Shown here: piece by piece, positions 1 to 64,000 of the stretch
Position numbering within the stretch: position 1 is the stretch's first letter
Layout: every line of letters begins with the position of its first letter
From: Candidatus Liptonbacteria bacterium
GTDB lineage: Bacteria; Patescibacteriota; Minisyncoccia; UBA6257; 2-01-FULL-56-20
Length of the DNA: 64,000 nucleotides
Reading direction: 5' to 3'
Assembly (NCBI GenBank): GCA_016204335.1
Contig: JACQKU010000008.1
Span: forward strand, 10,913-74,912
Position numbers and translations under genes: made by a program
The notes under the pieces: model-generated
Databases searched by the model: none
Told to the model about the DNA's origin: nothing
The model's input: the letters and a program-made list of their open reading frames with translations, nothing else

Positions 1-1240
1 TCGTGAGCTTGATGACGAGCTTGATGTCTTCCGAATAGCAGTGTCCGCTCGTGTGAATGTCGAGAAGTTGCGAATTGTGTATCTGGTCCACTTGCCGCGC
101 GATGTTGTCTTGCAGGCCCTGCACGCTTCGTTCGTTGCCGGGAATTACCGACGAAGAAAAGATGACAGTGTCTGTTTTTTTGAGCGCGACCAAGCGGTGT
201 TCGCCGTTTACAATTCGCATAAGGCCGGCATTCGGTTCTCCCTGCGCGCCGGTGGTGAGAAGAAGCACTTTTTCGTCCTTGTGCCTGTTGAGTTCTTCAA
301 GCGGAATAACCTGCCCTTTCTCCGTTTTAAGGTAGCCGAGCGAACGAGCCAATTCAACGTTGTCTTTCATCGAGCGGCCGTTCAGCGCGACTTTTCTGTC
401 GAGTTTCGCGGCGATTTTTATTATTTCGCCGATACGCGTAAGCATCGAGGAAAACGTGGCGACTATGATGCGTCCTTTGGCTTCGCGGAAAAGCCGTTCA
501 AGATTTTCTTCGACGACTCGTTCGGAAACGGAAAATCCTTCCCGGCGCGCGTTCGTGCTGTCCATAAAAACAGAGTGGATGTTGAGCGCGCCGAGCCGCT
601 CAAAAATTTCAAGATTCGTCGGCTTTCCTTCCTTCGTCATATCGAGCCGGAAGTCGCCGAAGTGGACCATTTTTCCCGCCGGCGTGTCCAAAATGAAACC
701 GAGCGCGTCGGGAATCGTGTGGCCGATGTCAAAAAACTCCGCTTTGAAATGTTCGGAAAGCGATACTTTGTCGCCGTTTTTCGCCACTTCGATCCGCGGT
801 TTCGGCAAATTCGGAAATTCCTGGAAGCGTTTTTCGATTATCGCCTTCGTGAGCGCGGCGGTGTAGATTACCGGATTGCCGAGTTTTTCGATGACGTAGG
901 GAAGCGCGTGGATGTGGTCGTAGTGGCCGTGAGTGAAAATGATGCCTTGAATGTGCTGTTTGCGCGGTTCCAGATAGGCGACATTCGGGATGATGTAATC
1001 CACGCCGGGCGTGTCTTCTTCCGGAAACTGGATGCCGACGTCCACAATCACGATTTCGTTTTTGTATTCGAAAAAGGCGCAGTTTCTGCCGATTTCTTCC
1101 AGTCCGCCGAGCGGGACGAAACGCAAAACATCCTCGCGTGGAGTTTGAGAAGTTGTTTCCGCCGCGGAATGTTTTTTCGGCTGGTGCTGGATTCCAGCCG
1201 GCCGTCTTGTGTTTCTTTGTTGCTGTTGCTGTCTTACCAT
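1..1240 (-). CDS. rnj: Ribonuclease J (metallo-beta-lactamase/beta-CASP), 5' part of gene; C-terminus lies beyond window start
   Basis: Reverse-strand translation from ATG (complement of 1238-1240) gives MVRQQQQRNT...GIIFTHGHYDHIHALP with the HxHxDH MBL motif and RNase J-like continuation. Absent from the ORF track only because it runs off the window edge. The 439-aa plus-strand ORF at 41-1360 is its antisense shadow. Confidence 0.85.
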   Translation of the reverse strand, partial: MVRQQQQQRNTRRPAGIQHQPKKHSAAETTSQTPREDVLRFVPLGGLEEIGRNCAFFEYKNEIVIVDVGIQFPEEDTPGVDYIIPNVAYLEPRKQHIQGIIFTHGHYDHIHALPYVIEKLGNPVIYTAALTKAIIEKRFQEFPNLPKPRIEVAKNGDKVSLSEHFKAEFFDIGHTIPDALGFILDTPAGKMVHFGDFRLDMTKEGKPTNLEIFERLGALNIHSVFMDSTNARREGFSVSERVVEENLERLFREAKGRIIVATFSSMLTRIGEIIKIAAKLDRKVALNGRSMKDNVELARSLGYLKTEKGQVIPLEELNRHKDEKVLLLTTGAQGEPNAGLMRIVNGEHRLVALKKTDTVIFSSSVIPGNERSVQGLQDNIARQVDQIHNSQLLDIHTSGHCYSEDIKLVIKLT

Positions 1241-1297
1241 TTCGGTTTATTAATGTTTATTTTTTTGAGAATTAGTTTTTGTATGTGCGACTTTTAT

Positions 1298-1534
1298 TTA
1301 ATTTCTTCTCTTCAAAAGAGTAAGTATTGCGATAAACCCCCAGACAAATTGTATTGCTAAAGACGGCCATGCATGTTGATAAAAAGCATTGATACCAACT
1401 CCAATAGCTCCGAATAGATTCATTGACTGGTAAATCTTGTTACTTCCATCAACTTTCTTATTTGAAATAAGTAAGTATGCAAGAACAACTAAAAATGCTC
1501 CTACCCAACCAATGATTTGCGCGAATATTTCCAT
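1298..1534 (-). CDS. Small hypothetical membrane protein (78 aa, 2 predicted TM helices)
   Basis: ORF with two hydrophobic stretches; no recognisable family. Confidence 0.35.
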   Translation of the reverse strand: MEIFAQIIGWVGAFLVVLAYLLISNKKVDGSNKIYQSMNLFGAIGVGINAFYQHAWPSLAIQFVWGFIAILTLLKRRN

Positions 1535-1622
1535 TTGGTTTTTAAGAGAATATTTGTGGGCAGGGAGGGACTCCCCGCCTTCGCTAAAGCTTCGGCGGGC
1601 AGGGAACCTCCCTATGCGCTTG

Positions 1623-1740
1623 CCCCCACACCAATGCCGTTTGTGCCGCGGGAGGGATTCGAACCCTCATGACCTTGCGGCCGCTAGCTCCTGAAGCTAG
1701 TGCGTCTGCCGATTCCGCCACCGCGGCATTGGTGTGGGGG
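1623..1740. repeat. Perfect 16-bp inverted repeat (CCCCCACACCAATGCC / GGCATTGGTGTGGGGG) bracketing the tRNA-Leu and extending its acceptor stem
   Basis: 1623-1638 and 1725-1740 are exact reverse complements. Additional G-rich hairpins lie at 1560-1620 and 1757-1800. Confidence 0.7.
1644..1727 (-). tRNA. tRNA-Leu (anticodon CAG), type II tRNA with long variable arm
   Basis: Reverse complement folds as acceptor GCCGCGG/CCGCGGC, D arm, anticodon stem CUAGC/GCUAG with loop UUCAGGA (anticodon CAG), variable stem GGCC/GGUC, T arm GAGGG-UUCGAAU-CCCUC, discriminator A. CCA is not encoded. Confidence 0.9.
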
Positions 1741-2148
1741 GTGAATTTGCCATTTCCTGCCTGCCCTGCCTATCGGCAGGCAGGCGGCAGGCAGGCACCA
1801 CCTGCCCTAGCGCATTAACTTTTTAAGTTAATCGATACTCTTCGTTTCCGCGGGGTCAACACGATTCAGTTTTGCCCAAAATATGTCGTCCAGTCCGCGA
1901 GCATAATTGTCCGCCGGGTTTTTTCAAATTTGCCGTTGTCGTTCAGTTTCAAGTTTAAAACAAATATTTCTTTTTCTCCAAAAAGTTTCCGGGTCAGCGA
2001 GTGTTCATGGATTTGACGTTCGTTAATTCAGATACCTTCAACCTGAATCCGGCGCCATGTGGAGTTGTTGCCAATGTGTAGAGTATCTTACCAGTGGTTT
2101 AGCTGGGCGTCAAGCCCCGCCGAGAAAGTCAATATATTTGGGGAACAC

Positions 2149-3798
2149 TTACTTCAGCACCCTTGCGGTTTTGAGATACCATTCGGAGACATTTTGGAAA
2201 CGGTCGGCCGGTTCGTCAATCAAGCCGGAACTCACGCCATATAAGTCCTTTCTCGTGAAATAAAAATAGTACGGCGAATAAAGGAAAATCGCCGGATGGT
2301 CGTTCGGGATTAGCGCCTGAAGCTCGGAGAGTTCTTTCCCGCGGAGAGATGCGTCGGGATTTTGGCGGATATCCGTCATCAGCCGGTCTGCTTTCGCGTT
2401 ATTGTAAAGCGACAGATTAAGTCCGGGGTAAAATCGTTGCGAAGAGTGCCAAAACGCGAATAAGTCGGAATCGGGGTTCAGCACGTTGCCGAAAAGAATC
2501 GCCTGGTAGTTTCTGTTTTTGATTATGTCGTTTGCCGTTTGTTCAAGCGGGACGAGGTCGATGTCGGCTTTAACTCCGATTTTCCGCCATTCTGCTTGAA
2601 GCTCTTTAGCCGTATCGACGAGAAAAGACACTTGCGGGACGGTTAACGTGAATTTTAAATCAACGGCAGTGTTTTTTATTCTTTTTTGGCGTATAGAACT
2701 CGATGAGTTTATGCGCCAGCCGTCGCTGTCCAGAATCCGGTTTGCGGATTCGAGAGACGCAGTACCCGATGCCGGTTGAATGTCGGAAGAAAGAAACGAA
2801 ACCGGCCCTCGACTTATGTTTCCTTTTCCGCCAAGCGCGACCGCAAGAATAGCGTTGCGGTCAACAGCCGCGTCCAGCGCCTCGCGGACTTTTCCGCTCT
2901 GAAGCGCCAAATTCTGATTTTGATTGAAGAACACCGCGTAGTAGCTCGGCATTGTAAAAGGGTATTCTTCATACGAGCGTTTGATGTTCGAGATATCGTC
3001 AGGTCCGATGCCCGCGAAGCCGTCAATTTGGCCCGTATTGAACGATTGTATAAGTTCGCCGGCGTTTGAAAAAAATTCCAGATTGAAATTGGTAATCATC
3101 GGCTTGGCCTTGAAGTAGCGTGGATTCGCTTTCAGACGATACCGCGTTATGAATCCGTCCGGCCTGTTTTCATACGAGGCGAACGCATACGGGCCGCTTC
3201 CGACCGGCTGGAGATTGTAGCGCGAGAGATTCCAGTTCGCCGCCGGCGTTTCGGCAAAAAGGTGTTTCGGCAGGATATGCAGATTTTTGAGATTTTCGGA
3301 AAAAAAAGCGTACGGGTTCGCCATTTTCAGCTGAATTTCAAGTTCGCTCATTCGTTGGGGAGTTATTCCCTGCCAGCTTGAAAAAAGAGGCGATTTTGTT
3401 TCCGGGTCGCGGATTTTTTGAATGGTGAAAATGATGTCGTCGCTTGTCAGTTTTTCGCCGTCAGACCAGAATATGTTTTCTTTGAGCCGGACATCCCACG
3501 TTTTGGCGTTTTGACTCGGAGTGACGTTGTCGGCAAGTTCGCTGAGATTCGCAAAAAGAAGCCGAACCAAAATTTTATCGGCTTCGGTGGAAGCAAGAAT
3601 CGGATTGATATACGCCGGCTGGCCGGCAATCCCTTCGGTATAATCTCCGCCGCTAGTCGGCACAACCGCTGTTTTCTGGGTTATGAAGATGAGGATTAAA
3701 CCGAGGGAGCTTCCGGCAATAAGGAAAAGCGCCGTCCAAAAGACAGGGCGCTCCCCGCGGGAAAACGCAAAAAAAATTTTCTTAAGTATGGTAATCAC
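2149..3798 (-). CDS. ABC transporter substrate-binding protein, family 5 (peptide/oligopeptide/nickel type)
   Basis: Long SBP_bac_5-like sequence. The ORF-track N-terminus (to 3951) overlaps secG; a GTG at 3796-3798 gives an N-terminal signal/TM segment (VITILKKIFFAF...) and avoids the overlap. Confidence 0.7.
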   Translation of the reverse strand: MITILKKIFFAFSRGERPVFWTALFLIAGSSLGLILIFITQKTAVVPTSGGDYTEGIAGQPAYINPILASTEADKILVRLLFANLSELADNVTPSQNAKTWDVRLKENIFWSDGEKLTSDDIIFTIQKIRDPETKSPLFSSWQGITPQRMSELEIQLKMANPYAFFSENLKNLHILPKHLFAETPAANWNLSRYNLQPVGSGPYAFASYENRPDGFITRYRLKANPRYFKAKPMITNFNLEFFSNAGELIQSFNTGQIDGFAGIGPDDISNIKRSYEEYPFTMPSYYAVFFNQNQNLALQSGKVREALDAAVDRNAILAVALGGKGNISRGPVSFLSSDIQPASGTASLESANRILDSDGWRINSSSSIRQKRIKNTAVDLKFTLTVPQVSFLVDTAKELQAEWRKIGVKADIDLVPLEQTANDIIKNRNYQAILFGNVLNPDSDLFAFWHSSQRFYPGLNLSLYNNAKADRLMTDIRQNPDASLRGKELSELQALIPNDHPAIFLYSPYYFYFTRKDLYGVSSGLIDEPADRFQNVSEWYLKTARVLK

Positions 3799-3826
3799 GA
3801 GCGCGCAAAAACCGGGGCGACGGGTT

Positions 3827-4042
3827 TTAGAATATGAGCTGGGCGATTGCCAGACAGACGAATATCGCCGCGGACACGATGGTGCCGATAAAAATGGCTT
3901 TTTCGGCTCCGCGCCTGGTCTGGTAAAACGCTCCGCCTTCGCCGCCGCCAAAGAGTCCGGAAAGACCAGCGGAACGCTCCTGTAGAAGAATCAGGACGAT
4001 TAAAACCACCGAAACGATTACTTGGCTGATTGCGATAATCAT
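3827..4042 (-). CDS. secG: Preprotein translocase subunit SecG
   Basis: 71 aa, two TM segments with a central Gly-rich loop (LLQERSAGLSGLFGGGEGGAF), typical of SecG. Confidence 0.75.
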   Translation of the reverse strand: MIIAISQVIVSVVLIVLILLQERSAGLSGLFGGGEGGAFYQTRRGAEKAIFIGTIVSAAIFVCLAIAQLIF

Positions 4043-4048
4043 TGTTCT

Positions 4049-4402
4049 TTATTTTTTTGTTGCGAGGTGAAATACGAAATTTACCGCGCCGACAATCAGG
4101 GACGAGTAAATTAGGGCGGTGACGGATTCAATGGTAAGATTTTTTGAAAAAATGTCAAGAATATAGAGAATCACGGCGTTTACCAGAATAAGACTGATGC
4201 CGAGAGTAAGGATTATTATCGGTCCGAAGAAAAGTTTGATAACCGGTTTCAGCACGAGATTGAGAACGGTGAGAGCGACGCCAAGCGCCAAAAGTTCCCG
4301 ATACCCGATGTTTAAATCAAACCCGGCGACGAAATATTCGGCAACAACCAAGCCGATTATGTTTCCAATAAGTGCGACCAGGATTTTTGAGGCCGCTTTC
4401 AT
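4049..4402 (-). CDS. Small 4-TM membrane protein, phage-holin-IV (PF04020)-like
   Basis: 117 aa with four hydrophobic helices; resembles the widespread 'phage holin family protein' annotation. Weak. Confidence 0.4.
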   Translation of the reverse strand: MKAASKILVALIGNIIGLVVAEYFVAGFDLNIGYRELLALGVALTVLNLVLKPVIKLFFGPIIILTLGISLILVNAVILYILDIFSKNLTIESVTALIYSSLIVGAVNFVFHLATKK

Positions 4403-4419
4403 TGGCGCATTATAGCATA

Positions 4420-5832
4420 TTAGGAGGGGGATAGAAAATTCTTGTTGCGCCGGACGCGGTGGAAGCGGATGGCGAAGTTATGGGTTTCGGTAATCACGGT
4501 CGGAATGATTTTTTGGAGCTCGGGCGGCGCTTCGCCAAGTTCTTTCGGATTTTTTTCCAGGCCGTAGACGAGCCGTCCGGGTTTTCCCAAAGAAAGAACG
4601 CGGATTTTTTTCGCGGCTTCGAACTGCCCGACAATTTCTTTCGCGGCGTTGAATTGCGCGAGGCCGCCGTCAATAATCATCATGTCGGGATACGGCCACT
4701 CCGGATGGTTCAGCCGCCGCGCCAAAGTTTCTTTTATTGCCGCCGGGTCGTCCGATGGTTTCGCGCTTCTGATTATGAATTTCCGCCAGAATTCTTTTCG
4801 CGGCCGTAGCGCAGTTTCGTTTCCGCTCGCGGCGGAAAATTCCCACGCGGTCATTCCCGCGACTGTTTCTTTGCCGGAAAGATGGGATATGTCGTAGCCC
4901 TCTATCCGAATCGCGGACTCACGCTGACTTGACCCTTCGACACGGCTCCCGTTCGAGGGCCTGAGCGGCCCCTCAGGGCTAGTCGAAGGCAGGGCAGGCG
5001 CGGAATCACGCGGACTATTTTCTGCGTATGTCTGCGTATGGTCTGCGTCACTCAGCGTTTCCAGAAAGTCGCGGTGCGCGAGGATTTTTTCAAGCGCCTC
5101 TTGCTCTCCGGGTTTGAGATTTTTTGCGAATTTTTTTATGGGTTTTCCGATAAGGAAGTTCTTTACGATAATTATATTTTTTCGATATGCGGTTATCTGT
5201 TTTTGAGTCGATGAACTTCCTTTTCGACAACAAAATCCGCCGCAATTTCCGATTTGCGCGTTGAGGCACAGCCGGAGATGCGGTTTTGGACAGGTGCAAT
5301 AAGGGAAATTCCTCCGGAGCATCCGGAGAACCAGTTTCAAAGCGCGGCCTTCGGTGAAGGGGCCGATGGAATTGGCAAGCGGTAGATGGTAGGTGGTAGG
5401 TAGTAGGTTTTTGTGAGTGACAAAAATACGTGGGAATTTTTCTTCGCTAATCGCCGCATAGAAATAGCTTTTGTCGTCGCGCCAGAGGACGTTATACGGC
5501 GGATGAAGCGTTTTAATCAGTTTTGCTTCTTCAATGAGCGCCTCGATTTCTGAGCGGAGAGGAATAAGTTTTAGATGAGTGGCGTTTTCTCGGAGACGTT
5601 CGCTTTTGCCGTCTGCGCCCTTTAGGTAGGATTGCAGGCGGTTTTTCAGGTTGGACGCCTTGCCGATATAGAGAGGTTTTTTGCCAGGCAGTAGAAATGC
5701 GACTTTCTTTGAATTTTTCGCTCGCCGTTGGCGAGCAGTCGCATTTTCACTGCCTGGTCCATAAAAAATATAAACGCCGGGCGTTTTCGGCGCGGTTTTT
5801 ATTTTTTCGCTGATTTTCTTCCAAGAGTTCAC
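4420..5832 (-). CDS. uvrC: UvrC-like excinuclease (GIY-YIG N-terminal domain plus UvrC endonuclease domain), short C-terminus, carrying two in-frame insertions
   Basis: GVYIFYG...LYIGKASNLKNRLQSY (GIY-YIG), HPPYNVLWRDDKSYFY, and RIEGYDISHLSGKETVAGM (UvrC C-domain motif). Extra segments at 5684-5767 and about 4912-5052 interrupt conserved spacing. Confidence 0.7.
   Translation of the reverse strand: MNSWKKISEKIKTAPKTPGVYIFYGPGSENATARQRRAKNSKKVAFLLPGKKPLYIGKASNLKNRLQSYLKGADGKSERLRENATHLKLIPLRSEIEALIEEAKLIKTLHPPYNVLWRDDKSYFYAAISEEKFPRIFVTHKNLLPTTYHLPLANSIGPFTEGRALKLVLRMLRRNFPYCTCPKPHLRLCLNAQIGNCGGFCCRKGSSSTQKQITAYRKNIIIVKNFLIGKPIKKFAKNLKPGEQEALEKILAHRDFLETLSDADHTQTYAENSPRDSAPALPSTSPEGPLRPSNGSRVEGSSQRESAIRIEGYDISHLSGKETVAGMTAWEFSAASGNETALRPRKEFWRKFIIRSAKPSDDPAAIKETLARRLNHPEWPYPDMMIIDGGLAQFNAAKEIVGQFEAAKKIRVLSLGKPGRLVYGLEKNPKELGEAPPELQKIIPTVITETHNFAIRFHRVRRNKNFLSPS
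4912..5052. repeat. GC-rich in-frame insertion within uvrC containing three tandem TCTGCGTATG-like 10-mers and short inverted repeats
   Basis: The region encodes SDADHTQTYAENSPRDSAPALPSTSPEGPLRPSNGSRVEGSSQRESA between conserved UvrC blocks. Composition is clearly higher in GC than the flanks. Repeats tctgcgtatg / tctgcgtatgg / tctgcgtcact. Confidence 0.5.
5684..5767. repeat. Palindromic element family B copy 1 (TIR CCAGGCAGTAGAAATGCGAC...GTCGCATTTTCACTGCCTGG), 84 nt, in-frame inside uvrC GIY-YIG domain
   Basis: Near-perfect 20-nt terminal inverted repeats. Related copies at 26456-26560 and 44778-44904. Confidence 0.6.
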
Positions 5833-5885
5833 ACAGATGTTATAGGTCTTTCACAAATTTTTGTAAAACAGCATTTTTTAGCGAT

Positions 5886-5941
5886 CAAAAGTTCTTCTCT
5901 ACAATCCTTACGATCGTAAAATTTGTAGAGAAGAACTTTTG
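5886..5941. promoter_or_regulatory. 19-bp perfect inverted repeat (CAAAAGTTCTTCTCTACAA...TTGTAGAGAAGAACTTTTG) with loop containing palindrome TTACGATCGTAA, in the uvrC upstream region
   Basis: Read directly from sequence. A CTTACGATCGTAAG palindrome recurs at 20066-20079 upstream of the GDPD gene. Confidence 0.55.
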
Positions 5942-5961
5942 TGTATTGTAAAAACAGAAAG

Positions 5962-5997
5962 CCCCGCGTACGAGAAAGCCGGAGCTTCTGTAGCGGG
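5962..5997 (-). terminator. Putative rho-independent terminator (GCCCCGC...GCGGGGC stem followed by T-tract on minus strand) after the 75-aa ORF
   Basis: 7-bp GC stem with a T-rich run on the minus strand at 5940-5960. Confidence 0.4.
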
Positions 5998-6020
5998 GCA
6001 AACTCGCCCGCAGTCTTACT

Positions 6021-6248
6021 TTACGACTTTACGAGCCGTAGCTTGATGGTTGCCAGGCTCTTTCCGGGGAGATCGGCTTTTTCTCGAGCGAGTACTTCGA
6101 TTTTTGCCTGGCACTTCCGTCCATCGGTGCAGATGATGTCGATGATCTCGTCGATACCCTCACGAACAGGAAGGGTCGCGAACACAGTCGTTGCTCTTCC
6201 TTCCTGGATCCAGCCGAAGATCATTTGGGATACTTCCAAGGTCGCCAC
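6021..6248 (-). CDS. Hypothetical small protein (75 aa)
   Basis: ORF followed by a terminator-like hairpin. No family recognised. Sits in a locally GC-richer segment. Confidence 0.3.
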   Translation of the reverse strand: MATLEVSQMIFGWIQEGRATTVFATLPVREGIDEIIDIICTDGRKCQAKIEVLAREKADLPGKSLATIKLRLVKS

Positions 6249-6335
6249 GCGACATCCTCCTTGTGATTGGGGTCAGGCAGGGGCTTTGTACTATGACAAA
6301 TATACTACATCATCTCTGTTTTTTACAAGCAGACC

Positions 6336-6425
6336 TTATATCAACTTCCTTATCAAGCTCTTCCCGTTCATTTCTTTCGGCTGTGGAATTTCCATCAGTT
6401 CCAGAATCGTCGGGGCGATATTCAT
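6336..6425 (-). pseudogene. Duplicated 3'-terminal fragment of gpmI (about 30 codons: ...PMNIAPTILELMEIPQPKEMNGKSLIRKLI*)
   Basis: About 90% identical to the genuine gpmI 3' end at 7002-7091 (...IAPMILELMEIPQPKEMTGKSLLREFI*). Forms a direct repeat bracketing the TA pair. Confidence 0.7.
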
Positions 6426-6679
6426 TGGTAAATATCATGGTCGCCGACCGAATGGAAATGCGCGATATTTTTTTCGGAGAACTCGAAAATAATTCTATAT
6501 TTGAAACCGATTGAAAACGACCAAAAATCTTTCAGGCGGCCATGGAGTTTATGCGTATCAAGCGTCGGTTCAAAAGGATTTTTTCTGAAAATTCCTTCTC
6601 GTTTTTCCGCGAGAGGTTTGACGGCTTTCGGCAGTTTCTTGTATTCTCTCGCGAACTTCGAAGTATAAATTATGTCCAT
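6422..6679 (-). CDS. Type II toxin, RelE/ParE family
   Basis: 85 aa; KFAREYKKLPKAVK...NPF...LHGRLKDFWSFSIGFKYRIIFEF...IAHFHSVGDHDIYQ matches the RelE/ParE fold signature. Confidence 0.8.
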   Translation of the reverse strand: MDIIYTSKFAREYKKLPKAVKPLAEKREGIFRKNPFEPTLDTHKLHGRLKDFWSFSIGFKYRIIFEFSEKNIAHFHSVGDHDIYQ

Positions 6680-6690
6680 AGCGCGGTGAG

Positions 6691-6906
6691 TTATCTTAAA
6701 TCTTTAAGCGATTTCAGGATTTTCCCCTTTCCGCGGACGATTTCTTTCTGGCTTCCCCGCAATTCCTGAAGCGTTTGTTCTTCTTTCCAAAGCCTGAGAA
6801 GGTCTCGGAAAAATTCGCTCTTCGTAGCGTATTGCCCGGTCCCCACCGCTTTTTCAACTTCCCGCTTTAGCTCTGCCGGGAGAGAAATGTTGACTATGTT
6901 TCTCAT
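6691..6906 (-). CDS. Ribbon-helix-helix antitoxin (ParD/CopG-like)
   Basis: 71 aa; NISLPAELKREVEKAVGTGQYATKSEFFRDLLRLW is an RHH signature. Immediately upstream of the toxin. A TGTAA-N9-TTACA palindrome sits in its promoter region (about 6945-6965). Confidence 0.7.
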   Translation of the reverse strand: MRNIVNISLPAELKREVEKAVGTGQYATKSEFFRDLLRLWKEEQTLQELRGSQKEIVRGKGKILKSLKDLR

Positions 6907-7001
6907 TGGTTTTTATTCTGAATACAATATGACCTTTATTCTATTGTAACAAATTATATTACAGAGTCAATGGGCAGAGCAAGAGAGATGGAACTAAGAT
7001 T

Positions 7002-8534
7002 TTATATAAACTCTCTCAGCAAACTCTTCCCGGTCATTTCTTTCGGCTGTGGAATTTCCATCAGTTCCAGAATCATCGGGGCGATGTCGGAAAGCACGCC
7101 GGTGACTTCCATTGAAAGATTTTTCCAGTTCACGAATTTTCTGCCTTTGAATTCCGGAGCGACGAGATACACGGGCACCGGATTCGGGTCGTGCTGGGTT
7201 TCCATTCTGCCTGTTTCCGGATTGAGCATTTCTTCGACATTCCCGTGGTCGGAAGAAATAACAATAATGGTTTCAGAATTAAGGCCGGCTTTCAGTACCC
7301 TCCCGATTTCTTTATCAATAACTTTGATTGTTTCAACCGCGGCTTCGAAATTGCCGGTGTGGCCAATCGTGTCGGGATTCGCGTAGTTCGCCAGAATAAA
7401 ATCGAACGAACGGCTTTCAATGGCTTGCACGAGGCGGTCGGTGATTGCGGACGCCATCATTTCCGGATGTTCGTCCGGATGGGGAGCGGTAAGCGAGGGA
7501 ATGAAAACCCGATATTCGTTTTTGAACACGGATTCGCGGTAGCCGTTGAAAAAATAGGTGACATGGGCATATTTGTATGTTTCAGCGAGCCGTAGCTGCG
7601 TCTTTCCCGCGTCGCTCAAAATTTTGCCGAGCGGCTCTTCAACGGCTTCCGGCGGATACGCGACCGGCACGGAAAACTTTTCTTCGTAGCGCGTCATTGT
7701 CGCAATATAGAGATTTTGGAATGTTTTGACCGGAAATTTGCCGAATTTTTTTTCGATAAACGCTTCGGCGAGCTGGCGGATGGAATCCTCGCGGAAGTTG
7801 AAAAAAATGAGAGCGTCATTGTCTTTGACCGTTCCGTCCCGCCCAACGCGAAGCGGGGGAAGAAATTCCTCGCTTATGCCGCGCGCATAGTTGTCTTTAA
7901 TCTCGGCTTCAATGTCGCCGGTCATTGGTTGCCGGTCATCGGTCATGCACTCATACGCCCGCCGGGTGACCTGCCAGTTTTGCGTTCTGTCCATAGCGTA
8001 GTATCTGCCGGTCAGCGTGGAGAGTTTTTCAATCGGGATTTCTTTGAGGAATTTTTCGAGCGAGCGCGGCGGACTGTCTTTTCCGTCGGCGAAGAGATGC
8101 AGTTTTACGTTTTCTACATTTTGCTCTTCCGCCATTTGAAGAAGCGCCTGAAGATGTTCGATGGACGCGTGAACGTTCGCGTTGGTAAGGAGGCCGACGA
8201 GATTTACTCCGGAATTATTTTTCCTTGCGTGCAAAAAAGCGTCTTTCAGCGCTTTATTTTCAAAAAAGCTTTTGTCCTGGATTCCGAGCGTAATACGCGG
8301 GAAATACTGGTAAATGACTTTTCCGGCGCCGATGGTCAAATGGCCGACTTCGCTGTTGCCGGTTTCGCCCCACGGCAGGCCCACGCCGATTCCCGATGCC
8401 TGCAAACTGCCCGTCGGAAAGTTTTCTTCGAGCATCCGGAAGCTTTCCGGCTTGACGGCGTGAATCGGATTCGAGGCGTCGTTTCTGCCGATGCCCCATC
8501 CGTCGAGGATGATAAGTACTACGGTTCGTTTCAT
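7002..8534 (-). CDS. gpmI: 2,3-bisphosphoglycerate-independent phosphoglycerate mutase
   Basis: 510 aa; N-terminal VVLIILDGWGIG...NSEVGHLTIGAG and full-length iPGM architecture. Confidence 0.9.
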   Translation of the reverse strand: MKRTVVLIILDGWGIGRNDASNPIHAVKPESFRMLEENFPTGSLQASGIGVGLPWGETGNSEVGHLTIGAGKVIYQYFPRITLGIQDKSFFENKALKDAFLHARKNNSGVNLVGLLTNANVHASIEHLQALLQMAEEQNVENVKLHLFADGKDSPPRSLEKFLKEIPIEKLSTLTGRYYAMDRTQNWQVTRRAYECMTDDRQPMTGDIEAEIKDNYARGISEEFLPPLRVGRDGTVKDNDALIFFNFREDSIRQLAEAFIEKKFGKFPVKTFQNLYIATMTRYEEKFSVPVAYPPEAVEEPLGKILSDAGKTQLRLAETYKYAHVTYFFNGYRESVFKNEYRVFIPSLTAPHPDEHPEMMASAITDRLVQAIESRSFDFILANYANPDTIGHTGNFEAAVETIKVIDKEIGRVLKAGLNSETIIVISSDHGNVEEMLNPETGRMETQHDPNPVPVYLVAPEFKGRKFVNWKNLSMEVTGVLSDIAPMILELMEIPQPKEMTGKSLLREFI

Positions 8535-8921
8535 GAGAGTAATCGCGAACCATTCGACAGGCTCATGATGATTCGGCGAATGATGGTGAGCAAGGTCGAA
8601 CCATAACGCGAATCAAAGAGGTAATAATGCGAATCCGGTATTGTTACTATTTTTCTAATGGGATTCATTACCTTTATATTGTAAGCGATTTTACCCTGTG
8701 TTATCCAGATGTCCCTCTTGACCGAAGTATCCTCGTCTTGCTATCATACAATCATTAAAGAGTCACCAAACAATTTTTCCTAAAAAACTCAAGGAGTAAT
8801 CGCGAATATCACGAATAAAAAGAGATAATAATGCGAATAGTACGTATAGTATTCGCGTTATTACTCGAAGATTCGCGTTATTAGCGAATACTGATTATGA
8901 AGAATTTAGGGATACAACAGT

Positions 8922-10445
8922 ATGGAAATTTCCATTCCGGCAGTTATCGGAGGGTTGGTTTTGGGTTTGCTCGTCGGGTACTTCGCGCGGCAGTTCTTTG
9001 CGGCGCGGCAGGCAGAGTCGGTTGAACATAAAAGCAGGCGGAAAGTCGAAGACGCGGAAGCGCAGGCCAGAAAAGTCGTTTTAAGCGCGGAGGAAAAAGC
9101 CGCTTCGATTCTCGCCGAGTCAAAAGAAGAGAGGAAAAAGCGCGAAGAGGAAATTAGGCAATCGGAAAAACATCTTCTCCAGCGCGAGGAGATTCTCGAC
9201 AAGCGGCTTTCTTCCATCGGCGAGGAAGAACAGACAATTAAAAACAAGACCGAAACTCTTAAGGCGAAAGAAGCGGAAGTCGCGGAACTGAAAAATAAAA
9301 TTCAGAGCGAGTTCGAAAAAATAAGCGGCCTTTCGCGCGAAGAGGCGCGTCAGGAGTTGTTCCGCGAAGTCAAAGAAAACAACCATAAGGAACTTGCCGA
9401 ACTTCTTCAAAAGTTCGACAAGGAACGGCGCGACGAGATTGAAAAGAAGTCGCTCGATATTCTGACGGTCGCACTTCAGCGCTACGCGCGCTCGCACGTT
9501 TCCGAACTTACCACGACGGTTTTTCCGCTCGGCGACGAGGAATTGAAAGGAAAAATAATCGGACGCGAAGGCAGGAACATTCGCGCGCTCGAACGCGCGA
9601 CCGGCGTGGAATTCGTGATTGACGAAACGCCGGACAGCGTCGTCATTTCCTCATTCGACCCGTTCCGGAGAGAAATCGCCAGAATCGCGCTCGGGAAATT
9701 GATAAAAGACGGCAGGATTCAGCCGGCTAAAATCGAAGAAAAAGTCGAGGAGGCGAAAGAGGAACTGAACAAACGAGTGCTTGAAATCGGAGAAGAAGCG
9801 TCGGCGGAAGTGGGAATTTACGATTTGCCGAAAGAGATACTACAATTGCTGGGCCGGCTGAATTTCCGCACCAGTTTCGGCCAGAATGTTTTGACGCACT
9901 CCGTTGAAATGGCGCATCTCGCGAGCATGATTGCGGCTGACCTAGGTCTGAACGTTCAGGTTGCCAAAAAGGGAGCGCTTCTTCACGACATCGGCAAAGC
10001 AATCGACCACGAGGTCGAAGGAACGCATGTGGAGATAGGGATGAAGCTTCTCAAAAAATACGAGATTGACGAGAAGGTGATTCAGGCGATGCAGTCGCAC
10101 CACGAAGAATATCCGTACGCGACTTCTGAGGCGTATGTCGTGACGGCGGTTGACGCGCTTTCTGCGGCGCGGCCCGGCGCGCGGCGGGGAACCCTTGAAA
10201 ACTATATCAAGCGGCTTGGAGACCTTGAAAAAATAGCCGGCGAGTTCCCGGCGGTCAAAAATGCCTATGCCATCTCGGCGGGACGCGAGCTTCGTGTATT
10301 CGTCATTCCGGAAAAGATAGACGATTTCGGAGCGCTGGAGCTCGCGAGGCAGATTGCCAACCGCATCCAATCCGAGTTAAAATATCCGGGCGAGATTAAA
10401 GTAAATGTAATCCGTGAAATGCGGGCGGTGGAATACGCAAAGTAA
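8922..10445 (+). CDS. rny: Ribonuclease Y (N-terminal TM, coiled coil, KH and HD domains)
   Basis: 507 aa; TM anchor, KH region GREGRNIRALE, HD motif LLHDIGKAIDHEVEGTHVEIG. Confidence 0.9.
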   Translation: MEISIPAVIGGLVLGLLVGYFARQFFAARQAESVEHKSRRKVEDAEAQARKVVLSAEEKAASILAESKEERKKREEEIRQSEKHLLQREEILDKRLSSIGEEEQTIKNKTETLKAKEAEVAELKNKIQSEFEKISGLSREEARQELFREVKENNHKELAELLQKFDKERRDEIEKKSLDILTVALQRYARSHVSELTTTVFPLGDEELKGKIIGREGRNIRALERATGVEFVIDETPDSVVISSFDPFRREIARIALGKLIKDGRIQPAKIEEKVEEAKEELNKRVLEIGEEASAEVGIYDLPKEILQLLGRLNFRTSFGQNVLTHSVEMAHLASMIAADLGLNVQVAKKGALLHDIGKAIDHEVEGTHVEIGMKLLKKYEIDEKVIQAMQSHHEEYPYATSEAYVVTAVDALSAARPGARRGTLENYIKRLGDLEKIAGEFPAVKNAYAISAGRELRVFVIPEKIDDFGALELARQIANRIQSELKYPGEIKVNVIREMRAVEYAK

Positions 10446-10547
10446 TCGCGAATAATGCGAATATAGGCGAAATAATGCGAATAAGATGCATTATTTTCTG
10501 GACAAATTCGCATTATTTGCTAAAATTAGCATTATTAGCGAACACTC

Positions 10548-11960
10548 ATGCTGTTAAAAATTTCCAAATCTTTTCTTTACTGCTCGGTTTTGAGCGTCCT
10601 TGTTGTTTTGAACGGCACTTTTTTCCCGTTCATCGGCGGCAAGAATTACTTTTACAGGGCCATAATTGAATTGGCGTTTATATTTTTTCTCTTATGGTGG
10701 GCGTTCGAGGCGCCGGTTGGCGAGGTTCTTGCCAGAATGAAGCGGTTATTGAAACAGCCGCTTTTTCTCGCCGTTTCGCTCTTTTTCATTTTTTTTATGC
10801 TCGCGACCGTATTCGCGTTTGATTCCCATGCCGCGTTTTGGTCAAATTACGAACGCGGAGAAGGCGGTTTTCAGATGCTTCATTATTACGGCTTTTTCTT
10901 TCTCGCAGTTCTTCTTTTTGACCGGAAAAAGGACTGGCAATGGATGTTTTGGGCGTCGCTTGCCGCGGGCATCGGGATGATTTTTTACGGTATTGCGGCG
11001 GCGATAGATTTTACGCCGATGTGGCGGAATCTCCTTCGTCCGGGTCAGGCGCCCCCGTTAAATTTTATAGGCCCTTATTTTCCGGGCGGAGCGCCCATAA
11101 AAGAGACGCTTATCGAACGTCTCTTCGCGAGCTCCAGATTTCAGGGTTCTCTAGGCAATCCGGCGTACGTGGCTCCCTATCTGATGTTTTCTCTTTTTTA
11201 TCTTGCCTGGCTTTGGGTTTCCGAGCATAGACGCACGCTTCTTAAAAATATTTCGTACGGCGTTCTTGCGGCTTTTTTTTCGGTGTTCTTTCTTGCTTCC
11301 CAAACGCGCGGCGCGTTCGTGGGCTTGGTTGCGGCGATTTTCGTATTCCTTGCCATATTGGTGATGAAGAATCAAGTATGGAGAAAATGGCTTATACTTC
11401 TTATCGCGGTTCTCGCGATGTTGCTGGGGACACTCATATATTATCGACAGAATGATTTTGTTAAAAAGCTTCCAGCCAGCCGGCTTTTTGACATCACTCT
11501 GAATAATCAAACATTCCAAACGCGGCTTTGGACATGGAACTCGGCGTGGCAGGGATTTAAAGACAGGCCTATCCTCGGGTGGGGTCCCGAAAATTTTTCC
11601 GCGGTCTTCGATAAATATTTCGACCCGCGCCATTTCGTTCCCGGCCAGCCGTCCGAGACATGGTTCGATTACGCTCACAGCGCAATCTTCGATTATCTTT
11701 CGGAAACGGGGATTCTCGGCCTTTTGAGTTATCTTGCCATCTTCGGAGTATTTTATTGGGAATGGTTCAGAAAGAAATTTAATTCTGGCAACGGGATACT
11801 GCTCTTCGCGCTTATGGCCGCAATTCCCATCGGATATCTTGTCCAGGGACTCGCGCTTTTTAACGTTCTTCCCATCTATATCAATCTGTTTTTGCTCTTA
11901 GCGTTCGCATGTTATGAATTTCGTCCTCATGCCGATAAGGCATCTCAGGATAAAATTTGA
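10548..11960 (+). CDS. Polytopic membrane protein, O-antigen ligase/Wzy_C-like
   Basis: 470 aa with 10 or more predicted TM helices and a central periplasmic loop, an architecture typical of O-antigen ligase family proteins. No catalytic motif verified. Confidence 0.45.
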   Translation: MLLKISKSFLYCSVLSVLVVLNGTFFPFIGGKNYFYRAIIELAFIFFLLWWAFEAPVGEVLARMKRLLKQPLFLAVSLFFIFFMLATVFAFDSHAAFWSNYERGEGGFQMLHYYGFFFLAVLLFDRKKDWQWMFWASLAAGIGMIFYGIAAAIDFTPMWRNLLRPGQAPPLNFIGPYFPGGAPIKETLIERLFASSRFQGSLGNPAYVAPYLMFSLFYLAWLWVSEHRRTLLKNISYGVLAAFFSVFFLASQTRGAFVGLVAAIFVFLAILVMKNQVWRKWLILLIAVLAMLLGTLIYYRQNDFVKKLPASRLFDITLNNQTFQTRLWTWNSAWQGFKDRPILGWGPENFSAVFDKYFDPRHFVPGQPSETWFDYAHSAIFDYLSETGILGLLSYLAIFGVFYWEWFRKKFNSGNGILLFALMAAIPIGYLVQGLALFNVLPIYINLFLLLAFACYEFRPHADKASQDKI

Positions 11961-11967
11961 AGCTACA

Positions 11968-12603
11968 ATGATGAATCCAACAATCAAAAAGGCAATCGCA
12001 ATATCGGCAAGCATTTTCATTCTGTTGATTGGTTATTACGGCTCGTATCTGCCGATGAGAAAATCCATGATTTTTATCGGCGTCATACAGAATACGGGAG
12101 GGATAAAGACCCTTGCCGATTTTGAACAGGCATTTTCCGAACCTCTTGATTATCCGTCGCCCATCGGCCAGGAAGAATTGGTGCGAAACACCGCGAATAT
12201 GACGGTAGGCAGTATTCAAAATATTTCTCCGGAAGGCGTCGACCAAATGGTGAATTATATCGAGAGCTATTACGAACCGATCATCAGCCGCGGCCGTGGC
12301 ATGAGTTTCGGGCAGAATCTCTATCTTCTCGGGGCTATCAACGAACTCGCCTTTTTGAAGACGCAAAAAACGAAGTATATTGACGATGCGGAAAAATACT
12401 TTACAAAAGCCCTTGATTTGGGGCCGAAACGGCCGCAGGGCCTGTACGGACTTTTTGACGTCTATCGCGTAAAAGGCGATATTCCGAACGCAACGAAAGT
12501 CGGGGAACAGATTCTCGGCCAGTGGCCAACCGACACGAAGATAAAGGAAACGCTTGATGCCATGTCCGCCGGCGCTTCTTCGGGCGCTGAAAAGAAGCGG
12601 TAA
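11968..12603 (+). CDS. Membrane-anchored protein with TPR-like C-terminal region
   Basis: N-terminal TM (AIAISASIFILLIGYYGSY) and C-terminal AEKYFTKALDLGPKRPQGLYGLFDVYRVKGD repeat-like segment. The antisense 258-aa ORF is rejected. Confidence 0.4.
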   Translation: MMNPTIKKAIAISASIFILLIGYYGSYLPMRKSMIFIGVIQNTGGIKTLADFEQAFSEPLDYPSPIGQEELVRNTANMTVGSIQNISPEGVDQMVNYIESYYEPIISRGRGMSFGQNLYLLGAINELAFLKTQKTKYIDDAEKYFTKALDLGPKRPQGLYGLFDVYRVKGDIPNATKVGEQILGQWPTDTKIKETLDAMSAGASSGAEKKR

Positions 12604-12607
12604 ATTT

Positions 12608-13633
12608 ATGCCGGAATCAGAAACGGGGAAAAAAGTCGCGCTCATTACCGGAGTCACGGGCCAGGATGGCAGCTATCTGGCGGAGCTTCTTTTGAAAAAA
12701 GGCTACGAGGTGCACGGCGTTATGCGCCGCGCTTCGACGTTCAATACGTACCGCATCGAGCATCTTTATCAGGATATTCACGAACAGAAAATTCCTTTTT
12801 TTCTTCATTTCGGCGACTTGGCCGACGCGAATACCATCCGCAAGCTTATTTATAAGATTCGGCCCGGCGAAATTTACAATCTCGGCGCGCAATCGCATGT
12901 ACGCGTGAGTTTCGACATCCCCGAATACACGGCGAATATCACCGGACTTGGAACTCTTCGCGTACTCGAAGCGATAAAGGACTTTGAAGAACAAACCGGC
13001 GGAAAAGTAAAATTCTACCAGGCGAGTTCGAGCGAAATGTTCGGTTCGGCGCCGCCGCCGCAAAACGAGCAGACGCCGTTTCAGCCCCGCAGTCCATACG
13101 GCATTTCGAAAGTATTCGCATTCCATACCGCCAAGAATTACCGGGACGCGTACGGAATTTTCGCGGTCAACGGCGTGCTTTTTAACCATGAGTCCGAACG
13201 GCGCGGCGAAACGTTTGTCACGCGGAAAATTACCCGTGGCATCGCGCGGATTCTCGCCGGACTCGATAAAAAAATTTATCTCGGCAATCTCGAGGCGAGG
13301 CGAGATTGGGGATACGCGCCCGAATATATGGAAGCCGCTTGGCTGATGATGCAGCAGGAAAAACCGGACGATTATGTGATTGGCACCGGCGAAAGCCATT
13401 CAGTGAGAGAATTCGCGGAAACCGCGTTCAAGCACGCGGGAATTTCCGATTGGGAGAAATATATCGGCATTGACACCCGTTATTATCGGCCTACCGAGGT
13501 TGAAAATCTTGTCGCAGACGCGAAAAAGGCGAAAGAAAAGCTGGGGTGGGAGGCGAAAACAAAGTTCAACGGACTCGTGACTATTATGGTTGACGCGGAG
13601 TTGAAGCACTATGGGCTGAAGAAAGGTTTCTAA
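12608..13633 (+). CDS. gmd: GDP-mannose 4,6-dehydratase
   Basis: [29 protein letters not shown]..., YxxxK region SPYGISK, and a typical GMD C-terminus. Confidence 0.9.
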
Positions 13634-13634
13634 T

Positions 13635-14567
13635 ATGGAGTTAAAAGAAAAAAAAATTTTAGTCACCGGCGGCGCGGGATTTTTGGGAAAATTTGTCATT
13701 GAGAAGTTAATCGGACGCGGAGTGGCGACAGAAAATATTTTCATACCCCGCGAGGCGGAATTCGATTTGCGGAATCGGGAACAATGTCTTCGCGCGACCG
13801 AAGGGCAAGACATTGTAATCCATCTGGCGGGCAAAGCCGGCGGCATCGGGTTCAACCGCGAGCGTCCCGGCGAACTTTTTTACGACAATATCGTTATGGG
13901 CGTCGAGTTGATGGAGGCGGCTCGGAAAGCCGGAGCCGGGAAATTCGTCGGCATCGCGTCGGTTTGTTCGTATCCGAAATTCACCCCTGTTCCGTTCAGG
14001 GAAGACGATTTGTGGAGCGGCTATCCCGAAGAAACGAACGCGCCGTACGGCCTCGCGAAGAAAATGCTTCTGGTGCAGGCGCAGGCGTATCGCGCCCAAT
14101 ACGGCATGAACGCGATTACCCTTTTCCCGGTTAATTTATACGGTCCCGGCGACAGTTTCGACCTTTCGCGGGCGCACGTTATTTCTTCATTGATTAAAAA
14201 AGTCGCGGATGCAAAAAAAGAGAATAACGGTTTTATTGAAGCGTGGGGAAGCGGCAAGCCGACCCGGGAATTTTTATACGTTGAAGATGCCGCCGAGGGA
14301 ATCGCGCTCGCGGCGGAAAAATACGACAAGCCGGAGCCGGTGAATTTGGGCTCGGGAAAAGAAATTTCGATAAAGGAACTCGCGGAGACGATATGCCGGC
14401 TGATGGATTTTCGGGGCGAACTGCGCTGGGACGCTTCCAAACCCGACGGTCAGCCGCGCCGCCAACTGGATGTGTCGCGCGCCGAGAAAGAATTCGGCTT
14501 CAAGGCAAAAACCGATTTTGAGACAGGGTTAAAGAAGACGATTGAGTGGTATATGTCCAATAATTGA
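13635..14567 (+). CDS. fcl: GDP-L-fucose synthase (GDP-4-keto-6-deoxy-D-mannose 3,5-epimerase/4-reductase)
   Basis: [40 protein letters not shown] and [19 protein letters not shown] blocks match Fcl/WcaG. Confidence 0.85.
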
Positions 14568-14584
14568 TACCGCGACTTCGCGGT

Positions 14585-15331
14585 TCATTTGATTCCTCTT
14601 AGCTTCGGTCCGTACTCAAGCGTAAACGACCCGTCGTTTTTTTCTTTATTGCGGATGATATGCACTTCGCGGCAAACTTCTTTTTGATTTAAAACCTCGT
14701 TCCATACGGCTTTTGCGACTTCAAGCGGTTCCATATATCCTGTCGTATCCTGCTTGGTGTCTTTGAATATCTCCGTTTTCATGCCGCCCGGGTAAAAAAT
14801 GGTTGCATGCGAGCCGGGCAGTTCCAGCGCCAATTCATCCGCGAAGTTTAAGACGAACACCGCTTGCGCGTCTTTTGAGGCGCAGTATACCGTTTCGTTT
14901 TTGCGAATGAGCCATGCGGAAGCCGATGAGATGGCGATGAGATGATACGGCTTTTTTTGTAATTCGCGCTTCTCGTGAAATCGATGAAGTACTTTCAGAG
15001 GCCCCGTAAAATTTGTGGCAGTTATATTGTCGATGTCAGCCGGCGAAAGTTCCCGAAATGATTTTCTGCCCGGCCACGTGCCGGCGTTCCAGAAAAAATA
15101 GTCGATTGCATCATACTCAAGAACGGACATTGCCTTATCAATACTCTCGTCGTCGGTGAGGTCCATCGCGATTCGTATTGCGTTTTCCGGAAGCGAGGCC
15201 TTGATATTCGGTTCTTCTACGGATCGGCCGGTTACAATCGGCTGAATATCTCTCTCTGCCGATTCCTTTGCGAGAGCGAGCCCAAGCCCTTTTGTGCCGC
15301 CTAAAATAAGTGAGCGTTTCATTGAAGGCAT
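14585..15331 (-). CDS. Short-chain dehydrogenase/reductase (SDR) family oxidoreductase
   Basis: N-terminal SLILGGTKGLGLALAK (Rossmann) and catalytic YCASK. Confidence 0.7.
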   Translation of the reverse strand: MPSMKRSLILGGTKGLGLALAKESAERDIQPIVTGRSVEEPNIKASLPENAIRIAMDLTDDESIDKAMSVLEYDAIDYFFWNAGTWPGRKSFRELSPADIDNITATNFTGPLKVLHRFHEKRELQKKPYHLIAISSASAWLIRKNETVYCASKDAQAVFVLNFADELALELPGSHATIFYPGGMKTEIFKDTKQDTTGYMEPLEVAKAVWNEVLNQKEVCREVHIIRNKEKNDGSFTLEYGPKLRGIK

Positions 15332-15386
15332 AGTAGCACATCGGTTGTCTTTTCTCCACTCATTATTTATGCTATAATTCAAATAT

Positions 15387-16358
15387 ATGATCTACGACGA
15401 TATCAAAAATTCCAGCAAACAATTTACATGGGAGCCGAAAATTGAGAATGCCTCCGCGCTAAAAAAATTTAAGAAATTTATTGTTGTCGGCATGGGCGGT
15501 TCGCATTTCCCCGCCGATATCATAAAAACATGGCGGCCCGATTTTCAGGTTATCTCGTGGTCAAATTACGGTCTGCCTCCGCTGCCCCCGAAAGAGCTTA
15601 AAGAACACCTTATTATCGCGAGTTCATATTCGGGGAACACCGAAGAAACGATTGACGGATTTGAGCTCGCGTTAAAAAAGAAATTGAATGTTGCCGTAAT
15701 GGCTTCAGGCGGAAAATTGGTCGCGATGGCGGAGATTCTTAAATTGCCCTATGCTAAAGTGCCGTCCGGGGTCCAACCGAGGTCCGCTCTGGGGTATATG
15801 CTCAAAGCCACTCTCGCGCTTATGGGCGAACGGCAGGCGCTAACAGACCTCAGCAAGCTTACAAAAACATTTCGCTCGAAGAGTTATGAAAAAAAGGGGA
15901 AAGAGCTCGCGAGGAAACTTAAAGGAAGCGTGCCAGCGATATACGCCTCGCCTCGGAATTATTCGATTGTTTACAACTGGAAAATACGATTCAATGAAAC
16001 GGGAAAAATTCCGGCGTTTTACAATCTGATACCGGAAATGAATCATAACGAGATGAGCGGTTTCGACGCGACTCGGAGCGCGGCGCCTCTCTCGCGGCAT
16101 TTCTATTTTATTTTCCTTAAAGACAAGGACGACCATCCGCAGATTATAAAAAGAATGGATGTAATGCGGAGAATTTTCACGAACCGCGGTTTTCGTTCGG
16201 AAGTTATATTGCTCGGCGGCAAAAATTGCTGGGAGAAAATTTTTTCATCGATTATGCTCGCGGACTGGACTTCGTATTACACGGGAAAGCAATACCACGC
16301 CGAGCCGGAAGCGGTTAAAATGATAGAGGAATTCAAGCGATTGGTTGCAAAGAGATAA
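15387..16358 (+). CDS. SIS-domain bifunctional phosphoglucose/phosphomannose isomerase-like protein
   Basis: About 320 aa with FIVVGMGGSHFPAD and the second SIS-like half SSYSGNTEET; resembles archaeal-type PGI/PMI. Confidence 0.6.
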   Translation: MIYDDIKNSSKQFTWEPKIENASALKKFKKFIVVGMGGSHFPADIIKTWRPDFQVISWSNYGLPPLPPKELKEHLIIASSYSGNTEETIDGFELALKKKLNVAVMASGGKLVAMAEILKLPYAKVPSGVQPRSALGYMLKATLALMGERQALTDLSKLTKTFRSKSYEKKGKELARKLKGSVPAIYASPRNYSIVYNWKIRFNETGKIPAFYNLIPEMNHNEMSGFDATRSAAPLSRHFYFIFLKDKDDHPQIIKRMDVMRRIFTNRGFRSEVILLGGKNCWEKIFSSIMLADWTSYYTGKQYHAEPEAVKMIEEFKRLVAKR

Positions 16359-16404
16359 GCGAAAAAGTGGACAAACTAGAATCGCGGTTTAGAATTAGAT
16401 TGCA

Positions 16405-17457
16405 ATGCGCGCTTTAATATTCCGGGGGCCAAACGATTATAGTGTCGAAGAAAAACCGATTCCGCAGATTGGCGAAGGAGAAATGTTGCTCAAAATTATC
16501 GCTTGCGGATTGTGCGGCACCGATGTGAAGGTTTTCGGCAACGGCCATCGCGCGATTACGCCGCCGAGGACAACTGGACATGAAATCGTGGGAACGGTTG
16601 CGGAATCAAAGTCCGACAAAGCAGGAGTCGTAAAGGGAGACAATGTTTTAGTCGTAGCGCCCATCGGATGTATGAAGTGCAGTTTCTGCCTCCGGGGAGA
16701 ACAGAATATCTGCCCGGTTGTCGTGGAGAAGGTACATGCGTTTGGCTACGATACCGACGGGGGATTTGCGGAGTATTTGCTAATTCCGAAAGAAGCCGCG
16801 GAACAGGGAGTCCTCATCAAGATTCCCGAAACCGAAATCCCGCTGACATTATTGGCGGTCGCGGAACCGTTGGCGTGCGTTTTGAACGGCCAGGAAAAGC
16901 TCCGCATCGGCCCCGATGATGTCGTTGTCGTAATCGGCGCAGGTCCCATCGGTTCTATGAATGTAATTGCGGCCCGCGCGGAGGGCGCGAAGAAAATTAT
17001 TCTTGCGGATATCGATTCCGCAAAGCTTGCGCTCGCTTCCGTTGTCCATCCGGATGTTTCGGTGGACAGTTCGAAAGAGAATCTTGTCGAGCGCGTCCGG
17101 AAAGAGACGGATGGACGGGGAGCCGATGTCGTGATTGTCGCGGCGCCCGCGCCTGCGCTTCAGACCGAGGCGATCGAAATGGCGGCGGTGCGCGCGCGTG
17201 TTTCATTCTTCGCCGGACTCGCGAAAGGAACCGTGTCGCCCATTATAGACACCAATAAGATCCATTATTGGGAGATCGAGGTTTATGGGGCTTTTGGCGC
17301 ATGCCGGAAGCAATACGAGAAAGCAATGCAGCTTATCATAAGCCGCCCTGCTGATTTCCAGGCGCTTGTCACACATACGATGCCTCTTGGAGACATTAAA
17401 AAAGCCGTGGATCTTATGAAAACAGGGCAGACGATCAAGGTAGTGATTGCGCCATAG
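16405..17457 (+). CDS. Zn-dependent medium-chain alcohol/polyol dehydrogenase (TarJ/threonine-dehydrogenase-like)
   Basis: CGLCGTDVK..GH (catalytic Zn), GCMKCSFCLRGEQNIC (structural Zn), and VIGAGPIGS Rossmann. Confidence 0.8.
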   Translation: MRALIFRGPNDYSVEEKPIPQIGEGEMLLKIIACGLCGTDVKVFGNGHRAITPPRTTGHEIVGTVAESKSDKAGVVKGDNVLVVAPIGCMKCSFCLRGEQNICPVVVEKVHAFGYDTDGGFAEYLLIPKEAAEQGVLIKIPETEIPLTLLAVAEPLACVLNGQEKLRIGPDDVVVVIGAGPIGSMNVIAARAEGAKKIILADIDSAKLALASVVHPDVSVDSSKENLVERVRKETDGRGADVVIVAAPAPALQTEAIEMAAVRARVSFFAGLAKGTVSPIIDTNKIHYWEIEVYGAFGACRKQYEKAMQLIISRPADFQALVTHTMPLGDIKKAVDLMKTGQTIKVVIAP

Positions 17458-17481
17458 TGGGAAAGGGAGAATAATGTAAAC

Positions 17482-18426
17482 ATGCCGGAACTACCCGAAA
17501 AACAAAATAATTCTGAAAGGGTTGAAAATCCGAAATTGGCGGAAGAAATGGCTTACATCGAAAAGCCGTATAGAGACGAGTCTTTTGAGCGAAAGGAGGA
17601 AACGCAGGCTCGCTACGATTTCATTCATTCGGATGCATATCGCGAGTATTTAAGAAAAATCCAGGAAGAACACCTAGAACGATTAAACTACCGCGCAAAT
17701 CACCTGGACGAAATAATTAAAGAAAGACTGGCAAGAGAGGAAGCATGGAAAAGAGAACGAGAAGTTTTGGAGAAGATGGATTTAGAAGAGCGTGGTAAGG
17801 AAATAGAGCGTTTCGGTAAAGAAGAAATGGAATTTGACGAGGAAAAAATTCAGGCGATAAAAGAGAGATATAAACGATTTTTAGAGAGATATTTGGCGTC
17901 GAGCGAACAAAGGCTAGATGAACTTTTTGAAGAAATGGTCAGAGGTCTTGATGAAGAGGAATTTAATGAAGATGAGCTTCGAGAAGCAAGGGAATATGCT
18001 GAAGGCCCAATTCCCACAGGGATAAAGAAAGCGGAAGATTATCAGCGTACTTATCTCAGGAGGGCCAAGCAGAAACCTCTATCCGAGCAAGAAGCCCTAA
18101 AAGAGGGCTCTTTGGTTCAAGAACAAGCCAGAGAACAGGTGGAATCTCTTCTTCCCTATGGCGAAATGATGACTCCGCTTGGTCCCAGAGAAGAATGGGG
18201 ATGGGAAGAGCTTACGCAATATAATGATGTAAGGAATTGGGTCAAGCAGCCGCTCGACGAGCATATTACTTCTGCAGACTATGATAAAGCACTTGAATAT
18301 ATCGAACGCTTGAAAGAAGTTAAACCTTCTGATTTGGTAACATGGCTTACTGCGAGATTGCAATTGAAGTCGCTCGAAATTAAGGCCTGGTTGCGGAATA
18401 AAAAAAAGGAAGCAGAAGGAACTTGA
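17482..18426 (+). CDS. Highly charged E/R/K-rich coiled-coil hypothetical protein
   Basis: 314 aa dominated by E, R and K with heptad-like periodicity. No known domain. Confidence 0.35.
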   Translation: MPELPEKQNNSERVENPKLAEEMAYIEKPYRDESFERKEETQARYDFIHSDAYREYLRKIQEEHLERLNYRANHLDEIIKERLAREEAWKREREVLEKMDLEERGKEIERFGKEEMEFDEEKIQAIKERYKRFLERYLASSEQRLDELFEEMVRGLDEEEFNEDELREAREYAEGPIPTGIKKAEDYQRTYLRRAKQKPLSEQEALKEGSLVQEQAREQVESLLPYGEMMTPLGPREEWGWEELTQYNDVRNWVKQPLDEHITSADYDKALEYIERLKEVKPSDLVTWLTARLQLKSLEIKAWLRNKKKEAEGT

Positions 18427-19149
18427 GTGGATATGAATATCGTAATTCCGTTAGCCGGCAAAGATCCGCGATATTTGGATTTGCCGAAACTTCTCACTGA
18501 TGTTCGCGGCAAACCTCTTCTCGCGTATGTTCTCGAACAGCTCCGCATTGAGCCGGAAGATAAATTGATTTTTGTCGTTCTACGGGAGTATGTCGAGAAA
18601 TTTTCCATCGATAAAATACTCAAGAGCGTTGCTGGAGAGAAAGCGATAATCCGGATTCTTCCGAATGTTACGGACGGCTCGCCGTGTTCGATTTTGGAAG
18701 CCGCGCGGGATTTGATTGATAACGAAACAGATCTTTTGGTTGAGCTCGGTGATGTGATCCGGGGACTCGATAATTTTTATGAAGATATAAAGACCCATCG
18801 GTCGGAGGTTTCGGGAATTATCCCGGTTGAGCGGCGCGATATGACGGGACGCCCTTTCGGTTATGTCAGGACTGATGAAAACGGTTTTACTGAAGCGCTT
18901 CTTGAAAAAGAACTAACCTACGTCGCTCCGTGGGCGACAATGGGACTCTATTATTTTTCTCATGGGAAGGACTTCGTCTGGGCCGCGGAGGAAATGATTA
19001 AGAATAAAAGTTTCGTTTATCATGATATGTTTTTCGTCGGGCCGGTGTATAATGAGCTTATCAAACGAGGCGACAAAGTTATCATTTCGAAAAATATCAT
19101 CGAGATGATGCTGGGGACTCCGGAAGAAGTCAGTGCGTTCGGAGCATAG
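18427..19149 (+). CDS. MobA/IspD/TarI-like sugar(-alcohol)-phosphate nucleotidyltransferase (paralog 1)
   Basis: N-terminal VIPLAGKDPRY (P-loop-like AAGxGxR variant). Paralog of 21005-21745 with shared GPVYNELI and LGTPEE blocks. Confidence 0.5.
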   Translation: MDMNIVIPLAGKDPRYLDLPKLLTDVRGKPLLAYVLEQLRIEPEDKLIFVVLREYVEKFSIDKILKSVAGEKAIIRILPNVTDGSPCSILEAARDLIDNETDLLVELGDVIRGLDNFYEDIKTHRSEVSGIIPVERRDMTGRPFGYVRTDENGFTEALLEKELTYVAPWATMGLYYFSHGKDFVWAAEEMIKNKSFVYHDMFFVGPVYNELIKRGDKVIISKNIIEMMLGTPEEVSAFGA

Positions 19150-19266
19150 AGTATTTCAATAAAAAGAAAAGCGGCGCCGAGTGTTGTTACCCTGGCGCCG
19201 TTGTTGCTGATTGAGCGAGTGCCGTCTCTTGATGGCGGCGAGCCTCGCTGGTTCGGTGGGAAGCGG

Positions 19267-19902
19267 TCAGAACCGCGCTTCATGAATCACCTCCTGGCAG
19301 GAGAATCCTGTGCCAACTCGTCCTACGTGGACGCGGTCCACATGAAACTTTTCGGGCTTCGCCTTAAGTCCGCGCAAGCCCTCCTCGAACTTTTCTTCTT
19401 CATCCTCCCATCGGAAAGTTCCGAGCGTGAGGTGCGGAACGAAGTTGACTTGGGTCATCGGGGTTCCGTACGACCTGAAGCCGTTCCGCATGCCCGGGGT
19501 CATCTTTCCCCAGCGAGTCCTGATCTCTTCTCGCCTAGCCTCGTCGAAGAAATGGCGCAGTGCTTTGATGACCAGGAGATGGAGATCGGATAGCCACTTC
19601 GGTTTGTCGGTGGTAAGGAAAACAGCTCGATGGATCCGTCGCACGGAAACACCAGTGAGTCGGAGATCTCCGCCACGGAAGCCACATACCACGTCGTCGA
19701 GTGCGCCGGTGAACTCCCTGAACTTCTCCGGGCGCACAGGCAAGTGATACAGCGAGAGGTGCGGTAAGAACTCCTCCGCGCCGAGTTTCCATGGCGAGCC
19801 GTTTTCGTGAAGCCAGGCACTCAGCTTGATCGCCTGTCGCTGAATCGGTTCCGGCGGCAGGATGATGATGTCGTAGAAGCCGGGCCAAATCTCGGCCATC
19901 AC
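19267..19902 (-). CDS. 2H phosphoesterase superfamily protein (LigT/2'-5' RNA ligase-like)
   Basis: Two H-x-[ST]-x motifs (PHLSLYHL and PHLTLGTF) at the expected spacing. Gene lies in a clearly GC-richer segment (about 19190-19910). Confidence 0.55.
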   Translation of the reverse strand: MMAEIWPGFYDIIILPPEPIQRQAIKLSAWLHENGSPWKLGAEEFLPHLSLYHLPVRPEKFREFTGALDDVVCGFRGGDLRLTGVSVRRIHRAVFLTTDKPKWLSDLHLLVIKALRHFFDEARREEIRTRWGKMTPGMRNGFRSYGTPMTQVNFVPHLTLGTFRWEDEEEKFEEGLRGLKAKPEKFHVDRVHVGRVGTGFSCQEVIHEARF

Positions 19903-20149
19903 GCACTCCTTTTCTTAATTCGCAGGATTCACTGCGTTATTCGTATTTTCAAGCGTTGATCCGGGCCAATCCCGAACCAGCGCGAAAGTTGTTGAACTTC
20001 CGATGCTACCGTAAGTAAAGCATAAAACTTACAAAAAAGTCAAGTTTTTTTGTTTACTATGATAACTTACGATCGTAAGATATAATAGTAGATACAAGCG
20101 TTGCAGTAGCTGCGGTAGCGGTTGATTTCTGGATATCCATCATGTCATA

Positions 20150-20926
20150 ATGGTTGCTATGGAAATCTTCGCCCATCGCGGACTTCTCGACGAATATCCC
20201 CAAAACAGTTTGCCGGCAATGCGAGAGAGTTTTCGGCGCGGGTTCGGCATTGAAACCGATTTGCGGCTCACAAAAGACAATGATTTTTTGATTATTCATG
20301 ATGATACGTTTTTGAAGGATGCGAATGTGCGCCGCCGGGTTCTGGATGCGACGCTTGCCGAAGCGGAGGCGATTACCTATTTGCATTCGAACGAGCATCT
20401 GATATCACTTAGGACGTTTTTGGAAATGGCAGCGAAAGAAAACAAAAGTAACCAGATGGCGCTCCAACTCAAGAACACGAGCCAGAACGAAACGGGACTT
20501 CAGCTCCTCGCGCGGTATTGGGAAGAGTTCAATCTCTATGACACCGCGTTTACGTTTGACCTTACCAAAGAAGCCGCAACCCGGCTCAAAGAAATAGACC
20601 CGAATATAAAAATCGCACTCATTGTTTCCGAATTCAAATTCGAGCCAACCATTTATTTGTGGGAAGAAGTGAAAAATTTCAAGCCGATGGATATCGTGTG
20701 GGCCGCCGAATATGTGAAGTTCTACAGCAAAGAATTTTTTGATGTGGCAAAAGCAAGCGGGAGGATTGTGTATGCGATGTCGCCGGATGTGCACTGGATT
20801 TTGGGTCACCCCCTGGCTTACGAGGGATATGAGAAGGTTTGGGAAAATCTTATTGCCTGGGGCGCTGAAGGAATCTGTACGGATTATCCGGAAAAGCTCA
20901 AAAAGCGATTAAGTCAAAAACAGTAA
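20150..20926 (+). CDS. Glycerophosphodiester phosphodiesterase (GDPD) family
   Basis: EIFAHRG...ENSLPAMRESFRRGFGIETDLRLTKDNDFLIIHDDT matches the GDPD catalytic N-terminus. Confidence 0.75.
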   Translation: MVAMEIFAHRGLLDEYPQNSLPAMRESFRRGFGIETDLRLTKDNDFLIIHDDTFLKDANVRRRVLDATLAEAEAITYLHSNEHLISLRTFLEMAAKENKSNQMALQLKNTSQNETGLQLLARYWEEFNLYDTAFTFDLTKEAATRLKEIDPNIKIALIVSEFKFEPTIYLWEEVKNFKPMDIVWAAEYVKFYSKEFFDVAKASGRIVYAMSPDVHWILGHPLAYEGYEKVWENLIAWGAEGICTDYPEKLKKRLSQKQ

Positions 20927-20950
20927 AATAGCTACGAAATACGAAACAAT

Positions 20951-20976
20951 ACGAATATACGAATTCGTATATTCGT
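20951..20976. promoter_or_regulatory. Perfect 26-bp AT-rich palindrome ACGAATATACGAATTCGTATATTCGT nested in a 67-nt imperfect palindrome (20930-20996) between the GDPD gene and the nucleotidyltransferase paralog
   Basis: Read directly. Outer arms are GCTACGAA / TTCGTAGC. Confidence 0.55.
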
Positions 20977-21004
20977 AAAAATTCGTAATTCGTAGCCCAG
21001 TATC

Positions 21005-21745
21005 ATGAAGATTGTTATGCCAATGGCGGGACGGGGCTCGCGGTTCACAAAAATCGGGGTCACGACGCCGAAGCCGCTCATCGAGGTCTTGGGAAAGACG
21101 ATGGTGCAGTGGTCTATTGAAGGGATGAGGCACACGCGCCCTGAAATCAAAGACAGCGATTTTGTGTTTATCTGCCACGCGGACCACGAGCGGGATTACG
21201 GCATCAGCGCCCGGCTTCAACGTATTGCGCCCGGCGCAACAGTGCTTTTCACGCCGGTCGTGACCGAAGGCGCGGCGTGCACCGTGCTCCTTGCCAAAAG
21301 GTACATCGATGACGAAGAAGATATGCTGATGGTCGACTCCGACCATTTTGTGGTGTGCCCGGAATTCAGAAAACACCGCGAGCTCGCAATAAAAAATGAC
21401 TGGGGCGGCTTAATTCCCACATTCGAGAGAACGGCCCCGAACTATTCCTACGCGAGGATTGACGAACAAGGCAATGTGGTTGAAACCCGCGAGAAACAGG
21501 TCATTTCAACCCACGCCGCAGTAATGTATTACTTCACGAAATGGAAGTATTTCGTGTCCGCAGCGGAAGCGATGATTCAAAAAAATATCCGCTACAACAA
21601 TGAATTTTATATGTGTCCGGTATACAACGAGGTTATCGCGCAGGGTCATATAGTGCGAACCATTCCGGTCGAACTTGCCATGCATCTTGGCACGCCGGAA
21701 GAATTGCAGTACTTTATCGAACACGTGCCGGAAAAATATCGGTAG
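21005..21745 (+). CDS. MobA/IspD/TarI-like nucleotidyltransferase (paralog 2)
   Basis: MKIVMPMAGRGSRF N-terminus; shares CPVYNEVI and LGTPEE blocks with 18427-19149. Confidence 0.55.
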   Translation: MKIVMPMAGRGSRFTKIGVTTPKPLIEVLGKTMVQWSIEGMRHTRPEIKDSDFVFICHADHERDYGISARLQRIAPGATVLFTPVVTEGAACTVLLAKRYIDDEEDMLMVDSDHFVVCPEFRKHRELAIKNDWGGLIPTFERTAPNYSYARIDEQGNVVETREKQVISTHAAVMYYFTKWKYFVSAAEAMIQKNIRYNNEFYMCPVYNEVIAQGHIVRTIPVELAMHLGTPEELQYFIEHVPEKYR

Positions 21746-21780
21746 TTGCGAAAAAAACATAAATCGCATAGCATACGCGC

Positions 21781-22638
21781 ATGCGATTAGGCAGATTGAT
21801 TCTCACCCATCGGGAGAAATACGTCGGCCGGCTCAAAGAGTTTTATCTTGACAGCGGCCGCACGGAATTTTTAGTGGTTGCGTATAATAAAAAAACCGTC
21901 GATCCCTCCAAGCTCAAAGCGACTGATTCATTCAAATTGGCGCCTTACTGCGTAGGCGAGGAATGCAGCGCGACAGGCCAGCAGTATCGCGTCTGGGTGG
22001 ATGTCGTGCGGCAATTTCCGGAAATCGAGGGCTGGGTGGTGCATGATTACGATTTTGTCTGCCGCGTGCCCGACGAGGAAATTTTTTCCCATATCGGCGC
22101 GGGCGAGTACGCGATGGTCGGGAAAGCGTTTCCCATCTGGCAGGAGGGAATGAAAGAAGCGGGAGTTGACACGTATCCTTTTGCGCAAGACCATCAGCAT
22201 TGGCACAACGATAATCCTCCGAATCCCATACGGCTAAAGGTGGACGAGATACTTTTCCGCTCGTTCCCTTATTTTTTTCAAAACATTAAAACGTTCTTCG
22301 GTGGGTACAGCGATTTTATCGCTACGACGAGCGGGAATTTTTTATTACTTGACGACCCGGCAATCAGGGAATTGGAGCGCGGCGGAATTGAACAGGTGCC
22401 ACACAGCATCTGGGCCGCCAAAGGAGTTAAGCCCGTTGATATGCGTCCGTGGTACACGATGAAAGTGCTTTTGGACGTAATGTACGTTCCCATGGATGAG
22501 CGCTACCAGATGATTCACCCCGCGAAAGTTTGGGAAGGAGAACCCGTGTCGTTCAAAGACCGCCTCAGGAATTCAAAACGGAAATTCAAAAATTTCGTTA
22601 AATGGCTCATAGGATATCAGGGCTGGAAACGGATATAA
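21781..22638 (+). CDS. Hypothetical protein (285 aa) conserved within the glycan locus
   Basis: Long ORF in a coding-dense operon. No family recognised. Confidence 0.35.
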   Translation: MRLGRLILTHREKYVGRLKEFYLDSGRTEFLVVAYNKKTVDPSKLKATDSFKLAPYCVGEECSATGQQYRVWVDVVRQFPEIEGWVVHDYDFVCRVPDEEIFSHIGAGEYAMVGKAFPIWQEGMKEAGVDTYPFAQDHQHWHNDNPPNPIRLKVDEILFRSFPYFFQNIKTFFGGYSDFIATTSGNFLLLDDPAIRELERGGIEQVPHSIWAAKGVKPVDMRPWYTMKVLLDVMYVPMDERYQMIHPAKVWEGEPVSFKDRLRNSKRKFKNFVKWLIGYQGWKRI

Positions 22639-22665
22639 CGGCAAATAAATTTACCCATTCTTTTT

Positions 22666-23832
22666 ATGAAGCATACAGAGCGTCTCGACACACTGCTGAA
22701 TACGCGGCGATGCACCCTGCTTGGCGTTGGGCCAATGAGCAAGAATTGCGTGGATGCCGCGATTGAACTTGCGAACGACGTAAGCGCCCCCATTATCCTT
22801 ATCGCTACCCGCCGGCAGATTGAAACGGCGGAATCAGGAGGCGGTTACGTCAATAACTGGACGACAGAAGCCTTCGCGAAATACGTGCGCGAACGCGACC
22901 TGCGCGGGAATGTTGTATTGGCGCGCGACCACGGCGGCCCGTGGCAGAATTACCTCGAGGTTAAACAGCGCATGAACTTGAAAGACGCGATGGAATCCTC
23001 CAAGCGCTCGTATCTCGCCGACATTCAAGCCGGCTTCGATATGATTCACATCGACCCCTCGATTGATATATATAAAAAACCTTCGTTCGAGGAAGTCCTC
23101 GAACGGCTTTTTGAACTGTATATTTTTTGCGTCGAAAAAGCCCGCGCGCTGGGGCGCGACGTTTTTTTTGAGTTTGGCACCGATGAACAGAGCGAGGGGT
23201 TGCACGATGCCGAAGAACTTGAAGCGCTTACCGAAGAAATAATAAATTTTTGCGAAAAAAACCGCCTGCCCAAGCCGTATTTTGTAGTCGCGCAAACGGG
23301 AACGAAAGTCAAGGAAACGACAAACGTCGGCATTCTGGCAAAGCCCGAGGAATCCCGCCAGGCAAAAGCGCATTTAAAGAAACTCGTGGAAATTTGCAAC
23401 CGCTACGGCGTCCGCCTCAAAGAGCATAACGCCGATTATCTCTCGGACGAAGTTCTGCGTTGGCATCCCGAAGCTGGAATTCACGCCATTAACGTCGCGC
23501 CGGAGTTCGGAGTGGTTGAGACGAGGCACATTCTGAGTATTTGCAAAGACCTGAACCTCGGCGAAGAACGAGACCGGTTCCTGGCTTTGGCTCATGCGTC
23601 AAACAAATGGGACAAATGGCTGCTTTCTGATACGAAAACAACCGATTATGACAGAGCTGTCATTGCGGGACATTATGTTTTTTCCGCGCCGGAGTTCGAG
23701 AAAATAAAAGCGCGAATCGCCGCGGCGTGCCGCGCGCGCGGTTTTGACCTTGACGAGAGCATCAAACAGGCGTTAAAGTCAGCCATTATGCGTTATTCGC
23801 GCAATTTAAATTTACACGATGACCATCGTTGA
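22666..23832 (+). CDS. GatZ/KbaZ-like protein (tagatose-bisphosphate aldolase accessory subunit / tagatose-6-P kinase family)
   Basis: LLGVGPMS...IILIATRRQIETAESGGGYVNNWTTEAFAKYV...LARDHGGPWQN parallels the GatZ IEATSNQV..GGYTGMTP...GGDHLGPNxWQ blocks. Confidence 0.5.
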   Translation: MKHTERLDTLLNTRRCTLLGVGPMSKNCVDAAIELANDVSAPIILIATRRQIETAESGGGYVNNWTTEAFAKYVRERDLRGNVVLARDHGGPWQNYLEVKQRMNLKDAMESSKRSYLADIQAGFDMIHIDPSIDIYKKPSFEEVLERLFELYIFCVEKARALGRDVFFEFGTDEQSEGLHDAEELEALTEEIINFCEKNRLPKPYFVVAQTGTKVKETTNVGILAKPEESRQAKAHLKKLVEICNRYGVRLKEHNADYLSDEVLRWHPEAGIHAINVAPEFGVVETRHILSICKDLNLGEERDRFLALAHASNKWDKWLLSDTKTTDYDRAVIAGHYVFSAPEFEKIKARIAAACRARGFDLDESIKQALKSAIMRYSRNLNLHDDHR

Positions 23833-24298
23833 GTATCTACATTCATTATTCGGCGGCGAGGAAACCGGAACGCCGAAAGACGCGCAGCCCGGTTTTCTCG
23901 TGAGAAGTTTTTCCAACATAAAAAAAGTGACGAAGCCATGGGGGTTTGAGCTGTGGCTTTCGGATGCCACGGAAACGCCGTACGCGTTGAAAATTATCTA
24001 TATAAAAAAAGGGACCAAGACGAGTTTGCAGGTTCATAGAAAGAAGGCGGAGCATAATACTATTTTTTTCGGCAAAGCGCGATTTTATTATGAGAACGCG
24101 GACAAAGAGCTGAAGACCGTTGATATGGGTCCGGGCCATGTAATCACGATTTTACCCAATACCGTGCATCGCCTTGAGGCGCTCACGGACCTGGTTCTTT
24201 TCGAGGGGTCAACCGGCGAGCTTGACGACGTGATACGCCTTGCCGATGATTACCAAAGACCGGACGGAAAAATTTTATCTGAACATGATGGGGCGTAA
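23819..24298 (+). CDS. Cupin-domain protein, mannose-6-phosphate isomerase type II C-terminal-like
   Basis: KPWGFELWL...KIIYIKKGTKTSLQVHRKKAEH...TVHRL and a DDVIRLADDYQR tail match the PMI-II/ManC cupin. Confidence 0.65.
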   Translation: MTIVEYLHSLFGGEETGTPKDAQPGFLVRSFSNIKKVTKPWGFELWLSDATETPYALKIIYIKKGTKTSLQVHRKKAEHNTIFFGKARFYYENADKELKTVDMGPGHVITILPNTVHRLEALTDLVLFEGSTGELDDVIRLADDYQRPDGKILSEHDGA

Positions 24299-24318
24299 GA
24301 CCTGTTTTTTTCTTTCGG

Positions 24319-24336
24319 GCATGCCCCGTAGGAAAT
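24319..24336. repeat. Motif D copy (GCATGCCCCGTAGGAAAT), left arm of an inverted pair with 24601-24618
   Basis: Reverse complement of ATTTCCTACGGGGCATGC. See findings. Confidence 0.5.
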
Positions 24337-24437
24337 GGCGAGAAAATATGAAAATATTTTCGAGACAAAACCAAGTATTCCATACTACGAAATATCTGCT
24401 TGCTATAACCTGTGAATTACGAAACTCCTCTGCAACC

Positions 24438-24537
24438 GTCATTGCGAGGACCGCGAGCGAAGCATGGCGGGACGAAGCAATCCAGTAAACGATATGTAAG
24501 AACTGGATTGCCGCGCCCCTTTGGGGCTCGCAATGAC
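24438..24537. repeat. Palindromic element family A copy 1 (TIR GTCATTGCGAG...CTCGCAATGAC), nested inside a longer IR GAATTACGAAAC / GTTTCGTAATTC (24411-24561)
   Basis: 11-nt perfect termini plus internal GCAATCCAG...CTGGATTGC palindrome. Confidence 0.6.
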
Positions 24538-24600
24538 GACAAAAAAGTGTTTCGTAATTCAAAGTATAAAGTCCAAGCAAAAGGCAACGGAAAATATTTA

Positions 24601-24618
24601 ATTTCCTACGGGGTATGC
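24601..24618. repeat. Motif D copy ATTTCCTACGGGGTATGC; its ATG (24615) is the start codon of the Fcl-like gene
   Basis: Sequence read directly. The ORF begins ATGCTCGAT (MLDLKNKKILVAGG). Confidence 0.55.
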
Positions 24619-25559
24619 TCGATTTAAAAAATAAAAAAATACTCGTTGCGGGCGGCAGCGGATTTATGGGTTCTCATGTGGTAGCCGCGCTGAAGTCGCG
24701 CGGAGTTTCGGATGAAAAGATCGTTGCGCCAAATTCGGCGGAGTGCGATTTGCGGGTTTTCGCGGATTGCCAAAAAGCCGTCAAGGGAATAGACGTGGTA
24801 TTCGACTGCGCGGCAGTGCCGGGAGACATCCTGATGCGGGAGAAAATTCCCGGCCAGCTCTTTTATGAAAATCTTTTAATGGGAATCCAGCTTCTTGAGG
24901 CGGCGCGGCAGGAAGGAGTCGGGAAAGCCGTGGTGATCGGAAGCGCTACGGAATACCCGGCGGATGCGCCGACACCGTTGAACGAAGAATCTCTTTGGAA
25001 CGGACTTCCGTCGTCGGGCAATATTCCATACGGCATGTCGAAACGCATCGTGGGAATTCAAGGGGCGATGTACCGCCGCGAGTCCGGATTCAACGCCATT
25101 CATCTCCTTCTCACGAATTCCTACGGGCCGGGCGAGAAATTCGAGAGCGGTTATATGGTTCCCTCGCTCATACAAAAAATCATGAATGCGAAAGCGCGCG
25201 GAGAACAAGAAATCGAAGTATGGGGAACCGGACAGGCGCTCCGCGATCTCATGTACGTCGAAGATGCGGCGGAAGGAATCGTCCGCGCCGCGGAACGGTA
25301 TGACGATGCGGCGCCGCTCAACATCGGCTCCGGCGCCGGAATTTCGGTGAAAGATTTGGTAATGCTCCTCTCGAAACTTATCGGATTCGAAGGAACGATT
25401 CGCTGGGATACGACAAAACCGGAAGGCGACTTGAAGCGGCTCTTGGATGTAAGCCGCGCCGAACGCACGATCGGATTCAAAACGAAAACTCCGCTCGAGG
25501 AAGGGCTGAAAAAAACGATTGAGTGGCATAGGGAACAATCTTCCGTTACCCAAGTATAA
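24615..25559 (+). CDS. Fcl-family NAD(P)-dependent GDP-6-deoxy-4-keto-hexose epimerase/reductase (paralog 2)
   Basis: [59 protein letters not shown]. Confidence 0.75.
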   Translation: MLDLKNKKILVAGGSGFMGSHVVAALKSRGVSDEKIVAPNSAECDLRVFADCQKAVKGIDVVFDCAAVPGDILMREKIPGQLFYENLLMGIQLLEAARQEGVGKAVVIGSATEYPADAPTPLNEESLWNGLPSSGNIPYGMSKRIVGIQGAMYRRESGFNAIHLLLTNSYGPGEKFESGYMVPSLIQKIMNAKARGEQEIEVWGTGQALRDLMYVEDAAEGIVRAAERYDDAAPLNIGSGAGISVKDLVMLLSKLIGFEGTIRWDTTKPEGDLKRLLDVSRAERTIGFKTKTPLEEGLKKTIEWHREQSSVTQV

Positions 25560-26427
25560 ACCGATGGTGGAATCTCTTGAACCTACAAACGAACCGTTCA
25601 ACCCGGATGAGCTGTATAGAAAAGCGCTCGCGGATCACACCGACTACGGAAATTTGCCCGAGAGCGAAATTAAGGCCTTGATTACCGAAATTGCACAGGA
25701 GATAAAGCAACTCGAAGAGGTTGGCGAAAAAGAAAAAGCGAGAATTGAGATGCCCGCGGAAACGGCGAAGAAAATCGGCGCGATCTGGGTGAACTCCGGA
25801 GTGGGAACCTACGATACGCCTCTTAAAGAAAAAGAGCGGGGTGTGTATAAAAATCTTCCCTGGATTCAGTGGGCAGACCGGCAACGGTTGAATCACGCGG
25901 CGATTCTTGCGCGGAAAGTGGCGGAAGCAAGAAGCGGAGAAAATTTTGACAGGGGCTCTCTTGCGAGCATCAAAGAGCGGAAAGCAAAAATCAAAGAGAT
26001 GATTGGGAGGTACGGCCCCAAAATCATCTATAACGGCACGGAACTTGAAGACGATACCGTTGCTGACGTGCTTTCGCGGGAAGGAACTATTATTCCGGAA
26101 GATGATGTAATTATCATACGAGGTTCTGTCGAACGTCCAATTATCAACACGCTTGATACCGTAAAAACGCTCAAACTGCCTCCCGAGTTCAGAGATGACC
26201 AGGAGCTCGCAATTGTCGCTCATGCTCCCCATCTTGCGCGAATCATGCGTATGCTCAACAAACAACCGCCGTTCCCGAGAACCACAAAGGTAAGATTGTT
26301 TCCCGTGCCTACGCCCGAAGCAGGGAAAAAAGAATACGCCGAGCTCGAAATACTCGGAATTCTGAATTATGTATTGCGGCGAGGAGTCGCGGAGAAGGAG
26401 TCGTATCCTTATGTCATGAACGAGTAA
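25519..26427 (+). CDS. Hypothetical protein (possibly DUF218/YdcF-like C-terminal region)
   Basis: ORF with an ELAIVAHAPHLARIMRML segment reminiscent of DUF218. The start may be the downstream Met at 25564. Confidence 0.35.
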   Translation: MSGIGNNLPLPKYKPMVESLEPTNEPFNPDELYRKALADHTDYGNLPESEIKALITEIAQEIKQLEEVGEKEKARIEMPAETAKKIGAIWVNSGVGTYDTPLKEKERGVYKNLPWIQWADRQRLNHAAILARKVAEARSGENFDRGSLASIKERKAKIKEMIGRYGPKIIYNGTELEDDTVADVLSREGTIIPEDDVIIIRGSVERPIINTLDTVKTLKLPPEFRDDQELAIVAHAPHLARIMRMLNKQPPFPRTTKVRLFPVPTPEAGKKEYAELEILGILNYVLRRGVAEKESYPYVMNE

Positions 26428-26455
26428 TTTTTTTCCCAAGCTTTATCCGGTTAGC

Positions 26456-26560
26456 CAGGTAGTGAAAATTCGACTTGCAGGGTAGCGAAGCCAAGCTCTA
26501 CCACCCTGCTTGTCGCCAACTGCGGCAGATAAGTCTTTCAGTCGAATTTCTACTACCTGG
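26456..26560. repeat. Palindromic element family B copy 3 (CCAGGTAGTGAAAATTCGAC...GTCGAATTTCTACTACCTGG)
   Basis: 20-nt near-perfect inverted termini. Intergenic. Followed by a partial motif-C-like palindrome at about 26636-26690. Confidence 0.5.
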
Positions 26561-35870: not shown

Positions 35871-37142
35871 ATGGCAAAAACGGGTAAAAAAAGAAAAAAA
35901 ACGGTGGAAACGAGAACGACATGCCGCATCTGCGGGAGTTCCAATCTCGCGCGGTTTTTGAGTTTGGGAGAAACGCCGCTCGCGGACGCTTTCGTCGAAC
36001 GGGAAAATCTCGATAAGCCGGAGAAAAAATTTCCGCTTGACGTGGCGGTCTGCGCCGATTGCAATCTGGTGAAACTTGTGAACATCGTCGACCCCGAGTT
36101 GCTCTTCGGAGACAACTACGCGTTCTATACGTCGGCATCGCCGCAAGCTGTAATTCATTTCCGAAAATACGCGCACGAGGTGATGCGGAGATTTCCCAAA
36201 CTCGCGAAGAAGCTCACCGTCGATATCGCGTCGAATGACGGCGTGCTCCTCCGGCCAATGAAAGAGCTCGGGGCGAAAGTGCTCGGCGTTGACCCGGCGA
36301 AGAACGTCGTACCGGTCGCGCGCGCCGCCGGAATAGAAACGATAAACGATTTTTTCGGCGAGCGGTGCGGGGCGACCATTGTCAAGAAGTACGGGAGAGC
36401 GGGGCTCGTTCTTGCGAATAACGTTCTCGCGCACGTGGACGACGTGCATGATTTTATCAAAGGCGTACGATTGCTCCTTGACCCGAGGGGCGTTTTTATT
36501 TTTGAAACGCAGTATTTCCCGGCTCTATTTTTTAAGAACCAATTCGACAACGTGTATCACGAGCATCATTCGTTTTTTGCTTTGCGTCCGCTTATACGCC
36601 TGCTTGAGGCGAACAATATGAAGATATTCGATGTTGAGAAAATTGACACCCAGGGCGGGTCGATTCGGGTGTACGCCGAACATAAAAAAGGTCCGCATAA
36701 CATCCGGCCGATTGTCGGAAAAATGGTTCGTGCGGAACTTGATATGGGGCTTGACAGGGTAGAGACATACAAAGGGCTTCAGGAGCGCGCGCAGTATGTA
36801 AAAAAAGAGCTTTTGCGGATTCTCACGGATTTGAAGCGGCGGGGGAAAAAAATCGTCGGATACGGCGCGCCCGCGAAAGGCAACACGCTCCTCAACTTTT
36901 GCAAAATAGGCCCGGAACACCTCGATTACATTATTGACAAAACGTACTTCAAGCACGGGAAGTTCACGCCCGGCACGCACATTCCCGTGTTCCCGGTGGA
37001 AAAAATACAGGAGGACGGTCCGCCGGATTATTATCTTCTGCTTGTCTGGAATTACGCGCCGGGAATTTTGAAGCAAGAGAAAGAATTCAGGAAGAGAGGA
37101 GGTAAATTCATTATTCCGATTCCAGAGCCGGTCATTGTTTAA
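35871..37142 (+). CDS. NDP-hexose C-methyltransferase (TylC3/TcaB9-like: Zn-ribbon + SAM MTase + C-methyltransferase C-terminal domain), paralog 1
   Basis: CRICGSSNLARFLSLGETPLADAF (Cys4-type Zn ribbon), SAM-binding VDIASNDGVLL, and the C-terminal IVGYGAPAKGNTLLNFC domain. Confidence 0.75.
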   Translation: MAKTGKKRKKTVETRTTCRICGSSNLARFLSLGETPLADAFVERENLDKPEKKFPLDVAVCADCNLVKLVNIVDPELLFGDNYAFYTSASPQAVIHFRKYAHEVMRRFPKLAKKLTVDIASNDGVLLRPMKELGAKVLGVDPAKNVVPVARAAGIETINDFFGERCGATIVKKYGRAGLVLANNVLAHVDDVHDFIKGVRLLLDPRGVFIFETQYFPALFFKNQFDNVYHEHHSFFALRPLIRLLEANNMKIFDVEKIDTQGGSIRVYAEHKKGPHNIRPIVGKMVRAELDMGLDRVETYKGLQERAQYVKKELLRILTDLKRRGKKIVGYGAPAKGNTLLNFCKIGPEHLDYIIDKTYFKHGKFTPGTHIPVFPVEKIQEDGPPDYYLLLVWNYAPGILKQEKEFRKRGGKFIIPIPEPVIV

Positions 37143-37156
37143 TTTCTTGTTATTTT

Positions 37157-38245
37157 ATGCAAGGCGTAAAAAGAATATTTTTCATACCGCCGGGCTCGTC
37201 CGCCCGCACCGGCAAACATTTACTTGAAGACCTCAATTTGGTTTTTTTGGACAAAACATTTTTTGATTTTTTTCGGGAGCGTGGAATGGAACTTTATACG
37301 ATAGACGCCTGGAGGCCGGAATCCCACAACGATAAAGAAGACGCGCTTGCGGTTTTCAACCATCCGGACGAAGGGTTCCTTCTTCGCGCGTTCTATTATC
37401 TGAAATTCGCCGGAAAAGGGAGGGGAAAATATTCGGTCGACAAAAAAACGCTTAACGTTCTCCTTGGCGCGTTTTCGCGGAAAATTCTTTTTCAGGCAGA
37501 GCCGCCGATTGTCATGCCGTGGCCGTACCGGCATATGAAAAAACTGAAAAAAGAATACAGCTCTGTTTTTTCGACCATTCATCTCGAAAGCGAAGGAGTC
37601 AAGTATTTTATTCTCCCATACAATTACACCGACAGGTTCGGAAAAAATAAAATCGGGGAACACTTCGACGCGCCCAAAGAAAAATTTCTCGTGATGATTA
37701 ACTCCAACGCAAGGCCGCATGGCTACTTCAAATATGAGCTCTATTCGGAGCGTCTGCGCGCCATAAAATATTTTTGCGACAAGCCGGGATTCGACCTTTA
37801 CGGAGTGCGCTGGGACAGGAAGCCGTTTCTGCATTGGAGCTACGCGCCATACGTGAAAAAGGTCTGGCGCGGGAGCATTCCCGGGGATAATATCGAGAGT
37901 AAGCTTCCCACGCTCGCCATGTACAAGTTCACGCTGCTTTTTGAAAACAGCACTTTCCCGGGTTATGTGGATATAAAACTTCTCGACCCGCTGGTTACGG
38001 GGACCGTCCCTGTGTATTTGGGAGCGCCCGATATTGCGAATTATATTCCCAAAGGATGTTTTATTGACATGCGTGATTTCAGAACCTATAATGAACTGGA
38101 AAAATATCTCCGCGCGATGAGTGATACGGAGCGGGAACGGTATCGTTCGAACATCCGCGATTTTTTCCGTTCGGAACAGGCAAAGGTTTTTACTCCGCGT
38201 TATTTCGCGGAAGTCGTGCATCGGGCCGTTCAGGAAGTTTTTTGA
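37157..38245 (+). CDS. GT10-family alpha-1,3/4-fucosyltransferase-like glycosyltransferase
   Basis: YKFTLLFENSTFPGYVDIKLLDPLVTGTVPVYLGAP matches the GT10 FxLxFENS...TEK...IPVxxG motifs. Confidence 0.7.
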   Translation: MQGVKRIFFIPPGSSARTGKHLLEDLNLVFLDKTFFDFFRERGMELYTIDAWRPESHNDKEDALAVFNHPDEGFLLRAFYYLKFAGKGRGKYSVDKKTLNVLLGAFSRKILFQAEPPIVMPWPYRHMKKLKKEYSSVFSTIHLESEGVKYFILPYNYTDRFGKNKIGEHFDAPKEKFLVMINSNARPHGYFKYELYSERLRAIKYFCDKPGFDLYGVRWDRKPFLHWSYAPYVKKVWRGSIPGDNIESKLPTLAMYKFTLLFENSTFPGYVDIKLLDPLVTGTVPVYLGAPDIANYIPKGCFIDMRDFRTYNELEKYLRAMSDTERERYRSNIRDFFRSEQAKVFTPRYFAEVVHRAVQEVF

Positions 38246-38260
38246 GATAGAATGAGATGA

Positions 38261-38384
38261 ATCCCGTTAGAAACAACAGCTCCATGATTTTTACTACAAT
38301 GTTTCATATTTCAAACAAAAAAGTCGATTCAACTAAAATCGTTGATGTACGGTCGCCCGGGGCGGCCCGCTTCTAATGGGATGA
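38261..38384. repeat. Motif C module 1: ATCCCGTTAGAAACA - 92-nt spacer - TCTAATGGGATG (ATG = GT4 start)
   Basis: 15-nt terminus after the GT10 stop. A degenerate inverted copy supplies the GT4 start codon. Confidence 0.5.
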
Positions 38385-39607
38385 AAGTCGCTTTGGTTTG
38401 TTACAACTTGAAATGGGAAGGCGGGGGACAGCGCCTGATTTACGACTTGGCTCACGTTCTAACAGATACGGGCCACCGCGCGACGGTTTTTGCTCCGGAT
38501 ACCGAATATGAACCCAATGCCTACGCGGAGCTTCAGCGCGGCGTCGATATCCGGCTGGTCAAAATGCCCTCTCCATACAATTGGGCTCCGCTTCGCGCCA
38601 ATGCGTTCCGCCGCATGCTGTACAAATTTAAAAAGGAGCGGTGGCTCATCAACGCGGCGCGCATAATGGCAGCGCAGTTTCCGGTCGGCGAGTACGATGT
38701 TATAAATCTTCACGACCAGGCGTATAAATTCGCCTATTTTTACCGCAAACGCGAGCCGAACATCCGCATCGTCTGGACGAATAACGATGCGCAGTATTTA
38801 TATTTACCGCATCCGGAGAGCGTGATTTACGATTGGGGCAGTTGGATTTACAATAAATTCAAAGATTATGCCGAATCGCGGTTTTTCAAGGTATTCGATG
38901 CGGTTCAGGTTATCGAACTTGTGAACGCGCGCTGGACGGAAGAACGCGGAATGAAAGCGAACATTATCCGCCCCGGCGTCGATTTCGAAAAATTTTACGA
39001 CCCGGTTCGCGATGTCACATCCAGGGCAAAACAGAAAAAAGTCCAGATTCTCGGGTTCGGGAATCTTAATCCTTCGCGGCGTTATGAAAATATCGTCGAA
39101 GCGGTAAAAATTCTCCGCGACCGCGGCTATGACGCAAACGCCAAAATCGTTTGCCGCGATTTGTGGAAGAACGCGGCGCTCCGCGAAAAGCTTCTTACGC
39201 TCACCAAGGACTGGGGTCTCGACATAGAATTCAATTTTAACGGCGTGAGCGAGGAGAGAGCCCGGGCGTTGAGACATGAGAGCGACGTGATGGTACTTGC
39301 CATCCATCTGCCGCCGCCGAGGGACGGATTCCCCTGGCAGCTTATCGGCATCGAAGGAATGGCCGCAGGTCTGCCCCTCGTTCTTTCTAGAAAAAACGGC
39401 CTTTGCGAGGTTCTTACCGACGGAGAGAACGCTCTCTTTTTTGAACCGCTCCACGCCGAGCAAATTGCGGATAAAGTGCAATTTTTAGTCGATAATCCGG
39501 AACGACGGAATGAAATCGCGAAAAACGGCCAAGAATTTGTGCGCAAAGAACTTCAATGGAGCCACTATACGAAAGAAATACTGCGGCTTTTTGAGGGAAA
39601 GAGTTAA
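38381..39607 (+). CDS. GT4-family (group 1) glycosyltransferase
   Basis: C-terminal EGMAAGLPLVLSRKNGLCEVLTDGENALFFEP (E-x7-E-like GT4 motif). Confidence 0.8.
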   Translation: MKVALVCYNLKWEGGGQRLIYDLAHVLTDTGHRATVFAPDTEYEPNAYAELQRGVDIRLVKMPSPYNWAPLRANAFRRMLYKFKKERWLINAARIMAAQFPVGEYDVINLHDQAYKFAYFYRKREPNIRIVWTNNDAQYLYLPHPESVIYDWGSWIYNKFKDYAESRFFKVFDAVQVIELVNARWTEERGMKANIIRPGVDFEKFYDPVRDVTSRAKQKKVQILGFGNLNPSRRYENIVEAVKILRDRGYDANAKIVCRDLWKNAALREKLLTLTKDWGLDIEFNFNGVSEERARALRHESDVMVLAIHLPPPRDGFPWQLIGIEGMAAGLPLVLSRKNGLCEVLTDGENALFFEPLHAEQIADKVQFLVDNPERRNEIAKNGQEFVRKELQWSHYTKEILRLFEGKS

Positions 39608-39614
39608 CGTTTTC

Positions 39615-39629
39615 TGTTTCTAACGGGAT
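39615..39629. repeat. Motif C copy TGTTTCTAACGGGAT followed by ATG (start of NUDIX gene 39628)
   Basis: Perfect reverse complement of 38261-38275. It lies 7 nt after the GT4 stop. Confidence 0.6.
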
Positions 39630-40092
39630 GAAAAAGTATTCTGTCGTCCGAAAAAGAATTCCCGAAAAGATTTATAAGGAAATCCACCGTTCATTGCCGA
39701 TAGTTTGCACGGACCTCGTCGTAACCGATGGAAAGCGGTTTTTTCTGGTAAGACGGAAAAATAAACCCGAAGCCGGCCGGTGGTGGTTTCCGGGCGGCAG
39801 AATTTTTAAAAATGAACTGTTAAAAAATGCGGCGCTAAGATTTTTAAAGCGCGAAACCGGGCTCAAAGGAAGTAAGCCAAGCCTATTGGGATTTTACGAG
39901 TACTTTGCGACGCCGGGGTATTTCCCCCGGATAAGTTCACATACCGTCATTTTTGTATTTAAAATAAAAGCTTCTTCAAATTTAAAATTCCGCCTGGATA
40001 GACAAAGCTCGGCCGCCAAATGGTTTTCAAGAATTAATCCGGCGTGGCATCCATACATCAAAACCTTTTTAAGGAAAGCTGGTTTAGAGTAA
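39628..40092 (+). CDS. NUDIX hydrolase, GDP-mannose mannosyl hydrolase (Gmm/NudD)-like
   Basis: RWWFPGGRIFKNELLKNAALRFLKRETGL parallels the Gmm variant Nudix box ([29 protein letters not shown]). Confidence 0.6.
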   Translation: MKKYSVVRKRIPEKIYKEIHRSLPIVCTDLVVTDGKRFFLVRRKNKPEAGRWWFPGGRIFKNELLKNAALRFLKRETGLKGSKPSLLGFYEYFATPGYFPRISSHTVIFVFKIKASSNLKFRLDRQSSAAKWFSRINPAWHPYIKTFLRKAGLE

Positions 40093-40138
40093 TGACATTA
40101 TGAAAATTCTCAGCTTGGCGCAATAAGATTTATATTCA

Positions 40139-40642
40139 ATGACAACGCTCGTCTTCAAAAGATTTTTTTGTAAAATCGCGTATCCGCTTGCCGCCTGGAT
40201 TCTTTGGCGGGTTAGGCCGGATGCCTCGGCCTCTGCCTGCGCGATCGCGACAAACGGGAAATTGCTTTTAATTCAGCGTTCGTACGGGCCAGGCATGTGG
40301 GATCTTCCCGGAGGGAGAATCGGCAATAAGGAAACACCGGAAGAAACCGTGCGGCGTGAAGTTGAGGAGGAAGTTGGCGTCACTCTTGGGACGGTAAAAC
40401 TGTTCGGTGAGCATTTTTTTCTTCGCGATGATGGCATTAAGCGCGGCGTGGTGCATTGTTTTTACATTGAAGTGCCGAACGAGAATTTTATCCTAAAAAG
40501 CGGGGAAATCGCCGCGGCGAAATGGGTTGCCTTAGATAGCATTCCCGAATTTCATACTCAGTCGGTTGACACCACGCTCAGATTTTTGGACCCTCAAAGG
40601 CCCTGCCCGCCGTCAATTTCCAAGCACATCACGATTTTTTGA
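40139..40642 (+). CDS. NUDIX hydrolase (canonical Nudix box)
   Basis: GGRIGNKETPEETVRREVEEEVGV = GX5EX7REVXEEXGV. Confidence 0.7.
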   Translation: MTTLVFKRFFCKIAYPLAAWILWRVRPDASASACAIATNGKLLLIQRSYGPGMWDLPGGRIGNKETPEETVRREVEEEVGVTLGTVKLFGEHFFLRDDGIKRGVVHCFYIEVPNENFILKSGEIAAAKWVALDSIPEFHTQSVDTTLRFLDPQRPCPPSISKHITIF

Positions 40643-40675
40643 AACGGCTATCCTTAATGGCTATATAAGTCGGCG

Positions 40676-41737
40676 CTAAATATAATTTAACTCGTTAAGG
40701 CGTTCAATGACGCCAGTCGAATTGTTTTTTTGTTGTATAGCGAGGACGACCTCGGCTTCCGACACAATTTTTCTTAACGTACCCAAAATTTTTACCGGGT
40801 TTTTGCCCACTGCGGTTTCCGAAGAAAGAATCAGGCCATTCACGCCGTCGAGTACAAGGTTGATTATATCGTTGACTTCGCCTCTTGTAGGTTTGTCTTT
40901 GTGGAGCATGTTTTCAAGGAGGTGAGTAGCCACGAAAATAGGTTTCCTTTCTTTAACGCACTGTTTAGTGATGAGTTTCTGAACAAACGGTATTTTTTCG
41001 TAACCGATTTCCGTTCCGAGATCGTTTCTGTCGATAAGAATAGTGTCGCTTGCCGCGATTAGAGAATCAAGATTGTTAATTGCCCGGCGCGTTTCGATTT
41101 TCGAGGAAATCAGGATATTTTTTTTGCCGATAAATCGCCGTACTTCCTCCACATCTTTCGCGGCGCTGACGTACGACAGGGAAATCTCGGAGATTCCGTA
41201 TGGGAGAGCTTTTTTTATTACCAAACGGTCTGCGTCGGTAAGCATCGTTTTCGGTTCAATCTTTTTTTCGAGTCGGATGTTTTTTGGCACGCTCATTTCG
41301 CCTCCGCGCACTATCACGCACTCCAGCCGCGGGGACGGATCTTTTTTTCGCCCCAATACTTTTAGCACGATCCGGTTGTCGTCTATGGATATTTTTTCGC
41401 CTCTCGGGATGGCGGCGATGAATTCGGGGCGCGTGATCCATAAGGATTTTGATTGCATCGAAGAACCAAACGGTATTATTGAGATATGTTCGCGGCGTTT
41501 CAATATCGCCGTTTTTCCGAAAGGAGCCATCATTCTTGTTTCTTTTCCCTGGGTGTCAATGATGATGGGAATTTTCTTCGAGAGCGCGCGAATGTCCTCG
41601 ATAAGCTTTATCGCGCGTTCAGGGGGGGTGTGGCTAAGATTGATGCGAAGCGCATCGGTTTTTTTCCTTATGAGACCGGAAAGGGTTTTTGCGGAATCGG
41701 ACTTCGGTCCTATTGTGCAAATAATTTTTGTTTTCAT
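40676..41737 (-). CDS. Pyruvate kinase-like protein (barrel and cap domains only; lacks the usual C-terminal domain)
   Basis: MKTKIICTIGPKS...RINLSHT, ISKIETRRA, DRNDLGTEI, VATHLLENM...PTRGEVNDI follow the PK barrel. 353 aa versus about 470 for typical PK. Confidence 0.6.
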   Translation of the reverse strand: MKTKIICTIGPKSDSAKTLSGLIRKKTDALRINLSHTPPERAIKLIEDIRALSKKIPIIIDTQGKETRMMAPFGKTAILKRREHISIIPFGSSMQSKSLWITRPEFIAAIPRGEKISIDDNRIVLKVLGRKKDPSPRLECVIVRGGEMSVPKNIRLEKKIEPKTMLTDADRLVIKKALPYGISEISLSYVSAAKDVEEVRRFIGKKNILISSKIETRRAINNLDSLIAASDTILIDRNDLGTEIGYEKIPFVQKLITKQCVKERKPIFVATHLLENMLHKDKPTRGEVNDIINLVLDGVNGLILSSETAVGKNPVKILGTLRKIVSEAEVVLAIQQKNNSTGVIERLNELNYI

Positions 41738-41752
41738 GGTTATAATTATGCG

Positions 41753-43144
41753 CTATATCAATGGTTTTCCGGAGAGTTTTTTATACTCTTTTATCCCGAG
41801 CGCCTTGAGAATTGTAGGGGCGATTTGAACGGTTTCGACCTGCCCGAGGTTTCCTAAGGGGCCGCCTTCTTTTTTTAATATAATGACGCCTTCGGGAGCA
41901 TGCCCGGCATCGTCGGTCCCGACAGTAGTTCCTTCGGAATACAGCCCTTTATTCCCGATATCGTTATTGGTTCCGTAGCGAAGGTTGTCGAAATACACTA
42001 CTGCGTCAGGGGCTTTATCGCCTTTTTTCCTGTAAATTTTTGAAGTATCGTATACCTTTGTATTCAATTTTTCGCCTTTTACGCCTCTAATTAGCGGAAG
42101 TTCTTTACTAATCCGTCTCAAAATTTTCACCCTGTTTTTTTTGTCGTAAATATAAACATTTGCCTGATATCCTTCAGTGGCTATGACACTCGTTTTATCC
42201 CAGTCTATGGTTTCGTAGTCGAGTCGTTTCGGGCCGTTTGCGTAAAAATCCGCAAATTCTTTTTTTACGGCCAAAAAACCTTTTTCCCGCAGCCAGTCAT
42301 TTAAATTTATCCGGCGAATCATGTGGTCCATTCCATGGTCGGACACCACCATCACCGTTGTTCCGGAATCCATTTTTGAATGTTTCATAAATTTTCCGAA
42401 CTCCCCATCCACGTATTTATAGAAATCCAATACCGCGTTTTTGTAGGGTGAATTTTTGACGTAGCGTTCATGAGTGGGGTCAATATGCGCCCAGAACATA
42501 TGGTGAAGTCGGTCTGTGCCGATAGTCACAAAATCAAAAAGGTCCCAATCCATTTTTTCAAAAAGATAGCGGGCAATTTTGAAATGCTGTTTGGTCATTT
42601 TATAACTTTGCGAGATGAGAAAATCCAAATTCATTTTCTTATATCCCAGAAATCCGGCCACATCAAACATGTAATCTTTGCCGAAAAGAAGTTCTTGGAT
42701 TTTCTTCTTGAAAGAAACCGGATAGACGCTCTTATCGTCAAAGCTTGGAGTCAAAAAATCGGTTACCATTACCCCGTTAATTTTTTTTGCGGGATAGGTG
42801 AGAGGGATATTGAGCGCAATTGTCTTCTTTCCTTTTCTGCTCAGCATATCCCAAAGCAGAGGAGTTTTTATATCGGTAGATGTAACGAGCGAAGGAGTGC
42901 GGTAATGGCGTCCTTGTTTTGCCATATAACTTTGAATACCGGTTTCTCCGGGGTCCCTGCCGCTGTTGATAGAAGTCCAGGCGACGGTTGAAGTCGGCGG
43001 AACGGTGGAGTTCAAGATTCCGTAAGAACCTTCTTCGATAAGACAGGAAAAGTTGGGCAATTGGTTTCTATAACGCCCGAATACCAGTTTAGGGACAAAT
43101 CCATCTATGCCGAAAAGAAATACTTTTTGCTTTTTGGGTTTCAT
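41753..43144 (-). CDS. Alkaline-phosphatase-superfamily type I phosphodiesterase / nucleotide pyrophosphatase (PF01663-like)
   Basis: FLFGIDGFVP...STVPPTSTVAWTSINSGRDPGETG (metal-binding T/S nucleophile region) and MVVSDHGMD. Confidence 0.65.
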   Translation of the reverse strand: MKPKKQKVFLFGIDGFVPKLVFGRYRNQLPNFSCLIEEGSYGILNSTVPPTSTVAWTSINSGRDPGETGIQSYMAKQGRHYRTPSLVTSTDIKTPLLWDMLSRKGKKTIALNIPLTYPAKKINGVMVTDFLTPSFDDKSVYPVSFKKKIQELLFGKDYMFDVAGFLGYKKMNLDFLISQSYKMTKQHFKIARYLFEKMDWDLFDFVTIGTDRLHHMFWAHIDPTHERYVKNSPYKNAVLDFYKYVDGEFGKFMKHSKMDSGTTVMVVSDHGMDHMIRRINLNDWLREKGFLAVKKEFADFYANGPKRLDYETIDWDKTSVIATEGYQANVYIYDKKNRVKILRRISKELPLIRGVKGEKLNTKVYDTSKIYRKKGDKAPDAVVYFDNLRYGTNNDIGNKGLYSEGTTVGTDDAGHAPEGVIILKKEGGPLGNLGQVETVQIAPTILKALGIKEYKKLSGKPLI

Positions 43145-43149
43145 CGCAG

Positions 43150-44289
43150 TTATACGAATAATTTTTTTTCTTTAAGCAGTATCCTTGATATCTCGCGTCT
43201 TAGCATTTCCGCGGGAGGGGCTTTACCAATCGTAAGCATGTTCCGTATGAGCGTACCAGAGGAGTGCACGCGATACTTTTCTCCGTGCGGGCAGGCGTCC
43301 TCGAATGCGGTAGTCTTGCAACGCGTGCAGTAAAAGGCTTTTCCAAAATGGAAAATTTTTATGCCCATTGCGCGGTTATATTTTCCAATCATAAAGGCGT
43401 AATTTTGAAGCGTGTAAAAGTTTCCGACGCCCGTGTGGTCGCGCCCGACGATAAAATGCGTACAGCCGAAATTTTTGCGGATAACGGCGGTTAAAAGAGC
43501 CTCGCGCGGCCCCGCGTAGTAGGCATTGTAGGGAAGAAAGCTCAAGACGGCTTTCCCGCGCGGAAGAATGTGCGCCACAAAATAACGATAAGCTTTTGCC
43601 ACGACCTCATTCCGGAAATCGCCTTTCTTTTTAGAACCGATTAACGGATGCACAAGAATGCCGTCGGTTTTTTTAAGACCTTCCTTCTGGATGTGTTCAT
43701 GCCCAAGATGAGGCACATTCCTGGTATGAAACGCGACAATCTGTTTCCAATGCTTTTTTTGAAAAAGAGTTCTTGTTTCGCGCGGAGTCAGATACGGAAG
43801 TAATGTTCGAAGCGGTTTTCCGATCCAGGTAATATCTCCGCCGATAAGATACGGTTTTGCGCGTTTAAGTTTCGCCACGCCGGGATGCGCGACATCTGTC
43901 GTGCCGAATACTTTTTTTGCGAAAAGCGTTTTGGGAAAAGGATATATTTCTGAAATTTCGAGAAGCCCTATGATTTTTCCGGAAAAGTTCTTAAGAAATA
44001 TCTCCTTTTCTTTGAAAATTTTTTTTCGTTCGTCGGCATCAATATCAAGGATAATCGGGATAGGCCAGAAGACGTTGTTTTTCAGAGACAAATGATTGAG
44101 CACAGACAGGAAATCTTTTTTATTCAAGAATCCACTAAGGGGACTGTATGCTCCCGTTGCGATATTCCACAGTTCAACGATTTTTTCGTGAGCTATCGGA
44201 AGCGACCGAAGTTTTTGCGCCAAAAGCCGTCTCTTTTCTTTTGGAGACGCGATACGATTAATCAGCTTGTTGCCCAGAGGTTTATTCAT
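43150..44289 (-). CDS. sat: Sulfate adenylyltransferase (ATP sulfurylase)
   Basis: AFHTRNVPHLGHEHI (QTRNxxHRAHE-type motif) and IVGRDHTGVG (GRDHAG motif). Confidence 0.85.
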   Translation of the reverse strand: MNKPLGNKLINRIASPKEKRRLLAQKLRSLPIAHEKIVELWNIATGAYSPLSGFLNKKDFLSVLNHLSLKNNVFWPIPIILDIDADERKKIFKEKEIFLKNFSGKIIGLLEISEIYPFPKTLFAKKVFGTTDVAHPGVAKLKRAKPYLIGGDITWIGKPLRTLLPYLTPRETRTLFQKKHWKQIVAFHTRNVPHLGHEHIQKEGLKKTDGILVHPLIGSKKKGDFRNEVVAKAYRYFVAHILPRGKAVLSFLPYNAYYAGPREALLTAVIRKNFGCTHFIVGRDHTGVGNFYTLQNYAFMIGKYNRAMGIKIFHFGKAFYCTRCKTTAFEDACPHGEKYRVHSSGTLIRNMLTIGKAPPAEMLRREISRILLKEKKLFV

Positions 44290-44292
44290 GGA

Positions 44293-44511
44293 TTAAAGAT
44301 ATCCGAGTTTTTTCAGATGCTCGCGGATTTGCGTTTCTTCAGCAAAGAGCGGCTTATCGGTTTTTTCCAAAAGAAGTTCGCGCAAAATAAAGGCGACAAA
44401 AGCGGATACAGACACAAAGCCCGTGCCGTCGATTGTTTTTTCTATCCGGGCGTGAAGCGAACGGGGGATTGAGACAGTCGTGTAATCATTCCGTTTCTTT
44501 TTGATAGCCAT
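44293..44511 (-). CDS. Ribbon-helix-helix (CopG/NikR-like) DNA-binding protein
   Basis: TVSIPRSLHARIEKTI...GFVSVSAFVAFILRELL is an RHH signature. First gene of the sat operon. Confidence 0.6.
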   Translation of the reverse strand: MAIKKKRNDYTTVSIPRSLHARIEKTIDGTGFVSVSAFVAFILRELLLEKTDKPLFAEETQIREHLKKLGYL

Positions 44512-44777
44512 AGTGTAATTATGGGTAATTACAATTTGGTGTCAAGGGGTGGCTGTGGATAAACGTATTGGGTTAACAAAATGCCGATATAAGGCCTGTT
44601 TTATTGCTTATCCAGCCGGATTTTGCTAATATACGGCAATGATAAAGAAAAAATCTTCAAAAAAGCGGGTGCCAGAAAAAGAAGCGGGGAACGCCGACAT
44701 AGAAAAGCGGAAGGAGGGGGAGCGGAAAAAAGTTATGGAACAGTTGCGCGCGCTGGGATATATTTAGGGAACCAATG

Positions 44778-44904
44778 CCAGGCAGTAGAACTGCGACATT
44801 GGCAGTTCGTAATTTCAATGATTCATATCGCGAGAAAGGTCTTTTTTACTTTAGAAACTTGTAACAAGTCAGCCGCAGGCTGAAGTCGCAGTTTCACTGC
44901 CTGG
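44778..44904. repeat. Palindromic element family B copy 2 (CCAGGCAGTAGAACTGCGAC...GTCGCAGTTTCACTGCCTGG)
   Basis: Ends 2 nt before the ATG of the sulfatase-like gene. Confidence 0.5.
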
Positions 44905-44905
44905 T

Positions 44906-46300
44906 ATGCCTTCACAGAAAAGGAGAACAAAGCCCAACGTCATTTTTATTGTCATCGACGGACTGCGCGCCGACCATCTCGGCTCGTTCGGCTACCGCCG
45001 CCCCACGAGCAGATTTTTGGATGCGTTCGCGAAAAACTCGGTTAATTTCCGTTCGCACTTTTCAAACAGTTCTCAATCGGCGCCGGGATTTTTTTCTATT
45101 TTTGCATCGGCATATCCTTTTATGCGGAGCGATTGGACGACGACCAAGGGTCCTTATGAATTTTTAAGTGAAGTTTTTCGAAAAAACGGTTACAAAACTG
45201 CAGGATTCGCCTGTTCTCCTTATATCTCTTCATTCTTCGGCTATGACCGCGGGTTCGACGATTTTTATTATTCCGGATGCCATGATGATTCGGATGCGGT
45301 GAAAAAAACCATAAAGTCGACATTACCCTCGCGGATGTTCGAAATGCTCAAGAAGTTTGTTAAAACCACCACTATCGGAAAAATGATGAATCGTATCAGA
45401 TTCCGTTTTTTAATGCAGCCCGCTTACAGCAATTCGGAAGCAATCAATGAAATCGTGGAAAATCATCTTTCTCGTAGCGATTGCAATGACAGGCCTCTTT
45501 TCGCGTGGATCCACTACTTGGATGCGCATGTTCCTTTTAGAAGCAAAAAAAATGATATTCGGGCGGTGGGAGGACGCTTTGGCGCGCGGCGCGCAAATTT
45601 TTTGGACCGTAAAGTATTCAGCTTTACACTCCTCAATCCTTTTGTCGATGAAGAACGGATGACCGTTCAAGAACTCAAAGACCTTGAGCTATGTTATGAC
45701 GCGCAAATTTACCGCGCCGATCGCAATCTCGAAAAATTGTTTTCAATGCTTTCGGAGAACGGTATCTCCCGGGAGAATTCCGTAATCGCGATTACCGCCG
45801 ACCACGGAGAGGGATTCGGGGAACACTTCGGCATAGGGCATACTATGCGTCTTTATGATGAGTTGGTGCATGTTCCTTTCTTTTTATCAGTACCGGGAGG
45901 AAAACCGCGCGAAGTTTATGATCTCACCAATCATATCGATATTGTGCCGACACTCGCCGCATCCGCGGGAATTTCTTTGCGAAGCCGTTTCATCAAAGGC
46001 AAAAATGTGCTTAAGGGTTCGGATACAAAGTATGTCTTTAGCGAAGTCGCGCCGAACCTCGGCGGCATGCTCTCTAAAATAGATTTTTCAAGAAGCGTGT
46101 TTTCCGTCCGCGGAAAGGAATGGAAATATATCAAGGATTATGCAAGGGAAAGAGAGGAACTTTACCATTTATCGGAAGATCCTGACGAGTTGAAAGATCT
46201 GTCGCAAACGGAAGTAGACGTTAAAAACAAACTTTGGAATTTGTTGAGAGTACATATCAAGAGGAAAACGAAAGCGGTGCCGTATCTTAAGGATGTCTAG
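44906..46300 (+). CDS. Sulfatase-like hydrolase/transferase (alkaline phosphatase superfamily); canonical C/S-x-P-x-R sulfatase motif not evident
   Basis: NVIFIVIDGLRADHLGSFGY (metal site), TADHGEGFGEHF and overall sulfatase-domain layout, but NSSQSAPG in place of CxPxR. Confidence 0.65.
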   Translation: MPSQKRRTKPNVIFIVIDGLRADHLGSFGYRRPTSRFLDAFAKNSVNFRSHFSNSSQSAPGFFSIFASAYPFMRSDWTTTKGPYEFLSEVFRKNGYKTAGFACSPYISSFFGYDRGFDDFYYSGCHDDSDAVKKTIKSTLPSRMFEMLKKFVKTTTIGKMMNRIRFRFLMQPAYSNSEAINEIVENHLSRSDCNDRPLFAWIHYLDAHVPFRSKKNDIRAVGGRFGARRANFLDRKVFSFTLLNPFVDEERMTVQELKDLELCYDAQIYRADRNLEKLFSMLSENGISRENSVIAITADHGEGFGEHFGIGHTMRLYDELVHVPFFLSVPGGKPREVYDLTNHIDIVPTLAASAGISLRSRFIKGKNVLKGSDTKYVFSEVAPNLGGMLSKIDFSRSVFSVRGKEWKYIKDYAREREELYHLSEDPDELKDLSQTEVDVKNKLWNLLRVHIKRKTKAVPYLKDV

Positions 46301-46333
46301 TTCTCTAGGCTTCAAAGGTTCCTTCAATAGTAC

Positions 46334-47149
46334 TCAATCTTTCCCTTTCCAAAAAAATGTATTGTTAAGATCGACTATTTTGTGAACGTATCCCATTTTT
46401 TCTAATTTTTGCGTAATGAAGGGTGTCGGGTCTTCTATGAGAAGTTTTATATCGGGGTTGCGCCGTATTGTTTCCATTGCGCCCCGAAATACGGGGTCAA
46501 CTACGCCCTCAACGTCAATCTTTATAAAGTCAGCGCGCTGGGGGCTTATATCGTCTATCCGGACCGCATCGACACGATACTCGCGTATTGTCTTATCGTC
46601 ATCTTTGCCGAAATTCGATCCTATTTTATGTTCATAATCTTTTCTTGGATCTTCCATACTTGACCATGTCCACGCATCTCCGACAACATACAGAGTTTTC
46701 TTCTCTTGAGAATCAGACGCGGCGGCTTGCTTTGAAGACACAACATTCTCGAAGCCATTTTCTTTAATGTTTTTGGTAAGAAGCGCGAAGCTGTTTGGTT
46801 CCGGCTCTATTGCAACTACCTTTCCCGTTTCACCCACCAATTTCGCCGCAATGAGCGTGAACCATCCTATTGATGCTCCGATATCAATGAATACCCCACC
46901 CTCTTGCAAGTTCTTAAAAAGTAATTGAGTGGACTCCGGTTCTTTGGCACCGAATTTTTCCGCCAATGATTCACGTGGGTCAAGCCAAATTTTTAGTCCG
47001 TGCTTGTGCACAAACGATTCTTTTTTGCCTTTCAAAAATTTCTCGAAACGAACATTTAAATTTCGTATCCATGTAATTTTACTAAGACCCAAGCCGCGCA
47101 CTATATGGCGGCGGAAAAATATATAAATTTTGATTAAGATTTTTTTCAT
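46334..47149 (-). CDS. FkbM-family methyltransferase
   Basis: VFIDIGASIGWFTLIAAKLVGETGKVVAIEPEPNSFALLTKN. Confidence 0.7.
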   Translation of the reverse strand: MKKILIKIYIFFRRHIVRGLGLSKITWIRNLNVRFEKFLKGKKESFVHKHGLKIWLDPRESLAEKFGAKEPESTQLLFKNLQEGGVFIDIGASIGWFTLIAAKLVGETGKVVAIEPEPNSFALLTKNIKENGFENVVSSKQAAASDSQEKKTLYVVGDAWTWSSMEDPRKDYEHKIGSNFGKDDDKTIREYRVDAVRIDDISPQRADFIKIDVEGVVDPVFRGAMETIRRNPDIKLLIEDPTPFITQKLEKMGYVHKIVDLNNTFFWKGKD

Positions 47150-47245
47150 TTTTTATCGCGCATTCGGTTGTCCCTTGTCCATTTTTTATTCCATTTATTT
47201 TGTTATATTGGTGATGATAATGTGCAAGCGTTATGCGCCCATTAA

Positions 47246-48355
47246 TTATGAATTCGCGTAAAACTCTTTTATTTTTTCAATAACCTCATCTTTTTGTTCT
47301 TTGGTGATATGCGATGCTGACGGAAGTTGGAGCCCGTTCGCGCCGTAGTGGTCAGCCCACTTGAAATCACCCTTGTCGTTGTAAATCGGCTGGGCATGCA
47401 TGGGGATAAAGAATGTCCTTGTTTCTATCCCGTTCTTCGCAAGATATTCCATTAGCTCGTCGCGCCGCGGCGCCAAGAGTCCGAACATCCAAAATACGCA
47501 AAAAGTGTTTAGTGGTTCGGGAAAGAACCTTAATCCGGGGATATTTTTTAGGCCGTTCAGGTAATATTTCGCATTCGCCCTTCTTTTCAGAACCAATTCA
47601 TCAAGCCGCTTTAGTTGCGCAAGACCAAGTGCGGCACCTAACGCGGACATTCTAAGATTCCAGGCGATCGTTTTATGCCAGAAGTGTTTTTCATCATCAA
47701 AGTCATAACCTCGTATGTGGCGGAGCTTGTCGGTTAATTCGTAGTTATTCGTAAGGATCATACCTCCTTCTCCTGTGGTCATTATTTTGTTGGCATAAAA
47801 AGAAAAACAACTTGCTTCGCCGAATGTTCCCATAAGTTTTCCTTTGTATTTTGCGCCGTGTGCTTCGGCTGTGTCTTCGATAACAAGTAGATTATGTTTT
47901 TTAGCGATATCCATTATTTTGGACATGTCGCATGGTTCGCCGTATGCATGCACAGGCATGATGGCGCGCGTTTTTACAGTTATTTTTTCCTCAATTTTAC
48001 TTGGGTCGATGTTGAAACTTTTTTCGCTGGAGTCCACGAAAACAGGTGTCGCGCCGCAGTGGCTTACGGCTCCAGCGGTTGCCACCATTGTAAAACTTGG
48101 CATAATCACCTCATCGCCAGGAACAATTCCAAGCGCTTTCAGAGTCAAAAAAAGCGCGGAGCCGCCGGAATTCACGGCCACTGCATACTTCATCCCGAAT
48201 TTTTCCGCAAATGCGTCTTCCAGTTTTCCAACCGGCGAGGCTATCGAAGAGATTTCTTTGTTTTTTATGGCATCAACCACATAATTTATCTCAAGCTCTG
48301 ATATGTCCGGTTCGCAGACGCGGATTTTCACCGGATATTTATTGACACTGGGCAT
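47246..48355 (-). CDS. DegT/DnrJ/EryC1/StrS-family PLP-dependent sugar aminotransferase (GDP-perosamine synthase-like by context)
   Basis: VIEDTAEAHGAKYKGKLMGTFGEASCFSFYANKIMTTGEGGMI with the Schiff-base Lys region. Confidence 0.85.
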   Translation of the reverse strand: MPSVNKYPVKIRVCEPDISELEINYVVDAIKNKEISSIASPVGKLEDAFAEKFGMKYAVAVNSGGSALFLTLKALGIVPGDEVIMPSFTMVATAGAVSHCGATPVFVDSSEKSFNIDPSKIEEKITVKTRAIMPVHAYGEPCDMSKIMDIAKKHNLLVIEDTAEAHGAKYKGKLMGTFGEASCFSFYANKIMTTGEGGMILTNNYELTDKLRHIRGYDFDDEKHFWHKTIAWNLRMSALGAALGLAQLKRLDELVLKRRANAKYYLNGLKNIPGLRFFPEPLNTFCVFWMFGLLAPRRDELMEYLAKNGIETRTFFIPMHAQPIYNDKGDFKWADHYGANGLQLPSASHITKEQKDEVIEKIKEFYANS

Positions 48356-48369
48356 ATAAGTTTGTTATC

Positions 48370-49338
48370 TTATTTAGATTTTTTTTGCAAGTCGGCCAAA
48401 TCTGCTTCCACCATTAGCTTCACAAGTTCTTTGAATTTTATTTTTGGACTAAAACCAAATGCGTTTTGCGCTCTTGAGATATCGCCTACGAGTGCCGTGT
48501 TTTGCGCCGGCCTTAAAAATTTCGGATTTATTTTGACATATTTTTGAGAGTCAAGTCCGACGGTGGCAAAGGCCTCGTCTACGAATTCTTGCACCGAGTG
48601 CGCTTCTCCGGTGCAAATGATATAGTCATCCGCTTTTGGCTGTTGCATGATGTTCCACGCCGCCTCCATGTATTCTTCGGCGTAGCCCCAGTCGATTTTA
48701 GCCGAGAGGTCACCCAATTCAAGAACATCCTGGAGGCCGAGCGAAATTCGAGCGACGGACTTGGTTATCTTTCTTGTGACGTATTCGTCTGGTCTCCGCG
48801 GCGATTCGTGATTGTAAAAAATGGCAGTGGCAACGAACATGTCATACGCTTCGCGATAAAAGCGGCTTACGACGTAGGCCAGGACTTTAGCGCATGCATA
48901 GGGGCTCTGCGGCCGAAACGGAGTGTTCTCGTTCTGCGGATGTTCCGTTGCCTTGCCGAAGACATTCGAAGTGATGGGCTGGAAGAATTTTATGTCCGGA
49001 TTTACTTGTTTTACGATTTCAAGAATTTTTCCGACAGCCACGCCGGTAACATTATATTGATATTCCACGATGTCAAAACTCCAGCCAGCGTGGTCCTGGT
49101 CGGCTTCGTTGTAGATTTCTTCCGGATTAACTTCGCGGATTACCTTCCAGAGCGAGTTCGTGTCCAAAAGGTCGCCGCGATGAAGTATCAAAGAGTCCTT
49201 TATGTGTTCAATGTTTTTGGTGTTGCCGGTCGCGGTGCGCCGGATAAACCCGTGGACTTCGTATCCTTTTTCAAGAAGTATTTCGGCAAGATATGACCCG
49301 TCTTGCCCCGTGATGCCTAAAATGAGAGCTTTTTTCAT
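48370..49338 (-). CDS. GDP-mannose 4,6-dehydratase paralog
   Basis: [40 protein letters not shown]; about 60% similar in motif pattern to gmd at 12608. Confidence 0.8.
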   Translation of the reverse strand: MKKALILGITGQDGSYLAEILLEKGYEVHGFIRRTATGNTKNIEHIKDSLILHRGDLLDTNSLWKVIREVNPEEIYNEADQDHAGWSFDIVEYQYNVTGVAVGKILEIVKQVNPDIKFFQPITSNVFGKATEHPQNENTPFRPQSPYACAKVLAYVVSRFYREAYDMFVATAIFYNHESPRRPDEYVTRKITKSVARISLGLQDVLELGDLSAKIDWGYAEEYMEAAWNIMQQPKADDYIICTGEAHSVQEFVDEAFATVGLDSQKYVKINPKFLRPAQNTALVGDISRAQNAFGFSPKIKFKELVKLMVEADLADLQKKSK

Positions 49339-49411
49339 GCTTGTCAATTTTACCATCTTATCAACTCTTGAGAAAATATGAAAGAGGAGATGGATTGTCC
49401 TGCCCCGTTAT

Positions 49412-49921
49412 TCATTTCCTCCGGCGCCGATTATGAAAATGCCGCGCGATAAATCGGCGATGGATGGTAATCATCTTTCGCGGCAGGCGCGATGCGTCCC
49501 AAAATTTCATGTCCGCGGTTTCCCGAACCGTTTTCCTTGGCTCGCAAAGAACGTACACCGAGAGCGGTCGTCCGTAGGGATGTTCGCCTTCGCGCCATTT
49601 ATCGGCATCGAGGACTTCGAGATACTTCACATCGAAATCCAACTCGCGTTTTGCGACGCGCGAGCAGGTTTCCTGGATCGTTTCATTCCAGATATTATAG
49701 CCGCCAGGAATGTGCCAATAGCCGCGCGCGAATTTCCCCTGATAGGGCGTGAGAAGTATCTCGGCGCCATGCGTGCGTTTGCGGAGGATCACGAGTTCCG
49801 GCGCCCACATTGAAACCGCGCCATGGAGCGGTTCGAACGCTTCATCGGGAATAAAAAAATTTTGCTCGGGTATTTTTTTGAGGAGCCGCGCCAGTGTTTG
49901 CGCTTCTTTTTTCGTCATCAT
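49412..49921 (-). CDS. Divergent NUDIX-like hydrolase
   Basis: WHIPGGYNIWNETIQETCSRVAKRELD is a degenerate Nudix box. Confidence 0.4.
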   Translation of the reverse strand: MMTKKEAQTLARLLKKIPEQNFFIPDEAFEPLHGAVSMWAPELVILRKRTHGAEILLTPYQGKFARGYWHIPGGYNIWNETIQETCSRVAKRELDFDVKYLEVLDADKWREGEHPYGRPLSVYVLCEPRKTVRETADMKFWDASRLPRKMITIHRRFIARHFHNRRRRK

Positions 49922-50162
49922 GTCGTTCTCATCATAACCGATTTACCGAAGAATGAAAAAAAGGATGTGGTTCGCTCTTCCGTGAATCGAAAACTCCTCG
50001 CTAAATTGTGAGCAATTTCTTCTCCGTTTCCATCGCGGTGATTTGGAGGTGCCTTCTTTTAAAAATGGAAGAGGGGAACGCGGCGATGTCGTCGCGTCCC
50101 CCTCGGTGCTTCCCCGCGCGTCCTCCTGGTGCCGGGGTTTTCTGACCATATCGGCCGGTGCT

Positions 50163-50885
50163 CTAGTCGCCGAACGGGTAAGGTATGATTCCCTCCTCCT
50201 CGAGCTGGTCGCGGAGGCCGTCCGTGACCAGGCGGAAGATCGCGGCCCGCTTCGCGGCGAGGAGCTTCCCGAGCTGGGTGCGGATGCACACGCCCGACTC
50301 GGAATCGACCCAGTCGAGCGAGTAGGCGATGTCCCGGAACACCGTCCTCGGTGCCTGGTACGTTGCCTCAGGGTCGTCGAGGAAGTGTTTGTAGTCGACG
50401 ACCGGCAGATCCGCATAGTGCTGACCGGACCTTGCGAAAAGATCGCCGTCCAAGTTCACGATCCGGTCGGCGTCCATCAGCGCGATGAGCACCGGCGAGT
50501 CGTTCGAAGAGTTCTTGCCGTCGTGGCCGAGGACTGCGGCCACGATAGCATCCACTTCGGGGCCGTAGTAGCCGAAGACCGGCTCCGGGACGTGCCCATA
50601 CGCGGATGGGCGAGTCTCGGTCATAAGCCAGCTCTTGACGAGCCGGCTCGTTTCGTCAGTGGGCACTTCGCGCCGGCCAACGCCGAGCTTCTTCTGTATC
50701 ACCTTGTCGGCGTTGTGGCAGAGCCCGGCTACACCGGCGAGCTCAGCGGTCTGCTTGTCGGTCTCGTTGAGGCCGATCTGGTAGGCGATCTGGCCTACCC
50801 GCGCGGCGTGCACCCAATCGTGGTGCCCGACGAGACCGACTTCCTCGTGGCTCTTGTGGACTGCAGCGAACAAATCGGGGAACAT
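50163..50885 (-). CDS. HD-domain metal-dependent phosphohydrolase-like protein, paralog 1 (GC-rich xenolog)
   Basis: Shares ordered blocks with the next two genes (LAGVAGLCHNADKV / DADRIVNL / IIPYPFGD). Own SD (GGAGGGG) and terminator hairpin at about 50085-50115. GC content far above the window average. Confidence 0.6.
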   Translation of the reverse strand: MFPDLFAAVHKSHEEVGLVGHHDWVHAARVGQIAYQIGLNETDKQTAELAGVAGLCHNADKVIQKKLGVGRREVPTDETSRLVKSWLMTETRPSAYGHVPEPVFGYYGPEVDAIVAAVLGHDGKNSSNDSPVLIALMDADRIVNLDGDLFARSGQHYADLPVVDYKHFLDDPEATYQAPRTVFRDIAYSLDWVDSESGVCIRTQLGKLLAAKRAAIFRLVTDGLRDQLEEEGIIPYPFGD

Positions 50886-51119
50886 CTCCCAGATTCTCAC
50901 TTGCCCCTCCCTTCGGGTTAGAGTCGTTGCAAGAGCAGTTCGTCGGCAGAGATACACTCCGCCGTCAAACCGCCGGTTTTCGGTAAGGACGATACACATA
51001 CTTCCTTTCTTCAGTCGTATTCACTTTTCAAGGGCTGATATAGCGAAAGGGGCCAGGTCCGCCGAACTGCTTTTAGTGAAACATAAATCAAAAGATATGT
51101 CAAATCACCGCTCCCCCCG

Positions 51120-51821
51120 TTAATTCTTTTTTCGCGAAAACGGATACGGCCGAAGGCGGCTTTCCTTCAGCTGGTTTTCTATGTCCTGCATGAATATTTT
51201 GAGAAATGCGAACCGCTTCGCGCCGATTTTTTTTGCCTTGGGGAGCCGGAGCCATTTTTTCCACTCAAGCGAGTATGAGATGTCTTTTCCGACTGACTCG
51301 GGATGACGATAACTCGATGAGGGATGGTGGAACAGATGAATATAGTCAAGAACTGGAAGGTGTTCGAGCTCCTTCGCGCTCCGAAGGCACAGGAGCGCGC
51401 CGACATTCGCGAGACGATCCGCGTCTTTGAGCGCTACGGTTACTTTGCTGTCGCGCGGATCGTTTCGTTTGCGATGCTCCATTACTGCTTCGATCACCAA
51501 TTGTTTGTCGTTATGGTTGAGTGTGGTGTATTGTAAATATTGGATAAGTTTTTTCCGGACAAGAGTATCAAGGGTATGCTTTTTTCGGAAATGTTCCGGA
51601 ACGAGACCTCGTTCGATAAGATGATCCGTATTGTGGCATATTCCGGCAACCCACGCGAGTTTGGCTGTTCGCGCGTCGTCTGCGATGCGAACGCTGTAAT
51701 TCGCGACCATCAGCGCGTGCTCAAAGTCATGCCCGCTCTCGCTTGCCCTCACTTTTTCGTGATCGCGAATGACCATAGTAAGAAGTTCCGTGTATTTTTT
51801 GATGAGTGTTTCGATGGACAT
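51120..51821 (-). CDS. HD-domain phosphohydrolase-like protein, paralog 2
   Basis: RDHEKVR..GHDFEHAL...LAWVAGICHNTDHL...ALKDADRLANVGA...RPYPF. Confidence 0.6.
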   Translation of the reverse strand: MSIETLIKKYTELLTMVIRDHEKVRASESGHDFEHALMVANYSVRIADDARTAKLAWVAGICHNTDHLIERGLVPEHFRKKHTLDTLVRKKLIQYLQYTTLNHNDKQLVIEAVMEHRKRNDPRDSKVTVALKDADRLANVGALLCLRSAKELEHLPVLDYIHLFHHPSSSYRHPESVGKDISYSLEWKKWLRLPKAKKIGAKRFAFLKIFMQDIENQLKESRLRPYPFSRKKN

Positions 51822-51829
51822 GATTTATA

Positions 51830-52528
51830 TTATAGGAGGTGCTTGTATGTTGCGGGAAGCGGATACATCCCGATTGATTTCAATTGGCGCATAATATCGT
51901 TGAGCGCTTGGCGCATAAACTCGGCGCCCGGTTTGGAAATATGTTTTGCTTTCAGAAGCCGAATTTTCACCGATGGCTTCTCGGTCCATTCCAAAACATA
52001 GGTCAAATCTTCCACTGCTGTTTTTTCTTTGCCGAACGAATTTTTCAAGCGCATTGGCGAAACAAAATCGAAGAGCGACCTATTGTGATAATATTGCCCA
52101 ATGCGAAGGAGTACAATCGCGCCGAAATCCGCGATTCTGTCCGCGTCTTTCAGCGTTACGGTTACCCTATCATCGTTCGGATCATTTTTTTTCGTGTGAT
52201 TCATCACTGCCCGGAAAACGATTTCTTTTTCTGAAGCCGTGAGGGGAGTTTTTTGAAGATGCGCCTTAAGTATTCGCGGGGTGTTTCTGTTTCCGAACAA
52301 GCGGTCAGTGTTGTGGAGAATTGCCGCCAGCCAGGCAAGCCGCGCGGTTTTTTTATCCGGAGCGATTTTGAGCGCGGTGTTTGCCACGCGGAACGTATGC
52401 CCGATGTCGTGATGATGCCCCACTTTTTTCACTCGCGTTTTATGATCGCGCGATACTCGAGCAAGAAGCAGATGAAATTCTTTTCCCAAAGAAGGAAGCA
52501 GATAGGTAAAATCTTTCGAATTTCTCAT
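51830..52528 (-). CDS. HD-domain phosphohydrolase-like protein, paralog 3
   Basis: RDHKTRV..GHHHDIGHTF...LAWLAAILHNTDRL...TLKDADRIADFGA...MYPLP. The start codon is embedded in motif C (52528-52542). Confidence 0.6.
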   Translation of the reverse strand: MRNSKDFTYLLPSLGKEFHLLLARVSRDHKTRVKKVGHHHDIGHTFRVANTALKIAPDKKTARLAWLAAILHNTDRLFGNRNTPRILKAHLQKTPLTASEKEIVFRAVMNHTKKNDPNDDRVTVTLKDADRIADFGAIVLLRIGQYYHNRSLFDFVSPMRLKNSFGKEKTAVEDLTYVLEWTEKPSVKIRLLKAKHISKPGAEFMRQALNDIMRQLKSIGMYPLPATYKHLL

Positions 52529-52647
52529 CCCGTTAGAGACAGGTCGCCTCGGGCGACCGTAATTCAGCGGTTTTTACTGCAATCGCTTTTGGGACGGCAA
52601 GATAAGACATAGTTTAGAAATCATAGTATTGTTGTCTCTAACGGGAT
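52528..52647. repeat. Motif C module 2: ATCCCGTTAGAGACA - spacer with GGTCGCCTCGGGCGACC hairpin - TGTCTCTAACGGGAT
   Basis: 15-nt perfect inverted termini bracket the C-MT2 stop / HD3 start junction. Confidence 0.6.
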
Positions 52648-53855
52648 TTCTTCCCGATAATTCTGAATCGAGGAATCGGGACGATGAATTTTCCTCCGTT
52701 TTTGAGCCAGATTTGCTCGCGCTTCACGAATGTATCCGTGAACGCCCACGGCAAAATCAAAAAATAGTCGGGATTTTTTTTGCGCGCTTGTTCCTCGGAA
52801 ACGATAGGAATGTTTGTGCCAACGGTGAACTTGCCCCATTTTACTTTGTCTTTGTCGGCGGCGGCTGTGATTAACTTTGACGTGAGTCCATAGTATTGGA
52901 GAATGGTGTTGCCTTTTGTTGACGCGCCGTAGGCATAAACTGTTTTGCCTTTTTCAACTTCGCGTTTGATGAACTCAACGCACTTCCTTTTGTTTTCTTC
53001 GAGTCGCTTTGCGAAAGCGGGGTAATCGAATTTCGGCTCCGGATATTTGACGCTTCCCTTGTTTAGTTTTCGCGCGAACAAACGATAACTTCCTCCGTTT
53101 ATGGAATTTTCTTCGACTTTGAATATCTCGAGGCCGTTTTTCTCAAACAGGTACATCAGCGACGGATAAGAATAAAATTCAAGATGTTCGTGGCAAATGT
53201 TGCCGACGTCGTTTTTTTCGATCATGGGTTTCAGCGTCATCAGTTGCGCGATGAATACGCCGTCGTCGGCAAGGGCTTGAGCGGCGTCGCCGACGAACTG
53301 CCCCGGATTTTCCATATCGTAAAACATTCCGATGGCGGTGATGATTTTCGCTTTTGGAATCCCGAGTTTTTTATACGCCGCGTACGACCAGAAATCGTGA
53401 ATGATTTTGTCGGCGTGTTTTTTAAGCTTCGCTTGGAGATTGTTCGCGGGTTCGCAGGCGGCACGGATATAGTTCGGAGAGAAAAATTTCAAGAGCGTGC
53501 CGTCGTTCGCGCCGATATCCAAAACAACATCGTCTTTCTTGAGCTCCGCGAGTTTTTGGGAAACGCGGGCAATTTCTTTCAAATCGCTCACGATAACCGG
53601 ATTGACGGCGGACTGATACCAATAATGCCGTGAGTACATTATTTCTTGCGGGGCGGTATGTTTCAGTTGAAGCAAGCCGCACTTTGAATTTGAGCACAGA
53701 ACCAATTCCAGCGGCGCAAGTATCGGCTTTTTAGATTGTTTGGTTACGAAATCGGAAACCGCCAACTTCCCCAAAGAAAGAATTTTTTTGAGTTTTTTGC
53801 CTCCGCAGAGGCGGCAGGTTTTTCTTGTGATGTAAGATAGTTTTATTGCCTTCAT
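52638..53855 (-). CDS. NDP-hexose C-methyltransferase (TylC3-like), paralog 2
   Basis: CRLCGGKKLKKILSLGKLAVSDF Zn-ribbon, VLDIGANDGTLL, and C-terminal TVYAYGASTKGNTILQYY domain. Confidence 0.75.
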   Translation of the reverse strand: MKAIKLSYITRKTCRLCGGKKLKKILSLGKLAVSDFVTKQSKKPILAPLELVLCSNSKCGLLQLKHTAPQEIMYSRHYWYQSAVNPVIVSDLKEIARVSQKLAELKKDDVVLDIGANDGTLLKFFSPNYIRAACEPANNLQAKLKKHADKIIHDFWSYAAYKKLGIPKAKIITAIGMFYDMENPGQFVGDAAQALADDGVFIAQLMTLKPMIEKNDVGNICHEHLEFYSYPSLMYLFEKNGLEIFKVEENSINGGSYRLFARKLNKGSVKYPEPKFDYPAFAKRLEENKRKCVEFIKREVEKGKTVYAYGASTKGNTILQYYGLTSKLITAAADKDKVKWGKFTVGTNIPIVSEEQARKKNPDYFLILPWAFTDTFVKREQIWLKNGGKFIVPIPRFRIIGKKSR

Positions 53856-53932
53856 TTTGATCGTAAGATACTGTATCATATTATTAATCTGCCGTTAAGC
53901 CAAGCGAGCTTTTCACGACACATTTTGCTTAA

Positions 53933-55129
53933 ATGAAAATAGGAATTGTAAATTTTGATCTCGGCGCGCCCATGGGGGATACGAGGTGCACCGGCTCTTT
54001 TGCCCGCGCTTTAAAAAAATCGGGTCATGAAGTTATTGTCTATACCACAGATTTCAACCCTGGACTTTTTTACGACTTGTGGAGCGGCATTGAGGTAAAA
54101 GTTTTTCCGCAAAAACCGCCGCTCGAAAAGATTCTTCTCGGCTCGTCAGGGATTTTCGCGAGGGCGTTGAGAAAAGTTCGGACAAACCTCTGGGCCCGGC
54201 GCGCCGCGCGCGATTTCAGCGGCAAAATAGATCCCGATTTAGACATTCTTGATTGCCACAATTGGTACACGTATAAGATTGCTCCGCTTTACCGCAAAAT
54301 AAATTCGCGAGCGCGGATTATTTGGACGATGCACGATCCGCCGTTCAATTACCGCCCTAAAAAAAACCCAATTTTAAACTTACTAGCGCTTATCCAGTTT
54401 TACGTTGAGCCGTTGTACGAGAAACGGTTTTACTCGTGCGTCGATGAAATTATCGTCATGGACGAGAGAAGTCGCAACATTGCCAAAGATTACTCTCCTA
54501 AAGTGCGCCTGCTTTATTTGGGCATTGACTATGACCATTTTTATATGCCGCCCCGCAAGCGCGATCGCAAAAAGCGCCTCCGACTTTTAGGCGTTGGCTC
54601 AATGAGTCCCTACCGCCGCTTCGAAGATATTATCGAAGCAACTCGTCAAATGCGCGAGAACGGATTGGATGCTTTGGCGACTATTGTTTGCCGTGATTTT
54701 TGGGGAGATAAGGCTTATCAAGAAAGCTTTTTATCGGCGATGAAGAATTCCGGAATAGAAAAATTTTTGGATTCGCGTCAAGATGGCGTAAGCGAAGAAG
54801 AGCTCTTAAAAATTTTCCGCGAAAGTGACGTTTACGTGTTCCCGAATCACATCCGCATTTGGGGCATGGCAGCCTTCGAAGCTATGGCTGCCGGTTTGCC
54901 TCTTATTGTTTCAAACATAACCAGCGCCTCCGAAGTTCTTAAGGACGGTGAAAATGCCCTTTTTGTTGACCCGCTAAGGCCTGATCAGATAGCGCAACAG
55001 GCCAAAAAACTTTCCGAGGATGATGGTTTTTATCGAAAGATAGCGGGAAATGGACAAAAGTTTGTCCGCGACAATTTGACTTGGGAAAATTACGCCAAGA
55101 ATTTTTTAAGTGATTCAGCGTCACAATGA
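53933..55129 (+). CDS. GT4-family glycosyltransferase
   Basis: FEAMAAGLPLIVSNITSASEVLKDGENALFVDP. N-terminal half resembles the GT4 at 38381. Confidence 0.8.
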   Translation: MKIGIVNFDLGAPMGDTRCTGSFARALKKSGHEVIVYTTDFNPGLFYDLWSGIEVKVFPQKPPLEKILLGSSGIFARALRKVRTNLWARRAARDFSGKIDPDLDILDCHNWYTYKIAPLYRKINSRARIIWTMHDPPFNYRPKKNPILNLLALIQFYVEPLYEKRFYSCVDEIIVMDERSRNIAKDYSPKVRLLYLGIDYDHFYMPPRKRDRKKRLRLLGVGSMSPYRRFEDIIEATRQMRENGLDALATIVCRDFWGDKAYQESFLSAMKNSGIEKFLDSRQDGVSEEELLKIFRESDVYVFPNHIRIWGMAAFEAMAAGLPLIVSNITSASEVLKDGENALFVDPLRPDQIAQQAKKLSEDDGFYRKIAGNGQKFVRDNLTWENYAKNFLSDSASQ

Positions 55130-55256
55130 ATCCCATTAGAGACAACTTTGCTATGAATTCAAGATTTACAAAATGCAATAAGGTAAGCCAAAAGTCGAAG
55201 CAATGCGGCTTAATCACGGGTATGCTCTTAGGCATACCCTGTCTCTAAACGGGATG
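55130..55256. repeat. Motif C module 3: ATCCCATTAGAGACA - spacer with GGGTATGC..GCATACCC hairpin - TGTCTCTAAACGGGATG (ATG = start of next gene)
   Basis: Begins the nucleotide after the GT4 TGA stop. The right terminus carries the ATG of the CgeB-like gene. Confidence 0.6.
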
Positions 55257-56333
55257 AAGATAATTTACTCCGGTCTTCGAGTGGAAAATTATAATCCGAA
55301 ACGTTCTCCAAGCTTCGAATATACCAACTTTTATTTAACATTGAAATCGCTGTTCAGCGCGGAGGTGATTGAATATCCGTTCGATAATATTCTGAAAGTT
55401 GGCAAGCGGTGGTTTAATAAAAACCTTCTCGATCTCATTCTGCGCGAGAAGCCGGATCTTTTTTTCGCATTCATGTACACAGACGAATTGGACGTTGAAA
55501 CGCTTGATGCGATAAAGCGAAAAACGAAAACCATCGCGTGGTTCGCGGACGACCATTGGAGGATTTGGAATTATTCACGCCATTACGCGCCGCACTTTAC
55601 ATGGGGCGCGACCACCTGGTCCATGGCGCCGGCGATATACGCAAGGTACGGAATTAAAAATATAATCCGTTCGCAGTGGGCGTGCAGTCCGCGAGAGCGG
55701 GAACCCTTCGACTTCGCTCAGGACAAGCTCTTCGACGTGGCTCAGGGTAAGCCGCTTAATAAAGATATAAACGTGAGTTTTGTGGGCCAGCGCACCGAGA
55801 AACGAGCGAATATCATTGAAGAATTGCGCCGGGCCGGAATAAATATTTACGTTCGCGGCTGGGGTTGGCCCGAAGGCAGAGTATCAGAAGAAGAAGCGGT
55901 GAAGATATTTTCGCGAAGTAAAATAAACTTGAATATCAACGATTCGCCGAATTTGTTTAAGCCGAAATATCTGGCGCGGCTGTTTCTGCGGCGGTCAATG
56001 AATCGTTTTGTTCCCAGTTTGAATTTTTTGGACAATTTTCAGTCGTGGAGAGGAATGTCCGTCCCGCAGATTAAGGCAAGACCATTCGAACTTTCCGCCC
56101 GCGGCGCGTTCGTTATTTCCGGCTACGCCGACGATATGGACGCGTATTACGAAGAAAACGAAGAAATGATTTTTTATCGTTCGTCCGCCGAGCTTGCCCA
56201 AAAAATAGCATATTATTTGGAGCGCGGCGATGAGCGGGAAAAAATCGCCGAAGCCGGGTATCAGCGAACCCTGCGCGAACATACGTACAAAAAAAGGTTC
56301 GAAGAGATATTTGAGAAAATCGGTTTACGTTGA
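55254..56333 (+). CDS. CgeB-family (Glyco_trans_1_2 / DUF3880-like) putative glycosyltransferase
   Basis: About 360 aa with FVGQRTEKRANIIEEL...GYADDMDAYYEENEEMIFY pattern typical of CgeB-like proteins. Moderate. Confidence 0.45.
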   Translation: MKIIYSGLRVENYNPKRSPSFEYTNFYLTLKSLFSAEVIEYPFDNILKVGKRWFNKNLLDLILREKPDLFFAFMYTDELDVETLDAIKRKTKTIAWFADDHWRIWNYSRHYAPHFTWGATTWSMAPAIYARYGIKNIIRSQWACSPREREPFDFAQDKLFDVAQGKPLNKDINVSFVGQRTEKRANIIEELRRAGINIYVRGWGWPEGRVSEEEAVKIFSRSKINLNINDSPNLFKPKYLARLFLRRSMNRFVPSLNFLDNFQSWRGMSVPQIKARPFELSARGAFVISGYADDMDAYYEENEEMIFYRSSAELAQKIAYYLERGDEREKIAEAGYQRTLREHTYKKRFEEIFEKIGLR

Positions 56334-56379
56334 AGGGTGTCGAAGCCAGTATCGGCCGTCGGCTTACGTTATTTAGTTC

Positions 56380-56788
56380 ATGGATGAAACAAAAAAACCT
56401 AAAATAAAGTCATTTCGCGATTTAGATGTTTATCGAAATGCTTATGATGCAATGCTGATTGTGGCGCAGAAATTATTACCGCAATTGCCAGCCAGCGAAA
56501 AATTCGATCTTCGAGATCAATTATCGCGCTCCACAAAAGCAGTTCCGCGCCTTATTGCTGAAGGATATGTCAAGAAACACCAGAAATTTGGTTTCAAAAA
56601 AATATCTTGATGATGCGATGGCCGAAGCCAATGAAACTATTGTTGGCGTTGAACAATGCCGCGATATTTACCAAATAAATAAAGAACTTTGCGATGATTT
56701 GGTTGATAGATATGATAAAATTGCTTGCCAGCTTTATCGACTTTCTGAATCATGGGATAATTTCAGCCGTAAGACGAAAAACGAATAA
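56380..56788 (+). pseudogene. Four-helix-bundle protein (TIGR02436, 'S23 ribosomal protein/23S rRNA IVS protein' family) interrupted by a frameshift near an A7 run
   Basis: Frame 1 gives FRDLDVYRNAYDAMLIVAQ...RDQLSRSTKAVPRLIAEGYVKKHQK then stops at 56610. The family continues in another frame (...YLDDAMAEANETIVGVEQCRDIYQ). The frame break maps at about 56575-56600 around CAAAAAAATA. Confidence 0.55.
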
Positions 56789-56817
56789 CGATACGGGCTT
56801 CGCTAACGTACAACCTT

Positions 56818-57792
56818 ATGATAACGGCAAAAGTTTCCATAATTATTCCTTCGTATAACGCGGGGGCATACGTCAAAGAAGCGGTGGATTCGGCGCTTGC
56901 CCAAACCTATCCGCACTGTGAAATAATCGTGGTCGACGACGGGTCAACCGACGATACCCAAGAAATTCTGGCGCCGTATGCGGAAAAAGGAAGCGTGCAG
57001 TATGTCTATCAGGACAATAAAGGCCTGGCGGGCGCCCGGAATACAGCCATAAAAATCGCTCGCGGCGAATATATCGCGTTTCTCGACGCCGACGACGTTT
57101 TTATACCGCAAAAAATGGAACGGCAGGTTCAGTATCTCAAAGACCATGCCGAGTGCGATGTTTCCTATTGCGACCTGTATCATTTTTGGGACGGCCGGCC
57201 CGAGACATTGCTGAAGCTGGATTACCGTTATTATTCCGGAGACGAAGTCTTGCCGAATCTGATAAAACGGGATTTCATAGCGCCGCTCTCGATGCTTGTC
57301 AGAAAATCGGTTTTTGAAAAATTCGGATTGTTCGACGAACATTTCCGCCGTTCGGAGGACCTGGAATTTTTGGTCAGAATTCTCCGCGGCGGCGCGAGAA
57401 TTTGTTTTCTCGATGAAATCCTGGCGAAGCTCCGCCTGCGCCGGACTTCCAACCTCCAGGGTTTTTTGAGCCAGCCGGAAGTCAAGAAAACGGGGCTGGC
57501 TGTTTTTGAAAATCTTTATGACAATATCGGCCCCGAAGAGCGGGAACGGCTGAAGCTTAAAAAATATCTGGCACTGTACCGCCTGAAAGTCGGGCTGGCG
57601 TACTTGGAAAACAATAATAAGATGGAAGCAAAGAAATTTATGTACGATAGTTTTTCAGGTTTTAGGGGCGGGTATGTCTTTGGTCGACTCTTCTGGTTTT
57701 TAATCGTCATCACGCCCGGCAGTTTACTTTCCTCGTTTATTCGGTATTATCACTTAAAGAAGCAGGATTCTAACCTTGAAGAAATAACATGA
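56818..57792 (+). CDS. Family 2 glycosyltransferase
   Basis: VSIIIPSYNAGAYVKEAVDSALAQTY...IIVVDDGSTDDT...FLDADD. Confidence 0.85.
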   Translation: MITAKVSIIIPSYNAGAYVKEAVDSALAQTYPHCEIIVVDDGSTDDTQEILAPYAEKGSVQYVYQDNKGLAGARNTAIKIARGEYIAFLDADDVFIPQKMERQVQYLKDHAECDVSYCDLYHFWDGRPETLLKLDYRYYSGDEVLPNLIKRDFIAPLSMLVRKSVFEKFGLFDEHFRRSEDLEFLVRILRGGARICFLDEILAKLRLRRTSNLQGFLSQPEVKKTGLAVFENLYDNIGPEERERLKLKKYLALYRLKVGLAYLENNNKMEAKKFMYDSFSGFRGGYVFGRLFWFLIVITPGSLLSSFIRYYHLKKQDSNLEEIT

Positions 57793-58883
57793 GAGAGAAA
57801 GTTCTAATCACCGGCGGCGCGGGATTTATCGGTTCTCATACCGCCGACGCTTTGTCAAAACACGGCTATCGGATAAGAATTTTGGACAATCTGCAGCCGC
57901 CCGTTCACAGCGGCAAGTGGCCGGCTTACGTATTGAACAAAGGATTCGAGTTGGTTCGCGGCGACGTTCGCAAAAAAGCGGATTTCCTGAAAGCGTTGCG
58001 GGGGGTTTCCTATGTCTATCATCTTGCGGCGTATCAGGACCAGCGTCCGGATTTCAGCAAGTTTTTCGAAACGAATACCGTCGGCACGGCACTTCTCTAC
58101 GAACTTATTGTCGAAAAAAAACTTCCTATCAAAAAAGTGATTCTCGCGAGTTCGCAGTTCGCGTACGGAGACGGCAAGTATCAGTGCGTTCATAACGCCC
58201 ATCCTTCGCCAATGCTTCGGAGGACAAGAAAGTTTTTTTATCCCGAGCCGAGAACCGAACGACAGTTCAAATCAAAAAAATTCGATATTCTGTGCAGTCA
58301 CGGCAGGATAGCGAAATTTTTTCCGTTCCGCGAGGAACAGCCGCTTGTCCCGACGAACTCCTACGGACTTTCCAAAGAGGCGCTGGAACGCTTGGCCTTC
58401 CGGCTCGGCAAAACCTACGGTATTCCGACAACGGCTCTCCGGTATTCGGTTGTCCAGGGGCCACGGCAGTCGCCGAAGAATCTTTATTCCGGCGCGCTTC
58501 GAATTTTCACGGTTCAGGCGCTTTCCGGAAAACCCATTACCGTATACGAAGACGGTCTGCAGACCCGCGATTTCGTGAACGTGAACGATGTGGTTTCAGC
58601 GAATATTTTAGCGTTAAAGAATCCCAGGACAAACTTTTCCGCCTTCGGCGGAGAAGTTTTTAACGTAGGCGGCGGCAAAGCGTACAGGGTTTTGGATTTT
58701 GCGAAACTCGTCAAGAAAATAACCGGGTCCTCTTCGCCGATTCTCATCGGCGGTTTCCGGAGAACCGACACGCGCCACGCGGTTTCTGACATCGGCAAGC
58801 TCAAAAAACTCGGCTGGCGGCCGCGGTTCGCGCCGGAAAAGTCGGTTCGCGATTATGTCGAGTGGTATCAAGAAAATTTTTGA
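57789..58883 (+). CDS. NAD-dependent epimerase/dehydratase family protein with long internal insertion
   Basis: KVLITGGAGFIGSHTADAL; catalytic YGLSK. About 60-aa insertion between the Rossmann and catalytic blocks. Confidence 0.7.
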   Translation: MREKVLITGGAGFIGSHTADALSKHGYRIRILDNLQPPVHSGKWPAYVLNKGFELVRGDVRKKADFLKALRGVSYVYHLAAYQDQRPDFSKFFETNTVGTALLYELIVEKKLPIKKVILASSQFAYGDGKYQCVHNAHPSPMLRRTRKFFYPEPRTERQFKSKKFDILCSHGRIAKFFPFREEQPLVPTNSYGLSKEALERLAFRLGKTYGIPTTALRYSVVQGPRQSPKNLYSGALRIFTVQALSGKPITVYEDGLQTRDFVNVNDVVSANILALKNPRTNFSAFGGEVFNVGGGKAYRVLDFAKLVKKITGSSSPILIGGFRRTDTRHAVSDIGKLKKLGWRPRFAPEKSVRDYVEWYQENF

Positions 58884-58952
58884 CCGAAGATATGTCGTGC
58901 TTTTATCTGCGCGCTTTTGACATCAAGCCGTTCTTTTTTTATACTGCTTGGT

Positions 58953-59972
58953 ATGATTGTTGTTCGCGCTCCTCTTCGCATCAGCTTTGTCGGCGGCGGC
59001 ACGGACCTACCGGATTTTTACCGGCGTTCGCCCGGCCGCGTGATTTCGACCGCGATCGATAAATTTGTTTATGTAGTCATCAATCGGACGCCGCTCATCG
59101 ACAAAGTGTCGGCGCGGTACTCAATTGCCGAAACAGTCAATCATCCGAGCGAACTCAAGCATACCCGCATTAAGGCCGCGCTTCTTGACCTCGGGATTCA
59201 TAAAAATATCGAAATCGCGTCGTTCGGAACACTGCCTGCGAAAACGGGCCTTGGCTCTTCGTCGTCCTTTTCGGTCGCTCTTATGAGAGGACTTCACGGT
59301 TTTCTCGGCAGGAAAATTGATAAACGGCAAACTGCCGAAGCCGCGAGCCGTCTTGAAATCGAGCTTGTCGGCGAACCGATCGGCAAACAAGACCAGTATG
59401 CGGCATCGTTCGGCGGCTTTAATGTTTTGCAGTTCAACCCAGATGAATCGGTGGACGTTGACCCGGTATTGCTTCACTACAAAACACAGCTCGGCCTTGA
59501 GGACCACTTGCTGCTTTTTTTCACCGGAATTACCCGCAATGCTTCGGAAGTCCTTGCGGAGCAGAAAACGAATATAGGGAAAAAAGTGGACACCCTGAAA
59601 GAAATGGCCGAATCGGTTCATGAATTTAAGGAGAAACTTCTCAACGGGAATTTCAGGGGGATGGCGGAGATGCTTCACGCAAGATGGCTCAAAAAGAAGA
59701 CCCTTGCGTCGAATGTTTCGAATTCGACGATAGACGAATTATATGAAGCCGGCATTTCTTCAGGCGCGTGGGGCGGCAAAGTGCTCGGGGCAGGCGGAGA
59801 CGGCTGTATTATGTTTATAGCGCCGCCCGAAAAAAAGAACGATATCAGGCATGCGCTCAAAAAGATTGTCAGTGAAAAGAAAATCGCCGATTTTCAGGAA
59901 ATACCCGTAAAATTCGTACAAGCGGGCGCGGAAATTCTTTATAACGGCGACTACGTTCATAATTTCGGATAA
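58953..59972 (+). CDS. GHMP-family sugar kinase, D-glycero-D-manno-heptose 7-phosphate kinase (HddA)-like, paralog 1
   Basis: MIVVRAPLRISFVGGGTDLPDFY N-terminus and GHMP ATP-binding loop GTLPAKTGLGSSSSF. Confidence 0.7.
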   Translation: MIVVRAPLRISFVGGGTDLPDFYRRSPGRVISTAIDKFVYVVINRTPLIDKVSARYSIAETVNHPSELKHTRIKAALLDLGIHKNIEIASFGTLPAKTGLGSSSSFSVALMRGLHGFLGRKIDKRQTAEAASRLEIELVGEPIGKQDQYAASFGGFNVLQFNPDESVDVDPVLLHYKTQLGLEDHLLLFFTGITRNASEVLAEQKTNIGKKVDTLKEMAESVHEFKEKLLNGNFRGMAEMLHARWLKKKTLASNVSNSTIDELYEAGISSGAWGGKVLGAGGDGCIMFIAPPEKKNDIRHALKKIVSEKKIADFQEIPVKFVQAGAEILYNGDYVHNFG

Positions 59973-59978
59973 AATCAA

Positions 59979-60581
59979 ATGGAAGAATTCATCAGAAAAT
60001 TCGGAGAACGCGCCGCAGAACTGCTTAAGCGTCTTCCTGCCGGTGAAATCGCGAAGGCGCTGAGTATTTTGCAGGCGACGTACGAACGCGACGGGCGTAT
60101 TTATGTTTTTGGGAACGGCGGTTCGTGGGCGATTGCCGGACACTGGGTGACCGATTTCAATAAAACCGTGTTCAGCGCGCATCTTGACGAACACCACCGG
60201 CGCTTCCGTATCAGCAGAGTGCCCGATACCGCAGAGGAACTTACCGCGTGGGCGAACGATATCGGTTACGACATGATTTTCGCCGGCCCGCTTGCGAACG
60301 TTCTTGAAGATACCGACGTGGTCATCGCAATTTCAAGTTCGGGGAATTCCTCGAACATAATCAAGGCGGTCGAGGTCGCGAAAAAAAAGAACGTGCCGGT
60401 CATAGGGCTTTCCGGTTTCGACGGCGGGAAACTGAACCAGCTCGCGGACGTAAAAATTCTGGTTCCGACATTGAAGGGAGATTACGAACTTGTTGAGAGC
60501 ACTCACGACACAATTATGCATCTGATGACCGTGTATTTCCGCGAATATTTCGCGCACCTCGCCGAGACGAATCAATCATGA
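59979..60581 (+). CDS. gmhA: Phosphoheptose isomerase (sedoheptulose-7-phosphate isomerase), SIS domain
   Basis: GRIYVFGNGGSWAIAGHWVTDF...VVIAISSSGNSSNIIKAVEVAKKKNVPVIGLSGFDGG. Confidence 0.8.
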   Translation: MEEFIRKFGERAAELLKRLPAGEIAKALSILQATYERDGRIYVFGNGGSWAIAGHWVTDFNKTVFSAHLDEHHRRFRISRVPDTAEELTAWANDIGYDMIFAGPLANVLEDTDVVIAISSSGNSSNIIKAVEVAKKKNVPVIGLSGFDGGKLNQLADVKILVPTLKGDYELVESTHDTIMHLMTVYFREYFAHLAETNQS

Positions 60582-61546
60582 TTATCGCCCGTGTTCCTTT
60601 AAGGCTTGAATTTCTTGGTGGAAGCACCGATATCGCCTCATTCTATAAGCGTTATCCAGGCCACATCCTAAATACCACCATTGACAAGTATATTTATGTG
60701 ATTGTGAAATCGGCTCCGGGGCGCGGCGTGACACTGGTGCACGAAAAAACGGAACGAGTTTCGGATCGGGACAAGTTAACACACGCGCGGACTCGAGCGG
60801 TGCTTACGCATTTCGGTTTGAGGAACGGCGTTGAAATTATTTCGTTGTCTGATGTATTTGGCGGTTCTGGGCTCGGCTCGTCGAGTGCTTTTGTTGTCGG
60901 CTTAGTTCAAGCGCTTGCTGTCTATACCGGCAGGCGGATGTCAAAGCGTGCTATCGCCGAACTTGCCGCGCATATCGAAATCAATGTGCTTGGGGAACCT
61001 ATAGGGAAACAAGACCATTATGCCGCGGCATTCGGCGGTTTGACCGTAACGACCTATCAAAAAAACGGGTTTGTTGATGTCCAGCCAATCCGACTCCCGC
61101 CCAAAATTATGGAAGCTCTCCAGAATCACCTGCTGCTGTTTTATTCAGGAGAAAAGCGTTCGGCGTCTAAAATTTTAAGAAGTCAGAGTAAACAGAATAA
61201 AGAAAATTTTTCGTATCTTGTTCAAATGTCTGATATTGTTGAACCGGCGACGAAAGCACTCAAGCGCGGAAACCTCAAGCGTTTTGCGGAGTATCTTTTC
61301 GAAGAGTGGACTATCAAGAAAAATTTGTCTTCCGGTGTTACGACACGAAAGTTGGAAGATATGTATGCGACAGCGGTGCGTGCCGGCGCGTGGGGCGGCA
61401 GAGTGAGCGGCGCAGGCGGCGGCGGATTTATTTTTTTCTTCGCGCCGCCATCGCGGCACGCGGCGATACGGAAAGCGCTCAAAAACTACGAAGAATTTCC
61501 ACTCCGTTTCACCGAAGAAGGGAGTGAGGTACTTTACAGTTCTTGA
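60578..61546 (+). CDS. GHMP-family sugar kinase, HddA-like, paralog 2
   Basis: MIIARVPLRLEFLGGSTDIASFY; SDVFGGSGLGSSSAF. Confidence 0.7.
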   Translation: MIIARVPLRLEFLGGSTDIASFYKRYPGHILNTTIDKYIYVIVKSAPGRGVTLVHEKTERVSDRDKLTHARTRAVLTHFGLRNGVEIISLSDVFGGSGLGSSSAFVVGLVQALAVYTGRRMSKRAIAELAAHIEINVLGEPIGKQDHYAAAFGGLTVTTYQKNGFVDVQPIRLPPKIMEALQNHLLLFYSGEKRSASKILRSQSKQNKENFSYLVQMSDIVEPATKALKRGNLKRFAEYLFEEWTIKKNLSSGVTTRKLEDMYATAVRAGAWGGRVSGAGGGGFIFFFAPPSRHAAIRKALKNYEEFPLRFTEEGSEVLYSS

Positions 61547-62241
61547 AGAAGTTCTGCGAGATTAACACTTTTCCAGTCCAGGAAAACTTTGGAGGCGCCG
61601 GCTTTCCAAAGGGCATCAATCGTTTCAGATCTTTTATAAACCGGCATGCCAATTGCTTTTGACCCGGCGGTGAGCGCCGCTTGTACGCCACGTGGCGAGT
61701 CCTCAAAAACAAGTTGTTCATTTGGAGAAATATTCATCCGCCGTGCGGTTTCGAGAAACACGTCGGGGGCGGGCTTCAAATTTTTCACATGCTCTTCGAG
61801 GGTAATTCGTTCCATGGGGAAGAGTTTCAAAAGCCCTGAATGTTCAAGGAGTTTTGTTGCTTGATTTTTAGGCGTGAGTGATCCGATGGCAATTTCAAGG
61901 CCATGTCGCTGTGCCGTTTCGAGGAAATCTAAAAATCCCGGCCGCGGAGCAATCGTGAGCGAGGCCAGAAATTCCTCATAGTATTCGTCACCCCTTTGGA
62001 GCATCGCTTCGGGAGATAGGCTCTTATTTGAGAGGTCGTACAGTTCTTGCATAAGAACCTTGCCGGGTCCGCCGATGAAATGCGGAATTTTCAGGATCGC
62101 CTCGTCGAGCGTGAGCAACACGCCCGCATCCCGCGCTACGTTCAAATGCGCCTTATGGTGCGCTTCTTCAACGTCAATCACTGTCCCTTCAAGATCGAAT
62201 GCGATTCCTTTTATCATGATATCGTCTATGTTATTATGCAT
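61534..62241 (-). CDS. HAD-superfamily hydrolase, subfamily IA (beta-phosphoglucomutase-like phosphatase)
   Basis: GIAFDLEGTVID (motif I variant) and later HAD motifs. Candidate sugar-phosphate phosphatase of the heptose module. Confidence 0.6.
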   Translation of the reverse strand: MHNNIDDIMIKGIAFDLEGTVIDVEEAHHKAHLNVARDAGVLLTLDEAILKIPHFIGGPGKVLMQELYDLSNKSLSPEAMLQRGDEYYEEFLASLTIAPRPGFLDFLETAQRHGLEIAIGSLTPKNQATKLLEHSGLLKLFPMERITLEEHVKNLKPAPDVFLETARRMNISPNEQLVFEDSPRGVQAALTAGSKAIGMPVYKRSETIDALWKAGASKVFLDWKSVNLAELLQEL

Positions 62242-62266
62242 TTTGACTTTTGTCGAACATACTTTT

Positions 62267-63001
62267 ATGCAAAATCAGCCAATTAAACAGGCAGTGATTC
62301 TTTCGGCGGGGCTCGGCACTCATTTACGGCCTTTGACGGATAACATTCCGAAAGTAATGGTGCCGCTCGGCGGAAAGCCGCTTTTGGAACATCACATCGA
62401 ACAGTTTAAAAAACACGGCGTCACGGATTTTTTTATCAACCTTCACTATCTCCCGGATGCAATTACTAATTACTTCGGTGACGGTTCGCAATGGGGAGTA
62501 AAGATTACCTATACCCTTGAAAAACCGGATATTCGGGGGACAGCCGGCGGGATGAAAAATTTTGAACCGTATCTTCATGAACCATTTTTTGTTATTTATG
62601 GAGATATGTTTAGCATGTTGGATTACACGGCAATGGCAAATGAGTTTATGCGGCATCCGGACAATATTGGCATGATGCTCATCGGTCCGGCAAATCATCT
62701 CCACGATTCCGATCTTGTCGAAGTGGATGACAAGTTTGATTTCGTGAAGCTGTATTTAAAACCGCATAGTATTTTGCCGGCCACGGAAATGACCCTTCTT
62801 GCAACTTATATTTTTACTCCAAAGATTTTGTCTTATATCCCTGTGAATGCGTATTACGAAATAGACCACCAGCTTTTGCCGGATATTCTCGCTCACGGCG
62901 AAAAGTTTTCTGGATACACTTCATCGGATTATATTTTGGATATCGGTACGATGGAACGATATCAGAAAGTTCAGGAGTATTTGAAAAGTTTGAAGAAATA
63001 A
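62267..63001 (+). CDS. Sugar-1-phosphate nucleotidyltransferase (HddC / mannose-1-P guanylyltransferase-like)
   Basis: AVILSAGLGTHLRPLTDNIPKVMVPLGGKPLL N-terminal NTP-transferase signature. About 245 aa. Confidence 0.7.
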   Translation: MQNQPIKQAVILSAGLGTHLRPLTDNIPKVMVPLGGKPLLEHHIEQFKKHGVTDFFINLHYLPDAITNYFGDGSQWGVKITYTLEKPDIRGTAGGMKNFEPYLHEPFFVIYGDMFSMLDYTAMANEFMRHPDNIGMMLIGPANHLHDSDLVEVDDKFDFVKLYLKPHSILPATEMTLLATYIFTPKILSYIPVNAYYEIDHQLLPDILAHGEKFSGYTSSDYILDIGTMERYQKVQEYLKSLKK

Positions 63002-63002
63002 A

Positions 63003-63917
63003 ATGCAATCTCCGAAAGTAAGTATTTTAATGGCAACATACAATCGTGCCGGTTTCATCGGCCCGGCGATTGAAAGTGTCAGAAAGCAGACACGTAAAGA
63101 TTGGGAATTGATTATCGCGGACGACGGTTCGAGCGACGCTACTTCGGAAGTCGTAAAAAGCTGGGAGAAAAAAGAATCTCGAATTGTCTACGCGCGGAGC
63201 GAGATAAATCAGGGCATTTCCAAAAACTACAACCGCGGCCTGCGGCTCGCGAAAGGGGAATACGTCGCGATGATTGACGACGACGACCCGTGGCTGGATG
63301 ACGGAAAGCTCGAAAAGCAGATTAAATTTCTGGACGGCAATCCCGATTACGTCGGCTGCGGCGGCGGAGTGATTGTGGTTGGTCCTTCGGCCGTCATTGC
63401 GAGCGAAGCCGAGTCAGACTCGGCGAAGCGAAGCAATCTCGGGATTGCTTCGTCGTTTGAAACTCCTCGCAATGACGTGAAAGAACTCTATCGTTATTTG
63501 AAACCAGAGAAAGACGAAGAAATCAGAAAATACATGCTTTTCTCGAATCCGATGGCGAACAGCACGACCGTTTTCAGGAAAGCCGCCGGCGAGAAAGTCG
63601 GCTGGTACGACGAATCGACGAGATACTCGGGCGACCGCGATTTCTGGCTCAAAATGGGGCTTGTCGGAAAGTTATACAACTTTCCGGAATACTTTTCCTA
63701 TTACACGATGAGCGACAGCAATACCTCCGTTCAAAAAATCAGGCCGCATCTCAAGGCGTCGCTGATGATTATGAAGCGGTACAAAGGAAAATATCCGGGC
63801 TATGTTTCCGCTCTTGCGTTCAACGAGCTCCAGTATTTTTATTCTTTTCTGCCGGAGAAAATCAGAAAGCCGATACACTTTGCTCTCGCTAGGATGAAGC
63901 GCCGGACATTAGGATAG
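63003..63917 (+). CDS. Family 2 glycosyltransferase carrying an in-frame palindromic-element insertion
   Basis: VSILMATYNRAGFIGPAIESVRKQT...LIIADDGSSDAT...IDDDD. Family A element at 63393-63476 encodes AVIASEAESDSAKRSNLGIASSFETPRND in frame. Confidence 0.8.
   Translation: MQSPKVSILMATYNRAGFIGPAIESVRKQTRKDWELIIADDGSSDATSEVVKSWEKKESRIVYARSEINQGISKNYNRGLRLAKGEYVAMIDDDDPWLDDGKLEKQIKFLDGNPDYVGCGGGVIVVGPSAVIASEAESDSAKRSNLGIASSFETPRNDVKELYRYLKPEKDEEIRKYMLFSNPMANSTTVFRKAAGEKVGWYDESTRYSGDRDFWLKMGLVGKLYNFPEYFSYYTMSDSNTSVQKIRPHLKASLMIMKRYKGKYPGYVSALAFNELQYFYSFLPEKIRKPIHFALARMKRRTLG
63393..63476. repeat. Palindromic element family A copy 3 (GTCATTGCGAGCGAAGC...CTCGCAATGAC), 84 nt, in-frame within GT2 CDS
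   Basis: Perfect 11-nt termini. Internal palindromes GCCGAGTCAGACTCGGC and GAAGCAATCTCGGGATTGCTTC. Confidence 0.6.
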
Positions 63918-64000
63918 CTTTCAGGTCTCTTAGCAAGGACTCACCGAGTATTTGAAGGAGGGCAATGTATACCGCCGAAGCGCCCATGAGAGCAAAAATC

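Follow-up and report, generated by a model that had tools for sequence, protein, structure and literature searches.

Two in-frame, repeat-derived segments in uvrC of a Candidatus Liptonbacteria bacterium and a MITE-like palindromic element family in Patescibacteria

The uvrC gene of a Candidatus Liptonbacteria bacterium contains two in-frame, repeat-derived and lineage-specific segments, designated here Insert 1 and Insert 2. This had been proposed in a preliminary description of the 64,000 nt stretch of DNA analyzed here (the window), and is confirmed by an alignment of UvrC orthologs (alignment A1), by the presence of other copies and by the maintenance of the reading frame. Both segments lie between conserved UvrC blocks and are lacking in most orthologs. 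The reading we favor, with a probability of about 80%, is that uvrC was colonized on two separate occasions by small non-coding palindromic DNA elements, both of which are translated. Insert 1 would be a short member of a MITE-like family, and Insert 2 a heptad element that was later expanded.

The gene and the parts of Insert 1 are as follows.

uvrC, 4420–5832, minus strand: 470 aa; GIY-YIG, Cys-rich middle and RNase-H-like nuclease domains (Pfam, NCBIfam and PDB matches)
Insert 1, 5684–5757, minus strand: 74-nt short-form inverted-repeat element; with base 5683 it encodes P26–G50 (PGSENATARQRRAKNSKKVAFLLPG), in frame
Insert 1 5' arm (gene sense), 5737–5757, minus strand: CCAGGCAGTGAAAATGCGACT
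Insert 1 3' arm (gene sense), 5684–5704, minus strand: AGTCGCATTTCTACTGCCTGG
Insert 1 inner GC hairpin, 5720–5736, minus strand: GCTCGCC-AAC-GGCGAGC, adjoining the 5' arm (fold and family alignment)

The product is an exact match to P0001, the UvrC of 'Candidatus Liptonbacteria bacterium', and also matches PDB UvrC domains. The host of the two inserts is a tiny groundwater-type bacterium. Pfam finds both the GIY-YIG and the UvrC_RNaseH_dom domains; the nuclease domain (PF08459, E = 9e-23, residues 307–455) also matches PDB 2NRT. The N-terminal domain has the GIY-YIG catalytic set Tyr/Tyr/Lys/Arg/Glu/Asn, and Y21, Y55, K58, R65, E102 and N114 are invariant among the orthologs in alignment A1. 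The NCBIfam uvrC model (TIGR00194) gives 212.8 bits, which is under its full-length equivalog cut-off of 285.45. The C-terminal HhH2 / (HhH)2 DNA-binding domain is absent, and the protein stops about 4 residues past the nuclease-domain match. Close orthologs are all 380–493 aa in length; thus this UvrC represents a short CPR form.

Insert 1 starts at position 5684, as first described, but it is 74 nt and not 84 nt in length and ends at 5757 rather than 5767. The inverted termini, originally given as 20 nt, are indeed present; the arms measure 21 nt each and are imperfect, with 90% complementarity. With base 5683 added the element makes up 25 codons. The GIY-YIG spacing had been estimated as about 20 residues longer than canonical, and an extra stretch is found, which consists of the 25 residues P26–G50. 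Insert 1 folds with a delta G of -42.9 kcal/mol (z = -7.95). The architecture with an inner GC hairpin is also present in full-length members of the family.

An AlphaFold2 model together with alignment to Thermotoga maritima GIY-YIG (1YCZ) places Insert 1 at the beta1-beta2 turn of the GIY-YIG domain. In the model, beta1 and beta2 are lengthened and a helix is formed at residues 31–40 (pLDDT ~64). When the 25 residues are deleted, the domain aligns with 1YCZ from end to end (E = 1e-18), and a 1-residue gap marks the place from which they were taken. The element would thus simply be translated, adding about 25 residues at this turn with all catalytic residues intact, and its effect on UvrC activity would be neutral.

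The terminal sequence of Insert 1 is repeated in the window. Its 21-mer, with ≤3 mismatches allowed, occurs four times compared with 0.00 expected from shuffles. These occurrences reveal exactly two further elements, in agreement with the two additional copies first reported. They have only the termini in common with each other and with Insert 1; the interiors differ.

Family copy 2, 26455–26560, unstranded: 106 nt, intergenic, opposite orientation; TTAG direct repeats at 26451–26454 and 26561–26564
Family copy 3, 44778–44904, unstranded: 127 nt, at a sulfatase start codon (ATG 44906); flanked by AATG at 44774–44777 and TATG at 44905–44908

Copy 3 has a clean orthologous empty site in locus L127, which reads TTTAGAAAGCATATGCCC. 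This filled/empty pair demonstrates that copy 3 is an insertion.

A scan of a genome collection yields at least 118 stretches with the family termini in CPR genomes. Paired stretches are almost all in CPR MAGs, and the non-CPR matches are single arms. In total 124 unique paired copies were recovered. The typical copy is 115–155 nt with 20-nt imperfect inverted termini, CCAGGTAGTGAAAATTCGAC...GTCGAATTTCTACTACCTGG; overall lengths are 67–323 nt with a mode of ~127–139 nt, and there is no coding capacity. In 78 of the 124 copies the two 4-nt flanks match exactly, mostly as CATA (37) or TATG (23). The same interior can be found at several loci, e.g., in L051 and L071, and twice within L103. Copies within ORFs are rare (about 2 of 124). 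The second of these, at positions 1774–1847 of L044, is 74 nt and has an intact CAAA duplication, giving 78 nt in frame within a 547-aa ORF. Terminal inverted repeats, target duplication, small non-coding size and dispersed copies with filled/empty polymorphism are all characteristic of MITEs. The family is non-autonomous and MITE-like, it is spread through Patescibacteria (CPR), and it is previously undescribed: no published account of these elements was found in a full-text literature search, subscription journals being outside its reach.

Transposition of these elements would be by an enzyme acting in trans. No candidate autonomous partner, i.e., an arm pair 0.6–5 kb apart with ≤4 mismatches, is found in 0.9 Mb of loci, and no transposase or recombinase domain is detected by Pfam in 50 of the 58 window ORFs. 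The window consists mostly of a glycan-biosynthesis cluster. A scan of viral contigs for phage carriage gave one single arm only.

The copy in uvrC differs at its borders. Its flanks on the plus strand are TTTG and TCCA, i.e., without a recognizable target duplication. Compared with the empty alleles L122 and L124, uvrC is longer by a net 72 nt at this site. As this is less than 74 nt plus a 4-nt duplication, additional small deletions are required; a duplication of either 3 or 4 nt, with deletions of 5–6 nt, fits equally well.

Insert 2 lies in the linker that joins the middle and nuclease domains and is a composite of several parts.

Insert 2, 4912–5058, minus strand: 147 nt composite; T259–A307, 49 residues; low-complexity linker (alignment A1 and ortholog DNA)
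Heptad element left arm, 5021–5058, minus strand: ACGCTGA followed by 3 x ACGCAGA, spacing 10–11 nt (TRF and regex)
Right-arm unit copy 1, 4999–5016, minus strand: AGTCCGCGTGATTCCGCG, encodes SPRDSA; pairs with the heptad array (sequence and fold)
GC-rich core, 4930–4998, minus strand: own hairpin CCTTCGAC...GTCGAAGG, inner CCTGAG...CTCAGG (fold)
Right-arm unit copy 2, 4912–4929, minus strand: AGTCAGCGTGAGTCCGCG, encodes SQRESA (sequence reading)

The segment had been recognized at about 4912–5052, and its end is corrected here to 5058. It was first described as holding three tandem repeats. Repeats are present, with TRF detecting 2.6 copies of a 10-nt unit, TCTGCGTATGG, at 5021–5048 and a regex search showing four ACGCWGA heptads across 5021–5058; the segment is nevertheless more than a tandem repeat, as it consists of a palindromic heptad element and a GC-rich core that forms a hairpin and is flanked by 18-nt direct repeats. 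Right-arm copy 2 is a direct repeat of copy 1 (16 of 18 nt identical), 87 nt (29 codons) downstream. The high GC content noted earlier is borne out, with 63–66% at positions 4900–5050 vs ~45–58% elsewhere in uvrC. The fold of the whole segment has a z value of -2.4. The assignment as a low-complexity linker between conserved blocks also holds, both in alignment A1 and in the AlphaFold2 model, where pLDDT is <50 for residues 256–304. Insert 2 is thus predicted to be translated as a disordered linker.

The ACGCWGA heptad element is found at two unrelated loci, L053 (5470–5530) and L045 (4583–4670). It is also present at this linker site in several orthologs, including P0002 and P0005, and at another UvrC site in P0010. 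No other copy of the GC-rich core (4930–4998) is found by blastn in 0.9 Mb of loci. We propose that an ACGCWGA/TCNGCGT heptad palindrome would have entered the interdomain linker first, and that it later would have grown by the 87-nt GC-rich hairpin segment bracketed by the 18-nt direct repeats. Both uvrC insertions may have survived because they hit tolerant regions of the protein without shifting the frame.

Pairing between the arms is maintained across the family by compensatory changes. Among 81 aligned copies 96.4% of the cells are paired, and 11 of the 19 arm pairs have double-sided changes; none of 500 shuffles reaches the observed values. A G-T wobble and an A-C mismatch at arm positions 10–11 are kept in ~76 of the 81 copies. 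Conservation of pairing extends to the coding region. The three uvrC copies have three compensatory pairs, and variable columns comprise 9 of 52 paired but 12 of 22 unpaired positions. The three orthologs also differ at a pair of the inner GC hairpin (5720–5736), where compensatory change maintains the hairpin. The arm codons in uvrC are identical at 10/11, 11/12 and 12/13 positions vs 57–66% gene-wide, with few synonymous changes. The scarcity of synonymous changes in the arms, together with the compensatory stems, is a hint that the hairpin may not be inert.

The position of the elements relative to genes is also distinctive. The flanking ATG opens an ORF of ≥60 codons in 75 of the 124 copies, and in 57 of these 75 it is the first ATG after an upstream stop. 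By the same criterion an ORF begins at 9.8% of TATG sites overall and at 28% of the non-genic ones. Start-codon placement is ~3-fold over the non-genic TATG expectation. With respect to the downstream gene, one orientation of the element outnumbers the other 59:16. The typical copy sits exactly on a start codon, with the ATG regenerated beside the ORF. In a logo built from 75 reconstructed empty sites the only signal is T-ATG within A/T-rich surroundings, and no Shine-Dalgarno-like motif is enriched. Two possible roles were rejected. The element is not a leader peptide or N-terminal extension, as copy lengths have no 3-nt periodicity and open read-through is rare, and the inner GC hairpin is not a terminator, as a T-run is not adjacent to it in either orientation.

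These properties raise the question of whether Insert 1 is a functional structured element under selection at the level of RNA or single-stranded DNA, e.g., an RNase III-type processing or stability site, which would influence leader processing or the initiation of translation at start codons and adjust expression in uvrC. The stems kept by compensatory changes even in a coding region while the loops diverge, the nearly unchanged synonymous positions of the arm codons, the retained irregularity at arm positions 10–11, the orientation bias and the excess at start codons are all in keeping with this, and there is a precedent in the RNase III processing proposed for the Correia elements of Neisseria (PMC2229807). 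Nevertheless, one-sided stem changes to G-U (33) and to A-C (27) show no signal of strand-specific RNA structure. Covariation of the termini is equally expected if one protein recognizes both ends, and an asymmetric TATG target can produce an orientation bias. With Rfam 15 at gathering thresholds, a tRNA was the only match in the window, with none at any element; a search with E up to 1 of three loci having five full-length copies likewise gave no match at the elements. We consider a selected function for Insert 1 unlikely, though worth keeping in mind. Similarly tentative is a broader proposal, that the CCAGG...CCTGG elements are a new start-codon-homing mobile element, whose placement at ATG comes from the insertion machinery or from strong selection, and whose hairpin is kept by selection for gene expression, e.g., for leader processing or control of translation initiation. 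Such a role would explain the stem-compensatory changes even within the uvrC coding sequence.

The distribution of Insert 1 among UvrC orthologs is narrow. The preliminary description had called for an ortholog alignment, and among 33 aligned orthologs in A1 the insert is found only in P0001, P0002 and P0003 and is absent from the other 30. Repeat-like inserts are present at about a dozen positions in the orthologs. Filled and empty alleles are both seen (L121 filled, L124 empty). Comparison of P0002 (filled) and P0006 (empty) shows that the DNA flanks are near-identical and that the difference is the element. P0006 is a 90%-identical sister of P0002, yet it is empty and has the ancestral codons AGA CAG. 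This presence/absence pattern conflicts with the gene tree, and allele exchange or repeated gain must be invoked. P0005 has a different short insert at the identical point; that it is a remnant of an Insert 1-type element is possible but not convincing. A junction-pattern scan of metagenome contigs for additional filled uvrC alleles gave the P0003 contig only.

The gene-tree conflict and the P0005 insert could be accounted for if the three filled alleles arose by independent insertions of different family members at a hot spot, in which case the apparent compensatory changes would reflect different source copies. This is improbable. The copies in P0001, P0002 and P0003 are each exactly 74 nt with one orientation and one frame. 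They have in common an altered downstream codon AAA, a related A-rich interior and the GC hairpin, and are unlike the short copies in L044 and L076. In addition, the junction does not have the usual TATG/CATA or CAAA target. It is very improbable that the two segments represent UvrC loops native to this lineage, or that they are assembly artifacts: UvrC linker regions vary in length in many bacteria and the GC-rich core has no second copy in 0.9 Mb of loci, but the 21-nt termini are also in the two other window copies and in over 100 copies in other CPR genomes, the heptad palindrome is in unrelated loci, and filled alleles are found repeatedly in independent NCBI, ENA, Logan and JGI assemblies. 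This explanation is contradicted as regards Insert 1 and, within Insert 2, as regards the heptad portion. The segments are not conserved native sequence in relatives, and the element has many copies outside uvrC, which are the two points on which the initial proposal could have failed.

The proposed colonization of uvrC by palindromic elements invites comparison with the Rickettsia palindromic elements (RPE), to which the inserts were originally likened. RPE are small palindromes of ~100–150 bp with terminal inverted repeats that are intergenic or occur as in-frame fusions within conserved protein genes, which apparently tolerate them (PMC2229807). The uvrC and L044 copies resemble them as in-frame, tolerated loop insertions in conserved ORFs. 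The analogy in behavior stands, but membership in the RPE family does not, as the two differ in sequence, in host lineage and in where they usually insert. The host is in Patescibacteria and not Rickettsia, and the terminal sequence is different, so the likeness is one of analogy only. Location within ORFs is rare in the CPR family (~2/124), and the start-codon site with its 4-nt duplication is a trait of the CPR family and not a property of RPE.

There is a closer formal similarity to the Correia / NEMIS elements, which are also non-coding, ~100–155 bp in length and have terminal inverted repeats of ~20–26 bp (PMC2229807). Both groups occur as a short and a long form distinguished by an internal segment, and have target duplications, locations adjacent to genes, and long stem-loop transcripts, the last being predicted for the CPR elements. 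They differ in that the CPR duplication is 4 nt (TATG/CATA) vs TA in Correia, and in that the CPR elements are exactly on the ATG and have another terminal sequence. No IHF site or promoter is identified in the CPR elements, unlike in Correia / NEMIS. MITEs derived from insertion sequences, such as MITEAba12 and RUP, also have terminal inverted repeats, target duplication, no coding capacity, dispersed copies and filled/empty polymorphism. In contrast, no parent insertion sequence with matching termini is found for the CPR family in 0.9 Mb of loci, and the CPR family spans many deep lineages with nearly constant termini, a constancy that is partly imposed by the search pattern.

REP / REPIN (RAYT) sequences are likewise hairpin repeats with two halves kept complementary, and GTAG is found in each CPR arm. 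GTAG is the conserved 5' motif of REP sequences. The CPR arms are not themselves palindromes, unlike REP, and there is a clear 4-nt target duplication; to our knowledge, a target duplication is not expected from HUH/Y1 transposition. No RAYT gene is found by Pfam in 50 of the 58 window ORFs.

Genomes of Patescibacteria are very small and gene-dense, yet several families of palindromic mobile DNA have inserted in their essential genes. A family that sits exactly on start codons in many lineages would have consequences for gene calling and for protein-length statistics in CPR genomes, and it would raise the question of how a ~130-nt hairpin directly before the start codon can be reconciled with expression in organisms with little Shine-Dalgarno usage. 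Inserts within proteins would serve as natural maps of insertion tolerance, e.g., of the GIY-YIG nuclease. The copies within ORFs that have compensated stems represent a rare case in which DNA or RNA structure and protein coding constrain the identical bases.

The uvrC gene lies on the minus strand of the window.

4420-5832, minus strand: uvrC open reading frame, 470 aa, with the Pfam domains GIY-YIG and UvrC_RNaseH_dom

The product scores 212.8 bits against the NCBIfam uvrC model, which does not reach the equivalog cut-off of 285.45, and solved UvrC domains (PDB) also match it. It ends directly past the nuclease domain and is without an (HhH)2 domain. The UvrC orthologs of this clade of the CPR (Patescibacteria), P0001-P0120, are 380-493 aa, and none of them has an (HhH)2 domain at the C-terminus. 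They share an invariant Cys/His-rich block (C179, C181, H185, C189, C197, C201, C202). In the gap that separates the uvrC start from the end of a minus-strand ORF upstream (6021-6248) lies a near-perfect, A/T-rich 56-nt palindrome (5886-5941; 28-nt arms, 89% complementary, no spacer), which could be a terminator or operator.

The insert in the GIY-YIG domain consists of two 21-nt arms (5684-5704 and 5737-5757), which are 90% complementary and enclose a 32-nt spacer. The inverted-repeat element recognised in the preliminary description is thus real, but it is 74 nt long, not 84 nt. Together with base 5683 it provides 25 codons, residues P26-G50. As RNA it folds with -42.9 kcal/mol (z = -7.95). 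In the protein as encoded, the GIY-YIG match begins no earlier than residue 53 (Pfam, PDB). When residues 26-50 are deleted in silico, UvrC 5-94 aligns with T. maritima UvrC (1YCZ) at E = 1.2e-18, and a single-residue gap then falls precisely on the insertion site (FYGK.KPLYIGKA vs FKNKGVPIYIGKA). The AlphaFold2 model (mean pLDDT 75) lengthens strands 19-26 and 51-59 and predicts a helix at residues 31-40 (pLDDT about 64). Catalytic positions are invariant in an alignment of 33 UvrC sequences; from this and the position of the insert in alignment and model, we infer that the enzyme would stay functional.

Among the 33 aligned orthologs the 25-residue segment is found only in P0001 (an identical protein from a 'Candidatus Liptonbacteria bacterium' MAG, which places the window in a Patescibacteria genome), P0002 and P0003. 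It is missing from the other 30 and is lineage-specific. Overall, the observation on uvrC is confirmed, and its proposed reading as repeat-derived insertion is supported. Empty alleles read TAT GAA AGA GAA AAT CCG (locus L122) and TAC GAA AGA CAG AAT CCC (L124), for a net insertion of 72 nt. The P0002 protein (encoded in L121) is 90% identical to P0006 (L124) and the flanks of the insertion site are nearly identical as DNA, yet the site holds 78 nt in L121 vs 6 nt in L124; the two also differ by the linker element and by a perfect 33-nt palindrome that L124 has and L121 lacks. The distribution of the insert is thus out of step with the gene tree, since P0002 is filled and its close sister P0006 is empty. 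One block is far more divergent between these otherwise near-identical alleles (about columns 330-500 of their DNA alignment), and this mosaic divergence suggests allele exchange by recombination between lineages; repeated insertion may be an alternative account of the allele pattern. No recognisable target duplication flanks the uvrC copy. Counting a 4-nt duplication, a 74-nt copy adds 78 nt, so that a reading frame is kept. Locus L044 (1774-1847) shows this: its 74-nt copy, with the CAAA duplication intact, is inserted in frame (26 codons) in a 547-aa ORF. It sits between a kinase-like N-terminal part and a P-loop part, and its arms carry the compensatory variants CCCAG/CTGGG and ATTTT/AAAAT.

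With 3 mismatches allowed, the terminal 21-mer has four occurrences in the window vs 0.00 expected, and a relaxed scan yields three elements and no more: 5684-5757 and, as had been claimed, two further copies at 26455-26560 and 44778-44904. Their interiors show no sequence relation. A degenerate arm pattern, searched against a species-representative genome collection, is present in at least 118 stretches. Hits with paired arms come from Patescibacteria MAGs (including Parcubacteria, Portnoy-, Yanofsky-, Lipton-, Terry- and Gottesmanbacteria); matches outside the CPR are lone unpaired arms. The 124 unique paired copies recovered form a short class (67-86 nt), a main class (about 115-155 nt) and a few of 190-323 nt; none is long enough for an insertion sequence. 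Some genomes have 2-3 copies per 8 kb, e.g., Parcubacteria GW2011_GWB1_40_14 (L022, L063). Scanning 50 window ORFs turned up no transposase or recombinase domain, and no Rfam family matches the elements. Window positions 8900-64000 are mostly a large sugar-nucleotide, glycosyltransferase and methyltransferase cluster.

Identical 4-nt direct repeats flank 78 of the 124 copies (CATA 37, TATG 23). In 75 of the 124, the ATG of the flank opens an ORF of 60 or more codons reading away from the element, with an orientation bias of 59:16 relative to the gene; the same criterion holds for 9.8% of TATG sites overall and for 28% of those outside long ORFs. When the element is removed in silico, the same ATG is the first past the upstream stop in 57 of those 75. 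Reconstructed empty targets show T-ATG in an A/T-rich context and no further motif. The 44778-44904 copy is in front of a sulfatase gene, where the window reads ...CCAATG[127 nt]TATGCC... vs ...TTTAGAAAGCATATGCCC... in an empty ortholog (72% identical, with a small upstream ORF in common). From this comparison, the copy is inserted at the sulfatase start codon with a 4-nt duplication (span 44774-44908). The small Lys/Glu-rich ORF directly upstream, ending ...EQLRALGYI*, is kept in three genomes (window 44640-44768; sulfatase-locus ortholog L127, 27-155; L128, 1329-1469). The 26455-26560 copy is intergenic with TTAG/TTAG flanks. Placement at start codons may reflect either targeting or survival.

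The hairpin is maintained across the family. Pairing holds in 96.4% of cells over 81 distinct arm pairs, and 11 of 19 arm pair positions have changes on both sides; none of 500 shuffles reaches the observed values. At arm positions 10-11 a G-T wobble and an A-C mismatch are retained in nearly all copies. For the three uvrC copies 26 pairs are predicted; of the 3 compensatory changes among these copies, one lies in the inner GC hairpin. Variable columns are 9/52 paired vs 12/22 unpaired. Same-residue arm codons are identical in 10/11, 11/12 and 12/13 cases, compared with 57-66% in the rest of uvrC; the number of codons is small, and this near-absence of synonymous change is at most suggestive. 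One-sided arm changes give 33 G-U and 27 A-C pairs, and thus no sign of one RNA strand being favoured. The covariation fits equally well with one protein recognising both ends or with a hairpin in single-stranded DNA.

The second insert, residues T259-A307 (5058-4912), replaces a short variable linker and is composite.

5058-5021, minus strand: four ACGCWGA heptads
5016-4999, minus strand: 18-mer copy 1, AGTCCGCGTGATTCCGCG, which pairs with the heptads
4998-4930, minus strand: GC-rich core with its own hairpin
4929-4912, minus strand: 18-mer copy 2, AGTCAGCGTGAGTCCGCG, 87 nt past copy 1

The predicted fold agrees with this four-part layout (z = -2.4 for the whole segment). The GC content is 63-66% and the region is disordered in the AlphaFold2 model (pLDDT <50). 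The heptad palindrome is a dispersed family. At this linker site it is also carried by P0002, P0005, P0007, P0010, P0018, P0022, P0023 and P0026, where it is translated as ...TQTNAD...SAFSLRQSA; P0010 has it at a second UvrC site, and it recurs at two unrelated loci, L053 and L045. No second copy of the GC-rich core was found across the 0.9 Mb of collected loci. Three intergenic window palindromes (20931-20996, 10441-10546, 24403-24571) of short repeated TACGAA-type and GCGAA-type units resemble the heptad architecture, but are A/T-rich; they may represent additional repeat families.

Repeat-like inserts are present at about a dozen positions across the 33 orthologs, with peptide types recurring at differing sites from one ortholog to another (NPPHNRVMWGV/DPPHNGVMLGV, NPAPFD...KRCGV, IARRS..AKEG). 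The perfect 33-nt palindrome of L124 (about 825-857, alignment columns 208-240), CCCCCCACATAAC CGA GTTATGTGGGGGG, is in frame as VNPPHNRVMWG, of the first type, and is missing from the near-identical L121. The related DPPHNGVMLGV is at a different site in P0004 and P0005. Elsewhere in the window, a minus-strand tRNA gene (1644-1727) has perfect 17-nt inverted repeats on both sides (1623-1639 and 1724-1740).

Rickettsia palindromic elements insert in frame into conserved genes. Correia elements end in inverted repeats, duplicate their target, come in short as well as long forms and yield long stem-loop transcripts for which RNase III processing was proposed (PMC2229807). The comparison with Rickettsia elements made in the preliminary description holds for behaviour, i.e., in-frame insertion in conserved genes, and the likeness to Correia elements is in inverted termini, duplications and short/long forms; family membership is claimed for neither. 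No description of the CPR elements was found in the open full-text literature searched, and the start-codon and TATG habit was not found there for any bacterial MITE. To our knowledge, no bacterial MITE has start-codon placement with TATG duplication. The insertion into uvrC is a kind of event already known; the element family is new in its start-codon habit.

Follow-up and report, generated by a model that had tools for sequence, protein, structure and literature searches.

Paired-arm elements in the window

The DNA analyzed in this study (the window) was a stretch of 64,000 nucleotides from Candidatus Liptonbacteria bacterium. Three short palindromic elements (copies 1, 2, and 3) were found within these 64 kb at a spacing of ~20 kb: one inside uvrC, one in an intergenic region, and one abutting the start of a sulfatase gene. 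The coordinates of the copies, their parts, and the host genes were as follows.

4420..5832, minus strand: uvrC, host gene of copy 1 (ORF for a GIY-YIG nuclease family protein of 470 aa; 100% identical to P0001, from a Candidatus Liptonbacteria MAG)
5684..5757, plus strand (AG-type arm first on this strand): copy 1, a short-form MITE of 74 nt inside uvrC (arm pattern, fold)
5684..5703, plus strand: AG-type terminal arm of copy 1, CCAGGCAGTAGAAATGCGAC (arm-pattern match)
5720..5736, no strand assigned: inner G+C-rich hairpin of copy 1, GCTCGCC-GTT-GGCGAGC, beside the GA-type arm (fold and orthologue alignment)
5738..5757, minus strand: GA-type terminal arm of copy 1, CCAGGCAGTGAAAATGCGAC on the minus strand (arm-pattern match)
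26451..26454, plus strand: left copy of the target-site duplication of copy 2, TTAG (4-bp repeat)
26455..26560, minus strand (AG-type arm first on this strand): copy 2, a medium MITE of 106 nt, intergenic (arm pattern, fold)
26561..26564, plus strand: right copy of the target-site duplication of copy 2, TTAG (4-bp repeat)
44774..44777, plus strand: upstream copy of the duplicated target of copy 3, AATG (sequence, empty-site comparison)
44778..44904, plus strand (AG-type arm first; co-oriented with the sulfatase gene): copy 3, a medium MITE of 127 nt (arm pattern, fold, empty site in L263)
44905..44908, plus strand: downstream copy of the duplicated target of copy 3, TATG, whose ATG is the sulfatase start codon
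44906..46300, plus strand: sulfatase gene, host of copy 3 (ORF; P0241, 464 aa, has the same start)

A degenerate pattern for the terminal arm (CCAGGYAGTRRAANTKCGAC) matched the window six times, with one match per arm in all three copies and always with 0 mismatches, vs 0.15 matches expected and a maximum of 2 in 100 shuffles. The preliminary description had proposed three copies with shared inverted termini of about 20 nt; all three exist, and the ORF context agreed with the setting proposed for each. The boundaries given for copy 3 were also correct, whereas copy 1 ended at 5757 (not 5767) and copy 2 started at 26455 (not 26456); with these corrections, the lengths ranged between 74 and 127 nt, and not between 84 and 127 nt. 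A long hairpin was predicted for each copy (-42 to -55 kcal/mol; z = -5.2 to -9.8), and none contained an ORF of its own beyond read-through. Positions 10-11 of the arms differed consistently within every copy, AG in one arm and GA in the other, and this fixed difference, absent from the preliminary description, allowed an orientation to be assigned to each element. The only match in the window to Rfam 15 at the gathering threshold was a tRNA at 1644-1727, with none at the elements.

Copy 1 was read through in frame by uvrC on the minus strand and translated as PGSENATARQRRAKNSKKVAFLLPG; the insert falls within the UvrC hairpin that connects the GVY and YIGKA motifs. In a protein alignment with 60 UvrC homologues, only P0001-P0003 carried the insert. 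A DNA alignment contained two empty uvrC alleles (L124 and L274), and the left boundary between alleles with and without the element was sharp, at CCAGG. A filled allele (P0002) and an empty one (P0006) were mutual nearest relatives (distance of 0.12, vs 0.28-0.33 to the other members of their six-protein clade), in keeping with mobility. No clean target-site duplication was found, and the net gain was 72 nt rather than 78. Third-codon identity among the three filled, diverged orthologues was 0.92-1.00 in the arms vs 0.53-0.60 in the rest of the gene, while the inner hairpin was kept in orthologues L121 and L123 in structure, but not in sequence. Copy 1 is an old in-frame insertion, and it now encodes a UvrC loop of ~24 residues.

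Copy 2, between the convergent ORFs 25519-26427 (plus strand) and 26795-27523 (minus strand), is an atypical intergenic insertion with duplicated TTAG. Copy 3 is a typical start-codon insertion, stopping 1 nt short of the sulfatase ATG at 44906 and flanked by an imperfectly duplicated 4-bp target (aATG and tATG). The corresponding empty site was found in orthologue L263 (...agcaTATGccctc), which has a single TATG vs aATG-element-tATG in the window. The upstream ATG (44775-44777) started an ORF of 29 codons, which entered copy 3 and stopped at 44862-44864.

Distribution, anatomy, and insertion sites of the family

Further paired-arm copies were detected in genome contigs (32) and, non-redundantly, in metagenome contigs (107). 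The termini are thus conserved well beyond the window, and the chance palindromes that the preliminary description had set against its own proposal may be discarded. The pattern search for the termini yielded a family of >130 copies in Patescibacteria MAGs and metagenomes, with none elsewhere as sampled: paired arms were confined among the sampled genomes to CPR-type MAGs (a few with other or generic labels), and none of 84 single-arm matches in other phyla had a partner arm. Parcubacteria GW2011_GWB1_40_14 contained at least 7 similar copies in its sampled blocks, and the occupied host genes were >100 different, unrelated loci.

The arms of the family were 20-bp imperfect inverted termini (TIRs) of the form CCAGGTAGT-AG/GA-AA-nnn-CGAC, and three size classes were distinguished: ~70, ~130, and ~310 nt. 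The AG/GA asymmetry was present in 35 of 35 window-plus-genome copies and 104 of 107 metagenome copies (139/142 overall). Positions 13-17 occurred in 7 variants, and the two arms agreed in theirs in 34 of 35 copies. The interiors of MITE copies were not conserved. Synonymous-site identity in uvrC, the asymmetry, and the covariation of the arms indicate that the arms are under functional constraint.

Perfect 4-bp flanking repeats, mostly CATA/TATG, were found at 95 of 137 non-redundant copies; in the window, copy 2 had a perfect and copy 3 an imperfect duplication, while that of copy 1 was not clean. In 113 of the 137 copies (82%), the element adjoined an ORF whose ATG fell within the duplication. 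In the same loci, start codons accounted for 283 of 1470 non-intragenic TATG sites, and random insertion into TATG followed by the loss of intragenic copies would place ~19% at start codons (binomial p ~3e-57). Part of this bias could reflect a longer sequence preference matching the generic start context of these genomes: upstream regions of control genes were A/T-rich, with T at -1 in 46%. Genes of these genomes were generally without Shine-Dalgarno sequences.

The three sequences in the window are MITE copies of a miniature transposable-element family confined, as sampled, to Patescibacteria/CPR. The MITE-like, non-autonomous character suggested initially was borne out by the short length, conserved TIRs, target-site duplications, empty sites, and multiple copies per genome. 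The REP-like identity suggested with it was not supported: 4-bp duplications were the rule, most copies were at start codons, one window copy was intragenic, and the protein associated with the arms was a GIY-YIG protein (see below), with no RAYT between them in ~150 copies. The start-codon bias and the coding form are additions to the preliminary description. REP/REPIN-RAYT systems and IS200/IS605 PATEs are similar as short GTAG-containing hairpin palindromes whose movement depends on one small nuclease-type protein acting in trans; however, REPINs and PATEs are extragenic, lack target-site duplications, and use an HUH Y1 transposase, in contrast to the 4-bp duplications, start-codon positions, and GIY-YIG protein of this family.

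Bacterial MITEs (Correia/NEMIS of Neisseria, RUP of Streptococcus pneumoniae, and Nezha of cyanobacteria) resemble the family in size (70-155 bp), TIRs, short duplications, high copy number, lack of coding capacity, and hairpin formation when co-transcribed with neighboring genes. Correia elements make TA duplications and are considered descendants of an IS-like parent. Known MITEs derive from DDE insertion sequences, whereas the sole coding relative here was the 310-bp GIY-YIG element, and 82% of copies were on start codons. Rickettsia palindromic elements (RPEs), palindromes of ~100-150 bp, can be read in frame as part of a host protein and lengthen it by a peptide, like copy 1 in UvrC. RPEs apparently differ in sequence and come from a different phylum, only one of the three window copies was intragenic, and we know of no associated enzyme, defined target-site duplication, or start-codon bias for RPEs. 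Integron attC sites (57-141 nt) are also imperfect palindromes, with a variable center and arms whose conserved asymmetry distinguishes one strand; this candidate was rejected because the termini were CCAGG...CCTGG, with no RYYYAAC/GTTRRRY core, cassette array, or integrase context, and the copies were dispersed and flanked by duplications.

The nuclease-coding form

The longest members (307-363 bp) had the same termini around one ORF of ~90 codons, and 12 non-redundant copies of this form (13 loci, two of them identical) were obtained from different metagenomes; no such gene was present in the 64-kb window. The ORF matched the Pfam family GIY-YIG (PF01541; E = 4.7e-16), and YVY, YIGYT, R, H/N, and E were conserved in the 12 copies. 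The nearest solved structures were the UPF0213 proteins 1zg2 (BH0048; E = 9e-6) and 1ywl (EF2693; E = 3e-3), and the long-form protein shared with these stand-alone Slx1-like proteins (the E. coli YhbQ group) the same minimal single-domain architecture. At ~90 aa, the long-form protein is a bare catalytic domain that lacks DNA-binding extensions of the NUMOD kind. By its substitution pattern, the ORF is under strong purifying selection (median pS of 0.81 vs pN of 0.16).

In the 12 diverged copies, the ORF occupied all of the inter-arm space except 7 nt at its start and 5-20 nt at its end. The GA arm, found independently of the ORF, had 0 mismatches in every long copy, and an internal Met was conserved in all of them. 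The ORF was co-oriented with the host gene in 10 of 10 start-associated long copies. In 9 of 12 copies, no stop codon interrupted the frame between the first arm base and the ORF. The ORF was usually in frame with the duplicated host ATG, but each copy inherits its arm sequence and the 7-nt spacer, and such cases cannot be counted as independent. Approximately 27 nt preceded the nuclease ATG, and, by eye, the long copies had no evident promoter or ribosome-binding site of their own. This, the co-orientation, and the frame shared with the upstream ATG copy suggest that the nuclease ORF uses the initiation signals of the host gene.

Among the 120 closest database homologues, which were found independently of the arms, 59 were annotated as starting with MPGSxN, i.e., the translated arm. 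At E <= 1e-3, the homologue family comprised 6866 cluster representatives and is thus very large. Of 150 sequences representing clusters at 50% identity, one had a clear MPGSEN prefix, and a few others began similarly (e.g. MPSSESS). Since only one of the 150 had a clear arm-encoded prefix, the mobile clade is one branch of the UPF0213/Slx1-like family.

In an nhmmer search, no similarity to the long form was detected for most MITE interiors. L034 (125 nt) was the sole clear deletion derivative, an in-frame internal deletion of the ORF that reads MFH/TNQGSRLLKRMLKEYFY. By-eye comparison indicated that copy 3 appears to retain a short remnant resembling the C-terminal coding region of the nuclease (ACAAGTCA...). 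Arms >363 bp apart were found in no locus (~150 copies), and no HUH gene was seen between the arms; GIY-YIG was the sole protein found there.

Mobility and its alternatives

We consider it fairly probable that the window copies are non-autonomous and belong to a miniature transposon driven by its nuclease and reliant on start signals borrowed from the host. The co-occurrence of the GIY-YIG ORF with the arms suggests that its product moves the elements. This nuclease would recognize the arms and introduce 4-nt-staggered cuts at (T)ATG, nearly always at a gene start, and host repair or ligation would complete the insertion and leave the ATG duplicated, as the observed duplications suggest. Its ORF would probably be expressed from the initiation signals of the host gene, consistent with the anatomy of the long copies. 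The downstream ATG copy would keep the host ORF intact (intact ORFs were observed), and the host protein may be made by re-initiation or independent initiation in genes that lack Shine-Dalgarno sequences. Short forms, in which the ORF has been lost, would rely on nuclease supplied in trans.

The copies may alternatively be ordinary MITEs of a classical (e.g. DDE) IS family whose transposase is encoded elsewhere, with the GIY-YIG ORF carried along as a passenger or nested in the element as a free-standing homing-endonuclease gene. TIRs with a 4-bp duplication are a hallmark of DDE transposition (relatives of IS5, IS701, IS1380, and IS3 make 3-5-bp duplications), and the interiors of most MITEs were unrelated to the long form. 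Characterized GIY-YIG enzymes are hydrolytic nucleases whose cuts produce 3' overhangs of 1-2 nt or single nicks rather than a 4-nt stagger, and, to our knowledge, they are neither strand-transfer enzymes nor recognized as transposases. Furthermore, MITE:IS ratios can be very high, and a parent could thus be missed among ~150 copies. However, no locus had arms farther apart than those of the long form. Also against it are the occupation of the whole inter-arm space by the ORF in 12 diverged copies, the purifying selection on the ORF, and the arm-encoded N-terminus of half of the closest homologues, and a random passenger would not explain the uniform orientation with the host gene. We regard this explanation as unlikely.

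Quite improbable, in our assessment, is a homing-endonuclease system, in which empty alleles are cut and the element is copied from a filled allele by recombinational repair, many loci reflect occasional ectopic events, and short forms are decaying relics. The nearly identical uvrC alleles of P0002 (filled) and P0006 (empty) differed only in the element and ~6 adjacent nt, which resembles a short co-conversion tract or precise allele replacement and would fit a homing-like exchange. The free-standing homing endonuclease genes of the GIY-YIG type (phage T4 seg/mob and the I-TevI family) are likewise selfish genes, located between or next to host genes whose expression signals they use. GIY-YIG is a classic homing-endonuclease fold, but its homing members have DNA-binding extensions and home into cognate alleles, without inverted termini or target-site duplications (PMC1564403). 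In the present family, a bare catalytic domain, found in the long relatives and not in the window copies, was combined with 20-bp inverted repeats and 4-bp direct repeats at >100 unrelated loci, and MITE subfamilies were amplified within one genome, that of GW2011_GWB1_40_14.

The slimmest chance was given to host-beneficial structured elements (an RNA or DNA hairpin regulator of translation or transcription, an mRNA stabilizer, or a REP-like site) kept by selection with only incidental mobility: the hairpins are very stable, the arms covary and are conserved at synonymous uvrC sites, compensatory change preserves the inner hairpin, and a start-codon position is well suited to translational control, but the elements had no Rfam match, no conserved interior, and no promoter or terminator consensus in a scan of copies 2 and 3, they were polymorphic for presence between close alleles and orthologues, a nuclease-coding form exists, and arm covariation would also arise where a single protein has to bind the two ends.

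Returning to the nuclease-driven transposon, we tentatively propose, with slightly more doubt than conviction, that these elements form a new class of prokaryotic transposons: a start-codon-seeking, ATG-duplicating "start-codon capture" element translated from the host ATG without disruption of the host ORF, whose only protein, a bare 90-residue GIY-YIG nuclease, acts as the transposase. In the literature, we found no description of a ~310-bp TIR element with a lone GIY-YIG gene landing on start codons, or of UPF0213/Slx1-like proteins encoded within mobile elements with TIRs. The smallest autonomous insertion sequence known to us is IS200 (~700 bp); if the proposal is true, an element of ~310 bp would not reach half that length. 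MITEs derived from it would end up as in-frame parts of proteins, as in UvrC, and perhaps also account for some of the unexplained insertions that occur in CPR rRNA genes (PMC11270868).

Three palindromic elements in the window

The palindromic elements bounded by CCAGG...CCTGG termini (the "Family B" of the preliminary description) were found in the window as follows:

Copy 1: 5684-5757, 74 nt, AG-first on the plus strand, inside uvrC
Copy 2: 26455-26560, 106 nt, AG-first on the minus strand, between convergent genes
Copy 3: 44778-44904, 127 nt, AG-first on the plus strand, adjoining the sulfatase start

All three had been recognized previously, and the coordinates of copy 3 were unchanged. 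The end assigned to copy 1 (5767) overshot by 10 nt, and the start of copy 2 lies one base before the reported position; in the length range of 84-127 nt, the upper value stands and the lower does not. The shared inverted termini were confirmed: the degenerate pattern of the 20-nt arms matched the window six times, once per arm and with no mismatches, against 0.15 matches expected and a maximum of 2 in 100 dinucleotide-preserving shuffles. Each copy is predicted to form a long hairpin from either strand (-42 to -55 kcal/mol; z-scores of -5.2 to -9.8), consisting of an outer stem of 9 bp, a fixed A·C/G·T irregularity, and an inner stem of ~10 bp. This irregularity is present because the arms read AGT-AG-AAA and (on the opposite strand) AGT-GA-AAA, and the AG/GA asymmetry serves as an orientation marker for every element.

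The UvrC and sulfatase proteins of the window were 100% identical to NCBI proteins of a Candidatus Liptonbacteria metagenome-assembled genome (MAG). Copy 2, with TTAG on both sides (TTAG|TTAG), belongs to the rarer, intergenic type of insertion. Copy 3 is of the standard type: aATG precedes it and tATG follows, and the latter ATG is the start codon of the sulfatase gene. A 29-codon ORF and a hairpin of approximately -47 kcal/mol now separate this gene from the context in which it formerly started. The corresponding empty site was found in a sulfatase orthologue (P0242, 72% identical), where the sequence ...ggggtatatttagaaagcaTATGccctcacgg... contains TATG just once and lacks the element; its filled counterpart in the window is ...gggatatatttagggaaccaATG[127 nt]TATGccttcacag.... 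A consensus scan around copies 2 and 3 detected no internal promoter or terminator. A tRNA was the sole Rfam match in the whole window, and a known RNA family was thus ruled out.

Several other repeats and small ORFs were observed in the window. Perfect or near-perfect palindromes with a TTACGA/TCGTAA center are located at 5886-5941 (28-nt arms without a spacer, just upstream of uvrC), 20048-20097, 20931-20996 (33-nt arms built from repeated ATACGAA), and 24403-24571; they may correspond to the "Family A" of the preliminary description, and seem unrelated to the CCAGG elements. The gene for tRNA-Leu(CAG) (1643-1727, minus strand) is bracketed and overlapped by a perfect 17-nt inverted repeat (1623-1740), of which CCCCCACACCAATGCCG occupies 1623-1639 and the complementary half 1724-1740. 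Two small divergent ORFs (44293-44511, minus strand; 44639-44767, plus strand) located upstream of the sulfatase gene have similar C-terminal peptides (...EHLKKLGYL and ...EQLRALGYI). The one of 42 residues has a conserved counterpart on the orthologous contig L263, and the stop codon of this ORF is 7-10 nt ahead of the sulfatase start.

The element within uvrC

Copy 1 is read through in frame within uvrC (4420-5832, minus strand) as GVYIFYG-[PGSENATARQRRAKNSKKVAFLLPG]-KKPLYIGKA, and the insertion falls in the hairpin that separates the GIY-YIG domain's two signature motifs. Among 60 UvrC homologues, the insert was carried only by P0001-P0003, with a decayed remnant in P0005 and none in the rest. 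A DNA comparison with empty alleles placed the left boundary exactly at CCAGG; there was no clean duplication, 6 nt being swapped for 78 nt (74 + 4), a net gain of 72 nt or 24 codons. The nearest relatives in the distance matrix, from which allele kinship was taken, were the filled P0002 and the empty P0006 (0.12 vs 0.28-0.33 to the rest of the six-protein clade), and the flanks of these alleles were near-identical. This closeness, together with the matching flanks, indicates that the element was recently gained or lost there as a discrete unit, by transposition/excision or by allele exchange.

The three filled orthologues share 63-68% protein identity (BLASTP). Their third-codon identity was 0.92-1.00 across the 13 arm codons; the interior of the element had 0.42-0.75, and the remaining gene 0.53-0.60. 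The inner stem showed a double compensatory change (GCGAC/GTCGC to GCGGA/TCCGC), and the inner G+C hairpin was kept in position with a different sequence. Copy 1 appears to be ancient and to have been adopted as a surface loop of UvrC.

Other inserts were found in UvrC proteins: P0057, P0058, and P0028 in the same hairpin as copy 1, and P0018, P0019, P0023, P0025, and P0026 from Patescibacteria (CPR) at a second site after LKAGDF, where a different in-frame insert of ~13-35 residues (NPAPFDIYSRKSIPIKNKERVSQSKRCGV...) is located. In-frame insertions into uvrC seem recurrent among these related CPR proteins. The spacing between the iPGM gene and uvrC was 45 nt in the Liptonbacteria contig L121 (9956-10000) and ~1.17 kb in the window (5833-7001). 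The extra DNA in the window contains two small minus-strand ORFs (6422-6679 and 6691-6906) resembling, by eye, a RelE/ParE-type toxin and an RHH antitoxin, and may be an inserted toxin-antitoxin module.

Distribution, mobility, and target sites of the family

The MITE-like character suggested in the preliminary description was supported by searches beyond the window. The genome scan (one genome per species; at least 119 loci) gave 32 paired elements among the matches listed, and further copies were found in metagenomes. Nearly all hosts of these 32 elements, among the matches listed, were MAGs labelled as Patescibacteria or Parcubacteria groups (Yanofsky-, Portnoy-, Gottesman-, Terry-, Lipton-, and Harrisonbacteria, and "Saccharibacteria"); a few MAGs had generic or probably wrong labels. 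No partner arm was present within 5 kb at 84 other genome loci from many phyla among the matches listed; these single-arm loci are chance matches and were used as the control. Using the commonest arm as an exact 20-mer, the metagenome scan detected 120 loci, yielding 111 elements with a partner arm (107 non-redundant). Viral contigs were rejected as hosts since their 17 loci were single arms of varied GC with no partner, attributable to chance.

In 95 of 137 non-redundant copies, the oriented flanks contained perfect 4-bp direct repeats, confirming target-site duplication (TSD); these were overwhelmingly CATA/TATG, one duplex read on either strand. Seven variants of arm positions 13-17 occurred across the family, with ATT, ATG, ACT, ATC, TTT, and CTG among the triplets at positions 14-16, and the same variant was present in both arms of 34 of 35 elements. 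The constraint on the arms fits either one protein recognizing both ends or pairing of the arms in a hairpin/cruciform intermediate. Composite arrangements were also observed: a short element nested within a medium one (L182, 723-929), two copies side by side (L216, ~9672-9774), three extra arm-like repeats beside an element (L048, 1-291), and a 31-nt "arms only" element within the nuclease ORF of a long copy (L158/L170, 3463-3825; see below for this form), occupying the GIY/YIG hairpin position that copy 1 takes in UvrC.

Most copies (113/137, 82%) adjoined an ORF with its ATG inside the duplication and reading away from the element; a qualifying ORF had at least 40 codons (at least 15 when cut off by a contig end), and those in the genome set were 51-744 codons long, many of several hundred. 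As the null model, elements were removed from the same loci and all TATG/CATA sites were counted (4545; 283 at start codons, 1187 intergenic non-start, and 3075 intragenic). Random TATG insertion with the loss of all intragenic copies would put 19% at starts, against the 82% observed (p ~3e-57). The copies away from start codons mostly had other duplications (CAAA, CACA, CTTA, TTGA, CTAA, and others), indicating that TATG is not an absolute requirement. Regions upstream of the targets were A/T-rich and G-poor with no Shine-Dalgarno (SD) signal and with T at -1 in 73%. Control genes of the same loci looked alike (SD-like 4-mers in 15%, T at -1 in 46%), indicating that the preferred site is simply the usual setting of translation starts in these genomes, which lack SD signals.

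Approximately 28% of the targets were operon-internal (an upstream ORF ending within 30 nt), including both examples studied in full, the sulfatase gene and L264. This proportion and the equally A/T-rich, SD-less control genes weakened the idea of leaderless target genes immediately preceded by a -10 box. N-terminal fusion to host proteins by read-through of MITEs was rejected: the frame was open and in register in just 2 of ~90 copies, with stops 24-157 nt before the host ATG.

A nuclease-coding form and its possible role in mobility

Elements fell into length classes of 66-83 nt (18 copies), ~111-156 nt (~78 copies), and 307-363 nt (13 loci), with none longer; a single 207-nt copy was a nested composite. 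No larger autonomous element was found among arms 0.4-6 kb apart or solo arms with long flanks, and 13 "no partner" cases were contig ends or decayed/interrupted arms. Every long copy was built from a pair of arms enclosing one ORF (81-101 codons); the ORF begins 6-8 nt (usually 7) inward of one arm, and a few nt separate its end from the opposite arm. The GA arm, which is independent of the search query, was identical in all long copies. The ORF encodes a GIY-YIG catalytic domain (PF01541, E = 4.7e-16). Among solved structures, the stand-alone UPF0213 proteins 1zg2 and 1ywl are closest to it; the counterpart in a 2006 survey of the GIY-YIG superfamily is the minimal prokaryotic Slx1-like group (PMC1564403). 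A tblastn search for this gene in the window returned just a weak match to the GIY-YIG domain of uvrC itself. Synonymous differences among ten intact long copies were saturated (median pS of 0.81) with a pN of 0.16, indicating purifying selection on the nuclease. The wider protein family comprised 6866 cluster representatives (E <= 1e-3), and arm-like prefixes occurred in just a few of the 150 representatives compared (clusters at 50% identity), suggesting that the clade bearing terminal inverted repeats (TIRs) is one branch.

The nuclease ORF was co-directional with the host gene in 10/10 start-associated long copies; these include L232 and L264, in which the AG/GA marker has the reverse orientation with respect to the ORF. 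In 9 of 12 long copies, an uninterrupted frame leads from the arm's first base into the ORF (ATG-CCA-GGT-AGT-GAA-AAT-TCG-ACn-nnn-ATT-ATG, read as M-PGSENSTAI-MF...). For 6 of the 9 long copies located at starts, translation from the upstream ATG covers the entire nuclease, and the stop codon falls 22-34 nt short of the host ATG. An MPGSxN start was called by various pipelines in 59 of the best 120 database homologues, a sample not selected by arm. Approximately half of the annotations of P0125-P0240 start at the flanking host ATG (MPGSEN...), and some inside the arm (MKIRLAI...).

L034, a 125-nt element in another Liptonbacteria MAG, retains, in frame, three codons from the beginning of the ORF and ~21 from its end, and directly links the coding and non-coding forms. 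It was the sole clear deletion derivative in a search of MITEs for the ORF-start motif (L151 was a weaker match), and a profile of the long-element interior had no nhmmer matches in MITE interiors. The other interiors are mostly too diverged or unrelated for a visible link, and we do not claim that all MITEs visibly derive from the long form.

Taking as directly observed the termini, duplications, empty sites, and start-codon position, the orientation, frame, and selection of the nuclease ORF, and the lack of a larger relative, we propose that the nuclease recognizes the arms and cuts both the ends and the targets with a 4-nt stagger, and that host repair or ligation would finish the insertion. 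Landing at a start codon would supply transcription and an initiation codon to an element apparently without its own promoter or ribosome-binding site, the second copy of the ATG would spare the host gene, and MITEs would be mobilized in trans. The weak point is the chemistry, because known GIY-YIG enzymes are hydrolases that leave 1-2-nt 3' staggers or make single nicks.

By its defining features, the family is a MITE, and attC, REP/RAYT, and IS200/IS605 PATE were ruled out on theirs. It is similar to Correia-type MITEs as a co-transcribed hairpin, to RPEs in its in-frame residence within a protein, and to free-standing GIY-YIG homing genes as a selfish nuclease gene using host expression signals. 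We know of no system that joins TIRs, a TSD, a bare GIY-YIG nuclease, and start-codon targeting, and a full-text search of the literature found no described system with this combination. There is a substantial chance that the family represents a new class of transposon. Insertions in CPR rRNA genes, at scattered and poorly conserved sites, include some with GIY-YIG ORFs that are "not similar to either intron" and many short ORF-less ones of unknown nature (PMC11270868); they may be the same elements.

If the link with the nuclease is true, a GIY-YIG-based mechanism would join the short list recognized for DNA movement in prokaryotes (DDE, DEDD, HUH, serine, tyrosine, and Cas1), the autonomous mobile element would have a new minimum size, and a parasite would offset its missing promoter and ribosome-binding site through host start codons. 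A nuclease of 90 residues that recognizes, as predicted here, a defined 20-bp arm and has a 4-bp target would also interest biotechnology. Many genes in Patescibacteria MAGs are broken up at their 5' ends by these elements, which distort automated gene calls by giving rise to false N-terminal extensions and to small "MPGSEN..." ORFs. In conserved proteins, UvrC among them, they occur as in-frame insertions, and the family provides a testable explanation for some of the short non-intron insertions reported in CPR genes.

Follow-up and report, generated by a model that had tools for sequence, protein, structure and literature searches.

Restriction-modification (R-M) modules have been found to enter genomes by "insertion with long target duplication" (Nobusato et al. 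2000, Gene 259:99; Furuta, Abe and Kobayashi 2010, PMC2853133), and the target duplications around them are long and variable (Furuta et al. 2010; Mruk and Kobayashi 2014; PMC2853133). These duplications come without mobility genes, often extend across a stop codon, which leaves the target gene whole, and are known mostly from naturally competent species (PMC2853133). The locus described here, at the 3' end of the phosphoglycerate mutase gene gpmI, is alike in that an addiction-type module without a mobility gene is flanked by long repeats of host sequence (tens to ~100 bp). It differs in that the passenger is a type II toxin-antitoxin (TA) system, whose toxin family cleaves mRNA and not DNA, in that the host is a Patescibacterium, and in that the repeat copies are mosaic in the window and at two other loci, L096 and L120. 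Long target duplication for type II TA systems was not described in the literature searched.

The arrangement also recalls homology-facilitated illegitimate recombination during natural transformation, reportedly described by de Vries and Wackernagel and by Prudhomme et al., both in 2002. Common to both would be one end anchored by homology in a conserved gene, another joined illegitimately and the lack of a dedicated recombinase; classically the process inserts foreign DNA and deletes recipient DNA, whereas the joint proposed here would fall upstream of the point where homology stops and thereby give a duplication. The 3' ends of genes are the classical targets of integrative elements, which restore the gene end with a somewhat diverged version of their own (tRNA-targeting islands, e14 in icd). 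What they share with this locus is a gene that remains intact but has an exchanged, slightly diverged terminus, with the original 3' fragment displaced to the far side of the insert as a direct repeat, but here there is no integrase, att core or fixed orientation and the insert is only ~0.58 kb. TA cassettes of integrons and pdif modules are likewise minimal and without a recombinase of their own. Integron cassettes carry attC and pdif modules are flanked by XerC/D sites, a conserved recombination site in either case, whereas conservation here spans the -35 box to the toxin stop only and the flanks are host gene. As in RelBE, YefM-YoeB and ParDE, the gene order is antitoxin-toxin, with a ribbon-helix-helix (RHH) domain and a palindromic operator in the module's own promoter; the toxin in the window is only distantly related to these and belongs to a subfamily largely confined to Patescibacteria.

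The window is a 64-kb stretch of a metagenome-assembled genome of Candidatus Liptonbacteria (Patescibacteria), an ultra-small groundwater bacterium. Its GpmI matches a Candidatus Liptonbacteria protein from NCBI at 100% identity, with the nearest relatives at 89% and 83%. The features of the locus are listed below.

7002..8534, minus strand: gpmI, 2,3-bisphosphoglycerate-independent phosphoglycerate mutase, intact, 510 aa, iPGM-type (Pfam Metalloenzyme 9e-62, iPGM_N 3e-57)
6997..7085, minus strand: repeat copy B, the last 28 gpmI codons, the stop (7002-7004) and 5 nt
6971..6996, minus strand: unique 26-nt spacer from copy B to the cassette -35 box, not conserved in other cassette copies
6943..6970, minus strand: predicted sigma-70-type cassette promoter, 10/12 matches in a promoter scan
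6691..6906, minus strand: antitoxin, 71 aa, N-terminal ribbon-helix-helix (Pfam RHH_1 28.5 bits versus a cutoff of 20.5, residues 5-43)
6422..6679, minus strand: toxin, 85 aa, RelE/StbE family of the RelE/ParE superfamily (NCBIfam TIGR02385 RelE_StbE 31.3 bits versus a cutoff of 27.9)
6331..6419, minus strand: repeat copy A, a 5'-truncated gpmI fragment of 28 codons, the stop (6336-6338) and 5 nt
6021..6248, minus strand: orf75, an orphan, lineage-specific ORF that has a strong Shine-Dalgarno sequence and separates the gpmI fragment from the native gpmI-uvrC spacer
5761..5933, minus strand: native gpmI-uvrC spacer and uvrC start, including most of a palindrome at 5886-5941; collinearity with the closest relative resumes here
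4420-5832: uvrC

The two copies of the direct repeat bracket the RHH antitoxin, the RelE/StbE-family toxin and their promoter/operator. They are 89 nt long, identical at 79 of 89 positions (89%) and 666 nt apart from start to start. Copy B is the true gpmI 3' end, while copy A, which begins 2 nt past the toxin stop, is an in-frame duplicate with a stop codon of its own; the in-frame translation reads IAPTILELMEIPQPKEMNGKSLIRKLI in copy A versus IAPMILELMEIPQPKEMTGKSLLREFI in copy B, each ended by a stop at the same position. The APT motif of copy A is conserved in all relatives examined. A block of 41 nt is identical between the copies (7034-7074 in B, 6368-6408 in A), and the 64-kb window has exactly two occurrences of this common core (0 expected from 100 shuffles). 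Direct-repeat families of 40 nt or more number only three in the whole window, so the gpmI-end repeat, with two copies in this stretch, is not dispersed. The linkage is also seen in an independent assembly, Logan contig SRR12113420_243500 (L001), which is 100% identical to window positions 7047-5766 and runs on one molecule from the tail of copy B through the TA pair, copy A and orf75 into the uvrC start. RNA folding of copies A and B (z = -0.77 and -0.89) did not point to the fragment acting as a terminator or structured RNA, and an Rfam search of 5600-7300 returned sub-threshold hairpin noise only.

The initial annotation had described a duplicated gpmI end with its own stop codon that encloses the antitoxin, the toxin and a promoter with TGTAA-N9-TTACA. 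Alignment of the copies bears out both the duplication and its content. The positions then given, 6336-6425 and 7002-7091, denote the same feature but are shifted by ~5 nt, as similarity ends at 6419 and 7085. The concern that the segment might be a common genome-wide repeat finds no support, as the gpmI-end repeat is unique within the window.

The 577 nt between the copies are fully covered by the spacer, the promoter and two small genes. The cassette itself measures ~550-580 nt and consists of promoter/operator, antitoxin and RelE/StbE-type toxin, the two genes lying on the same strand in this order with an 11-nt gap, a pairing that is kept in all family loci examined. Against the ParD-type model TIGR02606 the antitoxin scored 32.2, under the cutoff of 46.2, and the toxin fell under the Pfam gathering thresholds of YafQ (23.7 versus 30), HigB-like (22.4 versus 27) and ParE (19.4 versus 23). 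The promoter boxes are a -35 TTGACT (6970-6965) and, after 16 nt, a TG-extended -10 TACAAT (6948-6943). Within the promoter lies a putative operator palindrome, TGTAATATAATTTGTTACA (TGTAA-N9-TTACA, 6945-6963), that is unique in the window. Most family members have a palindrome of the TGTAATAC-N-TATTACA type (TGTAGCAC...GTGCTACA in one subfamily), placed between the -35 and -10 boxes or directly after the -10. No inverted repeat of the kind expected for a transposon or MITE flanks the cassette, and the duplications are long and variable in length.

The toxin sequence on its own matched nothing in the PDB. A profile of 31 family members gave matches there (E 0.005-0.5) to YoeB, HigB, HP0892/HP0894, RelK and RelE3, and at the weakest E-values to two BAR-domain chains. 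Residues R62, H81 and Y84 are invariant or nearly so across the family. By family membership the toxin would be a RelE-type mRNA interferase.

In the closest relatives, L090 (GpmI 89%) and L091-L093 (83%), all of species different from that of the window, gpmI is directly followed by uvrC, with a single gpmI end and no TA pair; a duplicated gpmI end was found at none of 79 other gpmI loci. Compared to the nearest genome the window has ~1.05 kb extra (~6990 to 5934), beyond which a blastn match to L090 sets in (3479-3654 versus window 5933-5761, 77% identity). This extra DNA includes orf75, so that the gpmI fragment lies inside lineage-specific DNA and not at its outer edge. A same-species empty site was not found: exact matches numbered 0 for the 41-nt core in JGI metagenomes and 0 for the GpmI protein in the contig index. 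A donor arrangement, that is gpmI with a B-type tail followed by the cassette and uvrC, was likewise not retrieved. One locus, L029, has a TA pair directly after gpmI; this is a different pair without a duplication and looks like coincidence.

The flanking DNA was searched for further traces. orf75 lies outside the cassette family, is absent from all other loci and has a G+C of 0.53, slightly above that of the cassette; a promoter-like site (6328-6299) precedes its region. In a search of 5.8 billion sequences and a scan of 1.8 billion representatives orf75 retrieved no homologue except itself, two matches to giant proteins being repetitive and uninformative. The 26-nt spacer has no significant source nearby, whether as an inverted or a direct copy of neighbouring sequence as from template switching (best p=0.03, uncorrected, 10 tests). 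The TAATNGCGAA motif of the rny-gpmI spacer showed no significant enrichment. Sliding-window divergence of gpmI versus L090 and L091 was mosaic along the gene, with no distinct signal at the 3' end.

The cassette family comprises 609 toxin homologues, almost all from Patescibacteria, and occupies ~31 unrelated neighbourhoods with a common promoter/operator-antitoxin-toxin unit. This distribution clearly points to a horizontally mobile cassette. Upstream regions of homologous cassettes can be aligned only from the -35 box onward, and across 30+ loci no conserved sequence was found upstream of that box or past the toxin stop. Phage and plasmid collections held no close relatives and identified no vehicle, their matches being distant toxin relatives of 27-46% identity.

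The scar is recurrent and not a one-off. The same architecture, an intact gene end followed by the cassette and a displaced copy of the end, was found at three further loci. At L094 the last 23 codons of recA are duplicated (70 nt, 100% identical, sharp ends), the cassette being convergent to recA whereas that of the window is co-directional with gpmI. At L096 the duplicated segment is the end of a gene for a PEP-utilising enzyme, with 27 identical nt and then a diverged tail, and at L109 it is a 28-nt terminator hairpin (26/28). Between insertions the bracketing repeats are unrelated host sequences of 27-89 nt. This amounts to 4 of 31 cassettes versus 1 of 311 control gene units (Fisher p=2.6e-4) and 0 of 1032 arbitrary units (p=6e-7); many matches in the arbitrary-position control proved to be tandem gpmI paralogs with a conserved motif and not mobile DNA. 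The sole control positive, L120, has the same scar with another passenger gene at the end of the OMP decarboxylase gene. Its shared codons have five differences, all synonymous, which argues that two functional alleles were joined. L121 was considered as the empty site of L120 and rejected, as it is the same filled locus at 97.9% identity. Loci of looser geometry were not counted as cases: L107/L108 (a 31-nt hairpin), L097 (74 nt at 85%, with a second gene enclosed), L119 (a contig of 1306 nt with the same 87 nt at either end) and L087 (38 nt at ~74%). Roughly 27 of the 31 family insertions are without a duplication, which counts against the explanation favoured below.

The two gpmI ends differ from one another unevenly. 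In the core the copies differ at 2 of 57 positions, as against 7-11 of 57 to relatives, while in the tail they differ at 6 of 27, much as either copy differs from L090 or L091 (6-7 of 27). This core-versus-tail heterogeneity is significant for the A-B pair (p=0.012, with small counts) and absent for pairs of orthologs, and the A-B differences are clustered (scan-corrected p=0.006). The stop-proximal part is the diverged one in three of the four gene-end cases (window, L096 and L120), L094 being the exception. A nearly identical core next to a tail of species-level divergence favours a homology-assisted import in which the cassette came with a foreign gene tail, and the mosaic copies in the window, L096 and L120 point to donor and recipient alleles and not to simple duplication. 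Since both tails are equally distant from the outgroups, which of them is foreign is read from adjacency only; on this basis we infer that the copy B tail (7002-7028) is probably donor-derived and copy A the displaced native terminus. Over the 12 nt after the stop, copy B matches L090 at 8 and copy A at 1. Five codons differ nonsynonymously and two synonymously between A and B, which also fits relaxed decay of a pseudo-copy, and polarised changes number 4-6 in the coding part and 2 post-stop for A and 2-4 for B. No convincing microhomology was found at the illegitimate junction.

For R-M modules, Furuta et al. (2010) required a complete module, an insert of <20 kb, no mobility gene and repeats of >30 bp of target sequence. 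The window holds a complete module in 577 nt without a mobility gene, between 89-nt repeats of the gpmI 3' end, and the relatives have an empty site with the repeated sequence in single copy; across the 64-kb window the repeat is not dispersed. Identity of the copies, as for a single target, is seen at L094, whereas the 2/57 core and 6/27 tail differences in the window suggest two alleles. The window case fits "insertion with long target duplication", and since the duplication extends past the stop codon, the essential gene at the target is left whole.

These results also bear on what had been proposed from the window beforehand. A mobile or horizontally exchanged TA module is borne out by its occurrence as one unit in the unrelated neighbourhoods, and the search for the same pair beside other duplicated gene ends was answered by recA, the PEP-utilising enzyme gene and the terminator. 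Relatives without the TA pair, at 79 gpmI loci and in L090-L093, have no extra gpmI end either. Recombination of the cassette into the gpmI 3' end with regeneration of the terminus is supported and fits the mosaic of the repeat. The footprint is to be refined in that the gpmI fragment is not the outer edge of the lineage-specific DNA, given the ~1.05 kb of extra DNA.

The reading that we favour, with confidence a little above even, is that a horizontally acquired TA cassette entered through homology within gpmI at one end and was joined illegitimately at the other, whereby the native terminus was displaced. The donor would have been a related genome with the cassette already a few nt downstream of its own gpmI. 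On one side homologous recombination would have taken place in the conserved 3' part of gpmI, most simply in the identical 41-nt block, a crossover position with which a core of 4% and a tail of 22% divergence are consistent. On the other side, 2 nt past the toxin stop, the cassette would have been joined illegitimately to the recipient gpmI at codon -28. The working gpmI would then end in a donor-type tail, and the recipient's own terminus would be kept as fragment A, attached to the recipient's downstream DNA (orf75 and uvrC). The exact recombination mechanism is in this sense one that we infer from the layout of the sequence. To judge by family membership, the antitoxin would bind TGTAA-N9-TTACA in its own promoter, repress the operon and neutralise the toxin. 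Once the labile antitoxin is lost the toxin would arrest translation as a RelE-type mRNA interferase, which would make the cassette hard to lose.

The same layout could have arisen in a single step by true target duplication, in which a staggered break with nicks ~89 nt apart is filled from resident sequence so that the copies are initially identical; the differences of today would then be neutral decay of A with a few changes in B, and gene conversion would keep the core. Insertion with long target duplication has exactly this architecture, the recA copies at L094 are identical with sharp ends, and in the window polarised changes fall more on A than on B, as for a pseudo-copy, with mostly nonsynonymous A-B differences. 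We nevertheless regard this origin as unlikely, because the differences are strongly clustered (p=0.006; core versus tail p=0.012), the A-B tail divergence equals that between species next to a nearly identical core, and the diverged part is the stop-proximal one in 3/4 gene-end cases. Decay could not have produced the purely synonymous differences of L120, and a random staggered cut gives no reason for a repeat boundary that is always at a stop codon or terminator. Integration of a 666-nt circle, made up of a gpmI 3' fragment and the cassette from a relative, through a single homologous crossover in the gpmI fragment is more doubtful. It would yield an intact gene and a 5'-truncated copy, in either cassette orientation, with flanking repeats that could later loop the cassette out, and the unit is as long as one repeat and the cassette together. 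The 87-nt end overlap of L119 is as for a circle or a repeat-bounded unit, but may be an assembler artefact. A single crossover alone makes no identical cores with divergent tails, and the circular junction, from the toxin end to codon -28 without chromosomal flanks, was not observed. In natural transformation the incoming DNA is linear and single-stranded, not circular, which also speaks against a circle.

Were the repeats the attL and attR of an element that targets the gpmI 3' end and brings a replacement terminus, either mobilised in trans by a recombinase elsewhere or a remnant whose integrase was lost, the 3'-end targeting and the regenerated, diverged terminus known from integrative elements would match the layout, and site-specific recombination is one of the classes of flanking direct repeats listed by Furuta et al. 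(2010; PMC2853133). The 577 nt have no room for a recombinase, however, as they contain only the ORFs of 71 and 85 aa and no deletion scar. There is also no att core common to the insertions, no fixed orientation (co-directional at gpmI, convergent at recA) and no conserved element past the toxin stop across loci. This is therefore not a classical site-specific integrative element, and a site-specific origin of any kind is very improbable. Import from the other side, in which a B-tailed gpmI was resident together with the cassette and uvrC and a relative's fragment with A and orf75 came later, through uvrC-side homology and an illegitimate joint directly after the toxin, would explain why orf75 and fragment A adjoin each other and are both missing from the nearest relatives. 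The native look of the post-stop nucleotides of copy B would agree with it, as would an orphan orf75 with a G+C slightly above that of the cassette. We hold it to be highly improbable: without a crossover in the repeat it leaves near-identical cores beside 22%-diverged tails unexplained, it needs chance for a foreign fragment to end 2 nt past the toxin stop, and in the recurrent cases it is the cassette that lies between the copies, not a second passenger. An assembly artefact or chance similarity, finally, is almost negligible. The window does come from a metagenome-assembled genome, and the Logan contig ends within copy B, as expected where a repeat exceeds the k-mer. But the copies differ at 10 positions and so are not one sequence used twice, that contig extends from the B-specific tail across the TA pair and copy A to orf75 at 100% identity, and chance is expected to give zero matches.

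Within one TA family the scar recurs, with statistical support, at the conserved gene ends of gpmI, recA and a PEP-utilising enzyme gene, and it is the same as the scar of R-M modules. As the toxin family cleaves mRNA, the DNA double-strand-break property that Furuta et al. (2010) invoked for R-M modules could not be the cause, and the mechanism can be argued to belong to the recombination machinery of the host. Transformability of Patescibacteria has been reported. It is possible, and we put this forward tentatively, that in Patescibacteria TA cassettes and small accessory genes spread without a recombinase of their own, via host recombination that combines homology within a conserved housekeeping gene with an illegitimate joint at the far end, probably by natural transformation, and that a long target duplication is left by which the terminus of the host gene is regenerated. 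In that case these scars would be the first footprint-level evidence for the integration of chromosomal TA modules, and R-M-type long target duplication would be independent of DNA cleavage by the passenger. Reduced genomes with few classical mobile elements could in this way shuffle defence and addiction cassettes while their essential genes remain undisrupted.

A repeat search of the window returned a direct-repeat pair at 6331-6419 and 6997-7085, each copy 89 nt long, with 79 of the 89 positions identical and the starts 666 nt apart. Across the 64-kb window there are just three families of direct repeats that reach 40 nt, and a 41-nt block identical in both copies occurs there twice, where none is expected by chance. 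Copy B (6997-7085) is the genuine 3' end of the minus-strand gpmI. Copy A, which begins 2 nt past the toxin stop, translates in the gpmI frame as IAPTILELMEIPQPKEMNGKSLIRKLI-stop, the gene itself ending in IAPMILELMEIPQPKEMTGKSLLREFI-stop. Alignment of both copies thus confirmed the claim of the initial annotation that a duplicate of the gpmI end, with its own stop, brackets the toxin-antitoxin (TA) pair. The features of the locus are as follows.

7002-8534, minus strand: gpmI, cofactor-independent phosphoglycerate mutase, 510 aa (Pfam Metalloenzyme and iPGM_N)
Between copy B and the promoter: spacer, 26 nt
Next to the spacer: strong sigma-70-type promoter (TTGACT, 16 nt, TG-extended TACAAT; promoter scan), enclosing the palindrome
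6945-6963: palindrome TGTAA-N9-TTACA, inside the promoter; single occurrence in the window
Between copies A and B: antitoxin, RHH protein of 71 aa (Pfam RHH_1, above threshold)
Between copies A and B: toxin, 85 aa (passes the NCBIfam RelE/StbE threshold)
6328-6299: promoter-like site of orf75
6021-6248, minus strand: orf75, orphan ORF of 75 codons (67 aa in the NCBI call) with a strong AAGGAGG Shine-Dalgarno sequence; flanks 5945-6330
About 5962-5975: terminator-like hairpin of orf75

A Logan contig from a separate assembly (run SRR12113420) was 100% identical to window positions 7047-5766 and links the B-specific tail, the TA pair, copy A, orf75 and the start of uvrC. Because this independent contig matches throughout, the arrangement of repeat and cassette is not an assembly artefact; the duplicated gpmI end around the TA pair is real. 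At window position 7075 (gpmI codon 486), functional gpmI encodes Met, where fragment A and all 26 other GpmI tails inspected have Thr; this Met, in the motif APT(I/V)LE, is a derived nonsynonymous change at a conserved position. The 29-codon ORF of the gpmI fragment starts at an ATG (6425-6423) that shares nucleotides with the toxin stop TGA (6424-6422). This ATGA arrangement (6420-6425) is a layout typical of translational coupling and may be coincidental.

Proteins identical to the toxin and to GpmI are on record at NCBI in a MAG of Candidatus Liptonbacteria. The gpmI downstream regions of relatives were compared with the window. Among species-representative genomes the closest GpmI proteins are 60-70% identical and are encoded in the order rny (divergent), gpmI, sometimes uvrC, a 117-aa membrane protein and secG; at these loci the TA pair, orf75 and a second gpmI end are all missing. 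Nearer relatives were found in a large protein collection (P0122, 89%; P0123, 83%), and on their contigs gpmI, with a single end, leads straight into uvrC over spacers of 145 and 45 nt. A duplicated gpmI end was seen in none of the 79 gpmI loci with downstream sequence. By blastn, the contig of the 89% relative (L090) is collinear with the window to 6990, 12 nt beyond the gpmI stop on the copy-B side, and again from 5933, at a palindrome upstream of uvrC. The approximately 1.05 kb in between is therefore lineage-specific, and it holds the cassette, fragment A and orf75. The gpmI fragment flanks orf75 on one side and the native gpmI-uvrC spacer on the other; no relative carries this ORF, and two very large protein searches returned no homologue of it. 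Neither a same-species empty site nor a donor arrangement, in which a gpmI with a B-type tail would precede the cassette and uvrC, was found.

Other features of these regions were recorded. The palindrome just upstream of uvrC (5886-5941; 28+28 nt, 89% complementary, loop-free) is kept in L090 and is a candidate operator or bidirectional terminator. Within the divergent rny-gpmI intergenic region (8535-8921; 387 nt, approximately 36-40% G+C) there are two repeats, a direct one of 20 nt (8615-8634 and 8819-8838, 95%) and an inverted one of 31 nt (8596-8626 and 8838-8868), both composed of AAT(N)GCGAA-like motifs; the exact motif TAATNGCGAA occurs 4 times in the window against 1.7 expected, which is no significant enrichment. 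At three distant Parcubacteria gpmI loci (L030, L055 and L071) and approximately 20 others, gpmI is present as two paralogs in tandem, spaced about 1.55 kb. In all of these the motif AETEKYAHVTYFFNGG is common to both paralogs at >90% nucleotide identity, with copies approximately 550 nt upstream of gpmI and approximately 980 nt inside it.

The RHH and RelE/StbE pair is an ordinary, though divergent, TA module, for which family membership and the position of the operator predict toxin activity and autoregulation. Of the toxin's 609 homologues, almost all are either unnamed or annotated in Patescibacteria. A context survey covering the neighbourhoods of close toxin homologues and 32 metagenome loci placed the pair of 71-aa RHH protein and 85-aa toxin in about 31 different neighbourhoods. 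Its neighbours there include pilin genes, ruvB and a hicBA pair; elsewhere it follows a dCMP deaminase gene or a Fic gene, or stands between glycosyltransferase genes. Likeness among the copies runs from the -35 box to the toxin stop, and the operator palindrome is conserved in most family members. Promoter/operator, antitoxin and toxin together are a mobile unit. No close relatives of the cassette were found on known phages or plasmids. This range of neighbourhoods, together with nearest relatives that lack the TA pair, supports the earlier proposal that the cassette was horizontally acquired and is not ancestral.

Within the family, L109 has a small TA island that follows an RNase J-like gene: at 3364-3793, immediately after the RHH-RelE cassette, come a HicA toxin gene (Pfam 4e-13) and, upstream of it, a 72-aa partner (DUF7387). 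In L126-L135 a gene of the NTPase_I-T family lies approximately 60-250 nt past the toxin and appears to be a pseudogene, a stop codon splitting its 22-codon start from the 61-aa remainder. The 1306-nt contig L119, with the cassette and one other ORF, has identical ends (1-87 and 1220-1306), which point either to a circular or tandem unit or to a contig with long direct repeats at its ends. In the window itself, 44326-44487 (minus strand) shows weak likeness to the RHH antitoxin (29% over 55 aa, E=0.03) and may encode a further small RHH protein.

The antitoxin-upstream flank was compared with the toxin-downstream flank at every locus. Three further insertions had a direct repeat, the first copy lying 15-30 nt upstream of the -35 box and the second 0-15 nt past the toxin stop. 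In L094 a 70-nt duplicate, 100% identical, covers the last 23 codons of recA (Pfam RecA 8e-55) and its stop; recA is convergent with the cassette, and from the host-gene side the order is that of the window (intact gene, cassette, 3' fragment) with the cassette inverted. In L096 it is a PEP-utilising enzyme gene whose end occurs twice, 27 nt being identical and followed by a diverged but recognisably homologous tail, and in L109 the 28-nt terminator hairpin of the upstream gene is repeated (26/28) directly past the toxin stop. Under the same geometric criteria this scar, an intact gene end followed by the insert and a displaced copy of that end, was present at 4 of 31 cassettes compared with 1 of 311 genuine ORFs or ORF pairs of comparable size (Fisher p=2.6e-4) and 0 of 1032 arbitrarily placed pseudo-cassettes (Fisher p=6e-7). 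The sole positive among the controls (L120/L121) is a 194-aa ORF inserted in an OMP decarboxylase gene at its 3' end. The two copies of that end read EEARKLCEEIR-KYKNI-stop and EEARKLCEEIR-SRL-stop, and their shared codons differ at five sites, all synonymously; the case is the same phenomenon with a different passenger. The ORF of this locus (L120 456-1140, equivalent to L121 1968-2672) has no Pfam family, stands immediately upstream of a cassette of the same TA family and is missing from the distant relative L117.

At the nucleotide level copies A and B are sisters, with 76 of 84 matches compared with 66-71 for either against L090 or L091 (an 83% relative), and they have derived synonymous states in common. 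Simple duplication followed by neutral decay does not predict a nearly identical core next to a diverged tail. In the 57-nt gene-internal core, A and B differ at 2 positions and either copy differs from the relatives at 7-11; in the 27-nt tail, A and B differ at 6, and either copy from L090/L091 at 6-7. This heterogeneity is significant for A-B (p=0.012) and absent from ortholog pairs, and the ten A-B differences are clustered even after scan correction (p=0.006). Nor does decay predict that divergence should lie on the side of the stop, as it does in the window, L096 and L120 but not in L094, the fourth gene-end case, or that one repeat boundary should always fall at a stop codon or terminator. 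Known elements were also considered. None of the recombinase, shared att core and fixed orientation required of a classical integrative element is present, nor are the terminal inverted repeats and short fixed duplication of a transposon or the conserved recombination site of an integron or pdif cassette.

Very probably the cassette was acquired horizontally, and its insertion went with a long duplication at the end of gpmI. The recurrent scar and the core/tail mosaic support the initial view of insertion or recombination at the gpmI 3' end with a regenerated terminus, with refinements. The cassette would have come in on DNA of a related donor, already sited just downstream of the same conserved gene. 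Homologous exchange within the conserved 3' coding region would bring in donor tail and cassette together, and the far end of the incoming DNA, having no homology, would be joined illegitimately to the recipient slightly upstream of the homology end, keeping the recipient's own terminus as a fragment. Copy B would then be recipient core plus donor tail, as its adjacency to the cassette and the mosaic suggest, and copy A the displaced native end, still joined to native downstream DNA (orf75). A single later substitution in the core would suffice, from Thr to Met in the APT motif, which is otherwise invariant. If the model holds, homology at one side and an illegitimate joint at the other explain the mosaic, the stop-proximal divergence and the boundary at the stop or terminator. 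A homology anchor needs a conserved gene, and the scar hosts fit that need, gpmI, recA, the PEP-utilising enzyme gene and the OMP decarboxylase gene all being conserved housekeeping genes. Microhomology was not found at the illegitimate junction. We lean slightly towards this specific model of donor tail and illegitimate joint.

Insertion with long target duplication has been described for restriction-modification modules (Furuta, Abe and Kobayashi 2010, PMC2853133, after Nobusato et al. 2000). It involves no mobility genes and long, variable direct repeats of >30 bp that often span a start or stop codon, leaving the target gene intact; it occurs mostly in naturally competent species, and DNA breakage by the restriction enzyme was proposed as a possible common cause (Furuta et al. 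2010, PMC2853133). Mruk and Kobayashi (2014) restated it for restriction-modification modules only, and no application to type II TA modules was found in the literature searched. The window agrees with the published criteria for such an insertion, the empty sites being those of other species. Here, however, the toxin family targets mRNA, the host is a Patescibacterium and the copies resemble two alleles rather than one duplicated target. According to Fraikin et al. (2020, PMC7167474), the way in which TA systems become part of genomes is not known. The recurrent scar ties the mobility of TA modules to an insertion mode that is known but poorly understood, and suggests that the mechanism is driven by the host and assisted by homology.

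Follow-up and report, generated by a model that had tools for sequence, protein, structure and literature searches.

The presence of three short palindromic elements in a single 64,000-nt stretch of Candidatus Liptonbacteria DNA (hereafter the window, meaning the whole stretch that was analysed), one of them translated within a glycosyltransferase gene, raises the question of what these elements are and how they came to occupy both intergenic and coding DNA. We consider it likely that all three belong to a very widespread family of non-coding repeats that form hairpins, are of the CGTC-tagged REP type, and have dimers that are copied whole. The repeat is an already known sort of selfish repeat (REP/RPE type), encountered here in a tiny-genome candidate-phylum bacterium, and as a kind it is nothing out of the ordinary, descriptions of such tagged palindromes and their in-frame insertions dating from 2000 and 2013.

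Anatomy of the three copies in the window

The sequence GTCATTGCGAG occurs exactly six times in the 64,000-nt window, forming three inverted pairs with perfect GTCATTGCGAG/CTCGCAATGAC ends. An end-motif search of the window recovered all three copies where the earlier note had placed them, at 24438-24537 (100 nt), 32160-32255 (96 nt), and 63393-63476 (84 nt). When one mismatch to GTCATTGCGAG was allowed, seven matches were found in the window (compared with 1.29 expected), a number reached in 0 of 100 shuffles; the seventh match (23659, one mismatch) was dismissed as chance, as it lies in coding sequence and its partner is absent. With as many as 3 mismatches allowed per end, the window still yielded no decayed copies. 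The ends, previously given as 11 nt, are indeed perfect over that length, but the conserved end is in fact 12 nt long: in about 95% of 135 copies, the next base outward is C/T at the left end and G/A at the right. The copies and their surroundings are as follows.

23819..24298, + strand, cupin/mannose-6-phosphate-isomerase-like gene, 5' of A1
24306-24336 and 24601-24631, larger pair enclosing A1
24413-24425 (TGAATTACGAAAC) and 24549-24561 (GTTTCGTAATTCA), outer 13-nt inverted repeat around A1
24437..24538, copy A1, two CGTC-tagged units as an inverted dimer, in the 316 nt that separate two genes of the same direction; left unit 24437-24484, spacer 24485-24503, right unit 24504-24538
24615..25559, + strand, NAD-dependent epimerase/dehydratase gene, 3' of A1
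29710..32154, + strand, YfhO-like membrane protein gene (PF09586, E 5.4e-17), stop codon 5 nt 5' of A2
32159..32256, copy A2, inverted dimer between convergent genes; left unit 32159-32195 (TGTC), spacer 32196-32205, right unit 32206-32256 (CGTC)
32291..33019, - strand, methyltransferase gene, convergent with the YfhO-like gene
63003..63917, + strand, GT2 glycosyltransferase gene, host of A3 (Pfam PF00535, E 1.2e-33)
63392..63477, copy A3, inverted dimer without a spacer, inside the GT2 coding sequence; left unit 63392-63440, right unit 63441-63477

Each element makes most sense as a dimer, with two REP-like units in inverted orientation, and not, as had been proposed, as one element whose internal palindromes are incidental. 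Along a unit come (C/T)GTC and ATTGC, then an internal loop rich in purines, an upper stem of variable but self-complementary sequence, GCAAT, and, last, a short tail, often CCA; the stem of the unit consists of a 5-bp lower stem, the internal loop, an upper stem of 2-9 bp, and a 3-nt loop. Unit stems always opened with AT, and each unit started with ATTGC and closed with GCAAT, a regularity that is partly imposed by the parsing pattern used. In the window, five tags are CGTC and one is TGTC, and the tails are CCA (two), CTC (two), CTT (one), and CCC (one). Single units were absent from the window, all six units sitting in the three dimers; dimer predominance was judged within the window, and the wider scan of the collection required both ends of a copy.

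Folding calculations showed that all three elements are far more stable than shuffled sequences on both strands (z of -4.9 to -7.0), in line with the hairpin formation that had been predicted, with folds spanning -46 to -50 kcal/mol. In A1, CGTC is the tag and CCA the tail of both units, which have CCGC..GCGG and CCCC-AAA-GGGG as upper stems, and the whole-element fold is -50.5 kcal/mol. A2 folds at -49.4 kcal/mol and carries the right-unit upper stem GCCAAGT-TAT-ACTTGGC; the left-unit upper stem of A3, GCCGAGT-CAG-ACTCGGC, when read against it, shows a compensated change from G-C to A-T. The 8-nt ATTGCGAG could instead pair with CTCGCAAT, which lies at the opposite end of the dimer.

A1 was reported to be nested within a further inverted repeat and a larger pair; both are present, but the inverted repeat measures 13 nt and not 12. 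A1 occupies the would-be loop of an older hairpin formed by this outer repeat. A2 (32160) begins 6 nt past the last base of the YfhO-like ORF, exactly as noted before, and takes up the greater part of the 136 nt that separate the YfhO-like and methyltransferase genes at their 3' ends. A1 and A2 would both be transcribed as strong RNA hairpins.

The copy inside the GT2 gene

The third copy is translated. A3 (84 nt) encodes VIASEAESDSAKRSNLGIASSFETPRND in frame, corresponding to residues 131-158 of the GT2 protein, in the frame VIA...PRND. The 28 residues claimed previously are those encoded by the element itself; the net gain relative to GT2 orthologs is 29 residues (87 nt), that is, the 84-nt element plus 3 nt. 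The GT2 protein is identical to a glycosyltransferase named 'Candidatus Liptonbacteria', and its PF00535 match is broken at residue 119. Alignment of orthologs, which had been suggested as a check, revealed that the closest ones (85-87% identity) are without the 29-residue insert, and that a more distant ortholog has it at the same codon. A3 is a real in-frame insertion in the GT2 gene, and a hairpin-forming repeat has colonised both intergenic (A1, A2) and coding DNA, as the earlier note had it.

In an AlphaFold2 model of the GT2 protein (mean pLDDT 87.4), which gave GT-A fold matches to SpsA and others, residues 132-154 have pLDDT values below 50, and the insert is modelled as a low-confidence loop between β-strands 116-128 and 159-165. 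The copy would have landed in a surface loop that tolerates it, adding its residues at the tip of a β-hairpin. When the two filled GT2 alleles were compared, codon positions 1 and 2 differed by 0.13-0.16 and position 3 by 0.44-0.48; the gene is still intact and under purifying selection. Across the 22 nt of the element ends, the same two alleles showed a single difference, whereas synonymous sites of the host gene differed by 0.39-0.45. Both ends and the right arm were conserved and the left arm was apparently replaced, which suggests conversion. The presence of A3 is patchy among close GT2 orthologs, a pattern that could reflect recombination between lineages and not gain and loss. Two metagenome scans, one for further filled GT2 alleles and one for an empty A2 site, came back empty, and neither insertion nor excision was observed directly. 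The GT2 insertion is traceable in two lineages, with one arm swapped and the closest relatives empty, and it amounts to a small natural experiment on the persistence and loss of such inserts.

In-frame copies of the same family were also found in GuaA, UvrA, and a phage portal protein. All four intragenic copies have lengths that are multiples of 3 and are read in the frame VIA...PRND; among all copies, about one third have lengths divisible by 3. The conserved arms are open in two of the three reading frames, so that a copy of multiple-of-three length can survive in a gene, given a tolerant surface loop. The comparison that had been drawn with the palindromic elements of Rickettsia (RPEs) is apt, the CGTC tag being common to both, but the accompanying view that such behaviour is rare elsewhere does not hold, given the copies in GuaA, UvrA, and the portal protein and the intragenic CGTC and GTAG REPs described in several species in the published account (PMC3733652).

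Distribution and known relatives of the repeat

The repeat proved to extend well beyond the window: other genomes contributed at least 120 stretches that carry it and IMG/VR at least 120 viral contigs, with copies of 73-120 nt. On both points that the earlier note had named as able to refute it, the segment's absence from the closest GT2 orthologs and the presence of the element elsewhere, its reading is upheld. Tags at unit ends (n=568) were mostly CGTC (377) or TGTC (167), and unit tails (n=509) were most often CCA (277) or CTC (113). Exact ends together with the unselected core GAAGCAATC occurred in Alpha-, Beta-, and Gammaproteobacteria, Bacteroidota, Chloroflexota, Planctomycetota, Cyanobacteria, Patescibacteria, Desulfobacterota, and Moduliflexus, ends and core being shared by at least nine phyla and turning up on IMG/VR contigs as well. 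Subfamilies of the repeat follow taxa. Among 72 distinct units, the upper stems covary, with 30 double-sided changes compared with 5.0 +/- 2.0 in shuffled data (0 of 500 shuffles reached the observed number). The two variable positions of the central stem, on the other hand, combine randomly between the arms (120/68/15 observed, 119/71/11 expected), and inter-arm pairing is not visibly under selection at these two positions.

The CGTC-tagged REP superfamily was defined by Di Nocera, De Gregorio & Rocco (2013, BMC Genomics 14:522; PMC3733652), whose account includes Rickettsia RPE-4 and RPE-6 and Neisseria dRS3 (dRS3 being CGTC-1) and presents these REPs as mainly dimeric, sometimes intragenic, and with no dedicated transposase known. 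The published unit has an unpaired CGTC tag (variants TGTC and CCTC), A-T pairs at stem positions 1-2, a stem that runs uninterrupted for 8-9 bp, a loop of 4-5 nt, and a 3-nt tail with the consensus CCA; atypical loops are noted there for Bradyrhizobium CGTC-1 (PMC3733652). The present repeat was compared with this superfamily, whose four families are CGTC-1 to CGTC-4, through the written description in that article, and the peptides of the present family are not listed in its supplements. The two are alike in the CGTC/TGTC tag at the outer end, the A-T start of the stem, and the mostly CCA tail, as well as in forming mainly inverted dimers that can fold separately or as a single large stem-loop, with small stem-loops in the spacers. 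Both are chiefly intergenic with some in-frame intragenic copies (including uvrA), both lack an associated transposase gene, and the hosts common to the two data sets include Novosphingobium, Bradyrhizobium, sphingomonads, and Micavibrio. They differ in that the unit studied here combines a lower stem of 5 bp and a GA-rich internal loop with an upper stem that varies and a 3-nt loop, and in that its range also takes in Patescibacteria, Chloroflexota, Planctomycetota, Cyanobacteria, Desulfobacterota, and viral contigs. With this, CGTC-type repeats are known from Patescibacteria and several further phyla, their ends being nearly identical, which is unusual, REP-like elements being normally lineage-specific.

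The RPEs, reportedly described by Ogata et al. in 2000, are likewise palindromic, in frame in protein-coding genes, absent from orthologs, and tolerated in surface regions. RPE-4 and RPE-6 are classed as CGTC REPs and bear the same tag as the present elements, and the resemblance may therefore be one of relatedness, beyond analogy alone. The stem differs, however, being ATTGC..GCAAT here, whereas rickettsial CGTC-1 peptides (VIPAKAGI, for example) would back-translate to ATTCCCGC..GCGGGAAT. RPE-1 is longer and unrelated in sequence to the element, and RPEs are not known outside Rickettsia, whereas the present element spans many phyla. REPINs and their RAYT transposases, said to have been described by Bertels and Rainey in 2011 and by Nunvar et al. 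in 2010, share with it two inverted REP units plus a spacer, a hairpin copied whole, the absence of a target-site duplication, and lineage-specific subfamilies. They differ in that the tag here is CGTC/TGTC and not GTAG, and in that a RAYT gene was not found here in 2.09 Mb of copy-bearing DNA; moreover, REPIN sequences are species-specific, whereas the present element has the same core across phyla. Neisseria dRS3 resembles the repeat in its tag and its tagged-hairpin design. Units of dRS3 are known mainly as clustered repeats and prophage integration targets, but neither clustering nor prophage junctions were seen here.

Mobility and competing explanations

Whole dimers have been copied to new places. 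In 23 pairs of copies, the inner parts were at least 85% identical and the flanks unrelated, and near-identical whole dimers were found at unrelated loci within genera. Among 135 copies, none had flanking direct duplications of 4-6 nt or of 8 nt, and one showed a 7-nt match. An exact flanking inverted repeat of at least 8 nt surrounded 12 of 135 copies, compared with 5 of 663 controls with mismatched flanks. No transposase-like protein recurred near the copies in 120 genome loci; tblastn searches with four RAYT/IS200-type queries gave no match in 2.09 Mb of copy-bearing DNA; no RAYT gene flanked by copies was present in the window or the fetched loci; and long-range pairs of the same ends enclosing a gene were absent from the 120 fetched loci.

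These observations bear on what the elements are. It is very unlikely that they are classical MITEs, with the 11-12 nt ends serving as terminal inverted repeats for the DDE transposase of a related full-length insertion sequence located elsewhere in the genome. The perfect terminal repeats, the size of 73-120 nt, the many dispersed copies, and the duplication of entire elements at unrelated loci would all suit such a view, but the target-site duplications, the gene-enclosing pairs of ends, and the recurrent transposase-like protein that it calls for were all missing from the 135 copies and the 120 loci searched, and the interior is made up of two tagged hairpin units and not of filler between ends. 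A host-kept functional RNA or DNA motif spread by selection (an mRNA 3'-end stabiliser, a terminator-like site, or a protein-binding site) is unlikely as well. A1 lies between same-direction genes and A2 between convergent 3' ends, the folds are highly stable, the upper stems covary, the element ends evolve more slowly than synonymous sites, and many REPs are, on the published view, transcribed and active as RNA elements. However, neither a U-tract nor a terminator-like site accompanies A1 or A2 (GC-rich hairpins followed by a T-run numbered 0 at 24200-24700 and 0 at 32050-32400). The element matched no Rfam family, an Rfam 15 covariance search yielding only a tRNA in the window and, with E values up to 10 admitted, best E values of 0.2-9 around copies, far below gathering scores. 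Moreover, some copies lie within coding sequences that are unrelated to one another, and there an RNA role is improbable; identical dimers occupy unrelated loci, and close orthologs differ in whether they have the copy. That the host benefits from some copies is compatible with repeats of the CGTC-tagged REP type copied as whole dimers.

Could the copies be fossils of CGTC REP dimers, their spreading enzyme gone and nothing mobile today, maintained by gene conversion and by the loss of decayed copies? CGTC REPs are without a known dedicated transposase, and extinction of the enzyme is one hypothesis put forward in the published account (PMC3733652); the absence of a RAYT-like gene from the 2.09 Mb and the seemingly swapped left arm in the filled GT2 alleles, with ends and right arm kept, also agree with this. 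Nevertheless, we find it highly improbable. Near-identical complete dimers at unrelated loci within genera, the absence of decayed copies from the window, the copies on viral contigs (one within a portal gene), and the patchy GT2 pattern in close relatives point to fairly recent gain and loss.

According to the preferred reading, that of CGTC-tagged REP-type repeats, the element is an inverted dimer built like a REPIN, its two units able to fold together into one long branched hairpin, and the whole dimer is the unit that is copied to new sites, leaving no target-site duplication. New copies would often land in the loops of other hairpins; together with the lack of duplications, this fits movement via single-stranded folded DNA, a mechanism that we infer by analogy with GTAG REPs and IS200/IS605. 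Movement would depend on a putative enzyme acting in trans, its gene not beside the copies; both this enzyme and any RNA role, including an effect on mRNA ends, are likewise inferred. A bolder proposal, to which we give a small but not negligible chance, is that the dimer is a pan-bacterial hairpin replicator without an element-encoded enzyme, exploiting a conserved host or phage-borne function, which could explain why its ends and core vary so little. If this were true, the small gene set of a Liptonbacteria genome in which intact copies persist would narrow the search for the enzyme that mobilises CGTC REPs. A carrier with a very small genome in any case makes a comparison of gene content across carriers practical for finding the enzyme of CGTC repeats.

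The 12-nt ends and the core were seen almost unchanged in at least nine phyla, in candidate-phylum genomes of about 1 Mb, and in phage genes. For annotation, peptides of the kind VIAS...KQS, ...PRND, and ...LAMT in metagenome proteins are best treated as repeat-derived.

Three hairpin elements and the architecture of their units

An earlier note, made from the sequence alone, had described three elements with inverted ends in the window and had interpreted them as hairpin-forming repeats. The observation was confirmed and the interpretation proved essentially right; an exact search recovered the elements, with sequences as the note had described them, at the positions below.

Copies of the element in the window
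24438-24537: A1, between same-direction genes
32160-32255: A2, between convergent 3' ends
63393-63476: A3, inside the glycosyltransferase (GT2) gene 63003-63917 (+)

GTCATTGCGAG occurs six times exactly in the window, forming these three inverted pairs. When one mismatch was allowed, 7 matches were found, compared with 1.29 expected, and none of 100 shuffles reached 7. Neither decayed copies (allowing up to 3 mismatches per end) nor single units were found in the window, which has a G+C content of 43-52%. All three elements folded far better than their shuffled versions on both strands (z = -4.9 to -7.0). A tRNA at 1644-1727 was the sole Rfam match in the window, and the element copies gave no Rfam match at gathering thresholds or at E values up to 10.

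At least 284 copies (270 distinct) were collected, comprising at least 132 from genomes scanned at one per species, at least 149 from viral contigs in IMG/VR, and the 3 from the window. Although the scans demanded the two 11-nt ends alone, GAAGCAATC... and ...GATTGCTTC were present inside almost every one of these copies, and the collected copies are therefore regarded as homologous. The base flanking the ends was C or T at the left in 128/135 copies and G or A at the right in 131/135; thus, the conserved ends are 12 nt long, (C/T)GTCATTGCGAG.

Each element is a dimer of two inverted units. A unit consists, in order, of the tag (C/T)GTC, ATTGC, GA, a self-complementary short stem capped by a GNA-type triloop, GAA, GCAAT, and a tail. 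Among 509 units, 277 had CCA as the tail. In the 18-nt inner class (72 distinct units), 30 cells of the upper stem had both sides changed, versus 5.0 +/- 2.0 after shuffling (a value matched by 0 of 500 shuffles), and G-C was exchanged with A-T, C-G, or G-T. Where the common unit form has tandem G.A/A.G mismatches, other units have Watson-Crick pairs. Upper stems are longer in the window copies, e.g., GCCGAGT-CAG-ACTCGGC in A3 and GCCAAGT-TAT-ACTTGGC in A2, which differ by a compensated change. At the positions before GCAAT, AA and YG combined between the two arms at random (120/68/15 observed, 119/71/11 expected), which indicates that the arms act as independent units. Complementarity between arms is inherent in any inverted dimer. 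Folded as a single strand, the complete dimer forms one branched hairpin of -46 to -50 kcal/mol, compared with about -28 to -31 kcal/mol for its parts apart. The idea that the unit is by itself a strong hairpin was rejected, given that the commonest units fold weakly (-4.6 kcal/mol), no better than shuffles; upper-stem covariation is what speaks for an independent unit hairpin, and the whole-dimer fold is far more stable.

Some otherwise near-identical copies carry an extra hairpin module of 36-46 nt between the central and outer stems (L057 5306-5389, L057 6251-6370, L009 101-215, and L061 4514-4631, all in fetched loci); the elements have thus grown in a nested and modular way.

Relationship to CGTC-tagged REPs, distribution, and spread

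A literature search by literal sequence (ends and core) returned unrelated primers only, whereas keywords brought up the study by Di Nocera, De Gregorio and Rocco (2013; PMC3733652), who defined the "CGTC-tagged" REP superfamily. According to that paper, these REPs carry a terminal CGTC, often TGTC, have A-T pairs at the start of the stem, and end in a 3-nt tail, mostly CCA. Their units occur chiefly as inverted dimers, folding separately or as one large stem-loop, and the spacers often contain small stem-loops (PMC3733652). They lie mostly downstream of genes; some are intragenic, often in replication and repair genes, uvrA among them, and no transposase is associated with these REPs (PMC3733652). 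The superfamily includes RPE-4 and RPE-6 of Rickettsia and dRS3 of Neisseria, and the published hosts span five phyla (PMC3733652). Later literature mentioning CGTC merely cites this paper.

The window elements share the tag, the A-T pairs, the tail, the dimeric arrangement, and the lack of a transposase, but depart from the published dimensions of stem and loop. Judged against the published description, they are classed as members of the CGTC REPs. An integron attC site and a CRISPR repeat were ruled out on sequence and context. A terminator was also ruled out, as no terminator-like T-run is present at A1 or A2; the intergenic copies may have an effect at the RNA level. As the class had been described before, the advance is modest and lies in the Patescibacteria host genome, a wider range of phyla, and an in-frame insertion traceable among orthologs.

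In the genome and IMG/VR scans, all host counts are lower bounds. The genome matches listed included Alphaproteobacteria (Bradyrhizobium, sphingomonads, Micavibrio, and others), Gamma- and Betaproteobacteria, Chloroflexota, Planctomycetota, Microcoleus, Desulfobacterota, Moduliflexus, Mucilaginibacter, Pedobacter, Flavobacterium, and Bacteroidales; at least three of those listed were Patescibacteria. Copies from Alphaproteobacteria mostly have a CGTC tag, a CCA tail, and a 12-nt inner part, those from Bacteroidota a 10-nt inner part, and those from Patescibacteria and Chloroflexota mostly a CTC tail and longer upper stems. Because these subfamilies follow taxa, the data suggest long residence in lineages rather than constant exchange. 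Phage were considered as a possible main vehicle, a view favored by the many IMG/VR matches and by one copy inside a portal gene, from which it follows that at least some viral-contig matches lie in real phage genes. However, the element is nearly absent from curated phage genomes: among 50,697 records, 3 matched, and by half units only. The element is also carried by twelve large plasmids, from Novosphingobium, Methylosinus, Methylocystis, Methylobacterium, Aulosira, and Halomonas, one of which has it in at least 40 places.

With respect to how copies arise, 23 copy pairs shared at least 85% of the non-conserved inner part in unrelated flanks; therefore, the dimer plus spacer is the copied unit, as in REPINs, the dimers of GTAG REPs. 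No target-site duplications were found at the copies. An exact flanking inverted repeat of at least 8 nt was present at 12/135 copies (A1 among them) versus 5/663 controls. In at least 120 genome loci, a gene was never enclosed by unpaired or long-range element ends. When 2,685 ORFs near copies were clustered all-against-all, no recurrent transposase emerged, and the clusters were generic families only, ABC ATPases and sensor kinases among them. Likewise, the 2.09 Mb of DNA that carries the copies gave no tblastn match to four RAYT/IS200-type proteins. The findings would fit, by analogy with GTAG REPs and IS200/IS605, an element that travels via folded single-stranded DNA and is moved by a putative enzyme acting in trans. 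No empty A2 site was found in one metagenome scan.

In-frame copies in GT2 and other genes

A database entry named as a glycosyltransferase of "Candidatus Liptonbacteria", a taxon placed in the Parcubacteria group of Patescibacteria, has the identical sequence to the GT2 protein. Its Pfam GT2 match stops at residue 119, just ahead of the insert, and among 120 matches listed nearly all homologs have 266-292 residues. In the alignment, the window protein reads GGGVIVVGPSA[VIASEAESDSAKRSNLGIASSFETPRND]VKELYRYL, and its closest orthologs (85-87% identity) read GGGVIVVDTKSEELYRYL at this site; VIASEAESDSAK is a peptide predicted from the GT2 gene. As the earlier note had proposed, A3 is an in-frame insertion; the closest orthologs do not have it. 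The gain of 28 residues it had given holds for the 84-nt element itself, but the site has 99 nt in the filled allele versus 12 nt in empty alleles, a net gain of 87 nt. GGTCCTTCGGCC, located 5' of this copy, was rejected as part of the element, as it does not recur beside other copies; it corresponds to the ancestral host loop, encoding GPSA in the window versus DPSG in orthologs such as P0057. The loop consensus is D-x-x-G-K-E, with D-P-S-G-K-E in such orthologs and G-P-S-A in the window.

A second filled allele, also with 84 nt at the identical codon site, was found in an independent sequencing run (Logan SRR22388145); one metagenome scan found no further filled GT2 alleles. Between the two filled genes, third positions of identical-residue codons differed at 0.39-0.45 and first and second positions at about 0.13-0.16; this low first- and second-position divergence indicates that the gene has been kept under purifying selection. 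The element ends (22 nt) had one difference and the right arm 4 differences in 36 nt, and the left arms were unalignable, as if swapped. In a neighbour-joining tree built without the loop, the filled alleles (P0001 and P0002) were not sisters, and each joined empty alleles of this clade (P0003-P0006, P0013, and P0018). It follows that there was either one gain with at least two clean losses or a transfer of the segment between lineages.

An AlphaFold2 model of GT2 (117 sequences; mean pLDDT 87.4, pTM 0.85) has a GT-A fold whose closest solved structures are ordinary GT2 enzymes, e.g., SpsA. Insert residues 132-154 have pLDDT below 50 and lie between strands 116-128 and 159-165. In 9 of the 117 aligned sequences the loop window is longer than 14 residues: these are the 2 filled alleles, plus 7 sequences whose inserts are of the KPARLAS type or a duplicated GKPFDTAH. 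P0009, within this alignment, and P0007, outside it, have an additional insert of 17 residues immediately before the loop window, as placed by a 24-sequence alignment. Other loop inserts occur in P0007, P0009, P0010, P0014, P0019, P0020, P0054, P0107, and P0119 and at loci L245-L247. One contains a 12-bp inverted copy of neighbouring host codons (GTTGTTGTGGCT...AGCCACAACAAC), another is a tandem duplication with GKPFDTAH twice, and another is of the KPARLASESVAG type. The β-hairpin loop of GT2 is thus a tolerant, recurrent insertion site. Near an empty GT2 ortholog, a gene at L123 3897-4226 (-) had a weak match to bAvd, an accessory protein of diversity-generating retroelements.

Of the 281 copies in the fetched loci, 3 lay inside well-supported Pfam-domain proteins, as listed below.

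In-frame copies in other genes
GMP synthase: 78 nt, within the GATase domain match
UvrA, L048:1761-4490 (-): 87 nt, between domain matches; uncultured Gammaproteobacteria
Phage portal protein, L223:5493-7292 (-): 84 nt, near the C-terminus and beyond the portal domain match (PF04860, E 8e-54); IMG/VR contig

Together with the GT2 copy, 4/4 had multiple-of-three lengths, compared with about a third of all copies, and 4/4 used the frame VIA...PRND. The sequence of the conserved arms can be read through in two of three frames, and the remaining frame is stopped by TGA at ...CAATGAC. This fits read-through translation, not splicing.

Other repeats in the window

Motif D (GCATGCCCCGTAGGAAAT) recurs in inverted orientation on both sides of the intergenic region of A1 (24306-24359 and 24601-24631), and A1 accordingly lies between a motif D pair, as the earlier note had stated. 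The motif occurs also at 29571-29611, some 100 nt ahead of the YfhO-like gene, and more weakly at 25108-25139; a regulatory or terminator-like role is possible.

A second inverted-repeat family has three copies with ends CCAGGCAGTAGAAATGCGACT and AGTCGCATTTTCACTGCCTGG, GTAG within the left end, and variable interiors of about 33-86 nt.

Copies of the second inverted-repeat family
5684-5758: in the 5' part of ORF 4420-5832 (-)
26455-26561: second copy
44778-44905: third copy, abutting the ATG of ORF 44906-46300

Near-perfect, spacerless long palindromes were observed at 20931-20996, 5886-5941, and 20048-20097 (33+33 nt, 85%; 28+28 nt, 89%). They are rich in TTCGTA/TACGAA, a motif also found in a 13-nt repeat around A1. 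Finally, an 89-nt direct repeat with 89% identity is located at 6331-6419 and 6997-7085, 666 nt apart.
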